From: an uncultured delta proteobacterium | Lineage (GTDB): Bacteria; Desulfobacterota; Zymogenia; Zymogenales; Zymogenaceae | Assembly (NCBI GenBank): GCA_963735595.1 | Contig: CAVTLK010000005.1 | Coordinates: 704,001-768,000 of the forward strand | DNA length: 64,000 nt | Direction of reading: 5' to 3' | Part shown: in pieces, positions 1 through 64,000 of the stretch | Position numbering within the stretch: position 1 is the first letter of the stretch | Layout: each line of letters begins with the position of its first letter | Notes under the pieces: model-generated | The model's input: only the letters and a program-made list of their open reading frames with translations | Databases searched by the model: none | What the model was told of the DNA's origin: nothing | Translations under genes and position numbers: made by a program

Positions 1-2
1 AC

Positions 3-404
3 GGGATCGCCGACGGATCGAAAGACGCCTCGGTAAACTTCACCGCGACGCTCGTGACCCGTATCTCCGCGGAGATCAAGACGCTGGCCCTGGCGATGGG
101 GGCCGACCCCGAGACCTTCGATACGGAGGGCCAGGCGTGGATGGCCGATTTTTTGGCGACCGCGCGGGGCGGGAGGAACAGCGAGTTCGGCAAGGCCCTC
201 GTCCGCTGGCCGGTCCCGATCGCGCTGAGGTTTTTCAAGGACGCCAAGAAAAACATCGAGGGCTACGCGGCGACGAAGGCCGCTATGGAGCTGGCGGAGC
301 GATACCGGGTGGAGCTTCCGATCGTCGAAGCGCTCTATGATATCCTCTATGAAATGGGAGAGGCCGACCCCCGCCGGTTCATACGGCGGCCGGATAACCG
401 GTGA
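3..404 (+). CDS. gpsA: NAD(P)H-dependent glycerol-3-phosphate dehydrogenase, C-terminal part (5' truncated by window)
   Basis: GIADG...LALAMGADPETF...LAT..GGRN..FG...IEGY.AT..A.ELA....VELPIVEALY pattern of the GpsA C-terminal domain. Confidence 0.75.
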   Translation, partial: GIADGSKDASVNFTATLVTRISAEIKTLALAMGADPETFDTEGQAWMADFLATARGGRNSEFGKALVRWPVPIALRFFKDAKKNIEGYAATKAAMELAERYRVELPIVEALYDILYEMGEADPRRFIRRPDNR

Positions 405-541
405 GTGCCCGCGGTCGGCGGGGCCAAACGTGATTGGCCGCGCACGACCCGCATTCTCGATAAACCCCGGCAAAATCTAAAAATCCTTTATGGCCGTCCG
501 GAAGTATGCTATACTGAAACCTTTATGCTTCCGGAGTCGTT

Positions 542-1918
542 ATGAAGAGCTTCTTTTGCCCCGAATCCATCGCCGTGGTCGGCGCTACCCCCAACAGGAT
601 AAAGGGCGGCTATCACATCTACAACAACCTGGCCACCTACTATACGAAGGGCGCCGTGTATCCCGTAAATCCCAATTACGGGGATATCGACGGGAAAACG
701 GTCTATAAGACGCTCTCGGACCTGCCCGAGCGGCCGGAGCTCGTTATTGTTTTCACGCCGTCGGCGACCATTCCCGGGTTGATCGAGGAGGCGGCACGCC
801 TCGGAATTAAACGGGTCCAGATACAGGCCGCGGGATTTGCGGAGGTGGGGGCCGACGGGGCCCTTCGGGCCGAGGCGGTCATGAAGATCGCCCGGGAGCA
901 CGGCATACGGGTCTGGGGGCCCAACTGCACGGGCTCGGTAAGCGCGCGGGACTTCTTTTTTTCTCCCTTCATGCCCGCGCCCGATCTCAAGAAAGTCCTC
1001 ATCCCGGGTCCCGTCTCCATCATCGCCCAGAGCGGCATGATGGCGGGCGGCTTCCTGCTGCAGGTGCTGGACGGCGGCTACTTCGGCATAGACAAGGTGG
1101 CGGCCATCGGCAACAAGATGGATATCGACGAGGTCGATATCATCCAGTACCTTGCGGGTGAACAGCATACCCGCATCATCCTGATGTACCTGGAGGGGAT
1201 CGCCCGGGGGCGGCTGTTTATGGACGTCGCCCGTTCGCTCTCGGGAAAGAAGTCACTGGTCGTCCTCAAGGGGGGAAGGAGCGCGGGGGGAAGGCGGGCG
1301 GCCCTCTCCCATACCGGGACGCTTGCCGGCAGCGACGACGTGGTTACGGGCGCGCTGGCCCAGGCGGGCGTCATCAGGGTCACTGATTTTATCGAGCTTA
1401 TCAACGTCGGCAAGGCGCTGGCGACGCTGCCTTCCGCGCGGGGCGGCGCGAATATCGCACTGATCACGGTCTCCGGCGGGGGAGGCATCGTGGCGGCGGA
1501 CCTGATCAACGATCACGGGCTGAAGCTTGCCGATCTCACCGAAAAGACCATCCAGCGGCTTACGCCGATCTTCCCGGCATGGATGCCGCCGAAAAACCCG
1601 GTGGATATCTGGCCGACGATGGAACTTAGGGGAATAAACGAGGCGCTCCAGATGGTCATCCCGATCGTCCTCGAGGACGAAAACGTAGACGCGGCCGTTA
1701 TCCTCCCGTTTGCGTCCCCGATCAGCGAGCGAATGGATATCGAGCCGATCAGGCGCGCCGTCCAGGAAACGAAAAAACCGGTCGTGTCCTGGCTCTTCGG
1801 CTTTATCCCGAGTTTCGAACCGTTCACGCGCCTGATGCGTGAGGCGGGAATACCGGTCTACCTCGAACTTTCCCAGGCGGCGCGCGTCCTTGCGGGCCTG
1901 AGGCAGATATCGGCTTAG
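542..1918 (+). CDS. CoA-binding protein / ADP-forming acyl-CoA synthetase alpha-like subunit
   Basis: FFCPESIAVVGAT, VYPVNP, GPNC, SQSG-like AQSG, LKGGRS..G..AA.SHTG, SGGGG, NPVD motifs. Confidence 0.85.
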   Translation: MKSFFCPESIAVVGATPNRIKGGYHIYNNLATYYTKGAVYPVNPNYGDIDGKTVYKTLSDLPERPELVIVFTPSATIPGLIEEAARLGIKRVQIQAAGFAEVGADGALRAEAVMKIAREHGIRVWGPNCTGSVSARDFFFSPFMPAPDLKKVLIPGPVSIIAQSGMMAGGFLLQVLDGGYFGIDKVAAIGNKMDIDEVDIIQYLAGEQHTRIILMYLEGIARGRLFMDVARSLSGKKSLVVLKGGRSAGGRRAALSHTGTLAGSDDVVTGALAQAGVIRVTDFIELINVGKALATLPSARGGANIALITVSGGGGIVAADLINDHGLKLADLTEKTIQRLTPIFPAWMPPKNPVDIWPTMELRGINEALQMVIPIVLEDENVDAAVILPFASPISERMDIEPIRRAVQETKKPVVSWLFGFIPSFEPFTRLMREAGIPVYLELSQAARVLAGLRQISA

Positions 1919-1976
1919 GCCGCCGTCAGCCGCGCGGCGGGCGCGTGATTATGAAACGGTGCGGCCGGATTACACA

Positions 1977-3191
1977 ATGGGCATCCTGAGATTTACCCTC
2001 ATAGCGGTCCTGCTGGTCCTGCTCATCAAGAGGAAGCTCGACCTCGGGCTTTCACTGGTGATCGCGGCGGTGGCGCTGGGGCTCATGTACGCCATGGACG
2101 TCGGCGAGCTTGCGCTTGTCTGCCTGCGGTCGACGGCCAACCTCGTGGCGGCCGAGATCCTCGTCGCGGTCCTCATGATCGTCTTCCTCTCGGAGCTGAT
2201 GAAGCAAAAAGGCCGGATCAAGACCATGGTGGATTCGCTCCGGCGGCTCCTGGGCGACCCGCGGGGGGTAGTGGTGCTGGTCCCCGCGATTATCGGCTTT
2301 CTGCCGATTATCGGCGGGGCGATGATATCGGCGCCGATGGTCGAAGAGGCCTCCGACGAGCTGGGCCTCTCGCCGGAAAAGAAGACGTTTCTCAACTACT
2401 GGTTTCGCCACCTCTGGGAATATATCTTTCCCACCTACCCGGGCGTGATACTGTCCGCGGCAATCCTCGGCGTGGGGCTTTCCACGATCGCCGCGGCAAA
2501 CTTCCCGCTGACGCTTGCCGCCGCAGCCGCGGGCCTCTTCTTCGGGCTGCGGGGGGTGGCCTATCACGGGGACCGGAAACGGCGCATCTCCCGCAAGCTC
2601 GTTTTCGATTTTACTATCAGTGCCCTGCCGCTCATCGTCGTGATCGTGGCGGTGCTCGTGTTCAACACGGACCTGGGCCTCACGCTTATCCTGGTTTTCC
2701 TGGTCTGTATGCTCATCTACCGGGCCAAGCCCAGGGAGGTCGGCCGGATCGTCAGGGAAAACTTCTCGTTTGCCTACGTATCCATCGTCGCGGGAATCCT
2801 TGCGTTCAAGGGGGTGCTGGAGGCGACGGGGGCCGCCGCCGAGATCGCCGGGAACCTCACCTCGCTGGGCATCCCCCCGTTTTTCGTCCTCATCATCCTG
2901 CCGTTTGTCATCGCCATGTCCACGGGCATGACGATGGCATACGTCGGCATCACCTTTCCGATCCTGCTGACCTACTTTACCACGGGCGACTTCCCGATGA
3001 TCGCCTTCATGCTGGCGTACGCCGGGGGGTACGCCGGCATCATGCTGTCGCCGGTGCACCTGTGCCTCGTGCTGACGGCGCGCTACTACCGGGCCCAGCT
3101 TTCCGGGATCTATCGATTGCTGTGGCTGCCGGTCCTGTTCGTGCTCGCGGTGGCCGCGGCGGCCTATCTTGTCGCCAATTTACTCCTCTAA
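1977..3191 (+). CDS. DUF401-family multi-pass membrane protein (putative transporter)
   Basis: Many TM helices; GGAMISAP, NYWFRHLWEY, SPVHLCL motifs. Confidence 0.75.
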   Translation: MGILRFTLIAVLLVLLIKRKLDLGLSLVIAAVALGLMYAMDVGELALVCLRSTANLVAAEILVAVLMIVFLSELMKQKGRIKTMVDSLRRLLGDPRGVVVLVPAIIGFLPIIGGAMISAPMVEEASDELGLSPEKKTFLNYWFRHLWEYIFPTYPGVILSAAILGVGLSTIAAANFPLTLAAAAAGLFFGLRGVAYHGDRKRRISRKLVFDFTISALPLIVVIVAVLVFNTDLGLTLILVFLVCMLIYRAKPREVGRIVRENFSFAYVSIVAGILAFKGVLEATGAAAEIAGNLTSLGIPPFFVLIILPFVIAMSTGMTMAYVGITFPILLTYFTTGDFPMIAFMLAYAGGYAGIMLSPVHLCLVLTARYYRAQLSGIYRLLWLPVLFVLAVAAAAYLVANLLL

Positions 3192-3300
3192 TTGATACTC
3201 CGGGTCATGTCTTTTGCATTCTATTGCGATGTAATATCACGTTAGTAGTATATTCACCGGTGGAACGGTGGGCGGCGATACCCGGCCGTGTACGGCGGCG

Positions 3301-3394
3301 CGTGAGTCATATCACACAATGATCATATTTATGTATGATATGAAAGAAAGTGTGACGGGGAATGCAAAAATGGTACGAGAACCGGTAGTATAAA
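3301..3394 (+). promoter_or_regulatory. Tandem CRP/FNR-type boxes and promoter (copy 1)
   Basis: cGTGA-N6-TCACA (3301-3316) and TGTGA-N6-ATGCA (3351-3366), then TAGTATAAA; same layout at 4147-4238. Confidence 0.55.
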
Positions 3395-3452
3395 GAAACC
3401 ATGATGAAATTCAAAAAGTAATTCGAAGGGATTTCTTCGGGAGGAGGGTGTC

Positions 3453-4125
3453 ATGAAAAAGAGTATATTTTTTGTCGCGATCATAGCGGTCATGATCATT
3501 GGCCGTGGCGGCGATGGCGGCGTCGCCGGTGGTCAAGGTCAGGGTGGTCAACGTCACCGAGCTCGGGATGGACGAGGTCTCCACCCCCGAGGGCCTCGTG
3601 AAGACGGCCACGATGTCGATCGCGGAGAACGCGAACGTCTTCCCGGCGGTCGAGACGATGGTGCTGAGGGTCGGCAAGGACCAGGCCAAGTACACGCCCG
3701 ACGTCACGCTGCCGGCCGGCGCGCTGAGCTTTTCCGGGAGCCTCGCCGAGGAGCAGATGATGGAGTTCATCTCCCTGCCCAATTCCGAGGGGGCCGGCAA
3801 GTTTGACGGCGTGATCGTGTCCCGCGACGGGAAGATCACCTACCTCGACGATCCGATCGTCATCGACTACAAGGAGCGGTCCATCGTCACCCCGAAGACG
3901 CTGGCCGTCAAGGACGGGGACGTGCTGCTGCTCTTCGCAAAGGACTCGGAGCCGATCCCGTTCGGCCACGATAAGCCGGAACAGGAAGGCGGCTACGATC
4001 CCCAAGATCCCGACCGGTCGACAGAATCCCTGATAGAAGTAACGCCTCGGCTAGAATTACCGATTCGTGACTCGGACGACGAGCGCCCCTCTCGAGAGAG
4101 GGGCGCTGTTTTGCGGGGTACGTAA
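3453..4125 (+). CDS. Secreted hypothetical protein, paralog 1 (one-base insertion near 3493)
   Basis: Signal peptide [13 protein letters not shown] joins the 3499 ORF after removing one base; closely similar to the 4298 copy. Confidence 0.7.
4082..4112 (+). terminator. Intrinsic terminator
   Basis: AGCGCCCCTC/GAGGGGCGCT stem followed by GTTTT. Confidence 0.6.
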
Positions 4126-4146
4126 TGCTCAACTACCGACCGGCCG

Positions 4147-4238
4147 GGTGAGTCATGTCACACAATGGGTATTTTCGCGCACGATATGAAAAAAAGTGTG
4201 ACGCCGGACGCACAAATCAGATAGAATAGGCAGTATAA
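4147..4238 (+). promoter_or_regulatory. Tandem CRP/FNR-type boxes and promoter (copy 2)
   Basis: gGTGA-N6-TCACA (4147-4162) and TGTGA-N6-ACGCA (4197-4212); 50-bp spacing identical to copy 1. Confidence 0.55.
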
Positions 4239-4297
4239 AGGGTTCATGCTGATTTTTTGACTAACAGGAAAGAAATTTCCTCAGGGAGGAGGGTGTC

Positions 4298-4989
4298 ATG
4301 AAAAAGAGTATATTCTTTGTCGCGATCATAGCGGTCTTATCATTGGCCGTGGCGGCGATGGCGGCATCGCCGGTGGTCAAGGTGCGCGTGGTCAACGTGG
4401 ACGTGCTCGGCGAGGACGCGGTGTCGAGCGATGAAGGCCTCGTGAAGACGGCCACCATGTCGATCGCGGAAAACGCGAAGGTATTTCCGTCGATCGAGAT
4501 CGATGGTGCTGAGGGTCGGCAAGGACCAGGCCAAGTACACGCCGGACGTGACGCTGCCGGCCGGCGCGCTGAGCTTTTCCGGCAGCACTCAGCGAGGCGG
4601 AGCTGCTGGAGTTCATCTCCATCCCCAACCCGGATGGGGCCGGCAAGTTTGACGGCGCGGTGGTTTCCCGCGACGGGAAGATCACCTACCTCGACGATCC
4701 GATCGTCATCGACTACAAGCTGCGGACCATCACCACCCCCGGATCGCTGGCGGTGGGCGACGGGGACGTCCTGCTGCTCTTCACGAAGAACGCAGAGAAG
4801 ATCCCGTTCGGGCATGAAAGCGGAGTGGTGGCTGACTACTACACTCCCAACAACCCCACCGACGGGAAGAATCCGACCCACGGAGGAAAAGGCCGACGGC
4901 AGGACCTTAGGCAGCCCGCACCGGATATTACCGCTTACCGGACAAGTGATAACTCCCCCTCTCCACGGAGAGGGGGAGTTTTTTTATAA
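4298..4989 (+). CDS. Secreted hypothetical protein, paralog 2 (insertions near 4500 and 4587; true stop uncertain)
   Basis: Colinear with paralog 1 ([11 protein letters not shown]...[19 protein letters not shown]...PFGH). Confidence 0.7.
4951..4985. terminator. Intrinsic terminator between convergent genes
   Basis: AACTCCCCCTCTCC/GGAGAGGGGGAGTT stem followed by a T-run. Confidence 0.75.
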
Positions 4990-5018
4990 AAGCGGTAGGC
5001 ACCAGGAATCCGCGAGCT

Positions 5019-6481
5019 TTAGAGCCGGACGATCCGCCGGCCGTTTACGCGCGCCGTATACTTCCCCTTGCCCCCGATATAGGCGACCGCCCTCTCGATC
5101 CGCCGGATCACCCGGTCCCTCCCGATCACCTCGATGACCTCGAATATCCCGGGGCTGACGGTCTTCCCGGTGAGCGCCACCCTCAGCGGCTGGGCGAGCT
5201 TCGCGAGCGTCAGCCCGAGCCCCTCCAGCACGTCGGTAAACGCCGCCTCGATGGCGGCATAGCTCCCACGGATCGAGCGTCCCGAACCGCTCGGCCAGCG
5301 CCGCAAAGGGGCGCTCGACGTCCTGCGTCAGGAATTTCTCGGCGGCCTTCGGGTCGTACTCGATCTCGTCGGCAAAGTAGAACGCCCCCATCTCGGCCAT
5401 CTCCACCAGCGTCTTTGACCGCTCTTTGAGGGTCGCGGCGGCACGGGACACCTGCCCGGCGTCCGGCCGGCCCCATCCGCGGGACTCGACGAAGGGGAGC
5501 AGGCGCTCGGCAAGGGCTTTCGGGTCGGATTCCTTGATATAGTGGGCGTTGAGCCACTCGAGCTTTTCGGGGTTGAAGACGCCGGCCGATTTACCCACGT
5601 CGGCAATGTCGAACTTTTCGATGAGCTCGGCCATAGAGAATATCTCCTGGTCCCCGTGGCTCCAGCCCAGCCGGGCCAGGTAGTTGACCATCGCCTCGGG
5701 CAGGTAGCCCTCGGTGATGTACTCGGTCATCGACTTTGCCCCGTGGCGCTTGGAGAGCCGGGAGCGGTCGGGCCCGAGCATGAGGGGGACGTGGGCGAAG
5801 GCGGGCACCGGGTAGCCGAGGGCCTCGAATACCTGGATCTGGCGGGGCGTGTTGTTGACGTGGTCGTCGCCCCGTATGACGTGGGTGACGCGCCATGTCC
5901 ATATCGTCCACGACGACGGTGAGGTTGTAGGTCGGGGAGCCGTCGGAGCGGCGGATGATCAGGTCGTCCAGCTCCTTGTTCTCGAAGACGATACGCCCCT
6001 TGATGAGGTCGTTGAACTCGGTGACACCGTCCTGAAGAGAGCGGAAGCGGACCACGAAGGGCTCGTCCCGGGCGGGCAGGTCCCTGTCCCGGCAGGTGCC
6101 GTCGTACATCGGCTTTTCCTTGCGCTCCTCGGCGCGCTTGCGCTTTTCCTCGAGCAGCTCGCTGCTGCAGTAGCAGCGGTAGGCCTTCTTTTCGGCCACG
6201 AGCCGGTCGACGGCCGCGTGGTACAGGCCGTCGCGCTTGCTCTGAAACTCCGGGCCCTCGTCCCACGTTAACCCCAGCCAGGTCATGCTTGCCAGGATCG
6301 CCTCGGTATATTCGTCGCGCGACCGCTCCCGGTCGGTATCCTCGATCCTGAGGATGAAAACGCCCCCGGTGTGCCGGGCGTAGAGGTAGTTGAAGAGGGC
6401 GGTCCGGGCGCCGCCGATGTGCAGGTGGCCGGTTGGGCTCGGGGCGAACCGGACGCGTACGGGAGATTGTCTGTCTTTCAC
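5019..6481 (-). CDS. gltX: Glutamate--tRNA ligase (frameshifts near 5893 and 5262, probably sequencing errors)
   Basis: [26 protein letters not shown] and [11 protein letters not shown] motifs spread over three frames. Confidence 0.95.
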
Positions 6482-6636
6482 CGCTCATTCCTTCCAGAAT
6501 ATAGACGGGGCCGCCGTGGGGCCCCGGATTCCAATAGCACGTATCGTCTCATGATACGTATCATACCGCGCCCGTTTTGTCAACGCCAACGCCAACGCCA
6601 TTGCCAAGGTTTATCGCCGCCTTCACTTTTCCGCCC

Positions 6637-6674
6637 TCATATTCTTCATAGCGTCCGCTATTACCCGGTAGAAT
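6637..6674 (+). promoter_or_regulatory. Putative late promoter of the packaging module
   Basis: TCATATTCTTCATAG-17bp-TAGAAT; same architecture at 28812 and 33789. Confidence 0.7.
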
Positions 6675-6702
6675 CGGACGTACAGATGTGGAGGTACGGA
6701 CT

Positions 6703-6933
6703 ATGTATAAAGGGGACACCTTTTTTGCGGAGCGTAATTTCGCGGTGGATTACGAGCGGGCGCTGATGGATATGCCCGACATGGAGCTCTGGATATGGCT
6801 GATGCACCGGCGGGGATACTCCCAGGGGTACATCGGCGACAGCATCGGCGTTACCCAGTCGGACGTGGCCTATCGAATCGACCGGATACAGGACTATATA
6901 AAGCGACGGGTGAATGAAGAAGAAATGCACTGA
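6703..6933 (+). CDS. Small sigma-70 region-4-like HTH protein (paralog of 24812-25066)
   Basis: GGAGG RBS; YERALMDMPD.ELWIWLMHRRGYSQ.YIG..IGVTQS.VAYRI.RI HTH pattern. Confidence 0.75.
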   Translation: MYKGDTFFAERNFAVDYERALMDMPDMELWIWLMHRRGYSQGYIGDSIGVTQSDVAYRIDRIQDYIKRRVNEEEMH

Positions 6934-7172
6934 AGAGGGGACCGGGGCCGCCCCGCCCGACGGCGGCGTCTCCCGCCGGTGACGGGGATGCCGCCGGCGC
7001 GGGGGGCGCTGACGCGGTCTTTCGGGACATCGTCAAAAAGGCCGGGGAGGGAAACATCAAGTACCAGGAGCTTTATCTCAAGTATATCGACCTCATTTCG
7101 GAAAGAAGGGACAACAAAGACGAAGTGGTTTACAAGGCGACCTTTATCGATGACGAAGATCAAGAGGCTTAA
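6914..7172 (+). CDS. Putative terminase small subunit (one frameshift, absent from the ORF track)
   Basis: Frame 3 reads DAVFRDIVKKAGEGNIKYQELYLKYIDLISERRDNKDEVVYKATFIDDEDQEA*; overlaps the TerL start; upstream ATG at 6914 is in another frame. Confidence 0.5.
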
Positions 7173-8373
7173 GCTGTACCGCCCCCACGCGGGCCAGAAG
7201 GCCCTGCACGAATCGGACGCCCGTTTCAGGGTGGCCGCGTGCGGCAGGAGGTGGGGAAAGACGCTGGCCGCCACGGCGGAGATGATCAGGCACGCCTGGG
7301 AAAGGCCGGGCTCTCTCTCGTTTTGGGTGGCGCCGGTGCTGCGCCAGAGCGCGATCGCCTTTGACCTGGTGAGGCGGGGGATGCCGCGGGGGACGGTGGC
7401 CGATATCCACAAGACCGACCGGAGGGTCGGCCTCGTCAACGGCTCGGTGCTCGAGTTCAGGAGCGCCGAGATCCCGGAAAACCTGCGGGGGTTCGGCATC
7501 GACTTCCTGGTGGTGGACGAGGCGGCCTTTCTCTCGAAGGACCTCTGGGAGGAGGTCCTGAGGCCGGCGCTTTCGGACCGGCAGGGCAAGGCGCTCTTTG
7601 TGGGCACGCCCAAGGGGAAGAACTGGTTTTTCCGCCTCTTTTCCCGTGGGATGGACAGCGAGCAGGCGGGCTGGCAGTCCTTCACCTTTCCCACCGAAAA
7701 TAACCCGTACATACGCCCGGAAGAGATCGAAGACGCGCGGCGGACCCTGCCCGAGGCGGTCTTCGCCCAGGAGTACCTGGCCCGCTTTGTCGACGACGGG
7801 GCGGGCGTCTTCTCGGGGGTCAACGACATCATCACGGGGAAACTGGCCGACCCGCTGCCCGGCGGACGGTATACGGCTGGACTGGATATCGGCAGGCACC
7901 GGGACTACACGGTGCTGACGATTGTCGACGGCAGGGGGTCGGTCGTCTACTTTGACCGCTTTTCCGGGACGACCTGGACGGCGATGAAACGGCGGGTGGC
8001 CTCGGCAATCAGGCGGTACAACCGGGCCGTCGCCTGGGTCGATTCCACCGGCGTGGGCGATCCGATCCTCGAAGACCTGATACGAATGGGCGCGGCCTGC
8101 CGGGGTTTCCGATTCACCAACGAATCAAAGTCGGCGCTCATCGAAAACCTTGTCCTCCTGATCGACGAGCGGAAGATCGGTATCCCCCCGATACAGGAGC
8201 TTATCGATGAGCTGGTGATGTTCGAGCTGAAAAACCTCCCGGGAGGCGGCGTCTCATACGGGGCGCCGGGGGGCTTCCATGACGACTGTGTCATATCGCT
8301 GGCCCTCGCCGCGTGGGGGATCAGGGGGATCAGGGTGAGCCAGTCGGACTTTGGACAAACGCTTGGTTTTTGA
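7150..8373 (+). CDS. terL: Phage terminase large subunit
   Basis: Walker A GRRWGKT, Walker B LVVDEAA, GTPKGKNWF, nuclease GLDIG, VDSTGVG and HDDCV motifs. Confidence 0.93.
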   Translation: MTKIKRLKLYRPHAGQKALHESDARFRVAACGRRWGKTLAATAEMIRHAWERPGSLSFWVAPVLRQSAIAFDLVRRGMPRGTVADIHKTDRRVGLVNGSVLEFRSAEIPENLRGFGIDFLVVDEAAFLSKDLWEEVLRPALSDRQGKALFVGTPKGKNWFFRLFSRGMDSEQAGWQSFTFPTENNPYIRPEEIEDARRTLPEAVFAQEYLARFVDDGAGVFSGVNDIITGKLADPLPGGRYTAGLDIGRHRDYTVLTIVDGRGSVVYFDRFSGTTWTAMKRRVASAIRRYNRAVAWVDSTGVGDPILEDLIRMGAACRGFRFTNESKSALIENLVLLIDERKIGIPPIQELIDELVMFELKNLPGGGVSYGAPGGFHDDCVISLALAAWGIRGIRVSQSDFGQTLGF

Positions 8374-8387
8374 TGAAAGGAGCCGGT

Positions 8388-8588
8388 ATGGATGCCGAAG
8401 TGCGGTTTACGGACGGAGAGACGCGGTCCTTCTTAAACGTGAGGTCAATAGACGTTCGCGACGGTGCGGTCATTGTCCGGCGGTGGGTCAGGGTCGTCGC
8501 GATACTGCCGATGGATACGATCCGCTGGGCGACGCTCGTCAGGCGCCGGAAGGTCTCACAGGACGACTTTGGGAAGGCCGCCCTGTAG
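8388..8588 (+). CDS. Small phage-module hypothetical protein
   Basis: AAGGAG RBS, 66 aa between terL and portal. Confidence 0.6.
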   Translation: MDAEVRFTDGETRSFLNVRSIDVRDGAVIVRRWVRVVAILPMDTIRWATLVRRRKVSQDDFGKAAL

Positions 8589-8649
8589 GGGTTCGGGCCT
8601 TCCCGCGGTTGCGGCCGGTTTACCGGCACGGCCCGCGAAAGGGAATCAT

Positions 8650-9897
8650 ATGAACAAAAACGACATGAAGCTCTTTCTTAACTATTACGACGGCTGCCGG
8701 GAGGCGATCTTCAAAGATTTCACGGTCCGCCGGGTCGCCGAAGGTCTGCCGAAAGAGCAGCGGATATCAATCAGGGACTTCTATTTTCAAAACGACATCC
8801 GGGTCATCCAGGACACGAGGGCGAACTTTATGCCGCCGACCTTCGACGTTGTCGTGACCAGGAGGGGCGAGACCGCGCCCCACGACGGGCTGACCGGCGA
8901 GGTAACGGCGTGGCTGAAGTCCCGCAACTTCGGCGGCGGCCGCACCTTCTGGGAGGCGCTGCCCGGCTACTACCTGACACAGGAGAACTACGGCACGCTC
9001 TTTTTGAAGCTCTTCGTCAGGGGCGGGGAGGTCTGTGTGCAGAAGATGTATTCCCAGGATGTGGAAGTAATCACGGACGAGAAGAACTACCTCGAAGTCA
9101 AGAAATACGTCTTCGGGTGGGAAGAGGCGGCGACGCTGGAGGGGGGAGGCGTGAGGATGTCGGTCATGCGGGAAGAGATCGACGCGGAGGGCTTCTCCTT
9201 TTATATCGACGGAAGGCTCGTAAAGAGAGAGGCGCACGCCTTCGGCTTTATCCCGGTCGTCAAGGTCCTCCGGGAGGAATCGGAGGGGAGCCCCTACGGC
9301 CGATCGGGAATCCAGGACCTGGTCGAGGGGCAGCTGGCCGTGAACATGGCGCTGACCAAGCGGGCCTGGGCTACGAAGTATAACAGCTTTCGGGTATGGG
9401 CGCCCAAGGAATCGGGCCACGTGGCGCCGGGCACGACCATCACGGTATCGCCTGGGGCGCTTTCGCCGATCCCCCTGGAGGCGGTGGGGGGCGACGTTGA
9501 CCTCTCGGCGGTGGAGCGCGAGCTCGAGGACGCGCTGGACCATCTCTACCGGATGGGATGCGTACCCCGAAAGCTCAGGGAGGAGATCGCCTCGTCGGCC
9601 ACGTCGGCAAAGGCGCTCAACACGCTGCTCGAGGGCCTCAAGCGGTACACCGAAAAAAAGCTGGTCTATCTGCGGAAAGGATTCGAAGAGCTGATAGAGA
9701 AGTCCCTTGCGGTCAGGTTCGGCACCGGCATCTTCGTGGCGACGGTATCGTTTCCGTCTCTCTCCGGCGAGGACCCCCAGCACGTGATGGCGCGGGCGCA
9801 GTTCCTGGCCGACCGGGGGTTTATGACCGAGGCGCTCAAGGAGCTCGGCTATGACGAACAGATGGTGGAGAAGATGAAGGGGAGCCAAGGCCCCTGA
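8650..9897 (+). CDS. Phage portal protein (SPP1 gp6-like)
   Basis: About 415 aa after terL; H.FGFIPVV...PYGRS.IQDL..Q.A.N motif. Confidence 0.8.
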   Translation: MNKNDMKLFLNYYDGCREAIFKDFTVRRVAEGLPKEQRISIRDFYFQNDIRVIQDTRANFMPPTFDVVVTRRGETAPHDGLTGEVTAWLKSRNFGGGRTFWEALPGYYLTQENYGTLFLKLFVRGGEVCVQKMYSQDVEVITDEKNYLEVKKYVFGWEEAATLEGGGVRMSVMREEIDAEGFSFYIDGRLVKREAHAFGFIPVVKVLREESEGSPYGRSGIQDLVEGQLAVNMALTKRAWATKYNSFRVWAPKESGHVAPGTTITVSPGALSPIPLEAVGGDVDLSAVERELEDALDHLYRMGCVPRKLREEIASSATSAKALNTLLEGLKRYTEKKLVYLRKGFEELIEKSLAVRFGTGIFVATVSFPSLSGEDPQHVMARAQFLADRGFMTEALKELGYDEQMVEKMKGSQGP

Positions 9898-10118
9898 TCC
9901 AAAGGCTGGAATTGCGGCCGGCAGTCAGCGGCCGGGCCGCGGGCGGTCCGGCGAAGCGACGGGGCCGCCGTCCCATAGGGGGCGGCGGCCCCGTCGTATT
10001 TAAAACGCGGTACGTGCGATTATGGCACCCTGCTGCGGCCTCTCCAATCGCTTCTGAAATTCCGTTGACATATCGCCTGTTTCTGATATTCTTAATAACA
10101 ATAACTATCGGTGATCCG

Positions 10119-10901
10119 ATGATCATTTACTGCCCGGCATGCGGCTTCAGGGGTAGGGTCCCGGAAGGCAAAGACGGACGGGATAAGAAGCGCGTCATCT
10201 GTCCGTCGTGCGGCCACCGGTTTTCCGTCGGTCTGGTTGTTGTGCCATCCGGCGATCAGCCGACCGCCGGTGGGGCCTATACCGCACCGCCATACCGGGA
10301 CGGAAAGAAAAAAAAGCGGCGCCTGTTTCTCTGGGGCTGTCTTATTGCCGCTGCCGCCCTGGCGATCGGGATCGGGATCTTTTTCCTCATCAATGGAATC
10401 TCCCGGCAGGTCCAGGAAAGCAAGGAATCCGATATCCTGAAGAAACTCGGTGAAAAATACCCGGAGTATCTCCTGCTCAATTCCATCGCAATCGATCCCG
10501 GTTCCATGACCGAGCTCCAGATCACCTCGTACCAGGGGGGCCTTGTCGGTAAGGGATGCGTGGGGATGGGTACCGTCGTGAATATCGAAAAGACGATGGG
10601 GTCGACCGTGCTCGATTTCTTCGGCCTGACCGCGCCGGGAACGATCATCACCCTTACCTTCAAGGGGTATGACATCGAGCTGTTGCTGGATGAATCGTAT
10701 TCAGATGAGTTCCTTACCTATGGTGTCGGGGACACGGTCCTTTTCGCGGGAATCATAAAGAAGGCGGTGATCGACAGGCGGACGCGCGTCGCCCTTGTCG
10801 ATGTGATCATTGAGGGGCACCGAAAAGGAGAGCCCGGCTCGCGCCCCCCGGAAATCAAGAAGAGTCTTACCAAACGCCTTATTGAACTTTTGCTGCAGTA
10901 G
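10119..10901 (+). CDS. Zinc-ribbon (MJ0042-type) membrane protein
   Basis: CPACG...CPSCG N-terminus, one TM, possible OB-fold C-terminus; upstream TTGACA-16-TATTCT. Confidence 0.7.
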   Translation: MIIYCPACGFRGRVPEGKDGRDKKRVICPSCGHRFSVGLVVVPSGDQPTAGGAYTAPPYRDGKKKKRRLFLWGCLIAAAALAIGIGIFFLINGISRQVQESKESDILKKLGEKYPEYLLLNSIAIDPGSMTELQITSYQGGLVGKGCVGMGTVVNIEKTMGSTVLDFFGLTAPGTIITLTFKGYDIELLLDESYSDEFLTYGVGDTVLFAGIIKKAVIDRRTRVALVDVIIEGHRKGEPGSRPPEIKKSLTKRLIELLLQ

Positions 10902-10935
10902 CGGCCGGTTTGCTTCGCACGTATGCGGGGAGGTT

Positions 10936-11847
10936 ATGAAAACACAGTGTCCTGAATGCGGCTACGAGGGGGACATCAAAGACGACCTGATTCCGGAGGG
11001 AGGCAGGACCGTCGGGTGTCCCCAGTGCAAGGCTACATTTGCGGTCAAAAAAGACGGCGCCATAGTGAGGCCCGCGAAAAATAACAACGCGCGGCCTGAA
11101 GTGGACGTGGATGGAAGGGATTTCATACCGTTCAGGCAGCGTGAGGAACGGGTTTCGCGTGCGCGAGCAGACCGCATGGTTACCCGTATCGCCGTTTTTG
11201 CATTATCCCTGTCGGCCGTCTTCGTAATCGGCTTTTTCATTGGAAGATATACTCACGATTATACGCTCAACAACCCGCTCAACAAAAAGGGGACCGCGCC
11301 CGCCGGCCTCATGACTCCGGCGTCGCCGGCCGGTGAACCTTCGACAACAGCGGTGGGAGATTCCATTTCCACGGCCCCCATCAACACACTCGACACCGAT
11401 ACCGCACAGCCTTCGGAGCCACTCATCCTCGAGGAGAGCTTCACCAGCGACGTCTTTCTTGATATCACCGAAATCGACGGGAAGCTAAACGAGGAGACCG
11501 AGGTGACCGGCCTTCAAAGGGAGCTTGATCTCAAGGGATTCGCACAGGACCTCGTAGGGAAAATGCTTGTCGGTTATTTCACCGTCAGGGACGTCGGCAA
11601 GCTAAGCCCGATGTACGCGAAGACGCTTCCCCTTACGCTCTACAGCTATGACATTGAGGCCGAGGCGGAATCGGATAATCCGATAAGGAGCGTGGTTTAT
11701 GTCGGGCTCAAACAGGCCGACGAGCTGTCTTCCTCCCTCGATAGGGGAAGCAGGGTTTATATCCAGGGGTTTATCTATAGCTGCGTGCTCGTTTCCGATC
11801 ACTTTGAGCTGGGTATCGTTAATTCGAGAGTGGAGCCGAGCAGGTAG
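10936..11847 (+). CDS. Zinc-ribbon (MJ0042-type) membrane protein
   Basis: CPECG..I.DD.IP.GGR.V.CPQC..F, one TM. Confidence 0.7.
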   Translation: MKTQCPECGYEGDIKDDLIPEGGRTVGCPQCKATFAVKKDGAIVRPAKNNNARPEVDVDGRDFIPFRQREERVSRARADRMVTRIAVFALSLSAVFVIGFFIGRYTHDYTLNNPLNKKGTAPAGLMTPASPAGEPSTTAVGDSISTAPINTLDTDTAQPSEPLILEESFTSDVFLDITEIDGKLNEETEVTGLQRELDLKGFAQDLVGKMLVGYFTVRDVGKLSPMYAKTLPLTLYSYDIEAEAESDNPIRSVVYVGLKQADELSSSLDRGSRVYIQGFIYSCVLVSDHFELGIVNSRVEPSR

Positions 11848-12022
11848 CTGTTTCGTCCGCCTATATCCGGAGACCGGTATCGGATTGGCCTGGGCGGCAG
11901 GCCAAGACAGCGGAGTGGATGGGGCATGCCGACCATCGGGCTAAAGACGGTCGCGTGATAAATTCAGCGAATTCTTTTTGCCGTTTGCGCATCTATATAA
12001 CAATATATAGGGAGGTATTGTT

Positions 12023-12220
12023 ATGAAAAAGAATGTAGGAACCGTGGATCAGGTCATTCGATTCATCATCGGCGCGGTCATTATCGCAGTGGGCTATTAC
12101 TATAGCAGCTGGTGGGGGCTCCTGGGCCTTCTTGTACTGGCGACGGCGACCTTCTCGTTCTGCCCGGCATATGTACCCTTCGGAATCAATACCTGCGAGA
12201 CAAAAAAGAAGAAAAAGTAG
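12023..12220 (+). CDS. DUF2892 (YgaP-like) membrane protein
   Basis: MKKNVG.VD..IR...FCP.Y..FGINTC. Confidence 0.85.
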   Translation: MKKNVGTVDQVIRFIIGAVIIAVGYYYSSWWGLLGLLVLATATFSFCPAYVPFGINTCETKKKKK

Positions 12221-12239
12221 TCTGCCTTTTTAAGGGGGA

Positions 12240-12272
12240 AACGGGGTATTTGAAAGAATGCCCCGTTTTTTT
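12240..12272. terminator. Intrinsic terminator
   Basis: AACGGGGTATT/AATGCCCCGTT stem followed by a T-run. Confidence 0.7.
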
Positions 12273-12310
12273 TGTACGGCCCGAAGGCCGCTCCGGGACT
12301 AACGGGAGAT

Positions 12311-15300
12311 TCAGGTTTTAACCGCACATCTCAGCTTAAGAAGGATTACCGCATCACCGATAAGCGTCTCTACGACTTCAATACTCTTCTTGAGATTGAC
12401 TTCATTCTGATGTTGTATAGACAGTTCACTGATCAGGTATTCCTTCGGCTGGCTGGGTCTTTTCATTTCTCGCTCGAGAGTCCTAATCCTTTTTGAGACG
12501 GCTTCCATGTATCTATGCTTCTTGGACCGGAAATCCCTGATGTTTGGAGATATCTCGATGTTCGATGCGGAGAGGGCCAGCCGCACCTTCTTTTTTTCTT
12601 CCCTGTTACTCCGTATCAACATTCGAGACGAAAAGCGGTCAAGAAACGGCACGTTGGATTCTTCCAGGAGCGATCGCAGCTTATTGAGGTTGGTATCCAT
12701 GGTCCCGGCCCTGATGATGTCTTTATCAACCCACCCTCTGCCGTCCGACTTCATGCGTGCGGCAAGGTAGATAAGACGGGCAACCGCCGACTCGGACCTT
12801 GCCAGCCGTTTGAGCACGTGTTCCCTTGGGTATTCATCCCACCTGAGGGTAATGAGGAAGGCATCCTTCTGAACATCAATGGAAAGGGAGAAGGGATAGA
12901 TATAGTTCGGGTCCAGCGGCGCCAGGAATATCTCGGAGCTTCCGTCATCCTCGATGTCGTCGTCGAGTTGTGAAAGACTCTCGGTAATATCAAGGAGATT
13001 CTTTGACGTGATACCGCCGATGCTGACGGCAATACCGGTTATACTACCCGAAAGATCGGGCACCGGGTACGCGGTAATCCTGCGGTTCTTGCCAAAACAG
13101 GATATGGAATCGTTCTTCTCGATCCGGCCGGCAGAGAGAGAAGAACGGCGGGACACCCCTCGCACGGAGTGTCCTTTTGGCACAACATCTCATGGCAGAG
13201 GCGGCCCACCATCTCTTCGATCGGAAGGCCCGTTAACTGGGACATGGCGCTATTGGCCCACGTTATCTTCAGGGATAGATCGGCAAAGAAGACCATATCG
13301 GACAGGCTATTCAAAACGGCCTCCTGGCTTCCCGCCACGAGCCTGAGCCGGTCTTCCATCTTTTTACGGTCGGTTACGTCCCTTCCAATCCCCCGAACCT
13401 CGACGATCTTTTCTTCCTCCCATTTCAGTTCGTCATTGAATTCGATCGTTCGGACTTGCCCGTCTTTTCTGACAATGTCAAGCTCATAACCGTGAAGCCG
13501 GGTTCCGGTACGCTGGAGGCGGAAGAGCTCCTGCGCATATTTCTTTGAGGAGGGGCCGTAGAACTCGTAGAAGTTCCTCCCGATTACTTCGTCCGGCTCG
13601 TATCCCAACTGCCGTACCGCGTTGTTCACGAACTTGAGATTTCCCTTGAAGTCGGCCACATAGATCATGTCGTTTGTGCTGTCTACCAATTCACGATATT
13701 TCTGTTCGGATTCGGTGAGGGCGGCTTTCGCCTCTCTGCGGGCGACGGCCGTTCCGATTATTGAGGAGACGGTCTGGAGCAGGAGGATATCCTGCTCGTC
13801 CCAGACGCGCTCTATCTCGTAGTCGTCAAAACCGATGAAACCCCAGAATGTATCGGCAACGAAGATCGGGATCATTATGCTGGATAATGAACCGATGATT
13901 GTAAGGATCTCGCGGTCAATTGGGGGGTAATCTTTTGTCGGCCCTCCGAACCAATGACCGTTACTCAACGCGTCGAACATCTCTGGGGAGCGGTATTTGT
14001 ATGCCACCTTGTCCGGTATCGGGAAGTCAAGCGGCGGCCTATTGCGGTCGTTCATCGCCTCAGCAATAGTCAGCATGCTGATGCCTTCGACGGGGTCCAT
14101 TATGTTCTTGCAGATGAAGACGCCGCCGACTCCCAGTTTCTCAAGGAGATGGCGGACTATGTTTTGCATCGTCAGTTCGAGGTCGGCCAAAGGGACAAGC
14201 TCACGAGAACAGAAGGCCACGGCCTGCTCGTAACGAAGTCGTCTTTTTATTTCCTCTTCCGCGTCAACTTTCTCGGTTATATCGGAGACGAAACTCAAAA
14301 TCGAGGGTTGCCCCTCCCACATAATCGGGATCCCGTTGACCTCGATACAGCGTAGATTTCCCCTGGCATCGCGCATGCGATACCGGTAGAATGGCAGAGC
14401 TTGTTCTCCGGAGCTCAACCTTCCGAGTTCGTCATGCAGTTTTTCCCGGTCGCTTCTGAGAACCAGGTCAGAGAGATGCCTTCCAAGCAGTGCGCTCGGT
14501 GGAACCCCGAAAAGAGTCATGACACGGTTGTTGGCAAATTCGACGATTCCGTTTCGCGTTATGACGATGATTTCGTTGGCATTCTCGACGACCAGCCGGT
14601 ACTTCTCCTCCGATTCCCTCAGGGCGTCCTCGATTCGCTTCCGTTCGGTGATATCGGTGGCGATGTTGAGGGCGGCCGGCTTTCCTTGCCATAGGATAGG
14701 CACGATGCTGTTTTCAGTCCATATAATGTTACCATCCTTAGTGACAAGACGCATGACTAGCGGCGGGGGTGTTTTTTCCCCTTGCTTGAGCCTTTGCCTG
14801 TGCTCGACCAGCAGGTGACGGTCGTCCGGGTGAACGAGGTCGATTGTCGGTGTCCCCAACAGCTCGTCTTCACTGTAGGAGGATACGGCCAGAGCCTTCG
14901 TGTTAACAAGCCGTAAGGTGCCGTCAACAGATACCGTGATTATCTCGTTGGCGTTTTCAACAACAAGGCGGTACTTCTCCTCGGATTCTTTCAGGGCATC
15001 TTCGATCAACTTCCGTTCCGAAATATCGGTGGCAATTACAAGTGCGGCGCGTTTCCCCTGCCAGATGAAGGGCACTACGCTGTTTTCCATCCAGACTATC
15101 GTGCCGCCCTTGGTGAGCATACGCGCGGTGAAGAACTGGGGCTCCGGATCGCCCTTATCACGTTTACTTCTATGGTCAAGGACGAGTTTGCGGTCATCGG
15201 GGTGAAAAAACTCGATGATCGGGGTGGACGCCAGCTCTGCTTCCGAATAGCCGAATAATTCGGAGGTCTTCTTATTATAGAGCGCTAAATACCCATCCAC

Positions 15301-16581
15301 AGCGAGGATGATTACCTCAGCGGCGTTTTCCACGACGAGGCGGTATTTCTCTTCCGATTCCCACAGGGCGTTCTCGGCTTTTATCCGTTCTGTAATGTCG
15401 GTAATAGTACCGGTCAGACCGGTCAACTCGCCATTAAAATACTGCCGACGGCTGAATGTCCGAACGTGGACGATTCCCCCGTTTTTCCTGATTGCCCTGA
15501 ACTCGAGGGGCTCCTTTTGGCCGTTTATGGTTCTCGCGTAGCTTTCCTTGAAGATCTGAAGGTCGTCCGGGAATATGAAATCGGTAATGGCTCGGCCGAT
15601 AATTTCCTGCACCGGGTACCCGGTAATCTGTTCAATCGACGGGCTAACGTATGTTACGCGGCCCTCCAGGTCGGTGCTGCAGATGACATCATTAAGGTTT
15701 TCCACAAGCGATCGATATTTTTCCTCCGACTCCCTGAGCGCGGTCTCCACCCGTTTCCTGTCCGTCACGTCACGTGCTATCCCGTAAATCTCTACAATTC
15801 GGTTTCCTTTCCAAGTCAAGCGCTCCTTAGCTTCGATCGATTTGATCTGGCCGTATTTATCATAGATGTCATATTCGATAAGCCCTACGTCTATTCCTTT
15901 CACCTGCTTCTTGAAGGTTTCGATAGCGACGGCATACGACTCCGGTACGACGACATCCCTGAATCCCTTACCGAGAAGCTCGCCGGCGGAATAGCCATAT
16001 TCTCGCTCAATTGTCTGGTTAATGAATTTGAAGTTGCCATCGCTGTCCGTGACGTAGATAAGGTCACCGGTATGCTCTACCATGTCCCGGTATCTCTCTT
16101 CGGATTGCCTCAGCTTGAGTTCAATCTCCGCTCTTTCCGTGATGTCGCTGATGAGAAAAAGCGTAGAGGGCGTCCCCTCCCACGTGAATGGAACACCGGT
16201 GCCCTCCATCCATTTGACGCGGCCTTCTTTGTCTATTATGCGGAAATCTATCGGCGGCGACGTGGCTTTTCTGAGAAGGGTATTTTGATAGTGGCGGGTT
16301 CCAGTCTCCCGATCTTCGGGATGAATGAGCTCGATGAATGGACGCGATGTCAGTTCTTCCCGGGTATATCCGGTATACTCGGAAATCTTCGGGTTCGCAT
16401 ATAGTATGACGTTATCCCGGGCAATGACAATTCCCTGGCCGGCGTTTTCGACGACAAGGCGATAATCGCCTTCGGTGTTTTTCGGCCTCGCGTGAGGCGC
16501 GGCATTTTCAGAGGTATTTACATCACCTCCGACCGGCGTCCTTGATGGGAACTTGCTACTATCGGTGTCTTGTCGGGACAT
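12311..16581 (-). CDS. Multi-PAS/GAF sensor protein with non-kinase C-terminal domain (frameshift near 13130-13145)
   Basis: Six PAS-PAC repeats (ESEEKYRLVVENA...DITERK), a GAF domain, two further PAS domains; the 12311-13183 frame supplies the C-terminus. Confidence 0.8.
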
Positions 16582-16811
16582 GGAATGTCTTCCGAAATAG
16601 CCGCTTTGTCTCGTGTAACGGTTTTATTACAATCGGCCCCGGTTCCAGTACGCCCGAGAAGGGCGGGATAGACAATAAAAGAGCACTAAACGGGCGAGCT
16701 TATGATCCATCATACGTTTGGGTTTGATTAAAATCCCGGCTCCGACCTGACGTAAAAAAGGGACACATACGGTGGAAATAAATACGGCGGACCGTTTAAT
16801 GGATTTAGATC

Positions 16812-18179
16812 CTAAATTCTATCGCTTACCTTCCGTGTATCTTCTATCCTTTTAGTAATGGCGCTGATCCTATGCTGTACGTCGGTCCTGCCCACGACGA
16901 TCTTAGCTTCGTTCATGATCTGTTGAACCGTTCTAAAATAGCCAAGGGCGTCAACGTACCTGCCCAGGGCTTCCAGAACATTTGCGGTTCCGAGCAGGCA
17001 TTCAAGACTCCGCGGGCGTACGGAAAGCACTCGATAAAAGAGACACAGGGCCTGCCGATTATATCCGGCTGCGGCCAATCGGTTAGCAATTCTCGAGAAT
17101 GAGTTGAGCGCTTCTTCCTGCCGCCCCACGCGCAGTTTCATTTCGGCCAAACGCTTCATGAGTATCAGATGACGGAACAAGTCATCCTCACCGGCGATAG
17201 CCGCCCTAACGGCCTTCTGAGCCCGTTCATCGTAGCCCTGCTCGATAAAGACGCGTGAAGCTGCAAGGTACCGGGAGCGCTCGAACGTATTAATCGGGTT
17301 CTTTGATTCCGTGTCTATGATCCTGATTGCCGTTCCCGGATTCTCGGGATTGTGCTGTCGGGAGGCCCATTGACGATATTTCTGTGCCTTTTCGAACTTA
17401 CCCTGCCTTTCAAAGGCCTCGGAAAGCGTCAATAGAAAATCCTCGGAACATGGATCGATTCTAAAGACCCTTTGACCGAATGAGAGTTGTCGATCGAACT
17501 CAAAGGCCGCCTTCCTTAGGTAGTATGACTTATAGATATCCTCAAATTCCCTCATGATTACCGGGACATCTTCACGTATAGCAAAAGCCCGGGTAAGCTT
17601 CTTACCCTTGTACGAAAGCGCGATTCTTATCGCAGCGTCGAGCGTTTCCCATATTCCCCTTCCCTCGTAGCAGGAACCGTGGATCAATGGCGCGCGCGAA
17701 AGCGAGAAGAGTCTCTTAAATATCCTAAGGGACGATCGGTTCTTTACATCGTCCTTATGGTCGAGGTAGACAATAGGAAAGCGGGAAGGCCTGATACCGT
17801 CGGACCTGAGCCAGCTGATAAACTCGGCCGCCGCCTTGAGATTGTTCACTTTCCCCTGCCCGGTTGAATCAAGGGTGAAGATAACCCCGTCGGCCATGTA
17901 TAGGACCTTCTTACGCCGAGCGGAGAGATAGGGGCTTCCGGGTGCCGTGAATAAGTCAACGGTTACCCGTTTGTCCCCTACCATCCCGAAGGTAATCCCC
18001 AGGTGGTCGAAAAACGTCGTCCTTCCTACGGGATTTGCGTGAGAAGTGAGGGGAGAGCGGAATTGTTTCTTTGTATTGAGGGTAAGATAGGTGATAATCG
18101 AAGTCTTGCCGGATCGCTCCGGCCCCATAATAACAATTTTCAGGTTGACGTCCGTATTATGCAGATTCAACCTGATCAC
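16812..18179 (-). CDS. MglA-like small GTPase domain fused to TPR repeats
   Basis: KIV..GP..SGKT, RT.FFD, LFTAPG, ADGVIF..DS; helical TPR-like C-terminus. Confidence 0.7.
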   Translation of the reverse strand: MIRLNLHNTDVNLKIVIMGPERSGKTSIITYLTLNTKKQFRSPLTSHANPVGRTTFFDHLGITFGMVGDKRVTVDLFTAPGSPYLSARRKKVLYMADGVIFTLDSTGQGKVNNLKAAAEFISWLRSDGIRPSRFPIVYLDHKDDVKNRSSLRIFKRLFSLSRAPLIHGSCYEGRGIWETLDAAIRIALSYKGKKLTRAFAIREDVPVIMREFEDIYKSYYLRKAAFEFDRQLSFGQRVFRIDPCSEDFLLTLSEAFERQGKFEKAQKYRQWASRQHNPENPGTAIRIIDTESKNPINTFERSRYLAASRVFIEQGYDERAQKAVRAAIAGEDDLFRHLILMKRLAEMKLRVGRQEEALNSFSRIANRLAAAGYNRQALCLFYRVLSVRPRSLECLLGTANVLEALGRYVDALGYFRTVQQIMNEAKIVVGRTDVQHRISAITKRIEDTRKVSDRI

Positions 18180-19607
18180 TTATACTACTCCCATCGCCCG
18201 GCTTCGTTTTGGAAAGAGCACGAGCTGCAATACCTCGTCGTCGATATCCTCGCCCACCGATATCGGGTACCTGCCGGAGAAACAGGCGTTGCAGAAAGAT
18301 AGTCCCGTTTGATTGGCGGAGTCCATTAGCCCCTCGAGGGAGAGGTACTTGAGGGAATCCACCTCAATAAAGTCGGATACCTCTTTCACAGTATGGTTGG
18401 ACGCGATGAGTTCCTGCCGTGTGGGGGTATCTATGCCGAAATAGCAGGAATGCGTAGTTGGCGGTGAGCTGATACGCATGTGGATCTCTTTGGCGCCTGC
18501 GCCCCGGATCATCCCAATGATTTTTTTTGCGGTCGTCCCCCGCACGATAGAATCATCAATGACCACAACCCGCTTCCCACATAACTCCTGCTTGACGGGA
18601 TTGAGCTTGATCTTCACCCCGAAATGGCGAATTCCCTGCGAGGGTTCAATAAAGGTCCTTCCCACGTAATGGTTTCTTATCAGGCCGAATTCGAACGGTA
18701 TCCCGGCCGTTTGGGCGTATCCGACGGCGGCGGGAACACCCGAGTCGGGTACCGGGATTACGAGGTCCGCCTCGATATTGTCCTCGCGGGCCAGTTTTTC
18801 GCCAAACGATTTTCTGATCGTATAGACGTTCTGGCCGAAGACGATCGAATCGGGGCGCGCGAAATATATATACTCGAACACGCAAAAGGAGTGATCCTCC
18901 TTCGGGAAGGGAAAATAGGACTGCAACCCGTTTTCATCGAATATAATGATTTCGCCGGGGGCCACATCACGAATATAGCGAGCCTCAATCAGATCAAGAG
19001 CACAGGTTTCGGAAGCGACGACGTAGCTATCCTTGAGGCTTCCCAGCACCAGTGGTCGGAACCCCCGCGGATCGCGGGCGGCGATCAGTTTTCCTTCCGT
19101 AAGCATCACGAGTGAATAGGATCCCCTTAACATGGTAAGGGCATCGGTAAGGCGGTCGATAAGGGACTCTCGTCGGGACTGCGCCATGAGGTGGATCACC
19201 ACCTCGGTATCGGAGGTAGACTGGAAGATAGAGCCGCTTTCCTCCAGCCTGTGTCTGATCCTTCCGGCGTTGATGAGATTCCCATTATGGGCGACGGCGA
19301 GTCCACCGCGATGGTTATTGACGACCAGGGGCTGGGCGTTTTCGATTATCGTAGATCCGTATGTGGAGTATCGTACGTGCCCGATAGCCATATGGCCCTT
19401 GAGGGCGTCCAGCGTATCCTCGTCAAAGATATCGTTGACCAGCCCCATGGCCTTATGGGCGTAAAAGCGTCTGCCGTCGTGTGCTACGATCCCGGCGCTC
19501 TCCTGTCCGCGATGCTGGAGGGCATACAAGCCCAAATAGGTGAGCTTGCTGGCCTCCCCGTCGCAGCAGATGCCGAATACCCCGCACTCCTCGTGAAGTT
19601 CGTCCAT
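18180..19607 (-). CDS. purF: Amidophosphoribosyltransferase
   Basis: [38 protein letters not shown]. Confidence 0.97.
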
Positions 19608-19678
19608 GATTGGTAGGATAGATAGGTTCTTAATAACTCATTATATCACGAAAAAACACTGCAGGAAACAGAGAACTC

Positions 19679-20998
19679 TTACGAGAAGACCCTATTAAAG
19701 ATGTAATCGGTATAGCGGACATACCACGTGGGATTAAATATCTCCTCGATACTTTCCGGAGGAAGGAAACCCGATATTTTTTCGTCTTGCCGTACCAGTT
19801 CAATAAAACCGGTCCCTCCTTCCAGGGCCTTCTTCGCGATACTCTGAACATGCTCGTAAATATCGTCTCTCGTTTTCTCCATTCCCGTCGCGTTGATGAG
19901 TTCCGTCATGAGCCTCTGCGAATAGATAAGCCCGCCGGTCGCTTCGAGATTTCTTTTCATCCGATCGGGATAGACAATAAGCTTGTCTATGAGATTGGTG
20001 AAACGGACAAGAATAAAGTCGAGGAGGATCGTCGAGTCGGGCGCGATGACACGTTCCACCGACGAGTGGCTGATATCCCGCTCGTGCCACAGAACGACAT
20101 TTTCGAGCGCTGCCACCGCATTTGCCCGAATAATCCGCGCTAAACCATCGATGTTTTCGGAGAGTATCGGGTTTCGTTTGTGCGGCATGGCCGATGATCC
20201 CTTCTGACCCGTGGAGAAGTATTCCTGGGCTTCTGCCACTTCGGTTCGTTGAAGGTGCCTGATCTCGACGGCGAATCTCTCAACGGAAGACGCGACGACG
20301 GCCAGCGTCGTAAAGAACTGCGCGTGGCGGTCCCGCTGGACGATCTGGGTTGCCGCTGGCTCCGGTGTAAGTCCAAGCCGTTCCATCACGATTTCTTCCA
20401 CCCGCGGATCAACGTTCGCGAATGTCCCAACCGCTCCCGACAATTTTCCGACGGCCACGGACTTTCGGGCTTCTACCATCCGCGCTCGGTTCCTCTTCGT
20501 CTCCTCATACCAGACGGCAAGCTTGTGACCAAAGGTAATCGGCTCGGCATGGATGCCATGGGTGCGGCCGACCATAATCGTATCCTTAAACTCAAAAGCG
20601 CGCCTCTTGAGGACTGCCTGGAGCTTATCGATGTCGGCGATAATCAGATCTGCTGCCTGGATGAACAGAAGGGCAAGTGAAGTATCCAGAACGTCTGAAG
20701 AGGTCAAACCCATGTGGATGAATCGGGCGGAGGAGGCGTGTATCTTCTTTTGCATGAAAGTCACAAACGAGATTACGTCATGCTTCGTAACCTCCTCGAT
20801 ATCGGCTATCTCCTTGATATCCGAATCGGTAAATCTATAATCCCGAAGTTTCCGTATCATGTCCGCGTCGGCCGGAGGAATCCTTCCCAAAGACGACCAT
20901 GCGTCGCAGGCCGCGATTTCAATTGCAAGCCATGTCTCGAAGCGCTTTTTAGGCTCCCATATGTTACCCATCTCCGGCCTGGTATAACGCTCAATCAT
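19679..20998 (-). CDS. purB: Adenylosuccinate lyase
   Basis: MIERY, HDV, GRTHG.HAEP, GSSAMPHKRNP. Confidence 0.97.
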   Translation of the reverse strand: MIERYTRPEMGNIWEPKKRFETWLAIEIAACDAWSSLGRIPPADADMIRKLRDYRFTDSDIKEIADIEEVTKHDVISFVTFMQKKIHASSARFIHMGLTSSDVLDTSLALLFIQAADLIIADIDKLQAVLKRRAFEFKDTIMVGRTHGIHAEPITFGHKLAVWYEETKRNRARMVEARKSVAVGKLSGAVGTFANVDPRVEEIVMERLGLTPEPAATQIVQRDRHAQFFTTLAVVASSVERFAVEIRHLQRTEVAEAQEYFSTGQKGSSAMPHKRNPILSENIDGLARIIRANAVAALENVVLWHERDISHSSVERVIAPDSTILLDFILVRFTNLIDKLIVYPDRMKRNLEATGGLIYSQRLMTELINATGMEKTRDDIYEHVQSIAKKALEGGTGFIELVRQDEKISGFLPPESIEEIFNPTWYVRYTDYIFNRVFS

Positions 20999-21238
20999 GA
21001 ATCTATCCTGGAGGGCAGAGAATAAAGGAATCAGCGATTAGACTTTCATCTGAGAGTATAGCCTATCTCGACTGAAAAGGGAAGGGATTTCTCTTTCGGT
21101 GTTGGGAAACGTCGGAGAAACGGATTACGCGAAGTTGATGAATTGACGTGTCTATGGATATTCTGCTGTCGGCTATTATTGCGGAAAACTCAGTTCCCCT
21201 GGATTCTGTAAAGGGAGGAATAGCGGCGAAGCGAGCGT

Positions 21239-21931
21239 TCAATCTTCCTCTGAGGTAGATCCGGCCGCCTCTTCGGTCGTGTCGGCAAGGGCGGGTTGTA
21301 CGATCCAGGTCATGCCGCACTCCCGGCATGACATGGGAATGCGTATACCCTCGGAATTTTCCACAGTGCGAGAAACGGGTTTAAATACCGTGGTTTCCCA
21401 CTGTGATCCCCCGTTATTATGGGAATTGCTGCTGATAGCTACATTCGAAGATTTACACGATGGACAATAAATCTTAGTTCCGGTGAGCACCGTCCCGCAC
21501 GAGGGGCAGACCGGTAACAAACGTTGTATGGATGAGCCGCAACTGGGGCACGATGAGGACGTATTCTTGTCCGTGCGGGTAGTCGGCGCTTCGTTATCCG
21601 ACAGGGGGGCGGCGTCAGGCGGGGTGAACGTGAATGGATTCTTACATGAAGGACAGGTAATCTTCTTCGATTGACCGCCGACGATGCTGCTTCGTTTGAG
21701 CTTTCCTGTGAACCCGCAAACGGGACAGGAAACCGGGAGGTATTCAGGTTGTTCGGTCCGGGCAGTGACGGCGTCTTCCCGGTTTCGGGGAGATTTTGGC
21801 GGGGAGGTTCGTCCCTTCCTTATTCGAAACTTCACGTTACAGTTAGGGCAATAGACTTCTTTGCCGTCAGGAGGAATCTGATCGTCTCGTACTGTTCCAC
21901 CGAATTTACATGACGGGCAGGTAACATGCAT
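21239..21931 (-). CDS. Multi-zinc-ribbon protein
   Basis: Eight CxxC pairs, two MJ0042-like fingers, no TM helix. Confidence 0.65.
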   Translation of the reverse strand: MHVTCPSCKFGGTVRDDQIPPDGKEVYCPNCNVKFRIRKGRTSPPKSPRNREDAVTARTEQPEYLPVSCPVCGFTGKLKRSSIVGGQSKKITCPSCKNPFTFTPPDAAPLSDNEAPTTRTDKNTSSSCPSCGSSIQRLLPVCPSCGTVLTGTKIYCPSCKSSNVAISSNSHNNGGSQWETTVFKPVSRTVENSEGIRIPMSCRECGMTWIVQPALADTTEEAAGSTSEED

Positions 21932-22239
21932 CGTCTAGTGCGCCTCTTATTACATTTATAGAATACTCGATCGGAGGTTATGTGTCAATGAGTATTCTGG
22001 GCGTGAGGTATCGCATTGGGAAAGAGCCCGAAGAAGATATCTCCATGGTTTCAGTCGCGGGGCTTACGGGCGGTAATCCCGGCATACGCGATAACCGTCT
22101 CGCTGCGATACAACCCTGGTGGCGGTCACCGGCGTACGAACGGAAAATACACGAGCGTTATTGATTATTGGCCGAGATCTCCAAGAAAGAAGTAGTGCGG
22201 GAATCCCGGGTATTGTAACGGCATGAATAGGCTTCCTGA

Positions 22240-23415
22240 CTAACGGGATTGGTCCAGCGCTCCAACGGCCCCGGGAGCTTTCATCGTTTCCATGAGGCGC
22301 TGCCTGATCAACGCCTTCGGTGCGAGGAAGATCGAACCATCGGGGATTGGCTCGTTGTAAGAAGTCAGGGGTGTTTTAACGAACTCGTCGAAGCGGGAGG
22401 GGTCCACCGGATAAAACGGTCGGATAACCGCCTCGATACCATAATCGAATTCGTTCTTGATGAGGTTCGAATAGGGTGAGAAATAGCCGTACTCCTCGAG
22501 CTGCTCGGCGAAAACGGGGTCCTCTCCCCCCTTAACGCAAAACATAATATGGCTGATGTAGCTGGTTGGGTAGTTTGTCTGATTGTAGAGACCCACTACG
22601 ATGTCTCCTTCCCGGGGGATATATTGAAAGCTATCTACCCGTGGAAGCCTGACCCGTACGGGGAATTCTTTCTTATGTTCCTTCCAATAGACGAAGGCAT
22701 CCAGGCCGGTTTCCGGGTTCTTCTTCATGGCGACAATCCACCGCTTATTGTATGTCCGCTCGAAGTAGATCCACGAAAACTCGGCGTAATTAAGATCCAT
22801 GTAGTCATAGAAGGAATAGAAGTTCCGGCGGCGTGCCTTATTCATGGATGACTCGAGGCTTCCAGCCCATGTCAGTTCAAGCTTTCCTCGCATCACGTCA
22901 GTGAAAACGGCGCCCCAGTAAAGCATCTCCACCGCGTTCGCGTACCCGAATTCGCGCGCCAACGCGATAACCCACTTGGGATAGTTCATCTGGACTCCGC
23001 CGAGGCAGTTCGGTCGTTCGTCTTCCGGTGTCACTCGGAGTTCAAAATGACCCAGAGAGAATGTGTCCCAGAAGGGGGTGCGATAGAAGGGGAACTCTTT
23101 GCCCAATGGCTCAAAGGGGAGACTCGCGTGGGTTATAATCGTATCGCGGATGTAGGGATTCGGGCTCTCCTGAATAAGTCCAATACTATCCGGGGGTGGC
23201 GTGGCCGCCGTCTCGGAGGGTCTACCCAGTAACGTTGCACACCCGACGAGCAGGGGTAAGATGAGAACGATAGGCAATACAACAAAACGGCGCATAACCG
23301 CCGGGCCAGGTAATCCGGTGACGGCCATCCCCGTGTCAACGCTCTTCGAGAACACGCGGGATTCGCGCCGTCCGAGACGTCGGCCTTGTCTGGTTTGTTT
23401 CTGGATCTCTCTCAT
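22240..23415 (-). CDS. Hypothetical lipoprotein, possibly NlpC/P60-like
   Basis: LLVGC lipobox; NCLGG ... GDIV ... SHI spacing; true start probably downstream of 23415. Confidence 0.4.
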   Translation of the reverse strand: MREIQKQTRQGRRLGRRESRVFSKSVDTGMAVTGLPGPAVMRRFVVLPIVLILPLLVGCATLLGRPSETAATPPPDSIGLIQESPNPYIRDTIITHASLPFEPLGKEFPFYRTPFWDTFSLGHFELRVTPEDERPNCLGGVQMNYPKWVIALAREFGYANAVEMLYWGAVFTDVMRGKLELTWAGSLESSMNKARRRNFYSFYDYMDLNYAEFSWIYFERTYNKRWIVAMKKNPETGLDAFVYWKEHKKEFPVRVRLPRVDSFQYIPREGDIVVGLYNQTNYPTSYISHIMFCVKGGEDPVFAEQLEEYGYFSPYSNLIKNEFDYGIEAVIRPFYPVDPSRFDEFVKTPLTSYNEPIPDGSIFLAPKALIRQRLMETMKAPGAVGALDQSR

Positions 23416-23512
23416 AGTCTAAAACCGGTAAATAGTATCAAATGATTGGCGCCAGATAATCGGTCTAAGAGTTCGGGGAATAACTGAGCTACTGATTACG
23501 TACTTCGAACCG

Positions 23513-24751
23513 CTACCGCACGTTCTTGTCGGCGTAAAGGCGCTCCTCACAGTGTTTGATCATATCGCCGACCTGAAGCTGGAAGTCCTTATTGATCAGG
23601 TCCAACGAGCGCTCATCCATAAAACCCTGTGCAACTGAACGGGCCTTGTCGTATTCCCCCAGGTTAAAATAGGCCTGGTAGAGAAGCTCCATGAACTGGA
23701 AGTGAAGTTTCTCCGCAAGCCTTTTATCCTTTACCTGGTACCAGAGTTTTTGTTCGTAGTGCATTGAGGTCCGACTAATGACTTTGCGGTCCTCTTTCCC
23801 GAGAAATCGCTTATTGTAGGTAATGATCCCCGAAAGGTATTGGGACATCGGTGCCTCTTCCTCTTGATTCTCCTTCATCTCCTCCATGTCTTTTTGGGCT
23901 TCCTCATTCTTTTCCATGTTCCTTTTCTGTTCGTTGAGGACGGTATCGATCGTCTCGGGAGTGAGCTTGATATCCTTGAGGCTTGACATGTAGTCATTTG
24001 GTTGCATAAGGAGGGTGATATCGTTCAGACCGTTGGCAAGGTAAAGGTCAGACACCTGAACCATTACCTCGAAGGGCATATTGGTCTCGACTATTTCGTG
24101 GGAAACGAATAGGAGCGCCCGGCCCAATGTGGGGTATTCCTTGAAAAGAGGGTAGTTGCGCATAATCTCGGAGGCAATGAAAAAGGCCTGGTTGTGCGAT
24201 CGCTGGGGGTCACCCATCCCATATGCCTTGCGGGAGCGGAGAACCTGCAGAGTTTTTTCTCCATTATAGCCGAGCTTCTCGAAGAGCGCCTCCGCCTCGG
24301 AAAAACCGACGATAATGTAATAATCGACGTGAACCTCGAGGTAATCCTGGACGGCCTTAATGGTTCCCTCACGACCCTCAAGCGAGTATGTGTTGGCGAT
24401 GATCTCTTTACCATCCATTATTTTTTCGCTCATGGTCCCCCGGGGAATCGAGGTGATTCTAATTTTTCCCTGATAGGGGAGGAGCGTCATGAGATGAATG
24501 GCATCGGCCCTTCGATCGTGTTGGCCTCGACGGCCGTCGAGGCCGAGAATGAGGACGTTAATCCGTTTTGGGGACGCCGGGAGATCCGGGAGAAACACAA
24601 GCTTCTCGAGGAGCTCATGATAGTAAACGATCTTGCCTTTCCAATCGGTAAACCAGTTGCCGGCCAGCGCCGATCCGGGAACGACGGACAGAATAAGGAG
24701 GACAGCAACAAAGATGGATGTTTTCTTAATTGAGTTCATTTCCTTCCGCAA
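23513..24751 (-). CDS. LytR-CpsA-Psr (LCP) family protein
   Basis: INVLILGLD.R...RADAI.L...SIPR, RSRK...GD.QRS.NQ. Confidence 0.8.
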   Translation of the reverse strand: MRKEMNSIKKTSIFVAVLLILSVVPGSALAGNWFTDWKGKIVYYHELLEKLVFLPDLPASPKRINVLILGLDGRRGQHDRRADAIHLMTLLPYQGKIRITSIPRGTMSEKIMDGKEIIANTYSLEGREGTIKAVQDYLEVHVDYYIIVGFSEAEALFEKLGYNGEKTLQVLRSRKAYGMGDPQRSHNQAFFIASEIMRNYPLFKEYPTLGRALLFVSHEIVETNMPFEVMVQVSDLYLANGLNDITLLMQPNDYMSSLKDIKLTPETIDTVLNEQKRNMEKNEEAQKDMEEMKENQEEEAPMSQYLSGIITYNKRFLGKEDRKVISRTSMHYEQKLWYQVKDKRLAEKLHFQFMELLYQAYFNLGEYDKARSVAQGFMDERSLDLINKDFQLQVGDMIKHCEERLYADKNVR

Positions 24752-24811
24752 CTTTCCGAGTATAGACCTTTAATTATATAATCACTTTCCGGTAAAAGTC
24801 AAGCAGATCAA

Positions 24812-25066
24812 TTAATTTTTCCTAATACGGGGATCACCCGTCTCCAACCGGCCGGTCACTCGTCGCCTAAAATGACGCTCTATCTTCTTAATCCGATGAC
24901 TGACCGCTGATTGGCTAAGGTTGAGCTTTCGGGCGATCCATTCCTGACTCTTACCGGCCCGGTGCATCAGCCAAACGAACAGATCATCGTCGGGGAGTTC
25001 CATAAGGGCCTTTTCGTATCGAGAGAAGAAGGTTTCCGATGGGAGGTAGCAATCGGGATTAAACAT
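24812..25066 (-). CDS. Small sigma-70 region-4-like HTH protein (candidate activator of the phage-like modules)
   Basis: AGGAG RBS; YEKALMELPD..LFVWLMHRAGKSQEWIA.KL.LSQSAVS.RIKKI; paralog of 6703-6933. Confidence 0.75.
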   Translation of the reverse strand: MFNPDCYLPSETFFSRYEKALMELPDDDLFVWLMHRAGKSQEWIARKLNLSQSAVSHRIKKIERHFRRRVTGRLETGDPRIRKN

Positions 25067-25098
25067 ATACTGACTCCTTTTGTGTATGACCGGACGAT

Positions 25099-25266
25099 AC
25101 AATATGAAATAGTTCCCAATATGTCAACACGAGTCTTAGTCGATATCCCACTTATGGCAACTATTTGCTCTGGAATATTCCCAATACGTCAACTAATCCC
25201 CGATTATCTCGACTTATTTAGGTGTGTACGAATATAGTTGACATAACAGAAACTTACTACTACTAT
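25099..25266. promoter_or_regulatory. Divergent promoters with an array of 17-bp operators
   Basis: Minus strand TTGACA(25127-25122)-17-TATTGT; plus strand TTGACA(25238)-17-TACTAT; repeats of GTTCCCAATATGTCAAC type. Confidence 0.75.
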
Positions 25267-25272
25267 GGTACT

Positions 25273-25821
25273 ATGAGCGACGGAGAAAATATTAAGAATA
25301 TACGAAGAAAGAAGGGATTAACCCAGGAAGAGCTCGGGGGGTTGTTAGGCGTCGGGAAATCGGCCGTCAGCCGGTGGGAATCGGGCGAGCGAGAGGTGAC
25401 GCTGGGTACGATGCGAGGCATCGCCACCGCCCTCGGCGTCCCCCTCGAATGGCTGGTGGAAGGGCTCGACTCTTCGGATGACCCTCCTATAGACGAGCAA
25501 AACCGCGGCATTCGTAAGAAAGATGGTACTATCTATGATTCAGGGCAGCTCAACGTCAGATCGAACGTGGACGAAGCATCGCACCGGATACCCGACGCGG
25601 CGGACCCCGATCATATTGGAGCCGTCTCGGAAAGGCAGGAGAATTTCAACGATCGGTCCCAAATATACCTCACCATACCCCGGATTGATGATCCCGAACT
25701 GATATCGGCTTTCGAGGGTTTCAAGGAATTGGATAAACTGACTCCGTCTGATATCGACGACATCAAGGCGATTCTAAAGATCGCCCAGCGGATTATCGAG
25801 AAACGGAGAAAGCTGGAGTAG
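25273..25821 (+). CDS. XRE-family HTH transcriptional repressor
   Basis: IKNIRRKKGLTQEELG.LLGV.KSAVSRWESGER; no S24 peptidase domain. Confidence 0.9.
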   Translation: MSDGENIKNIRRKKGLTQEELGGLLGVGKSAVSRWESGEREVTLGTMRGIATALGVPLEWLVEGLDSSDDPPIDEQNRGIRKKDGTIYDSGQLNVRSNVDEASHRIPDAADPDHIGAVSERQENFNDRSQIYLTIPRIDDPELISAFEGFKELDKLTPSDIDDIKAILKIAQRIIEKRRKLE

Positions 25822-25977
25822 TCAAAGGACGGTGCCGGAAGCGGAGCGGTAAGGCAATCCGATAGGATTCAGATTTGGCGCGTAACGCCGGGTCGGGCAT
25901 CGGGGGATATCACACCCCTCGCGGCCGATCGTCTTAAAAGTTTCAGGAATACTATTCCTTCACGGAAACATACGTCC

Positions 25978-27660
25978 ATGAAGTTCCTTGATGCACACGA
26001 GATTACGATGCAGAACCTTCTCCTGGATAAAAACCGGGCATATAAGGTTCCGATCTATCAACGGCCTTACGTCTGGAACGAAGAACAATGGCAGGAGCTT
26101 TACGACGACCTGCTGGGGTTGGCCGATTCAGATGTCCATTTCCTGGGTTCCGTGGTCGTTGTAAGCGATCAGAAGACAAGTGCCGCCGTGGAATATTACC
26201 AGGTCGTAGATGGGCAACAACGCCTGGCCACGATCCTGATATGGTTGGCGGCCCTGCGGGACTCCCTCAGGCAACGCGGCGAAACGGAGCTGGCCGACTA
26301 CCTGACCGGTTTCCTCTTTATCACCCAATACAGCGACGGGCAGTTCATCAGGATTCCGAAACTCACTCTCGGCGAATTCGACAACCCGCTCTTTCAGGAA
26401 ATCCTCGAGGGGACCCCCCTCCGAGCGAACGAGAGCCTCCTGAATAAATGCTATGCCTATTACCGTGATAAGAACGAGGAAGATATTCTATCCGGCCTCC
26501 TCAATAAGATTTCCATCGTACATATCAATGTATTTTCACATCTCAACGCCTTCCGGCTTTTCGATACCCTCAACGATCGAGGGTTGGAGCTTTCCTCCGT
26601 TGATCTGGTCAAGAACTTCCTGCTCATGAAGGTATCCGGTATACGCGAGATATTCGACGAAACTATCTTCTTGTGGAACGAGATGTTCACAAGGGTCAGG
26701 GATAAGGACCCGGTTAAGTTCCTCAGACGCTACGTGCTGTCCCGGTTTAAGGGAAAGGTCCCCGAGGCCCGCCTCTATGAGAAGATTATAGTTGCCCTCG
26801 CTCATGCCGAACCGGCCGACATTAAGGCCTTTACCGCCGATATGGCCGAAAAGGCGGCAATCTACGATAAGATCGTTCGGGCCGGGTTTTCGTCGGAGGC
26901 CGTAAACCGACGCCTTAAGAATCTCCACCTTGTTGAGGTAACGCCTTCTTATTCCCTTCTCCTTCCGGTTTTTTCGGCTTTTGAGGCCGGGACTCGAAAT
27001 ATATCCGAGCAAGACGTTTGCGATATCCTTCGCGCCATCGAGGCGTTCCACATTCGCTGGGGGATCTCCGGCCGCTTTACCGGAAACCTTGATCAAATAT
27101 ACAACACGATCTGTCTCGAGCTTGCGGGCCACGACCCATCCCAATATCGCGAGTTCATTACAAATACGCTCGCAGAGGAATTGCTGGAAAACGGCATTGA
27201 TGACAGAACGTTTGCCCGCAGCTTCATCACCCGACCCTTCAAAGGTAACGAGTCTCGGACTAAATATATACTCTTGACGCTTTCGCAGCTCATGAAACCG
27301 GACGAACAGCCGGTGGATGTCGGCCTTGTTACCACCGAACACATCATGCCGGTGGTGCTTGGAACGCGGTGGCGGGAAGAACTTATCAATGAAGTGAGAT
27401 CAAAAGATGAGATTCTCAAGCTTCATCGGGAAAACATGGGTCGTATCGGGAACTTAACCCTCGTCACCGGAGACTGGAATTTGGGGCACTCCAACCGTGC
27501 ATTCTCCGAGAAAAAGGAGAAGAAATACTACTGGGACACGGAGCTTGCTATTACTAATACCTTGTTGAGTTACGACCGATGGGGATTCGAACAGATCGAT
27601 CGACGGAGCCGTGAGCTCTTTGATCTTGTAAAAAAGAGCCGGCTTTGGAAAATCGCGTAA
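25978..27660 (+). CDS. DUF262-DUF1524 (GmrSD-like) nuclease, putative defence protein
   Basis: VP.YQRPY.W, VVDGQQRL.T, F.TLNDRG, EHIMP, IGNLTL...N. Confidence 0.85.
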   Translation: MKFLDAHEITMQNLLLDKNRAYKVPIYQRPYVWNEEQWQELYDDLLGLADSDVHFLGSVVVVSDQKTSAAVEYYQVVDGQQRLATILIWLAALRDSLRQRGETELADYLTGFLFITQYSDGQFIRIPKLTLGEFDNPLFQEILEGTPLRANESLLNKCYAYYRDKNEEDILSGLLNKISIVHINVFSHLNAFRLFDTLNDRGLELSSVDLVKNFLLMKVSGIREIFDETIFLWNEMFTRVRDKDPVKFLRRYVLSRFKGKVPEARLYEKIIVALAHAEPADIKAFTADMAEKAAIYDKIVRAGFSSEAVNRRLKNLHLVEVTPSYSLLLPVFSAFEAGTRNISEQDVCDILRAIEAFHIRWGISGRFTGNLDQIYNTICLELAGHDPSQYREFITNTLAEELLENGIDDRTFARSFITRPFKGNESRTKYILLTLSQLMKPDEQPVDVGLVTTEHIMPVVLGTRWREELINEVRSKDEILKLHRENMGRIGNLTLVTGDWNLGHSNRAFSEKKEKKYYWDTELAITNTLLSYDRWGFEQIDRRSRELFDLVKKSRLWKIA

Positions 27661-27762
27661 GACGAGTCCCCACCTTCTCACGTTAGAAACGGAGAAAACC
27701 GGCCGGTCGAGTGGCCACGGAGATATTCGTGGAATGTTGTGAATCGAAATGGAGATAATCAG

Positions 27763-27969
27763 ATGGTACTATTTCTGCTGCTTATTATCGTCGCTGCGGT
27801 AGTTCTCTATATCTTGTATACCCAGGGGAAGCTCGGCACCGGGGACAAAGACCCTCTCAATGTCTTCAAGAAGAAGGAAACGCCGCGGGAAGTCCTGGAC
27901 AGGAGATTTGCCGCCGGCGAGATTGGAGAAGAAGAATACCGACGGATGAAGAAAACACTCGAAGAGTAG
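27763..27969 (+). CDS. SHOCT-domain membrane protein
   Basis: TM helix followed by L.RRFA.GEI.EEEY..MK..L. Confidence 0.8.
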   Translation: MVLFLLLIIVAAVVLYILYTQGKLGTGDKDPLNVFKKKETPREVLDRRFAAGEIGEEEYRRMKKTLEE

Positions 27970-28137
27970 TAAAGCTTCGCTATAGCACGACCGACCCTCC
28001 GGTGCCCTCAAAGCGAACGGCGGCCCCGGCCCGTTATGCTCGGACGGGCCGGGCAATACTCGACTATTGCAAACGCCGTTTGTCGCCCCGAGTTCCCTCG
28101 CCTTCAGTTATCAATACCGGCTTGCCCGGACCTTTAT

Positions 28138-28725
28138 CTACCCGCGCCCAAATCGGTTGAGATGGAGGATCCGTTCCATCGTCCGCTTCGGTACCCGGTG
28201 GGAACCCGCCTCATCCTGATAATACCGAACGTCGCTTCCTTGGGTATCCTCGGCCGCCGGCTTCTGAGCCGGATATCCCACCGCGATCATCGCGTCAATC
28301 TCGTATCCGGCGGGGATCGCCAGTAGACTGCGAATTTGATCACGATCGATATTGCGGATGAAGCACGCGCCAAGACCGTGCGCAACGGCAGCCAACAGCG
28401 CGTTTTGAACGGCGCATCCAACATCGTATTCATACCCGGATTTCATGATCGTCGTATTGACGAGCACCGCGATATAGGCGGCCGGGCGTACCTCGGCCAC
28501 CGGCCGCTCCTTCTGCGGTAACAGCGCGCCCATCCGGGTATATGGAAAGAGCCCGGAGACCGTGATTTCATCATCGACGACGATATATTCGAGGGGCTGA
28601 AGGTTAACCGCCGATGGGGCAAGCCGGGCGGCGTTCACCATCTCCAGGAGTAAGGCCCGATCCACCAGCCTTTGATCATACCTGCGAATGCTCCGTCTGG
28701 TACGGATCGCAGAGATTACGTCCAT
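28138..28725 (-). CDS. Nitroreductase family protein
   Basis: I.TRRSIRRY, APS..N.QP, GLG.C, VGYP. Confidence 0.9.
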   Translation of the reverse strand: MDVISAIRTRRSIRRYDQRLVDRALLLEMVNAARLAPSAVNLQPLEYIVVDDEITVSGLFPYTRMGALLPQKERPVAEVRPAAYIAVLVNTTIMKSGYEYDVGCAVQNALLAAVAHGLGACFIRNIDRDQIRSLLAIPAGYEIDAMIAVGYPAQKPAAEDTQGSDVRYYQDEAGSHRVPKRTMERILHLNRFGRG

Positions 28726-28811
28726 AATTTCTCCACTTCATATGTCGTTAAACTTCTTACGTATTCTGCTTCGTAAGCCTAATGTATCGGTTATAAAATG
28801 TCCATCGAAAT

Positions 28812-28849
28812 TCATATTCTCAATAGTCCGACCGCCCCAGCCGTACAAT
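28812..28849 (+). promoter_or_regulatory. Putative late promoter of the head module
   Basis: TCATATTCTCAATAG-17bp-TACAAT. Confidence 0.7.
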
Positions 28850-28881
28850 GATCATCAAGAATATCTTGGAGAGGAGTACGT

Positions 28882-29592
28882 ATGGTTGATGCTAACAGGT
28901 TTAGTATTTCAAGGCCGTCGGCGATTGCTGCCGATCCCGCACTAATCCGTTCGGGTATCGAGCCGGCGGCATCTGGCGGTGGCGCGCCGTCCGGTGGTGA
29001 TGCGGTAGAAACGGGTGATGGTTTTGATACTGCGCCGCTGGAGCGGCTGGTCCAGCTACTGGAGGCCCTTGCGGAACGGATTGAGACCCTCACTGAATTG
29101 ATGGCGCCGCTTGGCGAGAAACCGTGTGCGGACGGGGATAGCTCTTCGAGGGAGGTGATAGCCCGGGAAATTGAAGCGGCCGCCGACGCGCTGATCTACA
29201 CGGATTTTTTCCAGAAGGCCGTTGAACTCGGAATGAGCCCTAACATGGTTGCCGACGCCTATAAACTTGCCGACCTGACGGGCATAACGGCTAATCTGGA
29301 GACCAAGGAGGTAATTGGTACGAATGCGGCGGTCAATACCCTTCTTGAGAAGAGGCCGTATCTTTTCATCGTCCATCAGGTCGACATCGGAACGGAGACC
29401 AATCCAGTTAAAGGGCCGTCTTCTCATCCTGACGAGGTTGAGGGCCTGGCGCGGACGCTCGGAGTAAGCCCTGAGTTCGCCGCCGCGCTTGTCAGGAAAA
29501 GGTCGGACAAAGTGCGCGGCGATGTGGCGCTCTCCGACATATGGAGGATCCCGCGCGCCAACAGGCTTTCGTTTCTCGAAAACAAAGAATAG
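28882..29592 (+). CDS. Putative capsid scaffolding protein
   Basis: Low-complexity N-terminus, coiled coil, DAYKLADL.GI...V.G...AV..LLE.RPYLF; first gene of the head operon. Confidence 0.6.
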   Translation: MVDANRFSISRPSAIAADPALIRSGIEPAASGGGAPSGGDAVETGDGFDTAPLERLVQLLEALAERIETLTELMAPLGEKPCADGDSSSREVIAREIEAAADALIYTDFFQKAVELGMSPNMVADAYKLADLTGITANLETKEVIGTNAAVNTLLEKRPYLFIVHQVDIGTETNPVKGPSSHPDEVEGLARTLGVSPEFAAALVRKRSDKVRGDVALSDIWRIPRANRLSFLENKE

Positions 29593-29610
29593 TCCTAAAG
29601 AGGAGTACAC

Positions 29611-30087
29611 ATGGCAACTTACATGAAATATGGTTACAGCTACGGTCCCCGGGTCGTTGTCACGGCCAGAGTGGCGGATACCGGCACGATTGATGACGGC
29701 GATATCGTCGTCTTGGACGCGGTGGGTGGGGCCGCCGGAGCTGGATACATCAAGAAGTGGAGCGCCGCGTCCGATCCCATCGTGGGTGTCGCTCTTGAAA
29801 AGGTCGAGCAGAAGCCCGATGCAGACGGCGATGAATCCATACAAATCGTGCTGGCGATACCGGGTAGCGTCTTCGTTTATCCCGCCCAGGGCGTCGGGCG
29901 GGGCCATTGCTTCCAGACCTGCGATATCAACGGGCCCCAGTCGGTGAACATTGCGGCCGATACCTACAAGAACGCCTGGATCATCGAGGTTGACGAGGAA
30001 ATGGGTTTGGCCTATGCGATGCTGAAGGGGCCGTTTTCGGAAAACGATACCGGATCGGACATCGACTACGGCACGGCAGGTGCCTAA
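29611..30087 (+). CDS. Putative capsid decoration/cement protein
   Basis: I..GD.V.L...IVGVA beta-rich pattern; lies between scaffold and capsid genes. Confidence 0.5.
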   Translation: MATYMKYGYSYGPRVVVTARVADTGTIDDGDIVVLDAVGGAAGAGYIKKWSAASDPIVGVALEKVEQKPDADGDESIQIVLAIPGSVFVYPAQGVGRGHCFQTCDINGPQSVNIAADTYKNAWIIEVDEEMGLAYAMLKGPFSENDTGSDIDYGTAGA

Positions 30088-30108
30088 TAACACAATAGGA
30101 GAACGTGT

Positions 30109-31092
30109 ATGGGAATTATGGTATCAGGCAATTTTCCCGAGCTTCTTACCCAGGATCTCTACGAATGGTATTTCGAATCATACGACGCCGAAGGAACGGT
30201 CTATGACAAGATCGTCGAGGTCGTGCCGGTATCGACGGGAGACGGGATAAAGGGTACCGAGGTTATCGGGGTTTCCCGGCTCAAGGAAGTCCCGGATGGG
30301 CAGGAGATACCGCTCACCGAACCCTCCGAGGGATGGACCTGGTATATCAAGTTCAAGACGTACAAGGACCAAATCGCGCTTACCGACGATATGCTGAGTG
30401 ACCTCAATGCGGGGAAACTTAACGCCGATCTCATGGAATTTGCCAGGGGCTGGGGCGAAGGAGTCAGGATTACCGAAGAGGAGGCGGTTGCCCGAGTCTT
30501 CAATAAGGGTGCGATGGGGGCCGGCGACCGTATCGCGTTTAACGGCTCGTTCACCAACAACGACGATCCGTATCCGAAGTTCATTTACGACGGAAAGGGA
30601 TTCTTTGGGGCCGGGGCGGACGGCCACCCCTTTAAGCTCAAAGGCTCAGTCAGACTGAATAACCTCACTACGAGCCTGGATATGAGCTACGATACTATCC
30701 AGACCGTCTATTCGGCGATGGCCGTTACCAATGCGGTAAACGAGCGGGGAGAGCGGGTCAAGATCGAGCCCAATGTTATCGTTACCAATCCCAAGAACCG
30801 ATTTGTCCTTGATCAGATTCTACAGTCCGTCTACGAGATAGACGCCTACGGGAACAAGAATGTCCTGGAAGGGATGTTTACACCGGTTTACTGGCGGTAT
30901 ATCGAAGACGATAACGCCTGGTACATGGGCGTGGCTCGTCGGGGTGTTCGTTTCTATGACCGCCAGCCGGCCAAGATCACTGTCTACCGTGACGAGGCCA
31001 CCGATACCTGGTTTGCCAAGATAAAACGACGTTTCGGTGTTGGCGTGGTCCAGTGGCGCTATTGGTACGCGTGTAACGTGGCCACAAGTTGA
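30109..31092 (+). CDS. Major capsid protein (HK97 fold, Mu gpT-like)
   Basis: 327 aa; NFPELL, L.EVP.G.EI, Y...IALT..M..D, E..VA.VFN, YDGK.FF...HP, NERGE.V.I.P..IV, AWY. Confidence 0.8.
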   Translation: MGIMVSGNFPELLTQDLYEWYFESYDAEGTVYDKIVEVVPVSTGDGIKGTEVIGVSRLKEVPDGQEIPLTEPSEGWTWYIKFKTYKDQIALTDDMLSDLNAGKLNADLMEFARGWGEGVRITEEEAVARVFNKGAMGAGDRIAFNGSFTNNDDPYPKFIYDGKGFFGAGADGHPFKLKGSVRLNNLTTSLDMSYDTIQTVYSAMAVTNAVNERGERVKIEPNVIVTNPKNRFVLDQILQSVYEIDAYGNKNVLEGMFTPVYWRYIEDDNAWYMGVARRGVRFYDRQPAKITVYRDEATDTWFAKIKRRFGVGVVQWRYWYACNVATS

Positions 31093-31110
31093 TTGGGTAC
31101 TATTTTTGGT

Positions 31111-31128
31111 GGGGAGGGAAACCTCCCC
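31111..31128 (+). terminator. GAAA-tetraloop hairpin after the capsid gene
   Basis: GGGGAGG-GAAA-CCTCCCC with only a weak U-tail. Confidence 0.45.
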
Positions 31129-31150
31129 CGTTGCTATTAAGGAGACGGGC

Positions 31151-31438
31151 ATGGCGATTATCAGCGATATTCAGGTTTCGAAACACGGTTGGTTTTCCAA
31201 CGATGTTATTAAGGCACTCACCGATTCGTTCGTGGAGTTTGAATTCGGGTTCGCCTCTTTTTCCATCACGGTTTTCAATGACGCCGAGAGCGGTTGGATC
31301 GAATACTCGTTTGACGGACCTAACGCTAATGGAAGGGTAATGCCGGGGGAAACGCGGAAGATGGACTTCTGCCGTCACGGGGCGATATGGCTGCGGGGGG
31401 AGAGCGGGGCCGAACCCTATCGCTTGGAGGTCTACTGA
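31151..31438 (+). CDS. Phage head-module hypothetical protein
   Basis: AAGGAG RBS; TGATG coupling to the next gene. Confidence 0.6.
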   Translation: MAIISDIQVSKHGWFSNDVIKALTDSFVEFEFGFASFSITVFNDAESGWIEYSFDGPNANGRVMPGETRKMDFCRHGAIWLRGESGAEPYRLEVY

Positions 31439-31644
31439 TGGGATTCACGAAAGAACAGCTGGGTGCCGTGGAGGCCGAGATCGCTTCCCTTAAGGCCGGC
31501 ACCTTTTCAATAGGCCAGCTGAGCGTTGACCAGGAAAAGACTCTGGCCGCGCTCATCCGTCTGCGGGAGGTCATGATGGCCGATCTGGCCGGCAGCGAAG
31601 GGATAAGGTTTGGCAGGGCCATGATCGACGGAATGGACAGGTAG
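31438..31644 (+). CDS. gpW-like head-tail joining protein
   Basis: 68 aa; FT.EQL.AVEA.IAS...L..L..LR..M..DL helix-hairpin-helix pattern. Confidence 0.6.
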   Translation: MGFTKEQLGAVEAEIASLKAGTFSIGQLSVDQEKTLAALIRLREVMMADLAGSEGIRFGRAMIDGMDR

Positions 31645-31740
31645 CAATAACGAATTGAAAGATGATCGGTCCATTTGGTTGCATGGTCGTCGTTTAGACG
31701 GCACCTGTAAGGGCTCGAGTGCGTTGGTAGTTTCTAAGCT

Positions 31741-31778
31741 GGGCGTCCGGAATCTTATACGCCGGAGGCCCGTTTTTT
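31741..31778 (+). terminator. Intrinsic terminator of the head module
   Basis: GGGCGTCCGG...CCGGAGGCCC followed by GTTTTTT. Confidence 0.6.
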
Positions 31779-31927
31779 AAGTTCCGTTTTATGCATCCGG
31801 ACTACCTGTACTGTGACCCTTGGGTCGCCCGGATGGTTAGATGTCGTGGATTGAATGAAGTTACCGTAGCGAAACAAGTTAAGGAGGCATCGACATACCA
31901 AACGGCCCAAGAGCTGGAATATTTCTT

Positions 31928-31957
31928 TTGACAGGAAGCTGACGGGGAACCTATAAT
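31928..31957 (+). promoter_or_regulatory. Consensus sigma70 promoter
   Basis: TTGACA-18bp-TATAAT. Confidence 0.75.
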
Positions 31958-31990
31958 ACTATCTAATTGTATTTATTGGGTGGTAACACA

Positions 31991-33433
31991 ATGAAACGGG
32001 CCATTACCATCTCGGTATGCGTAATCGCCATAGTCTCTGCGGCAGCCGGTATTTCTCCCGTTTACGCCTGGACCGAGCAGGGCTATCTTAAGGGTACGGG
32101 GGATTCGTCTTCCTTCACGATTACAAGCCCCGGTCCAACGACCGATTTCACGGTTTTCTACCCGAAGGGATCGGTTGATTTCTGGGTCAGTACTGTTGAT
32201 CAGTCGGGTACCGTCAGCAGATACGACCTGGACAATTGGGACTCGATTCGGTTAACCGGCGCGGGTCTCTTCACGGTTACCGTCTATTCGAGGAGCGGTG
32301 CGGGCAACTGGACCGTCGAGTTAGATCTTGCTACCTCCCCGCCGGTGTCCTCACCTACCGACGCCGTTCCTGTGCCACCTTCCACCCCGCTTTCCAGCAA
32401 TCCTTCGCCCAAATCCGGTGAGGTTACCATCAACGGCAGGCTTGCGGGACCGGGGGATACCCATGTCTTTCGGATCCCGACCGAATCGAGCTATGTCGAA
32501 GTGGCTTTCTATTATCCGAAAGAGACCATGTCTCTCTCGGTCAGGGTGGTGGCCGATGATAAACGGACGGTGCTTGGTCAGTATGACCTTGATAAAGGTG
32601 AAATAATCGAGCTCTATGGCGGGGGCAATTTCTATCTAACCGTCTACTCCACGAGGGGTTCGGGAGGATTTATGGCGAGGTTCAATCCTGCGGGGTCTCC
32701 TATCCCCCAAACCTATATTATTGCCGAGGGCGATCTTAAAGGAGGAACTGATAAACAAGAGTTTCCATTTGATGCTAAGACCGATGGGATCAGCATTTAT
32801 TTCGACAGCCCGGCAAGAAGTGCGGATATCTGGGTAAAAGTAATTGCTGAAGATGGGAAGAGGATTCTGGGTGATTTCGATCTGAAGAACGAAAAGATCA
32901 TTGACCTGAACAAGAAAGGAAAATATCTGATAACCGTCTACTCGCGGAGTGGTGCCGGTTCGTTCACCGCTTTCTATTTCGGCGGCCCGCCAGCCGAGAC
33001 CGTAGCACTCGGCACAAGCCCGTCCGAAGGAGAAAGCCCGGCGGTGCCCCTGGCGCCGAAGTTCCCACCCTTCCCTGACAAAGCAAAGCTTCCTTACGGT
33101 ACGAGTCTTGAAACGGGTTATCTTTCCGGTCCCGGCGAATTCAGAACGTTCATTATCAACGCTAAAATCGATTATGTTGAAGTTACCTTTAGCTATCCGA
33201 AGGGGACGGCTGATTTTTGGGTCAGGGTCATTGGCGAAGACGGCATCGAGGTTTTAGGTGACTTCGACCTTGATAACGGAGAAATCATTCAGCTTATGGG
33301 TGCGGGGACTTTCTACCTGAAGGTCTATTCAAAGGAAGGTGCGGGCAATTGGAGCGCCGTCTACCGTGAGGGAACCGGTGATCCCTATAGTGCTCCTAAC
33401 GGGATTTCCAACCGCCCCCGGTATAGTTACTAA
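31991..33433 (+). CDS. Secreted protein with four repeated beta-sandwich (PPC-like) domains
   Basis: Signal peptide; four copies of G.L.G...YPK..DFWV.V...G.(Y/F)DLD....I.L.G.G.F..VYS.(S/E)G.G.(W/F); Pro-rich linkers. Confidence 0.7.
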   Translation: MKRAITISVCVIAIVSAAAGISPVYAWTEQGYLKGTGDSSSFTITSPGPTTDFTVFYPKGSVDFWVSTVDQSGTVSRYDLDNWDSIRLTGAGLFTVTVYSRSGAGNWTVELDLATSPPVSSPTDAVPVPPSTPLSSNPSPKSGEVTINGRLAGPGDTHVFRIPTESSYVEVAFYYPKETMSLSVRVVADDKRTVLGQYDLDKGEIIELYGGGNFYLTVYSTRGSGGFMARFNPAGSPIPQTYIIAEGDLKGGTDKQEFPFDAKTDGISIYFDSPARSADIWVKVIAEDGKRILGDFDLKNEKIIDLNKKGKYLITVYSRSGAGSFTAFYFGGPPAETVALGTSPSEGESPAVPLAPKFPPFPDKAKLPYGTSLETGYLSGPGEFRTFIINAKIDYVEVTFSYPKGTADFWVRVIGEDGIEVLGDFDLDNGEIIQLMGAGTFYLKVYSKEGAGNWSAVYREGTGDPYSAPNGISNRPRYSY

Positions 33434-33711
33434 ACATATCGATAGCTTTTCATCCCGAACTTTATGCAATCGTTGCTATATCACCCCCTAAGCTGGTTTC
33501 TTGTGCTGGTCGTTAAATTTCGCTGGGCAGGGGCGGGCCTGCCTGTCGAATGCCCTACGTTACGGTGAAAGTGATAAGAGTAGCGGGCGGCTGGAGGAGA
33601 TAGTAGATCTCCCTCAAAATAGGAACACACAATAACAACTGAGTTTATTTCCAGGACGATAAGAATGATCTAACGGCATTGTATAGTCGTTGGTAGAGCT
33701 GCTTATTATTT

Positions 33712-33743
33712 GGGCGGAGGAAATACTTACTCCGCCCCTTTTT
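33712..33743 (+). terminator. Intrinsic terminator
   Basis: GGGCGGAG...CTCCGCCC followed by CTTTTT. Confidence 0.65.
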
Positions 33744-33788
33744 ATGTTTCTTCCGGCCACACCCTCCCTTTTTGTCGATATTCGCAAT

Positions 33789-33826
33789 TCATATTATTCA
33801 TCTCAACATGCTTCGCGTGACATAAT
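33789..33826 (+). promoter_or_regulatory. Putative late promoter of the tail/lysis module
   Basis: TCATATTATTCATCT-17bp-CATAAT. Confidence 0.65.
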
Positions 33827-34006
33827 CATTACCAGATATGAAGGGCAGTCGGCCCAAGATTACGTGCACCTCTCCTGATTTCCGCAGATACGTGAAGGAA
33901 AAGAGGGGATGGGCGTTGGAGGTCACGATAATCGTGGGTTATAAAGCCTGGGAGAAGGGGATTATTTCCCTTCTCCCGGGCCAATAGAAATGAGGAGGAG
34001 GGGCCC

Positions 34007-34348
34007 ATGCCGGCGTTACTTGATCGATCCATGATTGATATCGCATCCCATATCATTGATTTTCTTGGAGATAACATGGTATTTCAGCGACATACCGAAA
34101 GTGCATGGGAAGAATTAGGGCCGGCCGTTAAAGTATACCTACAGCCTCGGGACTCCTTATATCAAAGGTCTTTTCGGGGGAATGAAAACTCAATTGATTT
34201 TACCGGATTTGCGGCGGTAGCTGCTGATATTCGAAAAGGTGATCGAATAACAATCAACGATGAGTACTTTATTGTTGACCTCCTTGAGAATCGGGACACG
34301 CACCTTGAATTCCGCCTCAGGCAAACCGATGAAATCCGGGACACATAA
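34007..34348 (+). CDS. Putative head closure / head-tail adaptor protein
   Basis: 113 aa; DIRKGDRI.I....F.V pattern typical of SPP1 gp16/FII-like proteins. Confidence 0.6.
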   Translation: MPALLDRSMIDIASHIIDFLGDNMVFQRHTESAWEELGPAVKVYLQPRDSLYQRSFRGNENSIDFTGFAAVAADIRKGDRITINDEYFIVDLLENRDTHLEFRLRQTDEIRDT

Positions 34349-34386
34349 TCGACCTTAAGGTATGATGTTTATGTGGGGTTCCAGAA

Positions 34387-34836
34387 ATGCTGGTTTTTGG
34401 AAGCGAAATCCAGGAGCTGATATACGGAATATTGACCGGAGACGCTGTCCTCTTAACGTATCTGGGAGGGGACGAGATCGATAGACGGATTAGTCTCTCG
34501 TTGAGTGATTCAAACGTGCGGAAAATAAGCACGACTAAACCGGCTTATATCGTGGTAGAGACGATGCCTGCCCCCGCGCCGGTCCTCCTTGGTTCCGCAA
34601 TTGAAGAAAGGACGGAGCGGTATTGCCTGCACATATTCACCAAGCCCGAGGCCCGGGATCTGAGGGCGGCAATTGAGGGTAGGCTTCGAGGGCTGTTACA
34701 TAGGAAGAGCTTCCTTACGGCCAGGCTTATTGTTTATAACGTCTTCGAGGGTGTAAGAGAGGGTGTGATTACCGGGGCAGGCCTCTTTGACTATAGGTAT
34801 GGAATATCTTTTCAGTTCTTGCCGAAGGGCGATTAA
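34387..34836 (+). CDS. Putative tail terminator/completion protein
   Basis: IQ.LIY..L..DA.L..YLG...PAYIV; directly upstream of the tube gene. Confidence 0.6.
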   Translation: MLVFGSEIQELIYGILTGDAVLLTYLGGDEIDRRISLSLSDSNVRKISTTKPAYIVVETMPAPAPVLLGSAIEERTERYCLHIFTKPEARDLRAAIEGRLRGLLHRKSFLTARLIVYNVFEGVREGVITGAGLFDYRYGISFQFLPKGD

Positions 34837-34860
34837 GGAATATGAAAAAGGAATAACCGT

Positions 34861-35628
34861 ATGGGAACGGAAAAACTCGATCGGTCCGCAGTAGGTACAA
34901 TTGAAATCAACGGCGGTTCCGGTTGGCAAGTCCTTGGGATCATCAGAGAAGAAACCGTACGCGTTAACGGGGAAGAGATCACCCATTTTGACGCTTCTGA
35001 ACATCCGCGAGGTGTTGATAAAACGGTCTTTGGTAACGTTGATGTGGAAATCGAGTTCACGTGGGAGGAGATCGCTGATATCAGCTTATGGATTATAGTA
35101 TTACACGGCGGGAGTCTAACTGCAACGACAGCTGGTATTCAAACGGTAGTGAATGAAGACTTGGTAATGATGGGGATAGACTGGATTACGCTTGCTCATG
35201 CAGCCGATTTTGCCTTTGATAGCTCAGTGAACGTTAGTAACCGGGAGGGTAGCGTTACTTATATCGAGGGGGAGGATTACTACCTGGACCGTAAAGGCGG
35301 GCATCTTAAACGGATCTCAAGTGGGTTAATCGGTGAGGGCCAGACGGTAGGTGTTGATTATACGTATAAAACCTATTCCGGCAAGTGCTTCAGGATCTTC
35401 GAAAATCCAGCGCCTACCGTTTCTACCTTTCGTCTCACTAAGCACTTGCTTAACGGAGATAATCTCCGGATAACCCATAGCAGGGTCAACTTCTCTTCTA
35501 CGACCGAACTCCCTCTGAAACCCGGGGAAGGTGGTTCGTGGGCGGGTGTGACAAGTAGAATCAGATTCCTAAAAGATATTGGTGGAGTTTACGGCGCATA
35601 CGGGCGTTGGGAAATCTACACGCCATAG
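34861..35628 (+). CDS. Major tail tube protein with inserted beta domain
   Basis: 255 aa; TY.EG.DY.LD...G.L.RI..G.I..G..V.VDYTY insertion seen in siphovirus tube proteins; synteny. Confidence 0.65.
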   Translation: MGTEKLDRSAVGTIEINGGSGWQVLGIIREETVRVNGEEITHFDASEHPRGVDKTVFGNVDVEIEFTWEEIADISLWIIVLHGGSLTATTAGIQTVVNEDLVMMGIDWITLAHAADFAFDSSVNVSNREGSVTYIEGEDYYLDRKGGHLKRISSGLIGEGQTVGVDYTYKTYSGKCFRIFENPAPTVSTFRLTKHLLNGDNLRITHSRVNFSSTTELPLKPGEGGSWAGVTSRIRFLKDIGGVYGAYGRWEIYTP

Positions 35629-35778
35629 CATATCCATTTTTCTAATTCATAGATTAAACTGCTATTAGCCTGCTATGTCATACTCTTATAAAAATAAGGA
35701 CATAGAGTCCAGGTATCACATGTGCAATGTGAACGTATTGATGACTTGCTACGATATCTGGGTGAGGAAGGAAGGTGA

Positions 35779-36171
35779 GTGGTGAGCTGTATTATTGGCG
35801 CAATAACTCTTGATAGTACCCCTCTTTGGGTTGACAGGAACCGACATAACGACTTAAGCGCTGAAACTGCTATAGCAATTGATGGTGCTGAAATTGTCCA
35901 ATCTCATAGCCGGGGAGAACATTACCCCATCACGCTTCAGTCTACCAAAGAGACGGGCTGGCTCAAGGGATCGACCGTGACATCTTTGAGGGCGTTATCT
36001 GCCGTTGCAAACGCCTACTATACACTGACGCTGAATTCAGGTTCATATACTGTACGTTTCAGGAATGAACAATCTGGCGGGGCGATACAGGTTGAAACGT
36101 TATTCCCGCATTCGAATCCGGGAGATGCGGATTGGTGGATCGGCACCATTTACCTAATGCGTACTGGATAG
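35779..36171 (+). CDS. Putative distal tail (Dit-like) protein
   Basis: L.W.D...AIDGA.IVQ...PITL...GWL...V..L.AL...TLTL...V.F pattern. Confidence 0.5.
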   Translation: MVSCIIGAITLDSTPLWVDRNRHNDLSAETAIAIDGAEIVQSHSRGEHYPITLQSTKETGWLKGSTVTSLRALSAVANAYYTLTLNSGSYTVRFRNEQSGGAIQVETLFPHSNPGDADWWIGTIYLMRTG

Positions 36172-36180
36172 GAGATATAG

Positions 36181-37650
36181 ATGAGTGCAGTCACAGGTCT
36201 TTTCAAATCATCGGTCGTGTCGGATGAAACCACTAACGGCGGGGTGCTTTCGAATAATGCCGTCGTGGACAACACCGCTGAAAACGTATTCCCACACGTC
36301 AACGAAGCGGACCGAACGGCGGGAATTACGAGATACCGGGACGTCTTGGTCAAGAAACTTTCCGGGACCCTGACGAACGCCAAGTTTATGATCGACCGCC
36401 TTTCGACTGCCGGAGATTATATCGTTATCACCCGTGCCGGTGATAGCCACACACAACTGACGGCTGATGACCTCGGATGGAATACCACCGTTACGTGGAC
36501 GCTTGCAACCCGCACAATCGTCTTGGGCGCGGCACGGGCGGAAGTTACACCGGGGACGCTCCTATTATTCACGACCGCTGCCGGGGCCTTCCGGGGCATT
36601 GCAACAGTGGCGACATGGACAAATACCACTACCATGACAATCTCCACTATGATACGCGGTTCCAATCCGGCTACTACAGACATAGTCTATACCTGGTACA
36701 CCGGATCGGGCGACCTCCATACGGCTCTCACCGGGGGGGTAGATACAACGGTTGTCGCAGATTTTGAGGTTACGGCCTGTATCCTGCCGGGTCAGTATGT
36801 TGCCCTCATAGACTGGGACGCCGCAACTCCACCGACGATTGAATACTGCCTTGTTACAGTAACTGCATGGGCCGGGACGGAGGGGACGCTCACCATCTCG
36901 CCCGCCTGCGTCTCAAATCACGCGGTCAAGACTCAGGGGACGGTAACCGGGACCGAAGATGAGAACTTCGACCTCGACGGGCTCACGCTGGTAATCAAGG
37001 TCAACGGGGGGGATTCCCAGACCGTTACATTCTCATCTGACGGAATGACGGCGGCCCAGGTTGCCACGGCGATAAATAGCGGAACGACCGGATGTACGGC
37101 GGCGGCCTCCGGCACAAAGGTCGAGATCGTGACCGACGACTACTATGCCGAAAACTCGATACAGGTACTTTCCGATTCAACAGGAGATACGGAGCTTGGC
37201 CTTGATAACTCCGTACATAACGGGACGACGGGTACGGTAGTTGCCGGGGTGTTGGAACTCGGGACTATCGCGGCCTCTCATAGTACCCCGGTAAAGACCT
37301 CGCCACTCGGGACGTTCACGGACAATATCGTCAACTACGACCTCGGGGCCTGCTACGATACCATTACCGTGACCTTCTCATCGGCAACGGCCTTCACGGT
37401 CGCGGGGGCGGCAGAGGGGTCTTTGGGAGCCGGGACGATAAGCACCGTCTTTAAACCGGCGCACTGGGGCTCGTACTACTTTGAGATCCCGACATCATGC
37501 TGGGGCGGGACGTGGGCCAACGGGGATACGCTGGTATTCATCACCTATCCCTCGGCAGAGGCGATCTGGATGAAAGAGGTCGTGCCAGCTTCTACGGCGG
37601 CTTACTCGGGGAATAAGTGTAGCTTCACTCTCGATGCGGAAACGGCCTGA
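36181..37650 (+). CDS. Phage tail/baseplate structural protein (Thr-rich)
   Basis: KS..VSD...NGG.LS...VVD...NVFP.V...DR.AG..RYR N-terminus; beta-rich. Confidence 0.6.
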   Translation: MSAVTGLFKSSVVSDETTNGGVLSNNAVVDNTAENVFPHVNEADRTAGITRYRDVLVKKLSGTLTNAKFMIDRLSTAGDYIVITRAGDSHTQLTADDLGWNTTVTWTLATRTIVLGAARAEVTPGTLLLFTTAAGAFRGIATVATWTNTTTMTISTMIRGSNPATTDIVYTWYTGSGDLHTALTGGVDTTVVADFEVTACILPGQYVALIDWDAATPPTIEYCLVTVTAWAGTEGTLTISPACVSNHAVKTQGTVTGTEDENFDLDGLTLVIKVNGGDSQTVTFSSDGMTAAQVATAINSGTTGCTAAASGTKVEIVTDDYYAENSIQVLSDSTGDTELGLDNSVHNGTTGTVVAGVLELGTIAASHSTPVKTSPLGTFTDNIVNYDLGACYDTITVTFSSATAFTVAGAAEGSLGAGTISTVFKPAHWGSYYFEIPTSCWGGTWANGDTLVFITYPSAEAIWMKEVVPASTAAYSGNKCSFTLDAETA

Positions 37651-38144
37651 TGCCCGACGACGTAATCTACATGACCCCACTCCCCGAGAATGAGGGGGTG
37701 ATACTACATGGAACCACTCGCGGCGCTTACGGGTGAGATCTATATGGACAAGAAAATCATATTAACCGGAGGCGGCACCGGTGACGAGGAAGCAGATATC
37801 ACATGGACGTATATGGGGGAGGGTGCTTTTTGGGGCGGTCTTTTCGCATCACCCTTATGGAATTCTACTCCTGGCGATTTTTCAAGTGCTACGTCATCGC
37901 ATCCAGTCGTGTATTATTCGGGATGGAAATATATAAGATTCATAGCATATACCGGGACTCTATGAATAACCACTGGCAAATAGTTCTGGAGATTCGGTTT
38001 ATACGTTTTCATTCAAGAGCAGTAACGATTTCGGTTCAGTGGGCGACACTATATCTCTTGGGCCATCCGGCGCATTTCTGTTGGGATATTATGACCCGAG
38101 TACTGCCGGGTGTTCGGGAGGGCTCGGATACAGATGGTATTTAG
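37650..38144 (+). CDS. Small tail-tip protein, frameshifted
   Basis: TGATG coupling; 12-aa IYM repeat restored by removing one base near 37704; end uncertain. Confidence 0.4.
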
Positions 38145-38151
38145 GTAAATA

Positions 38152-40926
38152 ATGGGCTTTTTTGTAAAAGAGTATTTCAATCTACCTGACGGATATTTTC
38201 AGGAAAGTATCAATACTGCAGTGGCGGGCAGCGGCTCCGTCTATCAGGACGGGACATACGGATATATCCAGACATCGGCGAATGCCGATGCGGCCATTAT
38301 CGTATCTGACGAATCCCTTTCCGCTGCCGAGTTTTTCAATAAGGCCATTACGTTTTCACTATCCTATCAACTGACCTCACTGCCGGACGGAGACTCCCTG
38401 AGTCTGATGCAAGATAGTAAACAGCGCTACACAAGCCGGAGATCGATACGCTCGGTAATTACCAGTTACTATTGCAGACTGACCCGGACGGGAGCGACGT
38501 ATTACGAACGGTGGTACTACTACGACGCATCGGCGACCCTGCGCACGTATGACGGCGCGCACGAATGCGTGGACGACGACGACGACCAATAACGTCAGAA
38601 CGATTAACCTTTCGACAACTTATACTCTGACAATAACATGGAATCCCGTAACGCCGCACGTTTACGTTTCGCACATGACGGCGCAGAATCGGCGGTATCA
38701 AATGCTATAAGATTCGAGAATAACCCGTGGTGGTGGTTTATCGGTGATGATGAGACGGCAAACAATTATGGGGTATTGCGATTAGATCATATCTACGTCA
38801 CGGATATCAGCACCCGCAACCGCTTCACCATCCGCAACAGCCTCACGAAAGCCTACAAGAAATCACCGATCCTGACGATCATCAATAACCTGACGACGCG
38901 GCACAGGGATTCGTTCACCCTCAAGAACTCTATCCTCGACCATGAGCCATACCGTAATAACTTCACCGCCCTCAATAACATCGGCGTCGAGGGGCAACTT
39001 ATCTATCTCGACGGATCGTGGCAGACGGTAAACATCAAGGGTAAGCAGCTTTCCAATCGGGCCACGGTGGCGATCGACGGCGCGGACGTATCCAGCAAGG
39101 TCACGGATTGGTCTATCGACTATGACGACCAGACGCTATGTAAGACCGTTTCCGTAACCGTGAAAGATCGGGCATACGCGCAGTCTATCCAGACCAGGAA
39201 GTATTCAGATTCAGACTTCGATACCGCCCGGATAGAGATCATAGGATGTAGACGGGTATTCCCTCGGTGAGTTCCTGATCGAGAACAAATCCGAGAACGC
39301 CGCGCACAAATCTTATTCCTGCACCCTCTCGGGCAGGTCCATGACTGCCTTACTGGATATCCCGTTTTCCGAAAGACTCCAGACGCTTTATGACGAGGCC
39401 ACGAGCAAATCGGCGGTAGTCGGCGACCTCGCCGGGATAAGAGCCTGACCGTACAGTGGGGGATCCCCGACTCCGTACTTCCTATCGGGGCGCTGGCCTG
39501 TGACGACGAACCCCCTATTTCTGTCATCAAGAAGATCGTCGAGGCCGGGGGGGGACTGGTCTATACCGACCGATCCGATAACCTCGTATGCGCCTACAAG
39601 GACTATGAGACTGCCGGAAAGTCCCCGGTGATGTCCATTTCCTCCGGCGATATCGTGTCCATCTCTCAATCCCGGATGGTCCCGAACGGAGAAAATCAGG
39701 TCACGGTAGAGGGGTTCATAGACACCTCGATTACCGACGGGTGGGCACAGATCAGCATAGAAGCATCGAAGTACAAACTCAAATCCAACGGCTTTGACTC
39801 CGGTACAGTAACCGCGACCTGCCGGAACGAGGACCAGACGATACCCGATGTGGAGTTGCAGACCGACGAAGAACAGACCCCCGCGACCAACGACCACTAC
39901 GAAATATCCGTTACTTACATGATTGATAAGGACGCGGGCGGTGTCGTCTCGATCGTCAAGCAGTCAGACTCGTCCCTTGTCGCCGGTCCCTATGAAGTCA
40001 TCGACGCCCGTACGATCCGCGTTGGAACCGCGATGGCTGACACGACCTACCTTGTCACCTACTACGGGGGCAACACCGTCACCTTTTCGGTAGACGCTAA
40101 CGCCGATATCTCACCTACTGAAGTATTGGTCAAGAACGGGCGGGCCGAGGCGACGCTGCGGGCCTCATCGGGGGGAGGGGGGTACGCCGTTGTTTCCGCT
40201 GATTACCTCGACGCCCAGACCGCCCAGCTCACCGTCACGATAGCAGATCCACGGGTGGGGCAGGTGGACGTGAGCGCCGATCCTTCCTCTATATCAATCG
40301 GCGAGACCTCGACGGTCAAGATACAGGTGCTTGATTCCGACGGATACCCCGCCGACAACGGGTTGTATGTCGATATCTCGGTAATCGGACACGGACAGCT
40401 CATAGACTACGCCGGGGTGGTCACTCCGACAACGGCAACCACCACGACCGAATCCATCACCGACGGGGGGATTGAAAACGGGCAGTATAACCCGATCTAT
40501 CCCGTATCGGAAATCGAGGTATCCACGCAATACCAGATCAGCGCCTTGACCTCGATCTATCGGTATGAGAATGGCCTGCCGTATACTGATGTCAACTATG
40601 CGTCGGGGGCGACGGTGGACGGGAATACGATCACACTGGCAACGCCCCTGCCGAGTTCGGTTACGCCGATTCAGGTAACCTATGACTGTACCGGGATAGC
40701 GACATCGACGTTTTCCTATCCATCCTACCGGGAGATCCCGAAAACCTCCATCCAAAACCTCATCGTTGCGCAATGCGGGGGTGAGGTCGGGTCTACGTTC
40801 ATCACCATCGAAAGCCCGTATGGTGGGACGGGTGGGGGCGGTGGAGCGGGCGGTGGCGGGCCAATCAGTCCTCATTGGGTATATATAGATATCAAGGCAT
40901 CATCCGGCGGCAAATTCATACGGTAA
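38152..40926 (+). CDS. Central tail-tip/hub protein with Ig-like domains, broken by several frameshifts
   Basis: Consecutive same-strand fragments; GRSMTALLD.P and PISVI.KIV.A.GG.VYTD hub-like motifs; invasin/Ig-like V.ADP.SI..G.TSTV...VLD..G.P. Confidence 0.55.
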
Positions 40927-41505
40927 TGTCATACGGAACGGCAAAAGTGGTTTGGGCCCATCGACTAGAAGGCTCATCATATCGAATGACGCAAGCCAGG
41001 CTTCGATACGAGCGAGGCGGTGTGGGAAGACAAGACGGGCATGGGAAGCTTCCAGTGGTATGTTAACGAGGAACGTGCCAGTAGATATAGCATCTTGACA
41101 TTGAAGGTACATGGACTTGCGCGAGCTTCCGACAACAGGTTCCGACACTACGAACACGGACAACACAGGGAAGACCTACGTCTCGGGGTCGAGGATAGTC
41201 AAGAACGGGAACGACCATAGTGTTGTGATAGAACACGCCTACGTACTCTATCGCATGGGGAGAAGAGTACCGAGACGGGATACACCAATGTCAACGGCAT
41301 CCTGACGTTCTCAAAGGGACAGCCGGGCGTAACGGGGGTCGTGACACTGACTCATCCAGAATACGAAACTACCACGGCCTCGATCACCATACCGGGGAGC
41401 ATTACCAATTCAAATGTGACAAACGATGATTCCGATACAGGCGTCACGAAATGGTCCCCGATACAGGTAAAGGTCAAGATACCCTACTACTGGGAGAGTG
41501 TATGA
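40926..41505 (+). CDS. Tail-associated protein, frameshifted
   Basis: TAATG start coupling and ATGA end overlap; fragments in several frames. Confidence 0.4.
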
Positions 41506-41825
41506 TAAGCGTATCCTGCCACTACGGGGACGGTTCAAGACCGCTGGACGCGGTGACGGACAGCCTCATTATCACCGAGGCTGACGCGGTCAACCGGGGA
41601 TATGCGGAGCTCAACAAGGCATGGAAGATCGTCGATTCCTACACCGTCTCGATGCCGTATCCGGCAAACGGGTATCTCCTCGAAGTGGGAAAGCATATCA
41701 AGGTCACGTGTCCAGAAGTGGGACTTGTCAACCAGGTCTTATACATCCAGGGCGTATCGCTTTCCGGGAATGATAAAGGCACGAAGATCACGCTGACCCT
41801 CGAAAAGTACGAGGCGTTTGAATGA
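41502..41825 (+). CDS. Phage tail/baseplate hypothetical protein
   Basis: D.LI.TE..A..RG.AEL...P...LE.G..I.V pattern resembling the hub C-terminal domain. Confidence 0.5.
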   Translation: MISVSCHYGDGSRPLDAVTDSLIITEADAVNRGYAELNKAWKIVDSYTVSMPYPANGYLLEVGKHIKVTCPEVGLVNQVLYIQGVSLSGNDKGTKITLTLEKYEAFE

Positions 41826-42094
41826 GCCTGAAAACATACATTGCCCGAGCAGCGCGGGCCGCCCAGGTCAATAACTATGCCACGGGCAAGGTCATCTCGG
41901 TAGACAGTGATGGGCGGCATTTGGTGGAACTCACCAGCGGGCGACGGATCATGGTCTACTCGGCATCGGGTGTCAACTATACCACTGGTGACTATGTATC
42001 AATCAGGTATCTCTCCGGGGATAAGAGACAGGCGGAGATCGCGGGGAAAACTACAAAGATCGGAGCAACGACAACAAGGATGGTGTACCGATGA
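41822..42094 (+). CDS. Small OB-fold-like tail spike/baseplate protein
   Basis: GKV.SV..DG...VEL..G......Y..GD.V.I; ATGA overlaps. Confidence 0.5.
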   Translation: MSLKTYIARAARAAQVNNYATGKVISVDSDGRHLVELTSGRRIMVYSASGVNYTTGDYVSIRYLSGDKRQAEIAGKTTKIGATTTRMVYR

Positions 42095-42306
42095 CAGACG
42101 GAAACGGGATAACGGCGGCAGAATTTAGGGGCAAGATGCTTGAACGGACAGAGGACATACTGCGGCGCATCACCGACCTCGAAAAAAAGGTTGATTGTCA
42201 CGTCGTCGATCTCGCCATGCTCAAAGTCAAGGCGGGGATGTGGGGATTTCTGGCCGGGGCAGTCCCCTCTCTTGCGGCCCTGCTCGTAATGATATTCAAG
42301 GATTAG
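42091..42306 (+). CDS. Holin/hemolysin-like protein (coiled coil plus C-terminal TM)
   Basis: RITDLEKKVD followed by a hydrophobic helix; precedes the endolysin. Confidence 0.5.
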   Translation: MTDGNGITAAEFRGKMLERTEDILRRITDLEKKVDCHVVDLAMLKVKAGMWGFLAGAVPSLAALLVMIFKD

Positions 42307-42308
42307 CC

Positions 42309-42755
42309 ATGAAGATGCGAGATGAAGATTGGCAGCTGGTTAAATATTTCGAGGCACAGGAATTTTCCCCGAGTCCCCACATGATGGAGCAGTCGATTGT
42401 TTTTCTGATCGATACGATACGCGACCTCTATTGCTCACCAATCAATATCACGTCGGCGTGGAGTCCGGGGACCGGGCACTCGGCAACATCACAACACTAC
42501 GTCGGCAAAGCCGTTGACTTCTGGATCGAAGGGATACCATTCAAAGATGCCGTGGGCCTGATGGAGGATTTTTTGAGCGCACCGCCTCGCGGGATAGGTG
42601 AATGGGATAAGGTAGGGCTCGGGATATACCCTCATTGGCTGCACCCGGGATTCCATCTTGATACCCGGGGAGCGATGGCCCGCTGGGGCGCAGTAACACG
42701 GATGGGAAAGCAGGTTTATGTATCATGGGATAACGCAAACAAGGCGGTAGTATGA
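42309..42755 (+). CDS. Peptidase M15-family endolysin
   Basis: KYF...EF, PI.ITSA, SQH..GKAVDF, GLGIY, FHLDTRG zinc-peptidase motifs. Confidence 0.85.
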   Translation: MKMRDEDWQLVKYFEAQEFSPSPHMMEQSIVFLIDTIRDLYCSPINITSAWSPGTGHSATSQHYVGKAVDFWIEGIPFKDAVGLMEDFLSAPPRGIGEWDKVGLGIYPHWLHPGFHLDTRGAMARWGAVTRMGKQVYVSWDNANKAVV

Positions 42756-42946
42756 AGATTTGGGAGGCTATCGGAGGGCGCAAGTTCCTGGCACTCACGC
42801 TGGCGTGTATAGTGTACGTCTGGACGGGTCGATTTGATTTCAACCTCGCGCTCATCTTTGCCGCGTATATGGGTGCAAACGTTTTGACTAAGTTAGTTAA
42901 TGGGAAGAAGGAGAAAGAGGTTGAGGTTAAATATGATACTCACTAA
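42752..42946 (+). CDS. Putative holin
   Basis: 64 aa, GGRKF followed by two TM helices and a charged tail. Confidence 0.6.
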   Translation: MKIWEAIGGRKFLALTLACIVYVWTGRFDFNLALIFAAYMGANVLTKLVNGKKEKEVEVKYDTH

Positions 42947-43166
42947 AAAGAGGATCCTCTTTGTTAGCATTATCATAGCCCTTTGGGCGCTAATAATGCT
43001 CTGGGGCATTCACAGGTACCGGGAAGACGCACTGACGGAAAAGCAGGTTTCCACCCGGAGCCTTCAGGCTCAGGAACGGGTAACACGAGAGTATATTCCC
43101 ACGAAATTGAAGGAAAAGGACTCTGATGAACTAACAAGGATAGGGGTAAACCTATGGGGAGAATAA
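42933..43166 (+). CDS. Putative i-spanin-like protein
   Basis: N-terminal TM plus short helical domain within the lysis cassette. Confidence 0.4.
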   Translation: MILTKKRILFVSIIIALWALIMLWGIHRYREDALTEKQVSTRSLQAQERVTREYIPTKLKEKDSDELTRIGVNLWGE

Positions 43167-43585
43167 ACAAACTTACTTATTCTATGTCTGGAATGGCTGT
43201 AATATTGAGTAGCCTGATCTGCCTGTTAGTGATAGCAGGTGGATGTTCCACCGCGTCATGGATAATTCATCACAACGGCTCAGGCGATGATCTTCTTATT
43301 AACGAGGCCGACGTGGATGCAATGATTACTGAATTGTCGCTGGTACAGCCAGTAGACTCGGAAACCATACTCCATAACGAAACCACGGATCGATATGAGC
43401 TCACGCCGGATGCCTACAGGAAAGCGATAAGGGACGGGATTATCAGGAGGATTCAGGATAGTAAGATCAGCGCATTTCTTGAGAGCTACCGTCGCGAGAG
43501 TTTTGCCGACGCCCTAAGGAAAGATATGGGCACGGTCGGGACTATTATCCTGTTCCTCGGGATCCTCGGCGGCCTGTTCTATTAA
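43154..43585 (+). CDS. Putative spanin lipoprotein with C-terminal TM
   Basis: Lipobox-like IAGGC and terminal TVGTIILFLGILGGLFY helix. Confidence 0.45.
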   Translation: MGRINKLTYSMSGMAVILSSLICLLVIAGGCSTASWIIHHNGSGDDLLINEADVDAMITELSLVQPVDSETILHNETTDRYELTPDAYRKAIRDGIIRRIQDSKISAFLESYRRESFADALRKDMGTVGTIILFLGILGGLFY

Positions 43586-43611
43586 AAAGGCGCGGTAACA
43601 ACCGCGCCGTT
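43585..43611. terminator. Terminator hairpin ending the tail/lysis module
   Basis: AAAA-GGCGCGGT-aaca-ACCGCGCC-GTT between convergent genes. Confidence 0.6.
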
Positions 43612-43642
43612 GAATTATTGTATAGTGGCCGTCAAAAGGTAA

Positions 43643-44365
43643 TCAATCACTTACCATGAGCGTCAGCTTTTCGATGATCGGTGGGTCCTCCGTATCGATT
43701 ACCTGAACCATCTCTTTATACATTCGCCTCTTCATCTCGGCAAATATACCGCGTTTCTTCTGATAGGTTCCCGCTAAGGCCATCGCCTCGGCAATCAGCG
43801 TCTCTTGGTTTTCACAGGCCTTGACAATGACATGATGCGCCTCGAGCTCCGCCGCGCCATAGCGCTTGCCGGAAAGGAGCATTTCGTTGAATTTATACTC
43901 AGGGATGGCCTTCCTGCTGAAGGCGACCATCCCCGGCAAAAACGGGATGCCGATATCGATCTCGGGAAAAAAGAAAAAGCCTCTATCGGCGCGCATGAAG
44001 CGAAAATCGCAGGCGCATGACAGGATCGCCCCGTTGGCTACCGCATGGCCGTTGATTGCAGCGATCACCGGCATCGGGTAGGTTAAGAGCCTCTTGAATA
44101 CCCCGTTGATCCCGTACAGGAACTCCTTGATCTGTTTCGTCTCGTTTTTTCCCATTCGCTCCGTCAACCAGGTAAGGTCGATGCCCTGAGACCAGTTCTT
44201 TGGATCACTGCTGGTGATAACGACCGACGAAAGCTCCTTATCTTTTTCGATGGCGTCCAACGCGGTGGACATATCGGCAACGAAGACGGCGTTGTGGCGG
44301 TTTTCCCCGTTAGTCATCGTGACGACGGCGACGGTCCCTTGTTTCTTCCATTCTACGACAGACAT
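43643..44365 (-). CDS. Enoyl-CoA hydratase/isomerase family protein
   Basis: WSQG.DL, P.PVIAAINGHA.A.G..L..ACDFR, PEID.G. Confidence 0.9.
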   Translation of the reverse strand: MSVVEWKKQGTVAVVTMTNGENRHNAVFVADMSTALDAIEKDKELSSVVITSSDPKNWSQGIDLTWLTERMGKNETKQIKEFLYGINGVFKRLLTYPMPVIAAINGHAVANGAILSCACDFRFMRADRGFFFFPEIDIGIPFLPGMVAFSRKAIPEYKFNEMLLSGKRYGAAELEAHHVIVKACENQETLIAEAMALAGTYQKKRGIFAEMKRRMYKEMVQVIDTEDPPIIEKLTLMVSD

Positions 44366-44675
44366 CGATTCCTCCTCGGGTATTCGGGTTGGAGTATAGT
44401 ATGAGGTATTGTGTGTCTTCTGTAATGTGTAAGTATAGATAAGTGATTCGTTTGTGTCAAGGCAAATGAAGGTATGAGATGGTCGTTTCGGATAAGTGGG
44501 AAGCGATGAATTCAATTAAGTTCCTTTAATATGAATACATTTTGTATATGAGACTATTGCAGAACGTCGAGAAGGGGTGTATATACGTTAGTACCGTAAG
44601 GATTTTGTCTGTCCTGACCGCGCGTTTTTTATATCGAGCCCCTTCATGAGGGGCGTTTTAGCGTGAGGCGATTTC

Positions 44676-45590
44676 ATGCTTAGGAAGTATAACGTAGTCG
44701 GCGGCAAATTGGCGGAGACGCAGGAGAATGACGCCCTCCTATTTATCTACATCAATCCCGATGAGAGCGAAAAGAAGCACCTTATTGATGATCTTAAGCT
44801 CGACGAGCATACCCTCGGTTCTGCACTGGACCCTGATGAACTGGCCCGCCTCGAATTCGAGCCCAGGCATACCGCCATCATTTTCAAGCGGCCCGAGCCC
44901 TATAGCCATAAGGACGAGTTCCTATTCAGAATCGCCTCCACCGGCGCCTATCTCTTCAAAGATCGGCTCGTGATCGTGATATCGGAAGATGTTCCGCTGC
45001 TGGATGGAATGCAGCAGATAAGGATGGCGACGCCGGGGTATTTATTGCTTCGGCTCATCAACCGGTCGATAAACCATTTCCTCGGGCACGTCAAGGTTAT
45101 CTCTGCCATTTCGGACGAGTTGCAGGACAAGATCAATCGGGCCATGGAGAACCGGTACCTTATCAATCTCTTCTCGCTGCAGAAGAGCCTTGTCTACTAC
45201 CTCAACTTCATCAACTCCAACGGCGTGGTGCTGGAAAAACTCAAGCTCAACGCAAATAGGATCGGCTTTTCGAAGGAGGAGCTGGAGCTTCTGGACGACA
45301 CCCTCATCGAGAATAACCAGTGTTACCGGCAGGCGGAGATTTACTCCAACATTCTGGCAAGCCTGATGGATGCGCGGGCCTCCATCGTCTCCAATAACCT
45401 CAACGTCCTCATGAAGACGCTCACGCTCATTACGATCACGATCATGGTCCCGACTCTTGTAGTCAGCGCCTTTTCGATGAACGTGGTCATTCCTCTCGCG
45501 AAGCTTCCCTACGCCTTCTGGGTAATCCTCGGGCTGGCGGCAACGTCGGTCCTCAGCATTATCGTCATCTGGCGGAGGAAGGGTTTGTAG
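44676..45590 (+). CDS. corA: CorA-family magnesium transporter
   Basis: SALDPDE..R.E, NNLN..MKTLT, SMN variant of the GMN motif, two C-terminal TM helices. Confidence 0.85.
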   Translation: MLRKYNVVGGKLAETQENDALLFIYINPDESEKKHLIDDLKLDEHTLGSALDPDELARLEFEPRHTAIIFKRPEPYSHKDEFLFRIASTGAYLFKDRLVIVISEDVPLLDGMQQIRMATPGYLLLRLINRSINHFLGHVKVISAISDELQDKINRAMENRYLINLFSLQKSLVYYLNFINSNGVVLEKLKLNANRIGFSKEELELLDDTLIENNQCYRQAEIYSNILASLMDARASIVSNNLNVLMKTLTLITITIMVPTLVVSAFSMNVVIPLAKLPYAFWVILGLAATSVLSIIVIWRRKGL

Positions 45591-45838
45591 GTAATAGGGC
45601 TATGGTGGCTGATTTTAGGGGAAACATAGAGACGGTCGGCGTATTCTGTAGTGATACATAAACGACCCTCTTCACTGGGCCCTTCCCCCAACTATTATCT
45701 TGACAAATTCCGCTGCCGGTCTAACAATATATCAGAAATCATACTTCCTCCGACACTGTCCGCTTTATCTACGATGCCGGTCTTTCGCGGGGAGGGGTTA
45801 CCCGGCGGCTTTTTACAGGCAACTCCGGAGGGCCTTCC

Positions 45839-46600
45839 ATGAAGAGGTTCTTTTATCATAGTATTTATCCCTTCTACATACCGATCTGGATACTGATAGT
45901 TGCCGTCTCAACGATCGTCATCGGGCCTATCATAATACTCATCCTGTTTATCCCTCATCTCGATCGGGGGGCGCGGTTTACGTACCGTTACCTTGCGCTC
46001 CTCTGGGCCCGGATCAACCTGACACTCTCCGGCGTTCGTGTAAATGTAATCGGCGCAGAAAAGGTGGATAGGGACAAGTCCTACATCGTCATGAGTAACC
46101 ACCAGAGTAATTTCGACGTCCTGGCGTTGGCCACCCGCCTCCCATTACAGTTACGCTGGGTGGCAAAGCGGGAGCTCATGAAGGTCCCTATCTTCGGATT
46201 CGCCATCAAAAAAATGGGAATGATCATCATCGATCGCAAGGACCCCGAGAAGGCCCACGAAAGCATGAAAGCCGCCGATGAAAAAATCAAGTCGGGCCTC
46301 TCGGTTATCATCTTGCCCGAGGGGACCAGAAGCAGAGACGGTAGACTCCTTGAGTTCAAAAAGGGCGGCTTTATTATGGCACTCTCGACAAGGACTCCAA
46401 TCCTGCCTGTCACTATCAACGGAAGCCGGTTCTGTCTTCCCAGGGGTGGGCTCTTCTCTCTGAGGCCCGGAAAGATCCAGTTGATCATCCACGATCTTGT
46501 TGAGGTGGCTGAGCTTACGATCGAGGACCGTGACGGCCTCCTTGAGCAGATCCGCGGTATTATTGAGGGCGAGCTGGACCTGTCATACGGGAAGATTTAG
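45839..46600 (+). CDS. plsC: 1-acyl-sn-glycerol-3-phosphate acyltransferase
   Basis: NHQS.FD, PEGTRS, FKKG motifs. Confidence 0.88.
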   Translation: MKRFFYHSIYPFYIPIWILIVAVSTIVIGPIIILILFIPHLDRGARFTYRYLALLWARINLTLSGVRVNVIGAEKVDRDKSYIVMSNHQSNFDVLALATRLPLQLRWVAKRELMKVPIFGFAIKKMGMIIIDRKDPEKAHESMKAADEKIKSGLSVIILPEGTRSRDGRLLEFKKGGFIMALSTRTPILPVTINGSRFCLPRGGLFSLRPGKIQLIIHDLVEVAELTIEDRDGLLEQIRGIIEGELDLSYGKI

Positions 46601-46741
46601 AAGCGGGGCGGCGCGGTGGCCGGCGTAGAAGCTGAGAAAAGGGAAACGCCCTGTCTCCTCTGGAGGTGACGGGGCGTTAGTTATTGTACAAGGCGCCATA
46701 TCCCGATTCCTTCCGATATGAAACGGCCCGAGAACGCGAAC

Positions 46742-48766
46742 CTACCCGATCCTCCGCCTGCCGAGCTTGCGCCACAGGGCGGCGGCAAACAGAAAGAATA
46801 AAAGGGAGAGCAGAAAGGCCTCGGCGAAAACCACAATGGTTCCCCAGCGGGGATCGTCAATAAGATACTTGGTGCGGTATCGTTCGGGAGTGAAGATACC
46901 GATCGTTGCGGAGAGGGCACGGACGTAGTCCGTGAGAAAGGAGGGCTGCCGCATGTCGCCGGGCCGGATCGTGTCGTAACGGATGACGTCTGAGGCCGGA
47001 TTCACCGGCAGTGGCGTGAGACCTACCGTCTCCTCCACCGAGATGGGGGTAAGCTCCGGGGGTATCTGGACAATCCCTACACGGAGGTTTAACAGCCCCG
47101 AGATGGCAACCACGAGGGCAAGCCACCCCAGGGTGTATACTGGCCGTTCCCCGAAGAGCGAAACCAGCCGGTAGAGCCATAGCCCGATGCGCACCAAAGG
47201 TGTTTCGAAGTTTTCCCTGCGCCGCATCTCCATCTGCCCGGCGAAGAAGTCGCCCGCTTCGTGGTACCGGTAGTTGCGCGTATAATTCTCCATGAGTTGG
47301 TTGTACAGCCGATAAACCTCCCAGTGGTTCTCCTCCTTGGGAGCGGCCCAGATCCTTACGCGTTTCAGGAGCGTGAGCCGGGCGGTGCGTCCTGGCGTGC
47401 CGAGGCGGTCCAGGAAACGGGTCCATCGGGCCACGGTAAGCAACAGGCCTCCGATCCCGAGGAATCGGAAGGGCCGTTGACTATACCGGAAAATCCTCCC
47501 CCGTTCCTGGAAAAGCTCGTCGTAGACCTTGACCCTCCCGGAGAAGAGTGACGAGTTATATCGCCTGCCGCACCACGAGATTCGGACAAAATTAATCCGC
47601 GTAACATCGGTAGAGAGGAAACGCGCACACGAGAGGTCAACGACGGCGAACGTAACGCGATCAGGATACTCGAAAGAGATATCCTGAAAATCCACGGGAG
47701 TGCCGTGATAAAAGGTCCTGCCGGAAAAGAGTATCCTTCCGCCCCCGGAGAACGTCGAGCCGGAGAAGGAGACGCCTGCAGGGCAATGGAACTGTGCGTC
47801 GGAAAAGTCTGCACCGCTGCCTCCCGAGAACCGCGCACGGGAAAAATTAACCGGGCCGTCGCCGATAAATTTCGCGTTAACGAAATTCGCTTTGCTCTTG
47901 CCGGTTAGCTGTGCCAGCGAGAAATTGGCGCCTCCGTTACAGGTAAACTCCGCCTTGTTGAAGTTGGCTCCGCCCCGGCCGGAGAAGTTGGTGGTTGAAA
48001 AATTCGCCTGTCCTTTTCCGAAGAATCTCGTGCTGGAAAAATTGGCCCCATCCCCCCCCGAAAACTGGATCAGGGAAAAGTTCGTACCCCCGTCTTTCGC
48101 GAAGCTCGCCCCGGCGAAGTTAGCCACCTTGCCGGTAAACTCAGCGAAGTGGAAATCCGCCGCCCCCTCACCGGAAAACTCGGCTAACTTGAAGTCCACG
48201 CCGCCGTCCGCCGCGAACTTAGCCCAGGTAAAATCGACAGATCCTCCCGAAAAGACCGTCCGGGAAAAATTTGTTGTGCTGTTCCCGGAAAACTTCGCCA
48301 TCCTGAAATTGGTTCCGCCCGCCCCCTCGAAGCGCGCCCCGCCGAAAGAGACCGTATTGTCACCCAGGAAGGAAGCTTCGATAAAGTTCGCTCCGGATTC
48401 TCCTCCAAAGGTTGCCCCGGAAAGATCGACCGGGCAATTGAATACCGCATCCGAGAAGACGGCATCGGTGAAGGCGAGAGAACCAGCCTCGTGTTTTAGC
48501 CGCGAAAAATCAAACAATCTTGGAAAGACGAAACCGCAGAAGAGATGATGTCCGGATTGGTAGAGCTTCATGAATTCCAGACGGAAGCGTTCGGCATCCT
48601 TATCTTCTCGCGTGTCATGAAAGATGCAGAGCCGCTTTGCCGCCGGGCCGGATTGCCTCTTGGCCGGGTGGGGACACGAGTAGGAAACGTGGGAATTATC
48701 CTTAAGGTTGAGATAGGTCGAAGAATAGTCACACATTGATCGTTCCTCGAAGCTGGTCGTGATCAT
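46742..48766 (-). CDS. Pentapeptide-repeat protein with C-terminal TM segments
   Basis: Tandem ANF..A.F.G.GG repeats; N-terminal C..CIFH; LFGERP then TM helices. Confidence 0.8.
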   Translation of the reverse strand: MITTSFEERSMCDYSSTYLNLKDNSHVSYSCPHPAKRQSGPAAKRLCIFHDTREDKDAERFRLEFMKLYQSGHHLFCGFVFPRLFDFSRLKHEAGSLAFTDAVFSDAVFNCPVDLSGATFGGESGANFIEASFLGDNTVSFGGARFEGAGGTNFRMAKFSGNSTTNFSRTVFSGGSVDFTWAKFAADGGVDFKLAEFSGEGAADFHFAEFTGKVANFAGASFAKDGGTNFSLIQFSGGDGANFSSTRFFGKGQANFSTTNFSGRGGANFNKAEFTCNGGANFSLAQLTGKSKANFVNAKFIGDGPVNFSRARFSGGSGADFSDAQFHCPAGVSFSGSTFSGGGRILFSGRTFYHGTPVDFQDISFEYPDRVTFAVVDLSCARFLSTDVTRINFVRISWCGRRYNSSLFSGRVKVYDELFQERGRIFRYSQRPFRFLGIGGLLLTVARWTRFLDRLGTPGRTARLTLLKRVRIWAAPKEENHWEVYRLYNQLMENYTRNYRYHEAGDFFAGQMEMRRRENFETPLVRIGLWLYRLVSLFGERPVYTLGWLALVVAISGLLNLRVGIVQIPPELTPISVEETVGLTPLPVNPASDVIRYDTIRPGDMRQPSFLTDYVRALSATIGIFTPERYRTKYLIDDPRWGTIVVFAEAFLLSLLFFLFAAALWRKLGRRRIG

Positions 48767-49164
48767 TTATCACTATATCGTATTATCCATAAAAATAAAG
48801 AAAAAAAGAGTGTTTTGTCGCACATTTACCTCCTTCCATGTGGCTATTACCGCGGGTTGCCCATCTTCAACTCAGTTTGTACAGCCCTCGTGCGAGGATA
48901 TGTATAAATAGACAATCCCCGGGTCGGTTCGGGCTGGTAAGGTTTCGTGTGGTGGTAATGGAGAGGCGTGCGCGTGTGCGACATTATCGTACACGTGTTA
49001 CATAAAGGAGATATATGTGTGAAACAATACGTTCATTTTCAAATAGATTCCCGATAGTAACGTTTTATCTGGATATGGGCGCGCCGGAGTGATATAATAC
49101 TTACTATGGGAAAAGGGTGGCTTGCCGATTGAGGGCGGCCTGTTACGAGACAGGGGGCTACATA

Positions 49165-49347
49165 ATGACTTGGCATATACTTACGATACTCTGCGGCGTT
49201 TTATCAATCCTGGCCGCGTTGTTTCCCGAATCCTACGCCGATCTGGTGGGAGGGAACTTCCTCTCGCTTGTGGTCTTTCTTTCCGGGGCGGTAGTCGTTT
49301 TTGCGAGCCTGGCCCTTGGCAGCTTTCGGGATTTAACCGACGACTAA
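49165..49347 (+). CDS. Small two-TM hypothetical protein
   Basis: MTWHILTILCG... after a GGGGG RBS-like site. Confidence 0.45.
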   Translation: MTWHILTILCGVLSILAALFPESYADLVGGNFLSLVVFLSGAVVVFASLALGSFRDLTDD

Positions 49348-49514
49348 ACGGTTCGTTCGGCGAAGATCAGACGTACCGCTTTGGCGTTTGGCGGGCGCGA
49401 GGCCGCCGGATTCCGACACCCGAGCCGTACGCGTACGAATACTAACTCTCAGGCCGTCACCGCAAGGAAGACGGCTTTATTGTTTCTTCCCCGGTGACCC
49501 GGCGCTGAGGCCCG

Positions 49515-50135
49515 TTATTGAGGCCTTTTCGTCAAAACGAATATCGCGTTGATAGCCAGGAGATTGGGGAAGAAACGCACCGGCTTCGCCTTTCCGAGAT
49601 ACCTGGCATCGATTACCTGTATTCGCTTTCGGCGACAAAAGGCAAAGAAATCCTTAATCGAGAGAAAGCGGACGTTAGGCGTATCGAACCAGTAGTGGGG
49701 GAGTGTCGATGTTACGGGGGTCCTCCCGCAGAAGAAGATCGCCGTGCGGGCGGTGATGTGGGCGAAATTCGGAAATCCCACGATCACGTATCTGCCGACT
49801 CTCAGGCATTCCTCTATCACAAAATCGATCTTTCGGGTCTCCTGCATGCTCTGATTGAGGATCACCCAGTCAAACGACATGTCGGGATACTCCGTCAGGC
49901 CGCTCTCGATATCCCCGTGAAACACCGAAAGCCCCCGCATGATGCAGCGGCTCACCGCGTCGTTGTCCAGTTCGATCCCCTGCGCGCGGACGTTCTTGGC
50001 GGTCTCCATGAGAGCGATGAGATCGCCCTCGCCGCATCCGAGGTCAAGCACCCGGGAACCGTTGCCGACGATATCGGCGATAACGCGATAATCAAGCCTG
50101 GCGGTATCAGTCACGACGCCTCTCCAGATTGTCAA
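49515..50135 (-). CDS. metW: Methionine biosynthesis protein MetW
   Basis: [24 protein letters not shown]; follows metX. Confidence 0.9.
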
Positions 50136-51266
50136 GAAAATGGGTAATCAGGCCGGTCTGGGCGACGGTCTCGATCAGGAAGGCGTCGTGCCCGTAGGTC
50201 GAGTCAAGCTCACAATAGGTCGCATCTACATGCCCCCGTTTGAGCTCCCTGACGATATCCCGGGACTGATGGGAAGGGTAGAGCCAGTCGGACTTAAACG
50301 AGATGACCAGAAATCGCGTACCGCGCTTCCTGTCGGCCCGGATGAGCCTTCCGTCCGAAAGGTCGAAGTAGTCCATCGCCTTGGTGATGTAGAGATACGA
50401 ATTGGCGTCAAACCGCTTAACAAAGTTGTCACCCCGGTAGCGCAGATACCCCTCTACCTCAAAGTCATCGGCAAACGAGTAGCTGTATATCCCATTCTTG
50501 AGGCGGCGGGAGAACTTCTCCTCCATCGACGTATCGCTCATGAAGGTGATGTGGCCGATCATACGGGCGACGGCAAGTCCCCTGCCGGGCTGTCCATAGT
50601 CATAATAATTGCCCTGCCGCCAATCGGGATCGGCCATGATCGACTGGCGGATGACCTCGTCAAAGGCGATCTGCTGGGGAGAGTGCTTGAGGGCCGTCGC
50701 CACGGGAATCACCGCCCAAGTGCGTTCGGGAAACTCGGCCGCCCACTGGAGCGCCTGCATCCCTCCCATCGATCCACCGACGACCGCCAGGAGCTTCTCA
50801 ATGTCCAGGTGGTCGATGAGGAGCGCCTGGGCCCGCACCATATCCGATATGGTGATGATCGGAAAATCCAGCGCATAGGGTCTCCCGGTGGCAGGGTTAA
50901 TCGATGAGGGACCGGTGCTCCCCTTGCATCCGCCGATTACGTTGGAGCAGATGACGAAATATCTATTTGTGTCAAACGCCTTGCCCGGGCCGATCATGCC
51001 GTCCCACCAGCCCGGCTCTTTGTCTCCCTCATGATATCCGGCGGCATGGGCGTCGCCCGACAGGGCATGGAGGACCAGGATAGCGTTCGACCGCTCGCGG
51101 TTGAGCGTGCCGTATGTCTCGTAGGCCAGCGTGATGGGCCCCAGTTGCCTTCCGGATTCAAGGATGATCCCGTCCGGCGGATGAGCGAAGGGTTACGGAG
51201 TGGGTCTCTACGAGACCCACCCCCGTCGGTGGTATGTCTAGGCACAACCTGTTCCATGTCTTTCAT
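50107..51266 (-). CDS. metX: Homoserine O-acetyltransferase (frameshifts near the 5' end)
   Basis: [37 protein letters not shown]. Confidence 0.92.
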
Positions 51267-51279
51267 TCTTCCTTCTATA

Positions 51280-52215
51280 TCAGGAGGACGCCTCGGAAAA
51301 GAGCCACGTAGAAAGGTAACGCTCGCCGGTATCGGGAAGGAGAGCGACGATGACCTTGCCCGCGCCTTCTGTCCGCCCGGCGATCTCGAGGGCCGCCCAG
51401 AGCGCCGCCCCGCTGGAAATCCCGGCCAGGATTCCCTCCTGCTTGGCGAGGTTCCGTGCGGTAGTCCCCGCGTCTTCATTGGCGACAGTGATGATTTCGT
51501 CGATAACGCCCCGGTTAAGGATATCGGGGACGAATCCCGCCCCGATTCCCTGGATCTTGTGGGGGCCGGCCTTGCCGCCGGAAAGTATCGGCGAGTCCGC
51601 CGGTTCCACCGCGACTATCTTAACAGCGGGTTTGCGTTTCTTCAGTATTTCCCCGACCCCGGTGATCGTTCCGCCGGTGCCGATTCCCGAGATAAAATAG
51701 TCGACGGTTCCGTCCGTATCCGCCCAGATTTCCTCGGCGGTGGTTTTACGGTGGATCTCGGGGTTGGCCGGATTCTTAAACTGCTGCGGGACAAAGCTGT
51801 CTTTCATCTCTTGAGCCAGTTGCTCCGCCTTTTGGATAGCGCCGTTCATCCCATTGGCTCCCTCCGTCAGGACAAGCTCGGCCCCGAGGATCTTGAGAAG
51901 CTGCCGTCGTTCCACGCTCATCGTATCGGGCATCGTCAGGATAAGCCGATAACCCCGGGCGGCGCAGACGAAGGCAAGAGCGATGCCGGTGTTGCCGGAG
52001 GTCGGCTCGATGATGACGGTGCCCTTTGTGATGCGGCCGCTTCGCTCTGCCGAGTCGATCATAGACACTCCGATCCGATCCTTAACGCTCGACAGGGGAT
52101 TAAAGGATTCAATCTTGACCAGCACGGTCGCCTTGACGCCTGTCGCCATCCGGTTTATCCTGACCAGGGGAGTGTTGCCAATGGTTTTAGTAATATCTTC
52201 GAAAATTCTTGTCAT
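51280..52215 (-). CDS. cysK: Cysteine synthase A
   Basis: [36 protein letters not shown]. Confidence 0.95.
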
Positions 52216-52292
52216 GTACCTACCTCGTACAATATCCCGGTGTATTGCGGGGGAAAACGGGCGATGTCTTCCGGCATCTTAAATGCCGGGAT

Positions 52293-53630
<1,338 letters not shown>

Positions 53631-53633
53631 TTA

Positions 53634-54419
53634 TCAGCCGATGCGTTCGGCCGCACAATAGACATTCATCCGTGCCCCCCTGGTGTGAGCGATGAGGGTG
53701 AGATTGGCCTCTCGGGCAAGTCTGACGGCCTGATTGGTTGGCGCCCCCGGAGAGACGATAACGGGTATACGGCACCGAAGGACTTTGCCGAGTATCTCCG
53801 ACGAGATCCTTCCGCTGGTCAAGAGAAAGCACTCCGAAAACGAGACGCCCCGTTTGAGGGCGGCGCCCACGACTTTATCCACGGCGTTGTGCCTGCCGAT
53901 ATCGTCGGCGGTAATCACGCTGCCTGACGTATCGGCCAGGGCGGCGCTGTGGACTCCGCCGGTCTTCTTGTGCTCCTCGGAGGCGGAAAGGAGGTTTTTC
54001 ATGAGATCGAGTATGACAGGAGCCTTCACGGTAAATCCCGGCGGCAGCTTCACGCGGTTGATGAGGTCAAGGCTCGTGGAGAATACGATCCCCCTGCCGC
54101 AGCCGGAGGTATAGATCCGTTTAAATGCAAGCTCCTCCCCAAGACCTTCGGCCGTGACCCGGACGTCGGCCTTCCAGAGCCGGTCATCAATCGCTATGGA
54201 CTGTACCGCGGATGCGTCCGGTATGAGGCCGGTGGTAAACAGGAAACCGAGTACCAGGTCTTCAAGGCCGGTCGGGCTTGCCAGGAGCGTGGCGACCTCC
54301 CTGCCGTTTATCTCGACGGTCAGGGGGATCTCCTCGGTAACCCAATCATCCCGCAGCTCGGTACCGTCTCGCGTGACATACGTTATCTCAAATGATTCCA
54401 TGGTACCTTCGTTAAACAT
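53634..54419 (-). CDS. fdhD: Formate dehydrogenase accessory sulfurtransferase
   Basis: E.PL...NG, SGCG, TGGVH.AAL, DIGRHNAVDK, SGRIS. Confidence 0.9.
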   Translation of the reverse strand: MFNEGTMESFEITYVTRDGTELRDDWVTEEIPLTVEINGREVATLLASPTGLEDLVLGFLFTTGLIPDASAVQSIAIDDRLWKADVRVTAEGLGEELAFKRIYTSGCGRGIVFSTSLDLINRVKLPPGFTVKAPVILDLMKNLLSASEEHKKTGGVHSAALADTSGSVITADDIGRHNAVDKVVGAALKRGVSFSECFLLTSGRISSEILGKVLRCRIPVIVSPGAPTNQAVRLAREANLTLIAHTRGARMNVYCAAERIG

Positions 54420-55518
54420 CCTTTGTTTGGGGGAACGGATGAATGATTGTACAGTTGTCGTCTAAGACGCGCTGGATCATTCCCCCTCCGAGGACAACGT
54501 CGTCACGATAAAGGACGACGGCCTGCCCCGGGGTTATTGCCTCCTGTGGTTCGTCGAATATGACGGTCATCGTGTTTGTGCTATCGGTCATGATTCGGGC
54601 ATGCGCCTCCTTCCTGGTATATCTTATTTTTACGGTCGCGTGCTCCGGGATATCGTCGACGAGGGCGTTCACGCCCGAGCATACCAGCCCGCGTGCCTTG
54701 AGGTCGTCCTTTGTCCCCACGACGATCGTGTTGCTCCCGGGGTCTATTCTCGTTACATAGAGGGGCCTTTCGGCGGCTATCCCCAAACCCCCGCGTTGGC
54801 CGATCGTGTAATATGAAATACCCTTATGGGTGCCGATTACCCTGCCGCCGGTATCGATGATCGGCCCCGGCCTTATCTCCGGCGCGCGTGCGGCGACAAA
54901 CCGTCCGCAGTCACCATCCGGGACAAAACAGATGTCCTGGCTCTCGGCCTTTTCGGCCACCGGGAGGCCGGCCGTCTTGGCGATCGTGCGCACCTCGTCT
55001 TTTGTCAGGGACTGCAGCGGGAAAAGGATAGACCCGAGCGCGGCCCTCGAAATTCCGGCCAAGAAATAAGTCTGGTCCTTCTTCCGGTCTTTCGGCCGCG
55101 TTAGGAGATACGTCCCGTCCGTGTGCTTTATCCCGGCGTAGTGCCCCGTGGCCAGTCTCTCAAAGCCGAGGGTGAGGGCCCGGGACAACAGCGTATCGAA
55201 TTTCAGAAACCGGTTACAGTCGACACAGGGATTGGGGGTCCGTCCCGATCGATACTCGTTGACGAATTTATCGACGACCTTCGCTTCGAGTTCCCCGGCA
55301 AAATCAAGCACATAATGGGGTATAGAGAGCCTCTCGGCGACCCTCTTGGCATCCTGGACCGCGTCCGGCCCGCAGCAGCTGGCCCGGGTGGAGTCCGCAC
55401 TCTCGCTTACCCCGAGGCACATCGTTACTCCGGTCACGTCGTAACCGGCCCTCATCATGAGAAGCGCCGCAACCGACGAGTCTACCCCTCCGCTCATCGC
55501 TACAAGAACCCGATTCAT
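54412..55518 (-). CDS. mnmA: tRNA 2-thiouridine synthase
   Basis: AMSGGVDSS, TPNPC..CN, ATGHY, KDQ.YFL, ESQDICF, TPGQ. Confidence 0.95.
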   Translation of the reverse strand: MNRVLVAMSGGVDSSVAALLMMRAGYDVTGVTMCLGVSESADSTRASCCGPDAVQDAKRVAERLSIPHYVLDFAGELEAKVVDKFVNEYRSGRTPNPCVDCNRFLKFDTLLSRALTLGFERLATGHYAGIKHTDGTYLLTRPKDRKKDQTYFLAGISRAALGSILFPLQSLTKDEVRTIAKTAGLPVAEKAESQDICFVPDGDCGRFVAARAPEIRPGPIIDTGGRVIGTHKGISYYTIGQRGGLGIAAERPLYVTRIDPGSNTIVVGTKDDLKARGLVCSGVNALVDDIPEHATVKIRYTRKEAHARIMTDSTNTMTVIFDEPQEAITPGQAVVLYRDDVVLGGGMIQRVLDDNCTIIHPFPQTKDV

Positions 55519-55895
55519 GAAGTTTTCCGGTGCTCCCGATAATCGTCGACCGCCTTCTTGAGGGCATCGGCGGCCAGGACCGAGCAGTGCATCTTCTTGG
55601 CGGGTAAACCGTCGAGGGCCTCGGCGACGGCCTTGTTCGATATCTTAAGGGCGTCCTCGATTGTTTTCCCCTTGATCATCTCAGTGATCATGGAGCTGGT
55701 GGCGATGGCCGCGCCGCAGCCGAAGGTGCGGAATTTCACGTCGACGATCGTGTCGTCCTTCACCTTGATGAAGAGCTCCATGATATCGCCGCACATGGGG
55801 TTACCTTCCTTGCCTACGCCGTCGGCGTCGTCGATCACCCCGACGTTTCGGGGGTTTCTGAAATGGTCCATTACCTTATCGCTGTACGATTCCAT
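55515..55895 (-). CDS. iscU: Fe-S cluster scaffold protein
   Basis: YSDKVMDHF.NPRNVG, CGD, FGCG.AIA, KMHCS. Confidence 0.93.
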   Translation of the reverse strand: MESYSDKVMDHFRNPRNVGVIDDADGVGKEGNPMCGDIMELFIKVKDDTIVDVKFRTFGCGAAIATSSMITEMIKGKTIEDALKISNKAVAEALDGLPAKKMHCSVLAADALKKAVDDYREHRKTS

Positions 55896-57063
55896 GGCTT
55901 GTCCTCTCCGTATAGAGCGGTGACATCATGCGCAGTCTCGATACGATCCCGGGAAGCACTTCTATAACGCGCGCCGCATCCTCATCCGTCGTCCACCGGC
56001 CCAGGGAAAATCTGATTGACCCGTGGGCGACCTCGTGGGAAAGCCCGGTTGCCAGAAGCACGTGGGAAGGCTCCAACGTCGATGACGTGCATGCCGACCC
56101 GCTGGAGGCGGCAATCCCTTCCATATCTAATGACAGGAGTATTGACTCTCCCTCTATGAAATGAAAAGAGATATTGACGTTGTTGGGGAGCCTCAGAGTG
56201 GGATGGCCGTTGAGCGACGTGTCCTCTATGGAGCCTATGATTTCCTTGATCAGTCTATTCCGAATGGCGGCCTCTCGGGACGATTCCTCGGCCATCGTCT
56301 CGCAGGCGATTTTGGCCGCGGCCGCAGTCCCGACGATTCCAGGGGTGTTATGGGTTCCGGCGCGCCGCCGCCTCTCCTGGTCGCCTCCCGAGAGGAGCGA
56401 AATGAGCTTGGTGCCCTTACGGACATAGAGAAAGCCGGCACCCTTTGGTCCGTAGAATTTGTGGGACGAACTGGATAACAGGTCGACACCCAGATCGTTA
56501 ACGTTCACGGGGATATGCCCGAAGCTCTGCACGGCGTCGGTATGAAAGGTGATCCCGTGTTCCCGGGCGATCTTTCCGATCTCCGTGATCGGCTGGATCG
56601 TCCCGATCTCGTTATTCGCGTGCATGATCGAGATCAGGATCGTCTTTTCGGTTATCGCCTTTTTCACGTCGTCGGGATCGACCACGCCGTAGCGGTCTAC
56701 GGGAAGATACGTAGTGCGAAACCCCTCCTTCTTGAGGGCGGCGGCCGTTTCCGAAACGCTGTGATGCTCGACCGATGACGTGATGATGTGATTGCCCTTG
56801 TCCCGTTTAGCGAAGGCGATTCCCTTCAACGCCGTGTTGTTTGCCTCCGTTGCCCCCGAGACGAAAACGATCTCATCGGGCGCGGCGCCGATGAGGCCGG
56901 AAACGGTCTCACGGGCGGCTTCGATGGCACGCTTTGTCTCCTGACCGAACGAGTGGACGCTCGAGGGATTCCCGAAATTATCGGTGAAAAAGGGAATCAT
57001 CGCGTCAACTACCCGGGGGTCGGTGGGTGTGGTTGCCGCATAGTCGAGATATATATGTTTCAT
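55876..57063 (-). CDS. iscS: Cysteine desulfurase (IscS/NifS)
   Basis: YLDYAATTP, GNPSS, HTDAVQ, HKFYGPKG, SSGSACTS. Confidence 0.95.
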   Translation of the reverse strand: MKHIYLDYAATTPTDPRVVDAMIPFFTDNFGNPSSVHSFGQETKRAIEAARETVSGLIGAAPDEIVFVSGATEANNTALKGIAFAKRDKGNHIITSSVEHHSVSETAAALKKEGFRTTYLPVDRYGVVDPDDVKKAITEKTILISIMHANNEIGTIQPITEIGKIAREHGITFHTDAVQSFGHIPVNVNDLGVDLLSSSSHKFYGPKGAGFLYVRKGTKLISLLSGGDQERRRRAGTHNTPGIVGTAAAAKIACETMAEESSREAAIRNRLIKEIIGSIEDTSLNGHPTLRLPNNVNISFHFIEGESILLSLDMEGIAASSGSACTSSTLEPSHVLLATGLSHEVAHGSIRFSLGRWTTDEDAARVIEVLPGIVSRLRMMSPLYTERTSHGIVQR

Positions 57064-57132
57064 AGGTGACCTCGTTAATGTCGGATCGTTAAGAGGGGTG
57101 ACGGTTTTTTGGAGGCATTACCGCCCTGCTCG

Positions 57133-57573
57133 TTATATGGTGTAGGTTATGGTCTTGCCGGATTTATCCCTTTTCATCTCGATGAGCCGGTCAAGGCTTA
57201 CTGAATCGAGCGCGTGAGTAATCGTATCGCCGAGTGATGCCCAGACGTCCCGGGTAACGCATCCATCGGCCCGCGAGCACCGGCCGCTGTTGCCGATACA
57301 ATCGACCAGAGAGGGCCTCCCCTCGATCGCCTCCACGATCTGCTCCACGGTGATCTGTTTGGGAGGCCGTGCAAGGGCGTATCCGCCGTGGGCTCCGCGG
57401 GTGGAATTGACAAGCCCCTTGGTCCTGAGCGGTATGACGATCAGCGAGAGGTACTTCTCGGATATCTCCTCCCGGTGGGCGATGTCCTTGAGCAGCACCG
57501 GGCCCTTGCCCCAGCTCTCGGCAAGCGCCAGCATCAAACGCACACCATACCTGACCCGTGTTGATAATCTCAT
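57133..57573 (-). CDS. Rrf2-family regulator (IscR-like, three Cys)
   Basis: MRLSTR.RYG, IS.KYL, S.RG..GGY.LA, C.....C.....C. Confidence 0.9.
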   Translation of the reverse strand: MRLSTRVRYGVRLMLALAESWGKGPVLLKDIAHREEISEKYLSLIVIPLRTKGLVNSTRGAHGGYALARPPKQITVEQIVEAIEGRPSLVDCIGNSGRCSRADGCVTRDVWASLGDTITHALDSVSLDRLIEMKRDKSGKTITYTI

Positions 57574-57794
57574 AACCAACCTTATTACTACCAATCCAAT
57601 AGATATAGTAGTATAATACTCGTAATGAAACCGAATGTCAAGGGAAATGACCCGACTTTTTTCGAAGGATTTAGTTCCATTTGATGTTTGACAATGGTAG
57701 GAAAGCATATTAAATTAGTAGTAATTAGATTATCTGATTACGGCCCGGCGGAATTATCGTGAATTCCTGATCGGGGGCCGGTATGGAGGGGTCA

Positions 57795-59273
57795 ATGGCA
57801 TCGTTAACCAGGGAAATACGAGTAACCGGGATGCACTGCAAGAACTGCGAAAAGAGGGTTGCGGATACTCTTGGGGCTATGGACGGCGTCACCGCGGTAT
57901 CGGTCGGCTGGAAGACGGGCAGGGGGACGGTGACGTTTGATGATACTAAGGTAGGGCCGGGCCAGATCGTCGACAAGCTGGATTCGATCGGCTACCGTGC
58001 CGCCTTAATCGACAACGGACCCGAAGGCGCCGGCCCCGGCGCCCGACGCGTGTTTCCAAAGACCGCCGGTATTGTCTTTGCGGTAGTGGGTCTTGTCGTC
58101 GTTATGTATCTTATATTGAAACTATCCAGCATGGTGACGGTCCCCGACATCACCCCGACGATGGGGCTCGGGCTCCTGTTTGTTGTTGGCCTATTGACCG
58201 GCTTTCACTGCGTGGGGATGTGCGGAGGTTTCGTTGTCGGGTATACGACAAAGGCAACGGCACAAGGAGTAAGCCCCACCCTATCGCACCTCCAGTACGG
58301 CACCGGGAAACTCCTCTCTTACACCGTCATGGGGGCGGCCTTTGGTCTCCTGGGCTCATTCGTCACCTTTACGCCACTCATGCGCGGGGCGGTGGGAATT
58401 CTAGCGGGGATATTCCTGTTGATCTACGGCCTCTCGATGCTCGGGGTCTTCTCGTGGACGAAATCGATCAGGATCGCGTCACCCGCGTTCCTGGACCGAT
58501 TCGTTAACCGACAATCGACCAGGTCCAGGAGTCCCCTCGTAATCGGACTCTTGAACGGGTTGATGATTGCCTGCGGGCCGCTCCAGGCGATATATGTCAT
58601 GGCGGCCGGGACCGGCAGTGCCGTCGAAGGGGCAAAATCGCTCTTCGTCTTCGGGGCGGGCACACTTCCGGTCATGCTCGGGTTCGGAGTGGTGACCGGC
58701 GTTGTCTCGGGCCGTGCAACGAAAAAGATCCTCTTTGTCTCCGGTATCATCGTCATGATCCTGGGTGTCATCATGATCAACCGGGGGCTCGCCCTGTCGG
58801 GAACGGGTCTGGATGCCTCATCGCTGGCGGTTTCAGGGGCCGCATCGGAAGTCAAGGGGGCCGGCGTCGAGATGAAGGACGGGTACCAGATCATACGGAT
58901 GGACGTGACACGCTACGGATGGGAGCCGGATCGGTTTATCCTGAAAAAAGGCGTTCCGGTCAGGTGGATAATCACGGGAAAGGAGATCGACTCCTGCAAC
59001 AACGCGATTGTTGTCCCGGATCTTGGATTGAACTTTCCGGTGAAGTCCGGAGAGCAGGTCATCGAGTTCACGCCGACAAAGGAGGGGCCGATATCGTGGA
59101 GCTGTTGGATGGGGATGATCCCGGGAACCTTCCTGGTGAAGAACGAGGTCGATCTCTCGGATAAAGAGACCATTGATAAGGAGTTGAATAAATACTCCCC
59201 CCCGGCGGGCGGCTCGTGCCGAATGGGAGGACTTTCCGGGAGCGGGTGCTGCGGGGGCGGGATAAGGCGCTGA
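57795..59273 (+). CDS. HMA + DsbD_2/TauE-like membrane domain + cupredoxin protein
   Basis: GMHCKNC, HC.GMCG, ACGPLQ, SCWMGM; RBS before ATG near 57796. Confidence 0.8.
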   Translation: MASLTREIRVTGMHCKNCEKRVADTLGAMDGVTAVSVGWKTGRGTVTFDDTKVGPGQIVDKLDSIGYRAALIDNGPEGAGPGARRVFPKTAGIVFAVVGLVVVMYLILKLSSMVTVPDITPTMGLGLLFVVGLLTGFHCVGMCGGFVVGYTTKATAQGVSPTLSHLQYGTGKLLSYTVMGAAFGLLGSFVTFTPLMRGAVGILAGIFLLIYGLSMLGVFSWTKSIRIASPAFLDRFVNRQSTRSRSPLVIGLLNGLMIACGPLQAIYVMAAGTGSAVEGAKSLFVFGAGTLPVMLGFGVVTGVVSGRATKKILFVSGIIVMILGVIMINRGLALSGTGLDASSLAVSGAASEVKGAGVEMKDGYQIIRMDVTRYGWEPDRFILKKGVPVRWIITGKEIDSCNNAIVVPDLGLNFPVKSGEQVIEFTPTKEGPISWSCWMGMIPGTFLVKNEVDLSDKETIDKELNKYSPPAGGSCRMGGLSGSGCCGGGIRR

Positions 59274-59311
59274 TTCATCGACCTTCCGTTGAATTGTAGA
59301 TAGGTGGTACT

Positions 59312-60103
59312 ATGAATGTGATCGTTGATATTATCAAGAAGCAAAAGGTTTCGATAGCCTTTACGGCGGTTGTCCTGTTTGTCGTTTCCTTCTCTTATTT
59401 TGTCTGGGGCACTCCCTATCCGGGGATGCTGTACGTCTATCGGGATATAACCGTGTATAGGGATATGCAGATCAAGGCGAACTACAAGGACGGGGCGCTC
59501 AAGGTTTTTGCCCTGGCCAATCCCGCCGCCCTCTCGGCCTATCGCGTCTCGGAGGGAGACTCCGTGCCGGGCGAAAACACGCTTGTCATCGGGGGCGCAG
59601 AGGCCGCCATGATGCGGCGAGAGGGTCTCTTCAAAAGACAGGGGGACACGATTACGGGTCTCTTTGGGATCGATCCCGTTATCGGCGGTGTGCTCAAGAG
59701 GACCTTCGGGCTCATGGATGATATGCATTTTGTCTCGAAGTCCGAATACGAGAAAATAGAGGGAGAACAGGACCGGCTCTTCATCGCAATTAAGGATAAC
59801 AAATCTCCAAAGCTCTTTTTTGTCCTCGCCGAGGGGGGAGATCCCCCGATAGCGCTCCCGTTTGCGGAAGGATCGCTTTCCGACTATTCCGTCCGGGAAA
59901 TAGGGGGGAAACGATACTACCCCGTCATACTCGGCGCCGACGAGGCTGCCATGATGAAGTTTGAGCGGCTCATCGCTCAATCGGGGGACACGTTGGACGG
60001 GTTCTTCGGAAACGATGTATTCATCGCCGGGGTGCTTAAGAAGACGAACACGATAATCGATATGGCACACATTAGTCCTCTGGCTCCGGCTGATATCAGA
60101 TAA
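59312..60103 (+). CDS. Membrane-anchored hypothetical protein with internal duplication
   Basis: Two copies of ..G..EAAMM..E.L....GDT..G.FG....I.GVLK.T....D..H. Confidence 0.6.
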   Translation: MNVIVDIIKKQKVSIAFTAVVLFVVSFSYFVWGTPYPGMLYVYRDITVYRDMQIKANYKDGALKVFALANPAALSAYRVSEGDSVPGENTLVIGGAEAAMMRREGLFKRQGDTITGLFGIDPVIGGVLKRTFGLMDDMHFVSKSEYEKIEGEQDRLFIAIKDNKSPKLFFVLAEGGDPPIALPFAEGSLSDYSVREIGGKRYYPVILGADEAAMMKFERLIAQSGDTLDGFFGNDVFIAGVLKKTNTIIDMAHISPLAPADIR

Positions 60104-60124
60104 AGACACGAGGAGATCGGGAAG

Positions 60125-62303
60125 ATGGAAAAGACGGTTCTCACCATAACGGGCATGACCTGCGCTAACTGCGTTGCCACCGTTACCAAGGCCCTCTCGA
60201 AGACCGAGGGGGTGAGCGAGGCCAGCGTCAACTTTGTGACGGAAAAGGCGACGGTCGCCTTCGATGAAACGAAGATCACGACCGATAGACTGATCTCTAT
60301 CGTTCAGGACAGGGGATACGGGGCGGCGCTTTATAACCCGGGGGCCGATCTGGCCGAACAAGAAGCGGCGCAAAGACATGAAATTGCCGAGATCAGGAAC
60401 CTCTTTCTGTTTAGCCTGCTTCTGGCGGTCCCGTCGTTTATCATCTCTATGGTCCTCATGTGGGCGGGAGTCATGATCCCCTACAAGGACTTTATCCTCT
60501 GGGTCCTGGCCACGCCGGTACAGTTTATCGTCGGCGCCCGATTCTACCGGGGGATGTGGGGAGCCCTCAAGAATAAGACCGCCAATATGGATACGCTGAT
60601 CGCCACCGGCACCAGCGCGGCCTACTTCTACAGCCTCTGGGTGCTGTTGTTCGATCCGCTGTCTCATCAGTATTTCGAGACGTCCACGATCCTCATTACG
60701 TTCGTCATCCTCGGTAAATACCTCGAGGCCGCCGCCAAGGGCAGGACGTCGGAGGCGATAAAGAAGCTGATGGAGCTCTCCCCGAAGATCGCCGCCGTCC
60801 TTCGGGACGGCACAGAGATCAAAATCCCCATTGAACAGGTCCGCGTGGGGGATCAGATCATCGTGCGGCCCGGCGAGTCCGTCCCCGTGGACGGTGCGAT
60901 CGTCTCCGGAGGAGTCGGCGGTCGACGAGAGCATGATTACCGGCGAGAGCATCCCGGTGGATAAGACGGTAGGGGATATCGTCATCGGGGGGACGATGAA
61001 CAGGAGCGGGTCCTTCACCTTTACCGCCGGTAAGGTCGGTGGTGACACGACGCTGGCCCGGATCATCCGGCTCATCGAAGACGCCCAGACCGCCAAGGCG
61101 CCGATCCAGCGATTCGCCGACGTGGTGTCGGCCTATTTTGTGCCGGCGGTCATTGGTGCTGCGATCCTGACGTTTCTGGTCTGGTATCTCGTGGTGGGCC
61201 GTGAGTTCTGCGTTTGCCCTTATGGCGGCCATCGCGGTGCTGGTCATCTCGTGCCCCTGCGCGCTGGGCCTTGCCACCCCCACCGCCATCATGGTCGGTA
61301 CCGGGCGGGGAGCCCGGGAGGGGATCCTCATCAAGGGGGGAGACGTCCTGGAGACCGTGCATAAATTGAAATATATCGTTTTCGACAAGACCGGCACGAT
61401 CACAACGGGCAAGCCCGCCGTTACCGATATTATCTCCCGTCGACTCCCTGTCGGACGGCCAGGTGCTGTCTCTTGCGGCCTCTCTCGAAGCACAATTCGG
61501 AACACCCGTTAGCCGAGCCGATCGTGGCGCTGGCAAAAGAGCGGGGGATGCAGGATCGATCGGCGTCACGGATTTTGCCGCGGTGGCCGGCGCGGGAGTT
61601 ACCGGGAAGATCAACGGGAAGACGTATCGGCTGGGCAACGTCAGGCTCATGGAGCAACAGCGCGTCAACCTGTCGCCGGTTTCCGAAAGGATCTCCGCAC
61701 TTGAGCGCGAGGGCAAAGACGGCCATGGTGCTGGCCGAGAGCGGCCGTGTGCAGGGGATCGTCGCGGTGGCAGATACCATAAAAGAAACCTCTCACGCCG
61801 CAGTGTCGACCCTCAGGAAGATGGGAATAGAGACCTACCTGATGACCGGCGACAATGAAGCGACCGCCAAAGCCATCGCCAAACAGGCTGGCATCAATCA
61901 CGTCTTTGCCGGGGTGTTGCCGGCCGACAAGGCCGCCTACGTGGCCGGGCTTCAGAAGAAAGGGACGGTGGCGATGGTCGGCGACGGGATCAACGACGCC
62001 CCGGCGCTGGCCCAGGCCGATATCGGGATTGCCATGCGCAGCGGCACCGACGTTGCAATGGAGGCCGGAAATATCGTGATTATGAAAAATGAGCTTGCCG
62101 ATATCCCGCGCTCTATCCGGCTTTCCCAGGCCACGATGTCCAAGATCAGGCAGAACATGTTCTGGGCGCTTATCTACAACACCATCGGCATCCCGATCGC
62201 GGCGCTGGGTCTGCTCAACCCGATCATCGCCGGCGGGGCGATGGCCATGAGTTCGGTGTCGGTGGTGACCAATTCGCTGCTATTGAAATTCAAAAAATTA
62301 TGA
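60125..62303 (+). CDS. copA: Copper-translocating P1B-type ATPase (several frameshifts)
   Basis: [41 protein letters not shown]..., MAMSS. Confidence 0.9.
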
Positions 62304-62311
62304 GGCGGGTT

Positions 62312-62758
62312 ATGAAACGACGTGCTTTTTCGATAGTCGTGATACTGATCTCCCTTCTCTTTTCGGTTGCGGGCACGTCCCGGGCGGCCACAAAGACGGT
62401 AACGGCCGATGCGGCCGGCGCCGTAACCGTACCGGTTTCGGACGTTTCCACGACGGCACGCTACTACGAGTTCTCAGACGGCGCGACCACAATACGGTTT
62501 TTCGCGGTACTGGGCGCCGATAAAAAACCGCGTGTCGCCTTTGACGCCTGCGAGGTCTGCGGCGGGAAGCTCGGATATGAGCAGCGGGGGACCGATATCC
62601 AGTGCCGTGCGTGCGGGAGGGTCTTTCGGATCGACGATGTCGGGACAAAAAACCGCACCTCCGGCTGCTGGCCGTCGTATTTACCCCACAGCGTAAAAGG
62701 TGCGAACATCGTGATCAAGGCCGACGATCTTATCAGGGGAAAGGCCCTCTTCCGGTAG
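62312..62758 (+). CDS. DUF2318 / Fe-S-containing exported protein
   Basis: AFDAC.VC...GY.Q.G...C..CG..F...GC.P. Confidence 0.75.
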   Translation: MKRRAFSIVVILISLLFSVAGTSRAATKTVTADAAGAVTVPVSDVSTTARYYEFSDGATTIRFFAVLGADKKPRVAFDACEVCGGKLGYEQRGTDIQCRACGRVFRIDDVGTKNRTSGCWPSYLPHSVKGANIVIKADDLIRGKALFR

Positions 62759-62951
62759 GGGCGTCCCGCCTTACCGTGACTCCGAGCTGCTTTTGCGCGG
62801 TCGGTGTTCGCCCGCGTCCGCTTTCGGATCGTGTAACGGCTGCCTCATTAATGGCTTGTCAAATAGTGGGGACATGCTACAATGCGGCTGTCGGCCTTCC
62901 ATTCAGATGCGCCGGAGGTTTTACGCCCGTAGTCTCCGAACGAGTCGGGTA

Positions 62952-64000
62952 ATGAATTCAATCCAGAGGGTCAAGGCAGCGATCCATTTTACGGGGCCCG
63001 ACCGCGTCCCGGTTTTTATACCGGGGCTTGCGGACGTGGCCCCGCTTGTGCCGCTTCCGCCGAAGAAATGGCGGCCGGGTTACGCCGAGGACGAAGAAGG
63101 GCTCTTCCCGTACATCGGCGATGACCTGTTCGTCCGGTTCGGGCTCTGGCGGTGGAAGCGGCCGAAATGGGCGAAGGCTCCCCGCTTCACAAACTGGATG
63201 TCGATATTCCGGGAGGAAATTGACGAGTGGGGCGTAATCTGGGGGCGGGACGGAAAGGCCGCCTCCATCGGCCATCCTATCAGGCCCGCCCTGGCGGACT
63301 GGTCCCGGTATGACGAGTACGTCGCCCGATACGATCCAGATCCGGCCGATCGGTCCCGCTATCGGTTTTTCGCCGCTGCCTCCAGGATACTTGCCCGGCG
63401 GCGCTATCGAATGGCGATCCTCGATAACCTCGGCCCGTTTTCGCTGGCCTCCAATATCCGGGGATTCAACGATTTTTTGATCGACCACAGGAAAAATCCG
63501 CAACAGCTCAGGCGGCTGCTTGGCCGTCTTACTCGTTATTACTGCGCGGCCATCGACGCGTGGGTGGCAAGCGGCGCCGCTCCCCACGGTTTTTTGATCT
63601 ACGATGACCTGGCCGACCAGCAGCGGCCCTTCATGAACCCCGCTCTCTTTGCCGAGTTCTACGAGCCGGTCTTCCAGCCCATCATCGAGCACGCTCACCG
63701 GCTTGGATGTGAAGTCCATCTTCACTCCTGCGGAAATATCGATTCGCTGATACCGTTACTTATCGAGTGGGGCCTGGATGCCCTCGAGCTCGACTCACCC
63801 CGCATGACCGGTTATCAGAACCTTGCCCCGTTCCGAGGCATGATCATGATGTGGGGGTGCGTTAATATCCAGACAATCTACCCCCGGGGCACACCGGAGG
63901 AATGCGAGCGCGAGGTGTGGCACATGGTCAGAAACCTCGGTACGAAGGAAGGCGGGTTTGGCGCCTATTTTTATCCCCAGCCGAACCACATCGGCGTGAG
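62952..64000 (+). CDS. Uroporphyrinogen decarboxylase / MtaA-CmuA family protein (3' truncated)
   Basis: RV.AAIHF.GPDRVP, DEWG..W, DDLA.Q, HSCG, GT.EE; open to the window end. Confidence 0.8.
   Translation, partial: MNSIQRVKAAIHFTGPDRVPVFIPGLADVAPLVPLPPKKWRPGYAEDEEGLFPYIGDDLFVRFGLWRWKRPKWAKAPRFTNWMSIFREEIDEWGVIWGRDGKAASIGHPIRPALADWSRYDEYVARYDPDPADRSRYRFFAAASRILARRRYRMAILDNLGPFSLASNIRGFNDFLIDHRKNPQQLRRLLGRLTRYYCAAIDAWVASGAAPHGFLIYDDLADQQRPFMNPALFAEFYEPVFQPIIEHAHRLGCEVHLHSCGNIDSLIPLLIEWGLDALELDSPRMTGYQNLAPFRGMIMMWGCVNIQTIYPRGTPEECEREVWHMVRNLGTKEGGFGAYFYPQPNHIGV

Follow-up and report, generated by a model that had tools for sequence, protein, structure and literature searches.

Gene content of the split phage-like locus

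The window analysed, 64,000 nucleotides from an uncultured member of Ca. Zymogenaceae (source genome G000, completeness 93%), harbors packaging, head and tail/lysis modules of phage type (6637-9897, 28812-31775 and 33789-43610) as well as a candidate regulatory switch. Its features are as follows.

6637..6674, +: module promoter 1, TCATA-type box with 32 bp to the -10 hexamer
6703..6933, +: sigma4-like HTH, paralogue (~42%) of 24812; candidate autoregulator or late activator, heading the packaging operon
6914..7172, +: TerS candidate, named by position; frameshift near 6969 in the G000 assembly
7150..8373, +: large terminase TerL (PF03237; phrog_2, E 9e-47)
8373..8588, +: conserved 71-aa ORF, role not assigned
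8650..9897, +: portal, SPP1 gp6-like (weak match: PF05133 below cut-off; phrog_104)
24812..25066, -: sigma4-like HTH, candidate trigger activator
25112..25253, unstranded: 3-4 imperfect palindromes of GTTGAC-N5-GTCAAC type, ~32-bp period, over divergent promoters; candidate repressor operators
25273..25821, +: CI/Xre-like repressor (HTH_3), apparently leaderless in G000's genus
28812..28849, +: module promoter 2
28882..29592, +: scaffold (weak matches: phrog_2303 E 0.009, PF06810 E 0.011)
29611..30087, +: capsid cement/decoration-like protein (matches viral DUF2190/cement clusters with feature scores of 0.93-0.95)
30109..31092, +: major capsid protein, Mu gpT-like (PF25209)
31151..31438, +: conserved 95-aa ORF, role not assigned
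31438..31644, +: conserved 68-aa ORF, "gpW-like"/head-completion by position; no match in searches
33789..33826, +: module promoter 3a
34007..34348, +: head closure/joining-like "adaptor" (weak: NF049848 E 0.04, FII)
34387..34836, +: tail terminator by position; no match in searches
34861..35628, +: tail tube protein (phrog_807; NF052337 above cut-off)
35629..35778, +: tube-Dit gap of 150 bp, the site of chaperones and tape measure in a related prophage
35647..35684, +: module promoter copy 3b, weak in G000, inside the tube-Dit gap
35779..36171, +: Dit/tube-initiator-fold protein (phrog_4408)
36181..37650, +: tail-tip/baseplate protein with variable internal domains
37708..38144, +: hypervariable tip ORF, interrupted in the G000 assembly; 156-183 aa long in relatives
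38152..41505, +: large tail-tip protein, 1091 aa (phrog_6079 tail-protein match); 1078-1110 aa where intact
41502..41825, +: baseplate-hub C-terminal-like protein (phrog_177)
41822..42094, +: small conserved tip ORF, OB-like (weak matches)
42091..42306, +: putative holin, one C-terminal hydrophobic segment
42309..42755, +: M15-type endolysin
42752..42946, +: small membrane protein, holin-like (phrog_1322, weak)
42933..43166, +: putative i-spanin, N-terminal hydrophobic segment
43154..43585, +: putative spanin lipoprotein, lipobox-like Cys and C-terminal hydrophobic segment
43585..43610, unstranded: terminator hairpin closing the tail/lysis operon (hairpin 43589-43608, called on the minus strand)

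The modules are real. TerL, capsid, tube and M15 endolysin are recognised by family matches and the portal by weaker ones, and the identities given in the initial annotation to the host genes purF, purB, LCP, PAS sensor, nitroreductase and gltX were confirmed. The siphovirus set it described as nearly complete is not so, since it lacks the tape measure, the chaperones for tail assembly and a gene for neck1/tail completion. Its names for the gpW-like (31438), adaptor/head closure (34007) and tail terminator (34387) genes are tentative, given by position or weak matches, and it had overlooked the loss of tape measure and chaperones, the activator paralogue at 6703, the operator array and an IrrE/ImmA protease.

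TerL retains intact motifs with conserved Walker A/B and nuclease acidic residues. Its nearest solved structures include T4 gp17 and further entries which we take to be those of P74-26, G20c and Sf6, all four presumably headful packagers. The TerS candidates of the nine system-bearing genomes, 61-131 aa as aligned, share a conserved core of ~45 aa, while their charged N-terminus is unconserved; none of the nine matches an HTH family, their identity as TerS being positional. The tube falls into NF052337, presumably a family of non-contractile tubes, and gave one weak match only against 50,697 phage records; the ORFs scanned include no recognisable sheath gene. The 1091-aa tip protein combines a lectin-like N-terminal domain with a beta-rich remainder; its model is poor (mean pLDDT 43.8) and fold searches back only the lectin-like domain. 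Profile searches of PDB sequences with the cement, Dit, tip, terminator-like and gpW-like proteins returned nothing useful, and Rfam gave no match.

As initially annotated, terminator hairpins close the tail and head operons, the latter (~31740-31775) being seen by eye and not called by the scanner. The reported lack of integrase, att sites and replication genes also stands: no mobility or replication genes of the element were found, with no tyrosine integrase in the window (the nearest PF00589 match lies ~140 kb past its end), no serine recombinase among the 73 ORFs scanned and, in the 20 largest of 32 repeat families, no att-like repeat at the region's borders. Neither tape measure and chaperones nor integrase, att sites and replication genes of an active siphophage prophage were found, and the distribution described below is not patchy.

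Family-wide conservation and common control

Among ten Ca. Zymogenaceae genomes compared, nine carry one copy each of the TerL and capsid orthologues. The tenth (G005) is also without purB and the syntenic gltX, so that the absence of the modules probably reflects an assembly gap; it was handled as such and not as a loss. The modules sit at fixed anchors: packaging adjoins gltX in eight of the nine system-bearing genomes, the exception being a contig end, and the head module adjoins the nitroreductase gene in seven, the others being interrupted by contig ends. The same module layout recurs in independent assemblies from four genera. Outside the family, a capsid profile had no match at E<=1e-30 in 391 genomes of the phylum's other families, and a capsid scan of IMG/VR yielded one candidate and no confirmed relative. 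The argument that excision would remove purine genes holds for G000's genus and is limited to it, since purB and the modules lie on separate contigs in other genera.

Purifying selection is indicated by pooled dN/dS values far below 1, namely 0.06-0.18 for packaging, 0.03-0.11 for head (capsid ~0.03) and 0.12-0.23 for tail genes as compared to 0.06-0.07 for host genes; packaging and head genes are the most conserved parts. Since several pairs have saturated dS and dN is lowered by the identity filter applied to G000, G002 and G003, the unfiltered G007-G008 pair provides the safer figures (0.14, 0.11 and 0.23 for packaging, head and tail). Between G000 and G003, dS is 0.57 for tail genes versus 0.23 for host genes, which indicates faster divergence of the tail. 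Trees of TerL plus portal, capsid and tail are broadly congruent with the host tree, the g1 and g5 genus clades recurring in these and in RpoB; prophage contigs were excluded from both analyses.

The missing tail genes and the large tip gene, with eight frameshifts and no nonsense codon in G000 versus one frameshift in 18.4 kb of host genes compared, might suggest a chimeric assembly, or prophage(s) that are decaying or were inserted recently. This explanation is largely refuted and retains very little probability: besides the layout shared by four genera and the low dN/dS, the breaks are indels only and mostly differ between G000 and G003, essential purB likewise shows seven frameshifts in G002, and the tip gene, also frameshifted in G002 and G003, is a single ORF in G001, G006, G007 and G008. 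Furthermore, the tube-Dit gap and several module/host junctions are spanned by independent contigs obtained from other runs.

The three matching promoters noted initially are the top three of ~7.26 million positions in G000 by a matrix whose training set was 13 sites, all of them outside G000, with scores of 34.2, 30.0 and 28.0, the next best being 22.8. Across the ten genomes, 20 of 21 pattern matches lie upstream of module genes, the reversed control pattern matching four times in all, and four of the 21 played no part in deriving the pattern. A fourth copy is found between tube and Dit in all six genomes with room for it. Generic promoter and terminator scans of 28.5-44 kb did not rise above shuffles, and the single RNA run (X20) contained only short, diverged contigs, which do not count as a sign of expression.

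The CI-like repressor/activator switch is kept in all nine system-bearing genomes. Both sigma4-like HTH proteins (24812 and 6703) match PRK06930, a positive-control sigma-like family, weakly and below cut-off, and no S24 domain was found in the repressor. The operator consensus is common genome-wide (58 sites with at most two mismatches), and the candidate operators carry weight because their position is conserved. An IrrE/ImmA protease gene adjoins the switch in G004 and G007 and lies far from it in G000's genus; no orthologue was found in G006. IrrE-type switches respond to stress or DNA damage.

Such a repressor with a sigma4-like activator, the complete lysis cassette and the fast-changing, lectin-bearing tip would also suit a domesticated killer or decoy particle, PBSX-like in function, which packs host DNA or nothing useful and kills or binds competitors or lyses a sub-population. 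We consider this unlikely, as it is the packaging and head genes that are most conserved, no sheath gene was recognised among the ORFs scanned, and killing by non-contractile tails, the type presumed here, generally requires a tape measure.

A tail without a recognised tape measure

Tape measure and tail chaperones are absent between tube and Dit in all seven genomes with a visible junction. In G006, host genes lie at this point and the downstream half retains its own promoter copy, while in G007 no domesticated tube or terminator gene was found. Elsewhere in G000 no tape measure was detected with PF10145, phrog_28, the tape measure of prophage C16 or 258 prophage ORFs. A conventional multi-locus GTA (gene transfer agent), with tape measure and chaperones unrecognised or unassembled at another locus, would fit the frequent scattering of GTAs over distant loci (PMC11841831), the fast divergence of tape measures, the 93% completeness of G000 and the relocated IrrE gene. 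It is nevertheless improbable in view of these searches, the confinement of tape-measure matches across the family to prophages, and the inspection of the 11 next-best promoter sites in G000, which precede no recognisable tail gene.

The prophages in question, C16, C20 and C18 (in G007, G008 and G006, with tape measures of 275, 958 and 1001 aa), are each present in one genome only. Their tail-tip genes are homologous to the domesticated ones, and their head and terminase genes differ where seen; C16 also has homologous tube, Dit and lysis genes as well as chaperones, a replication initiator and RusA. In the tip-protein tree, C16 falls within the domesticated proteins, and a single clade of the latter is rejected (p-AU 0.019, with long branches); the tail tip may recombine. 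Carbon cost is not consistently reduced relative to the prophage homologues.

These prophages could supply tape measure and chaperones in trans, tails then being formed only during infection or prophage induction; the nested tip protein and the stress-responsive type of switch are consistent with this, and the particle would be a phage-triggered GTA or an anti-phage sink. There is little to recommend such helper completion, however, considering that the homologues are only 25-50% identical, that no such prophage was found in G000 and that the element retains its own lysis genes. The loss of tape measure and chaperones bears on the formation of a working tail. In TP901-1, mutants whose tape measure lacks one or the other end produce nothing beyond heads (PMC5099701), hence a ruler-less tail may not assemble or inject.

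Proposed particle and relation to known systems

The initial view of a domesticated element is well supported: the genes occur once per genome across the family at fixed anchors, evolve under purifying selection and yield host-like trees, the modules have a promoter of their own, and no mobility or replication genes were detected. The reading we prefer, with somewhat better than even confidence, is a GTA-like particle that the host has domesticated and whose tail is ruler-less or a stub; packaging and transfer of host DNA by it are predicted from sequence. Points against it are the TP901-1 result, the positional naming of TerS, the frameshifted tip gene of G000, G002 and G003, the faster divergence of the tail genes, the rejected single clade of tip proteins, the unreduced carbon cost, and the failure to find a domesticated tube or terminator gene in G007 and an IrrE orthologue in G006. 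Of the features of a GTA, those found are chromosomal genes of phage origin for head, packaging and lysis, purifying selection on a vertically inherited element, and no detected replication, integration or excision genes; the TerS candidate without detectable HTH and the intact TerL motifs make the label plausible.

The ancestor would have been an old temperate siphophage, domesticated before the split of the sampled Zymogenaceae genera, that lost replication and integration genes, tape measure and tail chaperones; the remainder would have been split up among host-anchored operons, a copy of one promoter preceding each. The CI-like repressor would bind the palindromes that overlie the promoters of its own gene and of HTH 24812 until a stress signal activates the IrrE/ImmA protease and the repressor is cleaved. 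HTH 24812, and then its paralogue 6703 as amplifier or limiter, may bind the TCATA box beside the -35 position and switch on all modules together. Scaffold, capsid, cement and portal would form the head, which TerL is predicted to fill with host DNA by headful packaging, probably without sequence choice because the TerS candidate seems to have no DNA-binding head. In the most uncertain step, the neck, a few tube rings, Dit and the lectin-bearing tip might form a stub tail without a ruler. Finally, holin, endolysin and spanins would lyse the producer, and particles would carry random host DNA to kin in a GTA-like manner.

A more far-reaching proposal, held tentatively and with clearly less than even confidence, is an independently domesticated, family-wide DNA-packaging particle whose long-tail-type tail (tube, Dit, tip) has no tape measure at all. 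A promoter would stand in place of the ruler and chaperone genes. Tail length would then follow from the ratio at which two operons are expressed; alternatively, the tail would be completed only with a ruler borrowed from related phages. A ruler-less or borrowed-ruler tail, if true, would be a new way of building a tailed particle and delivering DNA. Tube and tip kept under selection after loss of the tape measure question the rule that such tails need a ruler and bear on how GTAs shrink. Moreover, the sequence alone shows how the element would be controlled, through a repressor with its operators, a protease, two activators and promoters of a single type, so that the regulation is testable in a laboratory host though the organism is uncultured.

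Like RcGTA and CcGTA, the element is vertically inherited, multi-locus, without detected replication or integration genes and under a dedicated activator. A TerS without a DNA-binding domain may also be shared, the candidate here being named by position; GTA TerS proteins without HTH were reported earlier (PMC6854486, PMC11841831). Judged by family matches, the ancestry is different (Mu gpT-like capsid, SPP1-like portal, T4-like terminase family), the core structural genes are split, control is by a phage-type repressor switch, and no tape measure was found whereas RcGTA keeps one (PMC7947584), which together would place the element outside the RcGTA family.

FpGTA of Faecalibacterium similarly comprises two distant operons (head/packaging; baseplate, fibre and lysis) and, as may hold for the candidate here, has a TerS without obvious DNA-binding domain (PMC12946183). 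Its particles have no visible tail and contain ~9 kb of host DNA (PMC12946183). Compared by description, FpGTA is probably podovirus-like with short-tail homologues (PMC12946183), in contrast to the long-tail tube and Dit without ruler found here. Dd1 of Desulfovibrio desulfuricans is a deltaproteobacterial GTA with a short TerS, as the candidate here would be; the absence of capsid-profile matches at E<=1e-30 in 391 genomes of the phylum's other families may set it apart, by an indirect comparison.

PBSX of Bacillus subtilis packs host DNA; its genes, which include those for a contractile tail and a tape measure, lie together at a single contiguous locus. Repressor, sigma-like activator (by the weak PRK06930 matches) and lysis cassette are alike, but the suggestion of a PBSX-like element is not upheld beyond regulation: TerL scores 14 bits against the PBSX-family terminase TIGR01547 (cut-off 105), the loci are split and a sheath was not recognised among the ORFs scanned. 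No GTA-like element of Ca. Zymogenaceae was found described in the literature searched, and the present one is a strong candidate for a further independent origin.

Inheritance and selection of the dispersed modules

The window corresponds to C5:704001–768000 of the source genome G000 (3.63 Mb in five contigs, 93% complete), which was compared with nine other genomes of the Zymogenaceae, G001–G009. The principal phage-derived genes of the window are:

7150–8373, large terminase subunit (TerL)
8650–9897, portal protein
30109–31092, capsid protein
34861–35628, tail tube protein
35779–36171, Dit-like protein (ORF 35779)
36181–37650, tail-tip/baseplate protein (ORF 36181)
38152–41505, large tail-tip protein (tip gene)

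Capsid and TerL orthologues are present as single copies in nine of the ten genomes, with identities to G000 of 74–99% and 58–96%, respectively. Only G005 lacks them, which is read as an assembly gap because purB and the syntenic gltX are missing there as well. A search of 391 genomes from other families of the phylum with the capsid profile gave no match at E≤1e-30. The gene gltX adjoins the packaging module in eight of the nine system-bearing genomes and the nitroreductase gene adjoins the head module in seven; where an anchor is not visible, the locus is cut by a contig end. No tyrosine integrase bounds the region, and neither does an att-like repeat among the 20 largest of 32 repeat families, in agreement with the initial annotation. 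Its argument that excision would remove purine genes holds within the genus of G000 but is limited to it, since the genes separating the modules vary between genera.

Purifying selection is apparent in all modules, with pooled dN/dS values of 0.06–0.18 (packaging), 0.03–0.11 (head), 0.12–0.23 (tail) and 0.08–0.15 (lysis) and about 0.03 for the capsid alone, compared with 0.06–0.07 for host genes; dS is saturated in several pairs, and the identity filter applied to G000, G002 and G003 lowers dN. Congruence with the host tree is found for the genus clades g1 and g5, which recur in the RpoB, TerL plus portal, capsid and tail trees. G004 and G006 change position from tree to tree, and their placements differ with high support between the capsid and tail trees. 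Domestication of the element is regarded as near certain.

The tip genes show raised dS and may have been exchanged with phages: a single clade of domesticated tip proteins is rejected, with long branches in the tree (p-AU 0.019), and the p-AU value for ORF 36181 is 0.46. The tip gene is a single ORF in G001, G006, G007 and G008 and carries eight frameshifts in G000 and 18 in G003, nearly all of them not common to both, and no nonsense codon was found in the G000 copy. The gltX gene of G000 is spread over three frames, pointing to indel errors in the assembly, and the essential purB of G002 contains seven frameshifts. We read the tip-gene frameshifts as probable consensus errors. However, the two tip genes of G000 carry 1.7 frameshifts per kb, against 0.05 in the compared host genes, a rate so high that these genes may instead be decaying in that one strain. 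Apparent splits in gltX (5000–6481), a MetX-like hydrolase gene (50107–51479) and a P-type ATPase gene (60125–62303) fit long-read indel errors. As to a chimeric assembly, contigs from other runs bridge the capsid/host, host/tube, tube/Dit and lysis/host junctions, although none covers the full stretch.

Gene content and the missing tape measure

TerL, portal, capsid, tube and M15 endolysin as well as the intervening host genes were recovered by family scans, whereas the gpW-like, head-closure and terminator labels rest on position or weak matches. The capsid is Mu gpT-like and ORF 29611 is similar to viral cement proteins. The predicted fold of ORF 35779 (pLDDT 75) is Dit/tube-initiator-like, matching mostly tail and baseplate chains (best Z 9.4, rmsd 7.4 for 107 aligned residues). 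TerL retains its Walker and nuclease residues. The TerS candidate consists of a 45-aa core with a charged, unconserved N-terminus, and no HTH match was obtained for the candidate of any of the nine system-bearing genomes; the TerS of a resident prophage in G007 (contig C16) comprises 153 aa with a weak DNA-binding match. Loss of the DNA-binding domain has been reported for GTA small terminases (PMC6854486, PMC11841831), including that of FpGTA (PMC12946183).

The morphogenesis set had been described as nearly complete, yet no tape measure lies between tube and Dit in any of seven domesticated loci, where the gap amounts to 150, 147, 634, 14, 502, 542 and 5632 bp. In the C16 prophage the tube gene precedes the Dit, tip and lysis genes, as in the domesticated set, but tube and Dit are separated by three genes, for a chaperone-like protein, a further ORF product and a tape measure of 275 aa; replication and RusA genes are present as well. 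This apparently complete prophage spans 36.9 kb, its tape measure is unusually short and its tail genes are related to the domesticated ones. Related tip genes occur in prophage-like regions on C20 of G008 and at 112–150 kb on C18 of G006, together with long tape measures (958 aa in G008, 1001 aa in G006). When G000 was searched with PF10145, and all ten genomes with phrog_28 and with the C16 protein, matches were confined to prophages. G004 and G008 harbor an ORF of 100–114 aa in the gap, possibly a chaperone or ruler remnant; the two (G004:C287:852–1154 and G008:C103:4449–4793) are similar only in their last 33 aa. A tail built without a ruler is made less plausible by TP901-1, whose mutants lacking either tape-measure end are reported to yield heads only (PMC5099701), and a strongly diverged ruler may be encoded elsewhere in the genome.

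When the 258 ORFs of three prophage stretches resident in relatives were compared with G000, no match was found outside the modules except for a few host-type or unassigned genes. Between the head and tail modules, and there in G006 too, lies a gene for a secreted protein with repeated beta domains (31991–33433), preceded by its own perfect sigma70 promoter (31928–31957). Three ORFs with a zinc ribbon (10119–11847, 21239–21931) have many paralogues in the genome, and secreted-protein genes at 3432–4817 form a tandem duplication with a period of about 845 bp, with further copies in G003.

Shared promoter and regulatory switch

All modules possess a TCATA-type box 32 bp upstream of a -10 hexamer. 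The proposed common promoter of the three operons was confirmed by a matrix trained on 13 sites, none from G000 or G003, by which the three sites of G000 take the top three ranks in that genome; the tail upstream region of G008 scores poorly (1.6) and was excluded from training. A pattern search of the ten genomes gave 21 matches, 20 of them ahead of module genes, against four in the reversed control, 17 of the 21 belonging to the sites from which the pattern was derived. The one match not ahead of a module gene lies in G007, before an ORF of 108 aa that follows the switch and is possibly an additional regulon member. Such ORFs of 108–113 aa with a hydrophobic N-terminus lie 3′ of the IrrE gene in G007 (C48:64457–64783), G009 (C214) and G004 (C190), with promoter scores of 35 in G007 and 24 in G009; none was found in G000.

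An additional promoter copy is located about 95–140 bp upstream of Dit in all six genomes with a tube–Dit gap above 100 bp (scores 7–20, reached by 12, 2, 1, 0, 0 and 0 of 300 shuffles). The G000 copy is weak and by itself indistinct, since a score of at least 8 is reached at 359 sites of the genome. None was found in the matching prophage stretch, nor in G002 with its 14-bp gap. In G006 host genes separate tube and Dit, and the Dit-side half keeps its own promoter. A long leader with hairpins (33826–34006), alike across the genus and without a match in Rfam, precedes the first tail gene.

The candidate activator HTH 24812 and a divergent CI-like repressor gene (25273–25821) adjoin the LCP gene in all nine system-bearing genomes, with three to four palindromes at conserved positions over both promoters. 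HTH 6703, first in the packaging operon, is a 42% paralogue of HTH 24812; both are sigma-region-4-like, and either may be the activator. In G004 and G007 the repressor gene is followed by a gene for an IrrE/ImmA-family protease (PF06114); cleavage of an Xre repressor by such a protease is stated for IrrE/DdrO (PMC6868357). Orthologues occur in seven genomes (58–76% identity). That of G000 (C2:641278–641750) is frameshifted and, as in its genus, relocated next to an ABC-transporter binding-protein gene. No orthologue was found in G006, and what matches in G008 is another copy, interrupted by a stop and located next to an integrase. The slot directly after the repressor, occupied by IrrE in other genera, contains a GmrSD restriction gene (25978–27660) in all four genomes of the genus.

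Relation to known elements

Zymogenia are described as fermentative Desulfobacterota in a preprint (10.1101/2021.03.22.436540), whose main text contains neither "phage" nor "virus". The accessible literature, mostly without subscription papers, yielded no account of an element of this kind from the lineage, and supplementary prophage lists might mention the loci. The likeliest use of the element is putative gene transfer. Tests of family membership placed it outside both the RcGTA and the PBSX families, while the anatomy of the element is that of a GTA-like system.

Follow-up and report, generated by a model that had tools for sequence, protein, structure and literature searches.

The window analysed here, a stretch of 64,000 nucleotides from the genome of an uncultured delta proteobacterium, carries virion genes in separate blocks, and the question it raises is how these might be expressed together and to what end. 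Gene transfer agents (GTAs) and dead prophages are hard to separate by sequence, and a shared promoter with exact spacing before separated blocks is direct evidence of one selected, co-regulated machine. A sequence-only reading of this DNA had proposed one such motif ahead of the packaging, head and tail modules. The motif is best explained as a conserved promoter signal before scattered virion blocks, and it seems on balance to be an activator-dependent late promoter read by a phage-derived sigma-4 protein.

Probable late-promoter element

The three motif strings were re-found at 6637-6674, 28812-28849 and 33789-33826, each with a 17-base spacer. All three are real, but a fourth, degenerate copy had been overlooked.

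6636..6674, + strand, late-promoter site 1: hexamer repeat, 17-base spacer, -10 TAGAAT; predicted start ~6681
28811..28849, + strand, late-promoter site 2: -10 TACAAT; predicted start ~28856
33788..33826, + strand, late-promoter site 3: TG-extended -10 CATAAT; predicted start ~33833
35646..35684, + strand, degenerate late-promoter site 4, at the junction where phages have the chaperone and tape measure

Pfam and PHROG gene assignments bear out the placement of the sites upstream of the first genes of their blocks, site 1 preceding HTH1-TerS-like-TerL-portal, site 2 scaffold-decoration-capsid and site 3 closure-terminator-tube, with predicted leaders of 22, 26 and 174 bases respectively. The matrix score of site 4 (11.2) is at background level, and this site is accepted because its orthologous position is conserved.

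A direct repeat replaces the -35 box, as had been proposed; its conserved unit, however, is the hexamer YTHATA and not the 7-mer TCATATT. The two hexamer copies, at -45 to -40 and -36 to -31, recur with a 9-base period and have variable positions -39 to -37 between them. The -10 box is indeed sigma70-like, with A-11, A-9 and T-7 invariant in 29 distinct sites, these being 18 genomic sites chosen with the -10 pattern and 11 metagenomic sites chosen by the matrix. TTGACA is missing at the late sites, whereas the neighbouring host-type promoters (gltX, XRE and HTH2) have it. The layout fits the class II type, a poor -35 being overlapped by a fixed-distance repeat at -45 and -36. A sigma-E-type promoter was rejected, as the -10 and spacing differ and the HTH proteins have no accompanying region 2.

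With up to one mismatch allowed, the pattern gave three matches in the window and none in 100 shuffles, a result that is circular taken alone since these sites, with their orthologues, had supplied the pattern. A matrix built from 15 sites of relatives, with the source genome and its near twin G003 excluded, ranks the three sites first to third in the 3.6-Mb genome (29.3, 25.9 and 25.4, the next-best score being 17.8). The training sites of this matrix were themselves chosen by a motif-derived pattern; plain alignments show the same conserved blocks. In 40 locally shuffled genomes no site scored above the maximum of 25.3 and just 9 reached 22; the two lower sites are singly barely above this null maximum, and three together never occurred in the shuffles. 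A fourth strict-pattern match (C5:561382, score 17.1) lies before a TetR-like gene with its own TTGACA and was treated as chance. The best match with another spacing (C5:925143, score 22.2, 18 bases) was set aside as well, lying in an AT-rich island with no virion gene near and a downstream gene that has its own TTGACA promoter; the other 10 listed matches of this kind were judged from downstream ORF starts only.

Conservation of the element

The three main sites are orthologous, with their spacing kept, across four genera of Ca. Zymogenaceae (Desulfobacterota). Spacing is exact at site 1 in eight of the nine genomes examined (18 bases in G003) and at site 2 in all seven with the region assembled, while site 3 is exact and strong in five of the six genomes having the region and weaker in G008. 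Site 4 keeps its position and spacing in G001, G003, G004 and G006 and is one base shorter in G008; in G002 there is no gap ahead of the distal-tail gene and the promoter site lies one gene further on. The motif had been suggested to be either kept or rebuilt, and both are seen, the main sites being orthologous in four genera and the tail-tip sites shifting with gene order. The exact pattern has 18 matches in the nine module-bearing genomes, kin that are not independent samples, and 17 of these lie at module starts; 26 genomes of other families gave one match, and the reversed pattern two in all 36. Among metagenomic loci the motif was present at 12/12 of HTH1 (two identical to training sites and two identical to each other), 0/7 of HTH2 and 0/2 of a distant homologue.

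The spacers, which had been described as unrelated, do diverge in sequence at a fixed length of 17 bases. The invariant -10, the absence of TTGACA and this fixed spacing while spacers diverge support the proposal of activator-dependent late promoters under selection, and the element is very probably a functional promoter. In four of 24 listed sequencing runs, all consisting of assembled contigs of relatives, RNA was represented by a few short contigs (~85-92% identity) from one metatranscriptome, which may derive from DNA and do not show starts.

Virion and lysis modules

The blocks that follow the promoter sites were assigned as below.

6703..6933, + strand, HTH1, an acidic paralogue of HTH2 that opens the packaging operon; stand-alone sigma-4-like protein
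6914..7172, + strand, small-terminase-like ORF, named by position
7150..8373, + strand, large terminase (Pfam Terminase_6N/6C; phrog_2, E 9e-47; orthologue in 9/10 genomes)
8388..8588, + strand, conserved 66-aa ORF (in all 9 genomes compared; dN/dS 0.10-0.33)
8650..9897, + strand, portal, SPP1-like, weak match (PF05133, E 7.5e-5; phrog_104, phrog_64)
28882..31644, + strand, head module, comprising the next five entries
28882-29592, + strand, scaffold-like (phrog_2303, weak)
29611-30087, + strand, decoration-like, named from position
30109-31092, + strand, major capsid (PF25209, E 5e-16)
31151-31438, + strand, 95-aa ORF
31438-31644, + strand, connector-like, named from position
34007..35628, + strand, neck and tube block, comprising the next three entries
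34007-34348, + strand, closure-like, inferred from position
34387-34836, + strand, tail terminator (gp17 tail-completion clusters, a high-confidence match)
34861-35628, + strand, tail tube (phrog_807, E 3e-17)
35779..42094, + strand, tail-tip module: distal-tail-like, 489-aa tip protein, ~1090-aa protein, hub-like
35779-36171, + strand, distal-tail-like
41451-41825, + strand, hub-like
42091..43585, + strand, lysis module: holin-like ORFs, endolysin, spanin-like pair (holins and spanins named by hydrophobicity and gene order)
42309-42755, + strand, endolysin (Peptidase_M15_3; phrog_894 endolysin, E 3e-10)

The TerS-like ORF has a short conserved core and a variable low-complexity N terminus with no HTH seen; it is frameshifted in the source assembly and intact in eight relatives. 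It gave no significant family match, just weak Atlas leads, and its profile did not match the TerS of a prophage found on contig C16 of genome G007. The capsid is single-copy and present in 8/9 relatives at 74-99% identity. The ~1090-aa tail-tip protein is broken by frameshifts in the source genome and intact in G001, G006 and G008. Tube and tip match siphovirus genes, phages RS138 and PCA1 carry a homologue after their tape-measure gene, and the tail-tip module is syntenic with that of the G007:C16 prophage (27-46% identity). No contractile sheath module was seen, a 2e-4 sheath-domain match on a 90-aa ORF being the only hit, and the tail module was not found in G007 and G009.

It had also been forecast that a genome scan would reveal missing modules such as the tape-measure locus. 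This failed, no such module lying at the motif matches, and neither chaperone nor tape measure follows the tail tube. Pfam, PHROG and prophage queries found neither gene in the nine family genomes besides the prophage-bearing one, a search that a very divergent or unassembled gene could escape. PF10145 had no match and PF20155 one sub-threshold match, while phrog_2335 matched weakly in 7/10 genomes; five of these matches seemingly represent one non-module locus, also present in G005 and probably encoding a coiled-coil host protein, and of the others one is the prophage and one is in G008. The result counts against an ordinary DNA-injecting particle. If a particle does work without a tape measure, it would have a minimal DNA-delivery tail.

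Inheritance and nature of the product

Capsid, terminase, HTH1 and HTH2 have orthologues in 9/10 family genomes, in fixed host neighbourhoods across the four genera, and the modules are single-copy and syntenic. Values of dN/dS range from 0.03 to 0.37, dS is mostly similar to that of flanking host genes, and the head-gene trees match the host-gene trees at every well-supported split. Between G000 and G003 the tail genes have a dS of 1.0-1.1 against 0.1-0.7 for host genes, and such raised values in some pairs indicate that tail genes recombine. Genome G005 was dropped as a negative control; it is also without the gltX, DUF401 and LCP neighbours, so that its module region is probably unassembled.

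An active or recent prophage would be contiguous, patchy in distribution, at a variable site and accompanied by free virus; what was found instead were fixed host neighbours across four genera, and seven scans of viral contigs revealed no relative. No replication, integration or excision genes were seen among the 78 window ORFs scanned, and the replication-region genes of the C16 prophage had no match near the modules. The capsid was found in 0/31 other Desulfobacterota families sampled, and its best match among 50,697 phage records was 21.5%. The modules, scattered among host genes, are a domesticated siphovirus of uncultured sediment bacteria, inherited vertically and under purifying selection. 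The product is probably a GTA, and its particle probably moves host DNA from one cell to another; that it transfers genes, graded as a claim in itself, is put at an even chance.

The strongest alternative keeps the same regulation and changes the product to a PBSX-like killing or decoy particle, or to heads and tail tips used separately. A particle for which neither tape measure nor chaperone was found would lack a normal tube and ejection channel, searches of G007 and G009 yielded no tail genes, and the combination of repressor and sigma-like activator resembles PBSX (PMC8347963). Against this, conservation is highest in terminase, portal and capsid, no module for a contractile sheath was found, and the TerS-like ORF has no HTH while the prophage TerS has one, as reported for GTA terminases (PMC6854486, PMC11841831). 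This alternative is given somewhat less than an even chance, an estimate that concerns the product only and overlaps with the preferred explanation.

Probable switch region and candidate activators

Between the packaging and head modules lies a divergent regulatory region.

24812..25066, - strand, HTH2, stand-alone sigma-4-like protein, candidate late activator
25112..25253, strand not assigned, four operator-like 17-mers of GTTGAC-N5-GTCAAC type (starts 25112, 25145, 25177 and 25237)
25273..25821, + strand, XRE-family repressor (HTH_3), divergent from HTH2, predicted leaderless mRNA

The -35 boxes of the HTH2 and XRE promoters fall within the outer two 17-mers, and such 17-mers occur in 7/7 metagenomic HTH2 loci. 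The XRE start codon lies 7 bases past the -10 in 6/9 genomes, and the G007 orthologue matches phage repressor PHROGs. An ImmA/IrrE-like protease adjoins XRE in G004 and G007 and is encoded elsewhere in the source genome; it was not found in G006, which has the modules.

HTH1 and HTH2 (73-90 aa, 41% identical) have four helices and correspond to region 4 without region 2, with weak matches to ECF sigma, SigE and PRK06930 models. The HTH2 model (pLDDT 80.8) has sigma region-4 domains as its best fold matches (E 0.1, rmsd ~1.6). HTH2 is basic in 6/8 orthologues and HTH1 has a net charge of -3 to -6 in 7/8. Gln52 is invariant in HTH2, and this Gln, common to both proteins, aligns with a Gln in sigma-F and, in a weak alignment, with the first Arg of TRE in host RpoD; none of the seven host PF04545 matches has Gln at this position. 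We take it to be the counterpart of sigma-E Gln217. In sigma-E, a Gln in region 4.2 is what specifies ATA at -35 instead of AC (PMC517825, PMC3789822). The late promoters are likely read by HTH1 and/or HTH2, with HTH2, placed behind the repressor, narrowly favoured as the trigger.

Of the other possible readers, HTH1 acting by positive feedback, or an HTH1-HTH2 pair, would leave HTH2 alone as a Cro-like switch regulator. HTH1 has the same Gln and fold as HTH2 and is equally conserved, two half-sites could accommodate two different subunits, and HTH2 lies directly opposite the repressor both in the source genome and in a distant remnant. HTH2 occupies the Cro position and could be a repressor. 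However, HTH1 stands behind the late motif itself, its first synthesis would depend on leak, and it is acidic and carries an Asp in the recognition helix; the palindromic operators suit an XRE dimer, and in the C16 prophage the Cro-like gene is a separate one, the HTH homologue lying further down the early operon. This assignment is unlikely. More improbable still is a host reader, either one of the four ECF-type sigma factors encoded by the genome or an unlinked activator such as its LuxR-type regulator, along the lines of alphaproteobacterial GTAs; host control is frequent for domesticated elements and established for RcGTA and CcGTA, but each genome has no more than three strong sites, every one of them at a virion block, the -10 is of sigma70 type, the Gln is missing from all host region-4 helices, and both HTH proteins co-occur with the modules in 9/9 genomes with the region assembled. 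That the repeat is an operator from which a repressor over the -35 holds off TG-extended -10 promoters is very improbable, for although direct repeats over -35 can repress and TG precedes the -10 at sites 3 and 4, sites 1 and 2 of the source genome have neither TG-N nor TTGACA, and the fixed 17-base distance across diverging spacers is expected for polymerase contact and not for occlusion.

Proposed mechanism

In the preferred explanation, that of a late promoter read by a phage-derived sigma-4 protein, the XRE repressor would sit on its four operators over its own -35 and that of HTH2 until, upon a stress signal, the ImmA/IrrE-like protease cleaves it. HTH2 would then occupy both hexamers, at -45 and -36, in head-to-tail orientation and take the place of the absent TTGACA, with host sigma70 opening the -10. 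Transcription would cover the packaging, head, tail and lysis blocks jointly, HTH1 from the first late transcript tuning the response, and the product would be a non-replicating particle with packaged host DNA. One small virus-derived protein would thus be likely to switch all blocks on together. An early gene of the C16 prophage is an HTH homologue (hhalign 86.7%, E 4e-6); it is without the Gln, and prophage motif scores are all at most 8.8, so that this phage gives no independent link between protein and motif.

The boldest version is a new Desulfobacterota GTA lineage whose particle has no tape measure and which is switched on by a lone region-4 'half sigma' binding in tandem in place of sigma70 region 4 and using only the host -10 machinery, with the acidic paralogue as feedback and a new promoter copy at each operon break; as a whole this is rather unlikely. 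If a lone sigma-4 domain does replace sigma70 region 4, it would be a new mode of activation. Since its repressor, operators, activator and four targets are all short, the system could be rebuilt in a laboratory strain, by which an uncultured lineage becomes testable, and the shared-promoter approach is a way to find parts of such systems.

Comparison with known systems

No description of the late-promoter element was found in the openly accessible literature searched, and the main text of the class description does not mention phage or gene transfer. The closest relative at hand is the 36.9 kb prophage of G007:C16, from the same family, whose tube, tail-tip and lysis genes keep the order of those in the window at 27-52% identity and which has an early-region HTH homologue. 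It differs in having CI and Cro-like and replication-type genes, a TerS with HTH, a portal-protease-capsid head unrelated by tblastn to that of the window, a 179-aa gene in the chaperone position, a 275-aa gene in the tape-measure position, and no motif site.

PBSX of Bacillus subtilis is described as a non-replicating resident phage that packages host DNA, with an XRE repressor opposite an early unit that holds a sigma-like activator (Xpf/Pcf) of the structural genes (PMC8347963). A layout of this type is present here, with an XRE repressor, multiple operators and an opposite candidate activator gene, and the HTH proteins weakly match PRK06930 'positive control sigma-like factor' (9/16, best E 4e-4). 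Unlike the Xpf-like proteins of ~170 aa, however, they have 73-90 aa and region 4 only, used with a sigma70-type -10, and neither has the regions 2 and 4 that mark the reader of an Xpf- or sigma-E-type regulon. There are three to four blocks here with one promoter each, a tail that looks non-contractile and a Gram-negative host, whereas PBSX is contiguous with a contractile tail.

With the GTAs (RcGTA, CcGTA, VSH-1, BaGTA and Dd1) the system shares vertical inheritance, several loci and a content apparently of packaging and structural genes only. A small terminase without DNA-binding domain may be a further likeness (PMC11841831, PMC6854486), TerS being named here by position and weak leads. 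The CcGTA activator contacts RpoD (bioRxiv 2023.11.12.565669). Its GafY element lies ~120 bases upstream with IHF, whereas the element here replaces the -35. The present system also differs from GTAs in its incomplete head-tail set, no tape measure having been found.

Lambda CII and the ArpU/RinA/LtrC-type proteins are small phage HTH activators that act on direct repeats at or near the -35 of sigma70 promoters, and the ArpU/RinA group turns on the operon from terminase to lysis. No ArpU, RinA or LtrC model was among the NCBIfam and Pfam matches listed for the HTH proteins. The arrangement described here differs from these in that its repeat has a nine-base period and a proximal half lying on the -35 itself, and in its several dispersed targets and its two paralogues.

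Probable late promoter motif of the virion blocks

Taken together, the motif and the scattered virion blocks appear to make up a genuine regulon that has been conserved and belongs to a domesticated phage. The sequence-only reading had described one promoter motif ahead of the packaging, head and tail blocks, and all three strings are present as described, each with a 17-base spacer, along with a fourth, degenerate copy. The window corresponds to G000:C5:704001-768000.

6637-6674: site 1, before the packaging block
28812-28849: site 2, before the head block
33789-33826: site 3, before the tail block
35646-35684: fourth, degenerate motif copy, upstream of the distal-tail-like gene

A genome-wide scan, also proposed in that reading, used a matrix of 15 sites from relatives (leaving out G000, the genome under study, and its near twin G003) and placed sites 1-3 at ranks 1-3 in 3.63 Mb, with scores of 29.3, 25.9 and 25.4 and the next-best site at 17.8, although the test is not wholly independent because the training sites were selected with a motif-derived pattern. 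In 40 locally shuffled genomes the maximum score was 25.3, with nine sites scoring at least 22. The same conserved blocks are visible in plain alignments. Over 29 distinct sites the consensus is YTHATA, three variable bases, a YTHATA-like hexamer, one base, 17 unconserved bases and YANAMT; with the -10 box set at -12 to -7, the hexamer repeats lie at -45 to -40 and -36 to -31. This is not the ordinary -35 element of the organism, since the adjacent host-type promoters retain TTGACA, that of gltX in 8/9 genomes and those of XRE and HTH2 in 9/9 (one base, the last, being variable).

Among Ca. Zymogenaceae genomes, eight of nine keep the exact spacing at site 1, G003 having an 18-base spacer; at site 2 it is kept in all seven assemblies that include the region, and five of six genomes have a strong site 3. 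The motif is selective for virion modules and not common before unrelated genes, the exact pattern having 18 matches across nine module-bearing genomes, 17 of them module starts, versus one across 26 genomes of other families. In metagenomes it was found at 12/12 HTH1 loci (two of these sites being identical to training sites and two to each other), 0/7 HTH2 loci and 0/2 loci of distant homologues. The remaining family match lies near the repressor in G007, upstream of a 108-aa ORF. This ORF (105-108 aa, hydrophobic N terminus) sits behind a strong site there (G007:C48:64362-64783), while its G004 orthologue (G004:C190:1623-2055) has a near site with 16-base spacing and no counterpart was found in G000; it is possibly an additional regulon member.

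Counterparts of the fourth copy are present in G001, G003, G004 and G006, with a version one base shorter in G008. In G002 the tube and distal-tail genes abut and the site is found one gene further on. Of the suggestion that these promoters were kept or rebuilt, the first part therefore holds for the main sites, which are conserved, whereas the shifting position of the fourth copy indicates turnover at the tail tip.

Content and inheritance of the blocks

The blocks comprise terminase and portal genes, head genes, siphovirus-type neck, tube and tip genes, and lysis genes. Capsid, terminase, HTH1 and HTH2 each have a single orthologue in nine of ten family genomes; the tenth, G005, is unusable as a control because the flanking host genes are missing there too. 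Genomes with close relatives of the capsid gene are those of a delta proteobacterium, a Thermodesulfobacteriota bacterium and Ca. Zymogenaceae; sampling of 31 other families turned up the capsid in none. The capsid homologues P0224, P0226 and P0227 (56-62% identity, two on 47-48-kb contigs) may come from free phages akin to the source of the head genes.

Host neighbourhoods are fixed, with the packaging block opposite gltX, the head block opposite a nitroreductase gene, and HTH2 opposite XRE and ahead of an LCP gene. All well-supported splits are common to the head-gene and host-gene trees. Module genes have dN/dS values of 0.03-0.37 (four genome pairs) and dS mostly comparable to that of host genes, with higher values in some tail genes. 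Between G000 and G003, the distal-tail and tip genes (35779-37650) show dS of 1.0-1.1, other genes mostly 0.1-0.4, suggesting that alleles have been exchanged there. Tail genes are present in 7/10 genomes and were not found in G005, G007 and G009.

In G000, frameshifts are seen in the small-terminase-like ORF (6914-7172), the large tip gene (38152-41450), gltX (4984-6481) and rpoD (G000:C1:497500-500300). As gltX and rpoD are likewise broken and the relatives' copies are intact, the first two are probably indel errors of sequencing in the assembly. In G008 the hub gene is followed by an additional gene, fibre-like and at least 663 aa long (G008:C103:11409-13398), with no match in G000. A conserved secreted-looking repeat protein lacking a motif site of its own lies between the head and tail blocks (31988-33433) in genera g1 and g4. 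Elsewhere are two tandem paralogous secreted-looking ORFs (3499-5137) that are nearly identical at their N termini and gave no family match; the second seems to be frameshifted. There is also an AT-rich island (G000:C5:921500-930500) with ORFs that are helicase-, methylase-, antitoxin- and transposase-like by sequence look only.

Tape measure and a related prophage

Phages RS138 and PCA1 have their tape-measure gene between the tube and distal-tail homologues. The corresponding gap is 150 bases in G000 and about 15 in G002, and the junction is covered gap-free by an independent metagenome contig. The G007 genome contains what looks like a complete temperate prophage of the same family (G007:C16:1-36869; L128, L082, L129). 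Its tube, tip and lysis genes correspond to the module genes in the same order, and it is apparently a living relative of the phage that donated the tail. It has a 179-aa gene at the chaperone position and a very short one (275 aa) at the tape-measure position, neither with a match in the other nine genomes at E 0.1. The expectation that a genome scan would reveal the tape-measure locus was not borne out: none appeared, and family models gave nothing convincing. The gene is possibly very divergent or unassembled, at 93% completeness. In two genera (G008:C103:4449-4793; G004:C287, about 850-1150) a small ORF, matching no family and perhaps left over from a chaperone gene, comes after the tube gene; the fourth site lies beyond it, preceded by a terminator-like hairpin.

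Candidate activators and a proposed repressor switch

HTH1, encoded by the first packaging-operon gene, and its paralogue HTH2 each consist of a sigma region-4 domain of four helices and lack region 2, the fold matches being weak singly (E-values about 0.1). They have few close full-length relatives beyond the family. One relative is encoded in the early region of the G007 prophage. Another, HTH2-like, belongs to a remnant in a different organism (L140:2956-4261), where its gene faces that of a CI-type repressor; a replication-protein-like fragment comes next, and the motif is absent. HTH1 orthologues are mostly acidic and HTH2 orthologues mostly basic. In both, the recognition helix begins with an invariant Gln, at what we take to be the position of the sigma-E region-4.2 Gln; the alignment agrees with a sigma-F match and a weak RpoD match, and this Gln is absent from 7/7 host region-4 matches. 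In the available text of two sources, the sigma-E residue specifies ATA and sigma-K has Arg, specifying AC (PMC517825, PMC3789822).

The HTH1 gene is located behind site 1 and would be transcribed from the motif itself; the HTH2 promoter, of the TTGACA type, overlaps one of four operator-like palindromes that HTH2 shares with the divergent XRE gene. The order proposed from this arrangement is that removal of the XRE repressor would allow HTH2 to be made, which would turn on all late blocks. RNA is represented by short contigs of relatives from one run. The XRE start codon lies seven bases past the -10 in 6/9 genomes (25238-25275 and relatives), for which a leaderless mRNA is predicted. An ImmA/IrrE-like protease gene adjoins XRE in G004 and G007, is frameshifted and far from the modules in G000 (G000:C2:641278-641750), and was not found in G005 or G006. 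In genus g1 the gene after the repressor encodes a restriction endonuclease of the GmrSD family (25978-27660).

Comparison with known systems

No description of this motif and module system was found in the paper searches, and the main text of the class description carries no mention of phage or gene transfer. The HTH proteins presumably resemble lambda CII and the ArpU/RinA activators, although no ArpU/RinA-type model is among the HTH family matches listed, and they are not full sigma factors. In its working the system is likened to the Xre/Xpf cascade of PBSX, as far as the available text describes it (PMC8347963), but its virion genes are dispersed and its tail apparently non-contractile, so it is not a PBSX member. 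Genomic marks are shared with gene transfer agents in the accessible parts of their descriptions (PMC11841831, PMC6854486), and the present system may be one of them, although its tape measure is missing. GafY, according to part of its report, contacts RpoD (bioRxiv 2023.11.12.565669), and the candidate activator here may do likewise.
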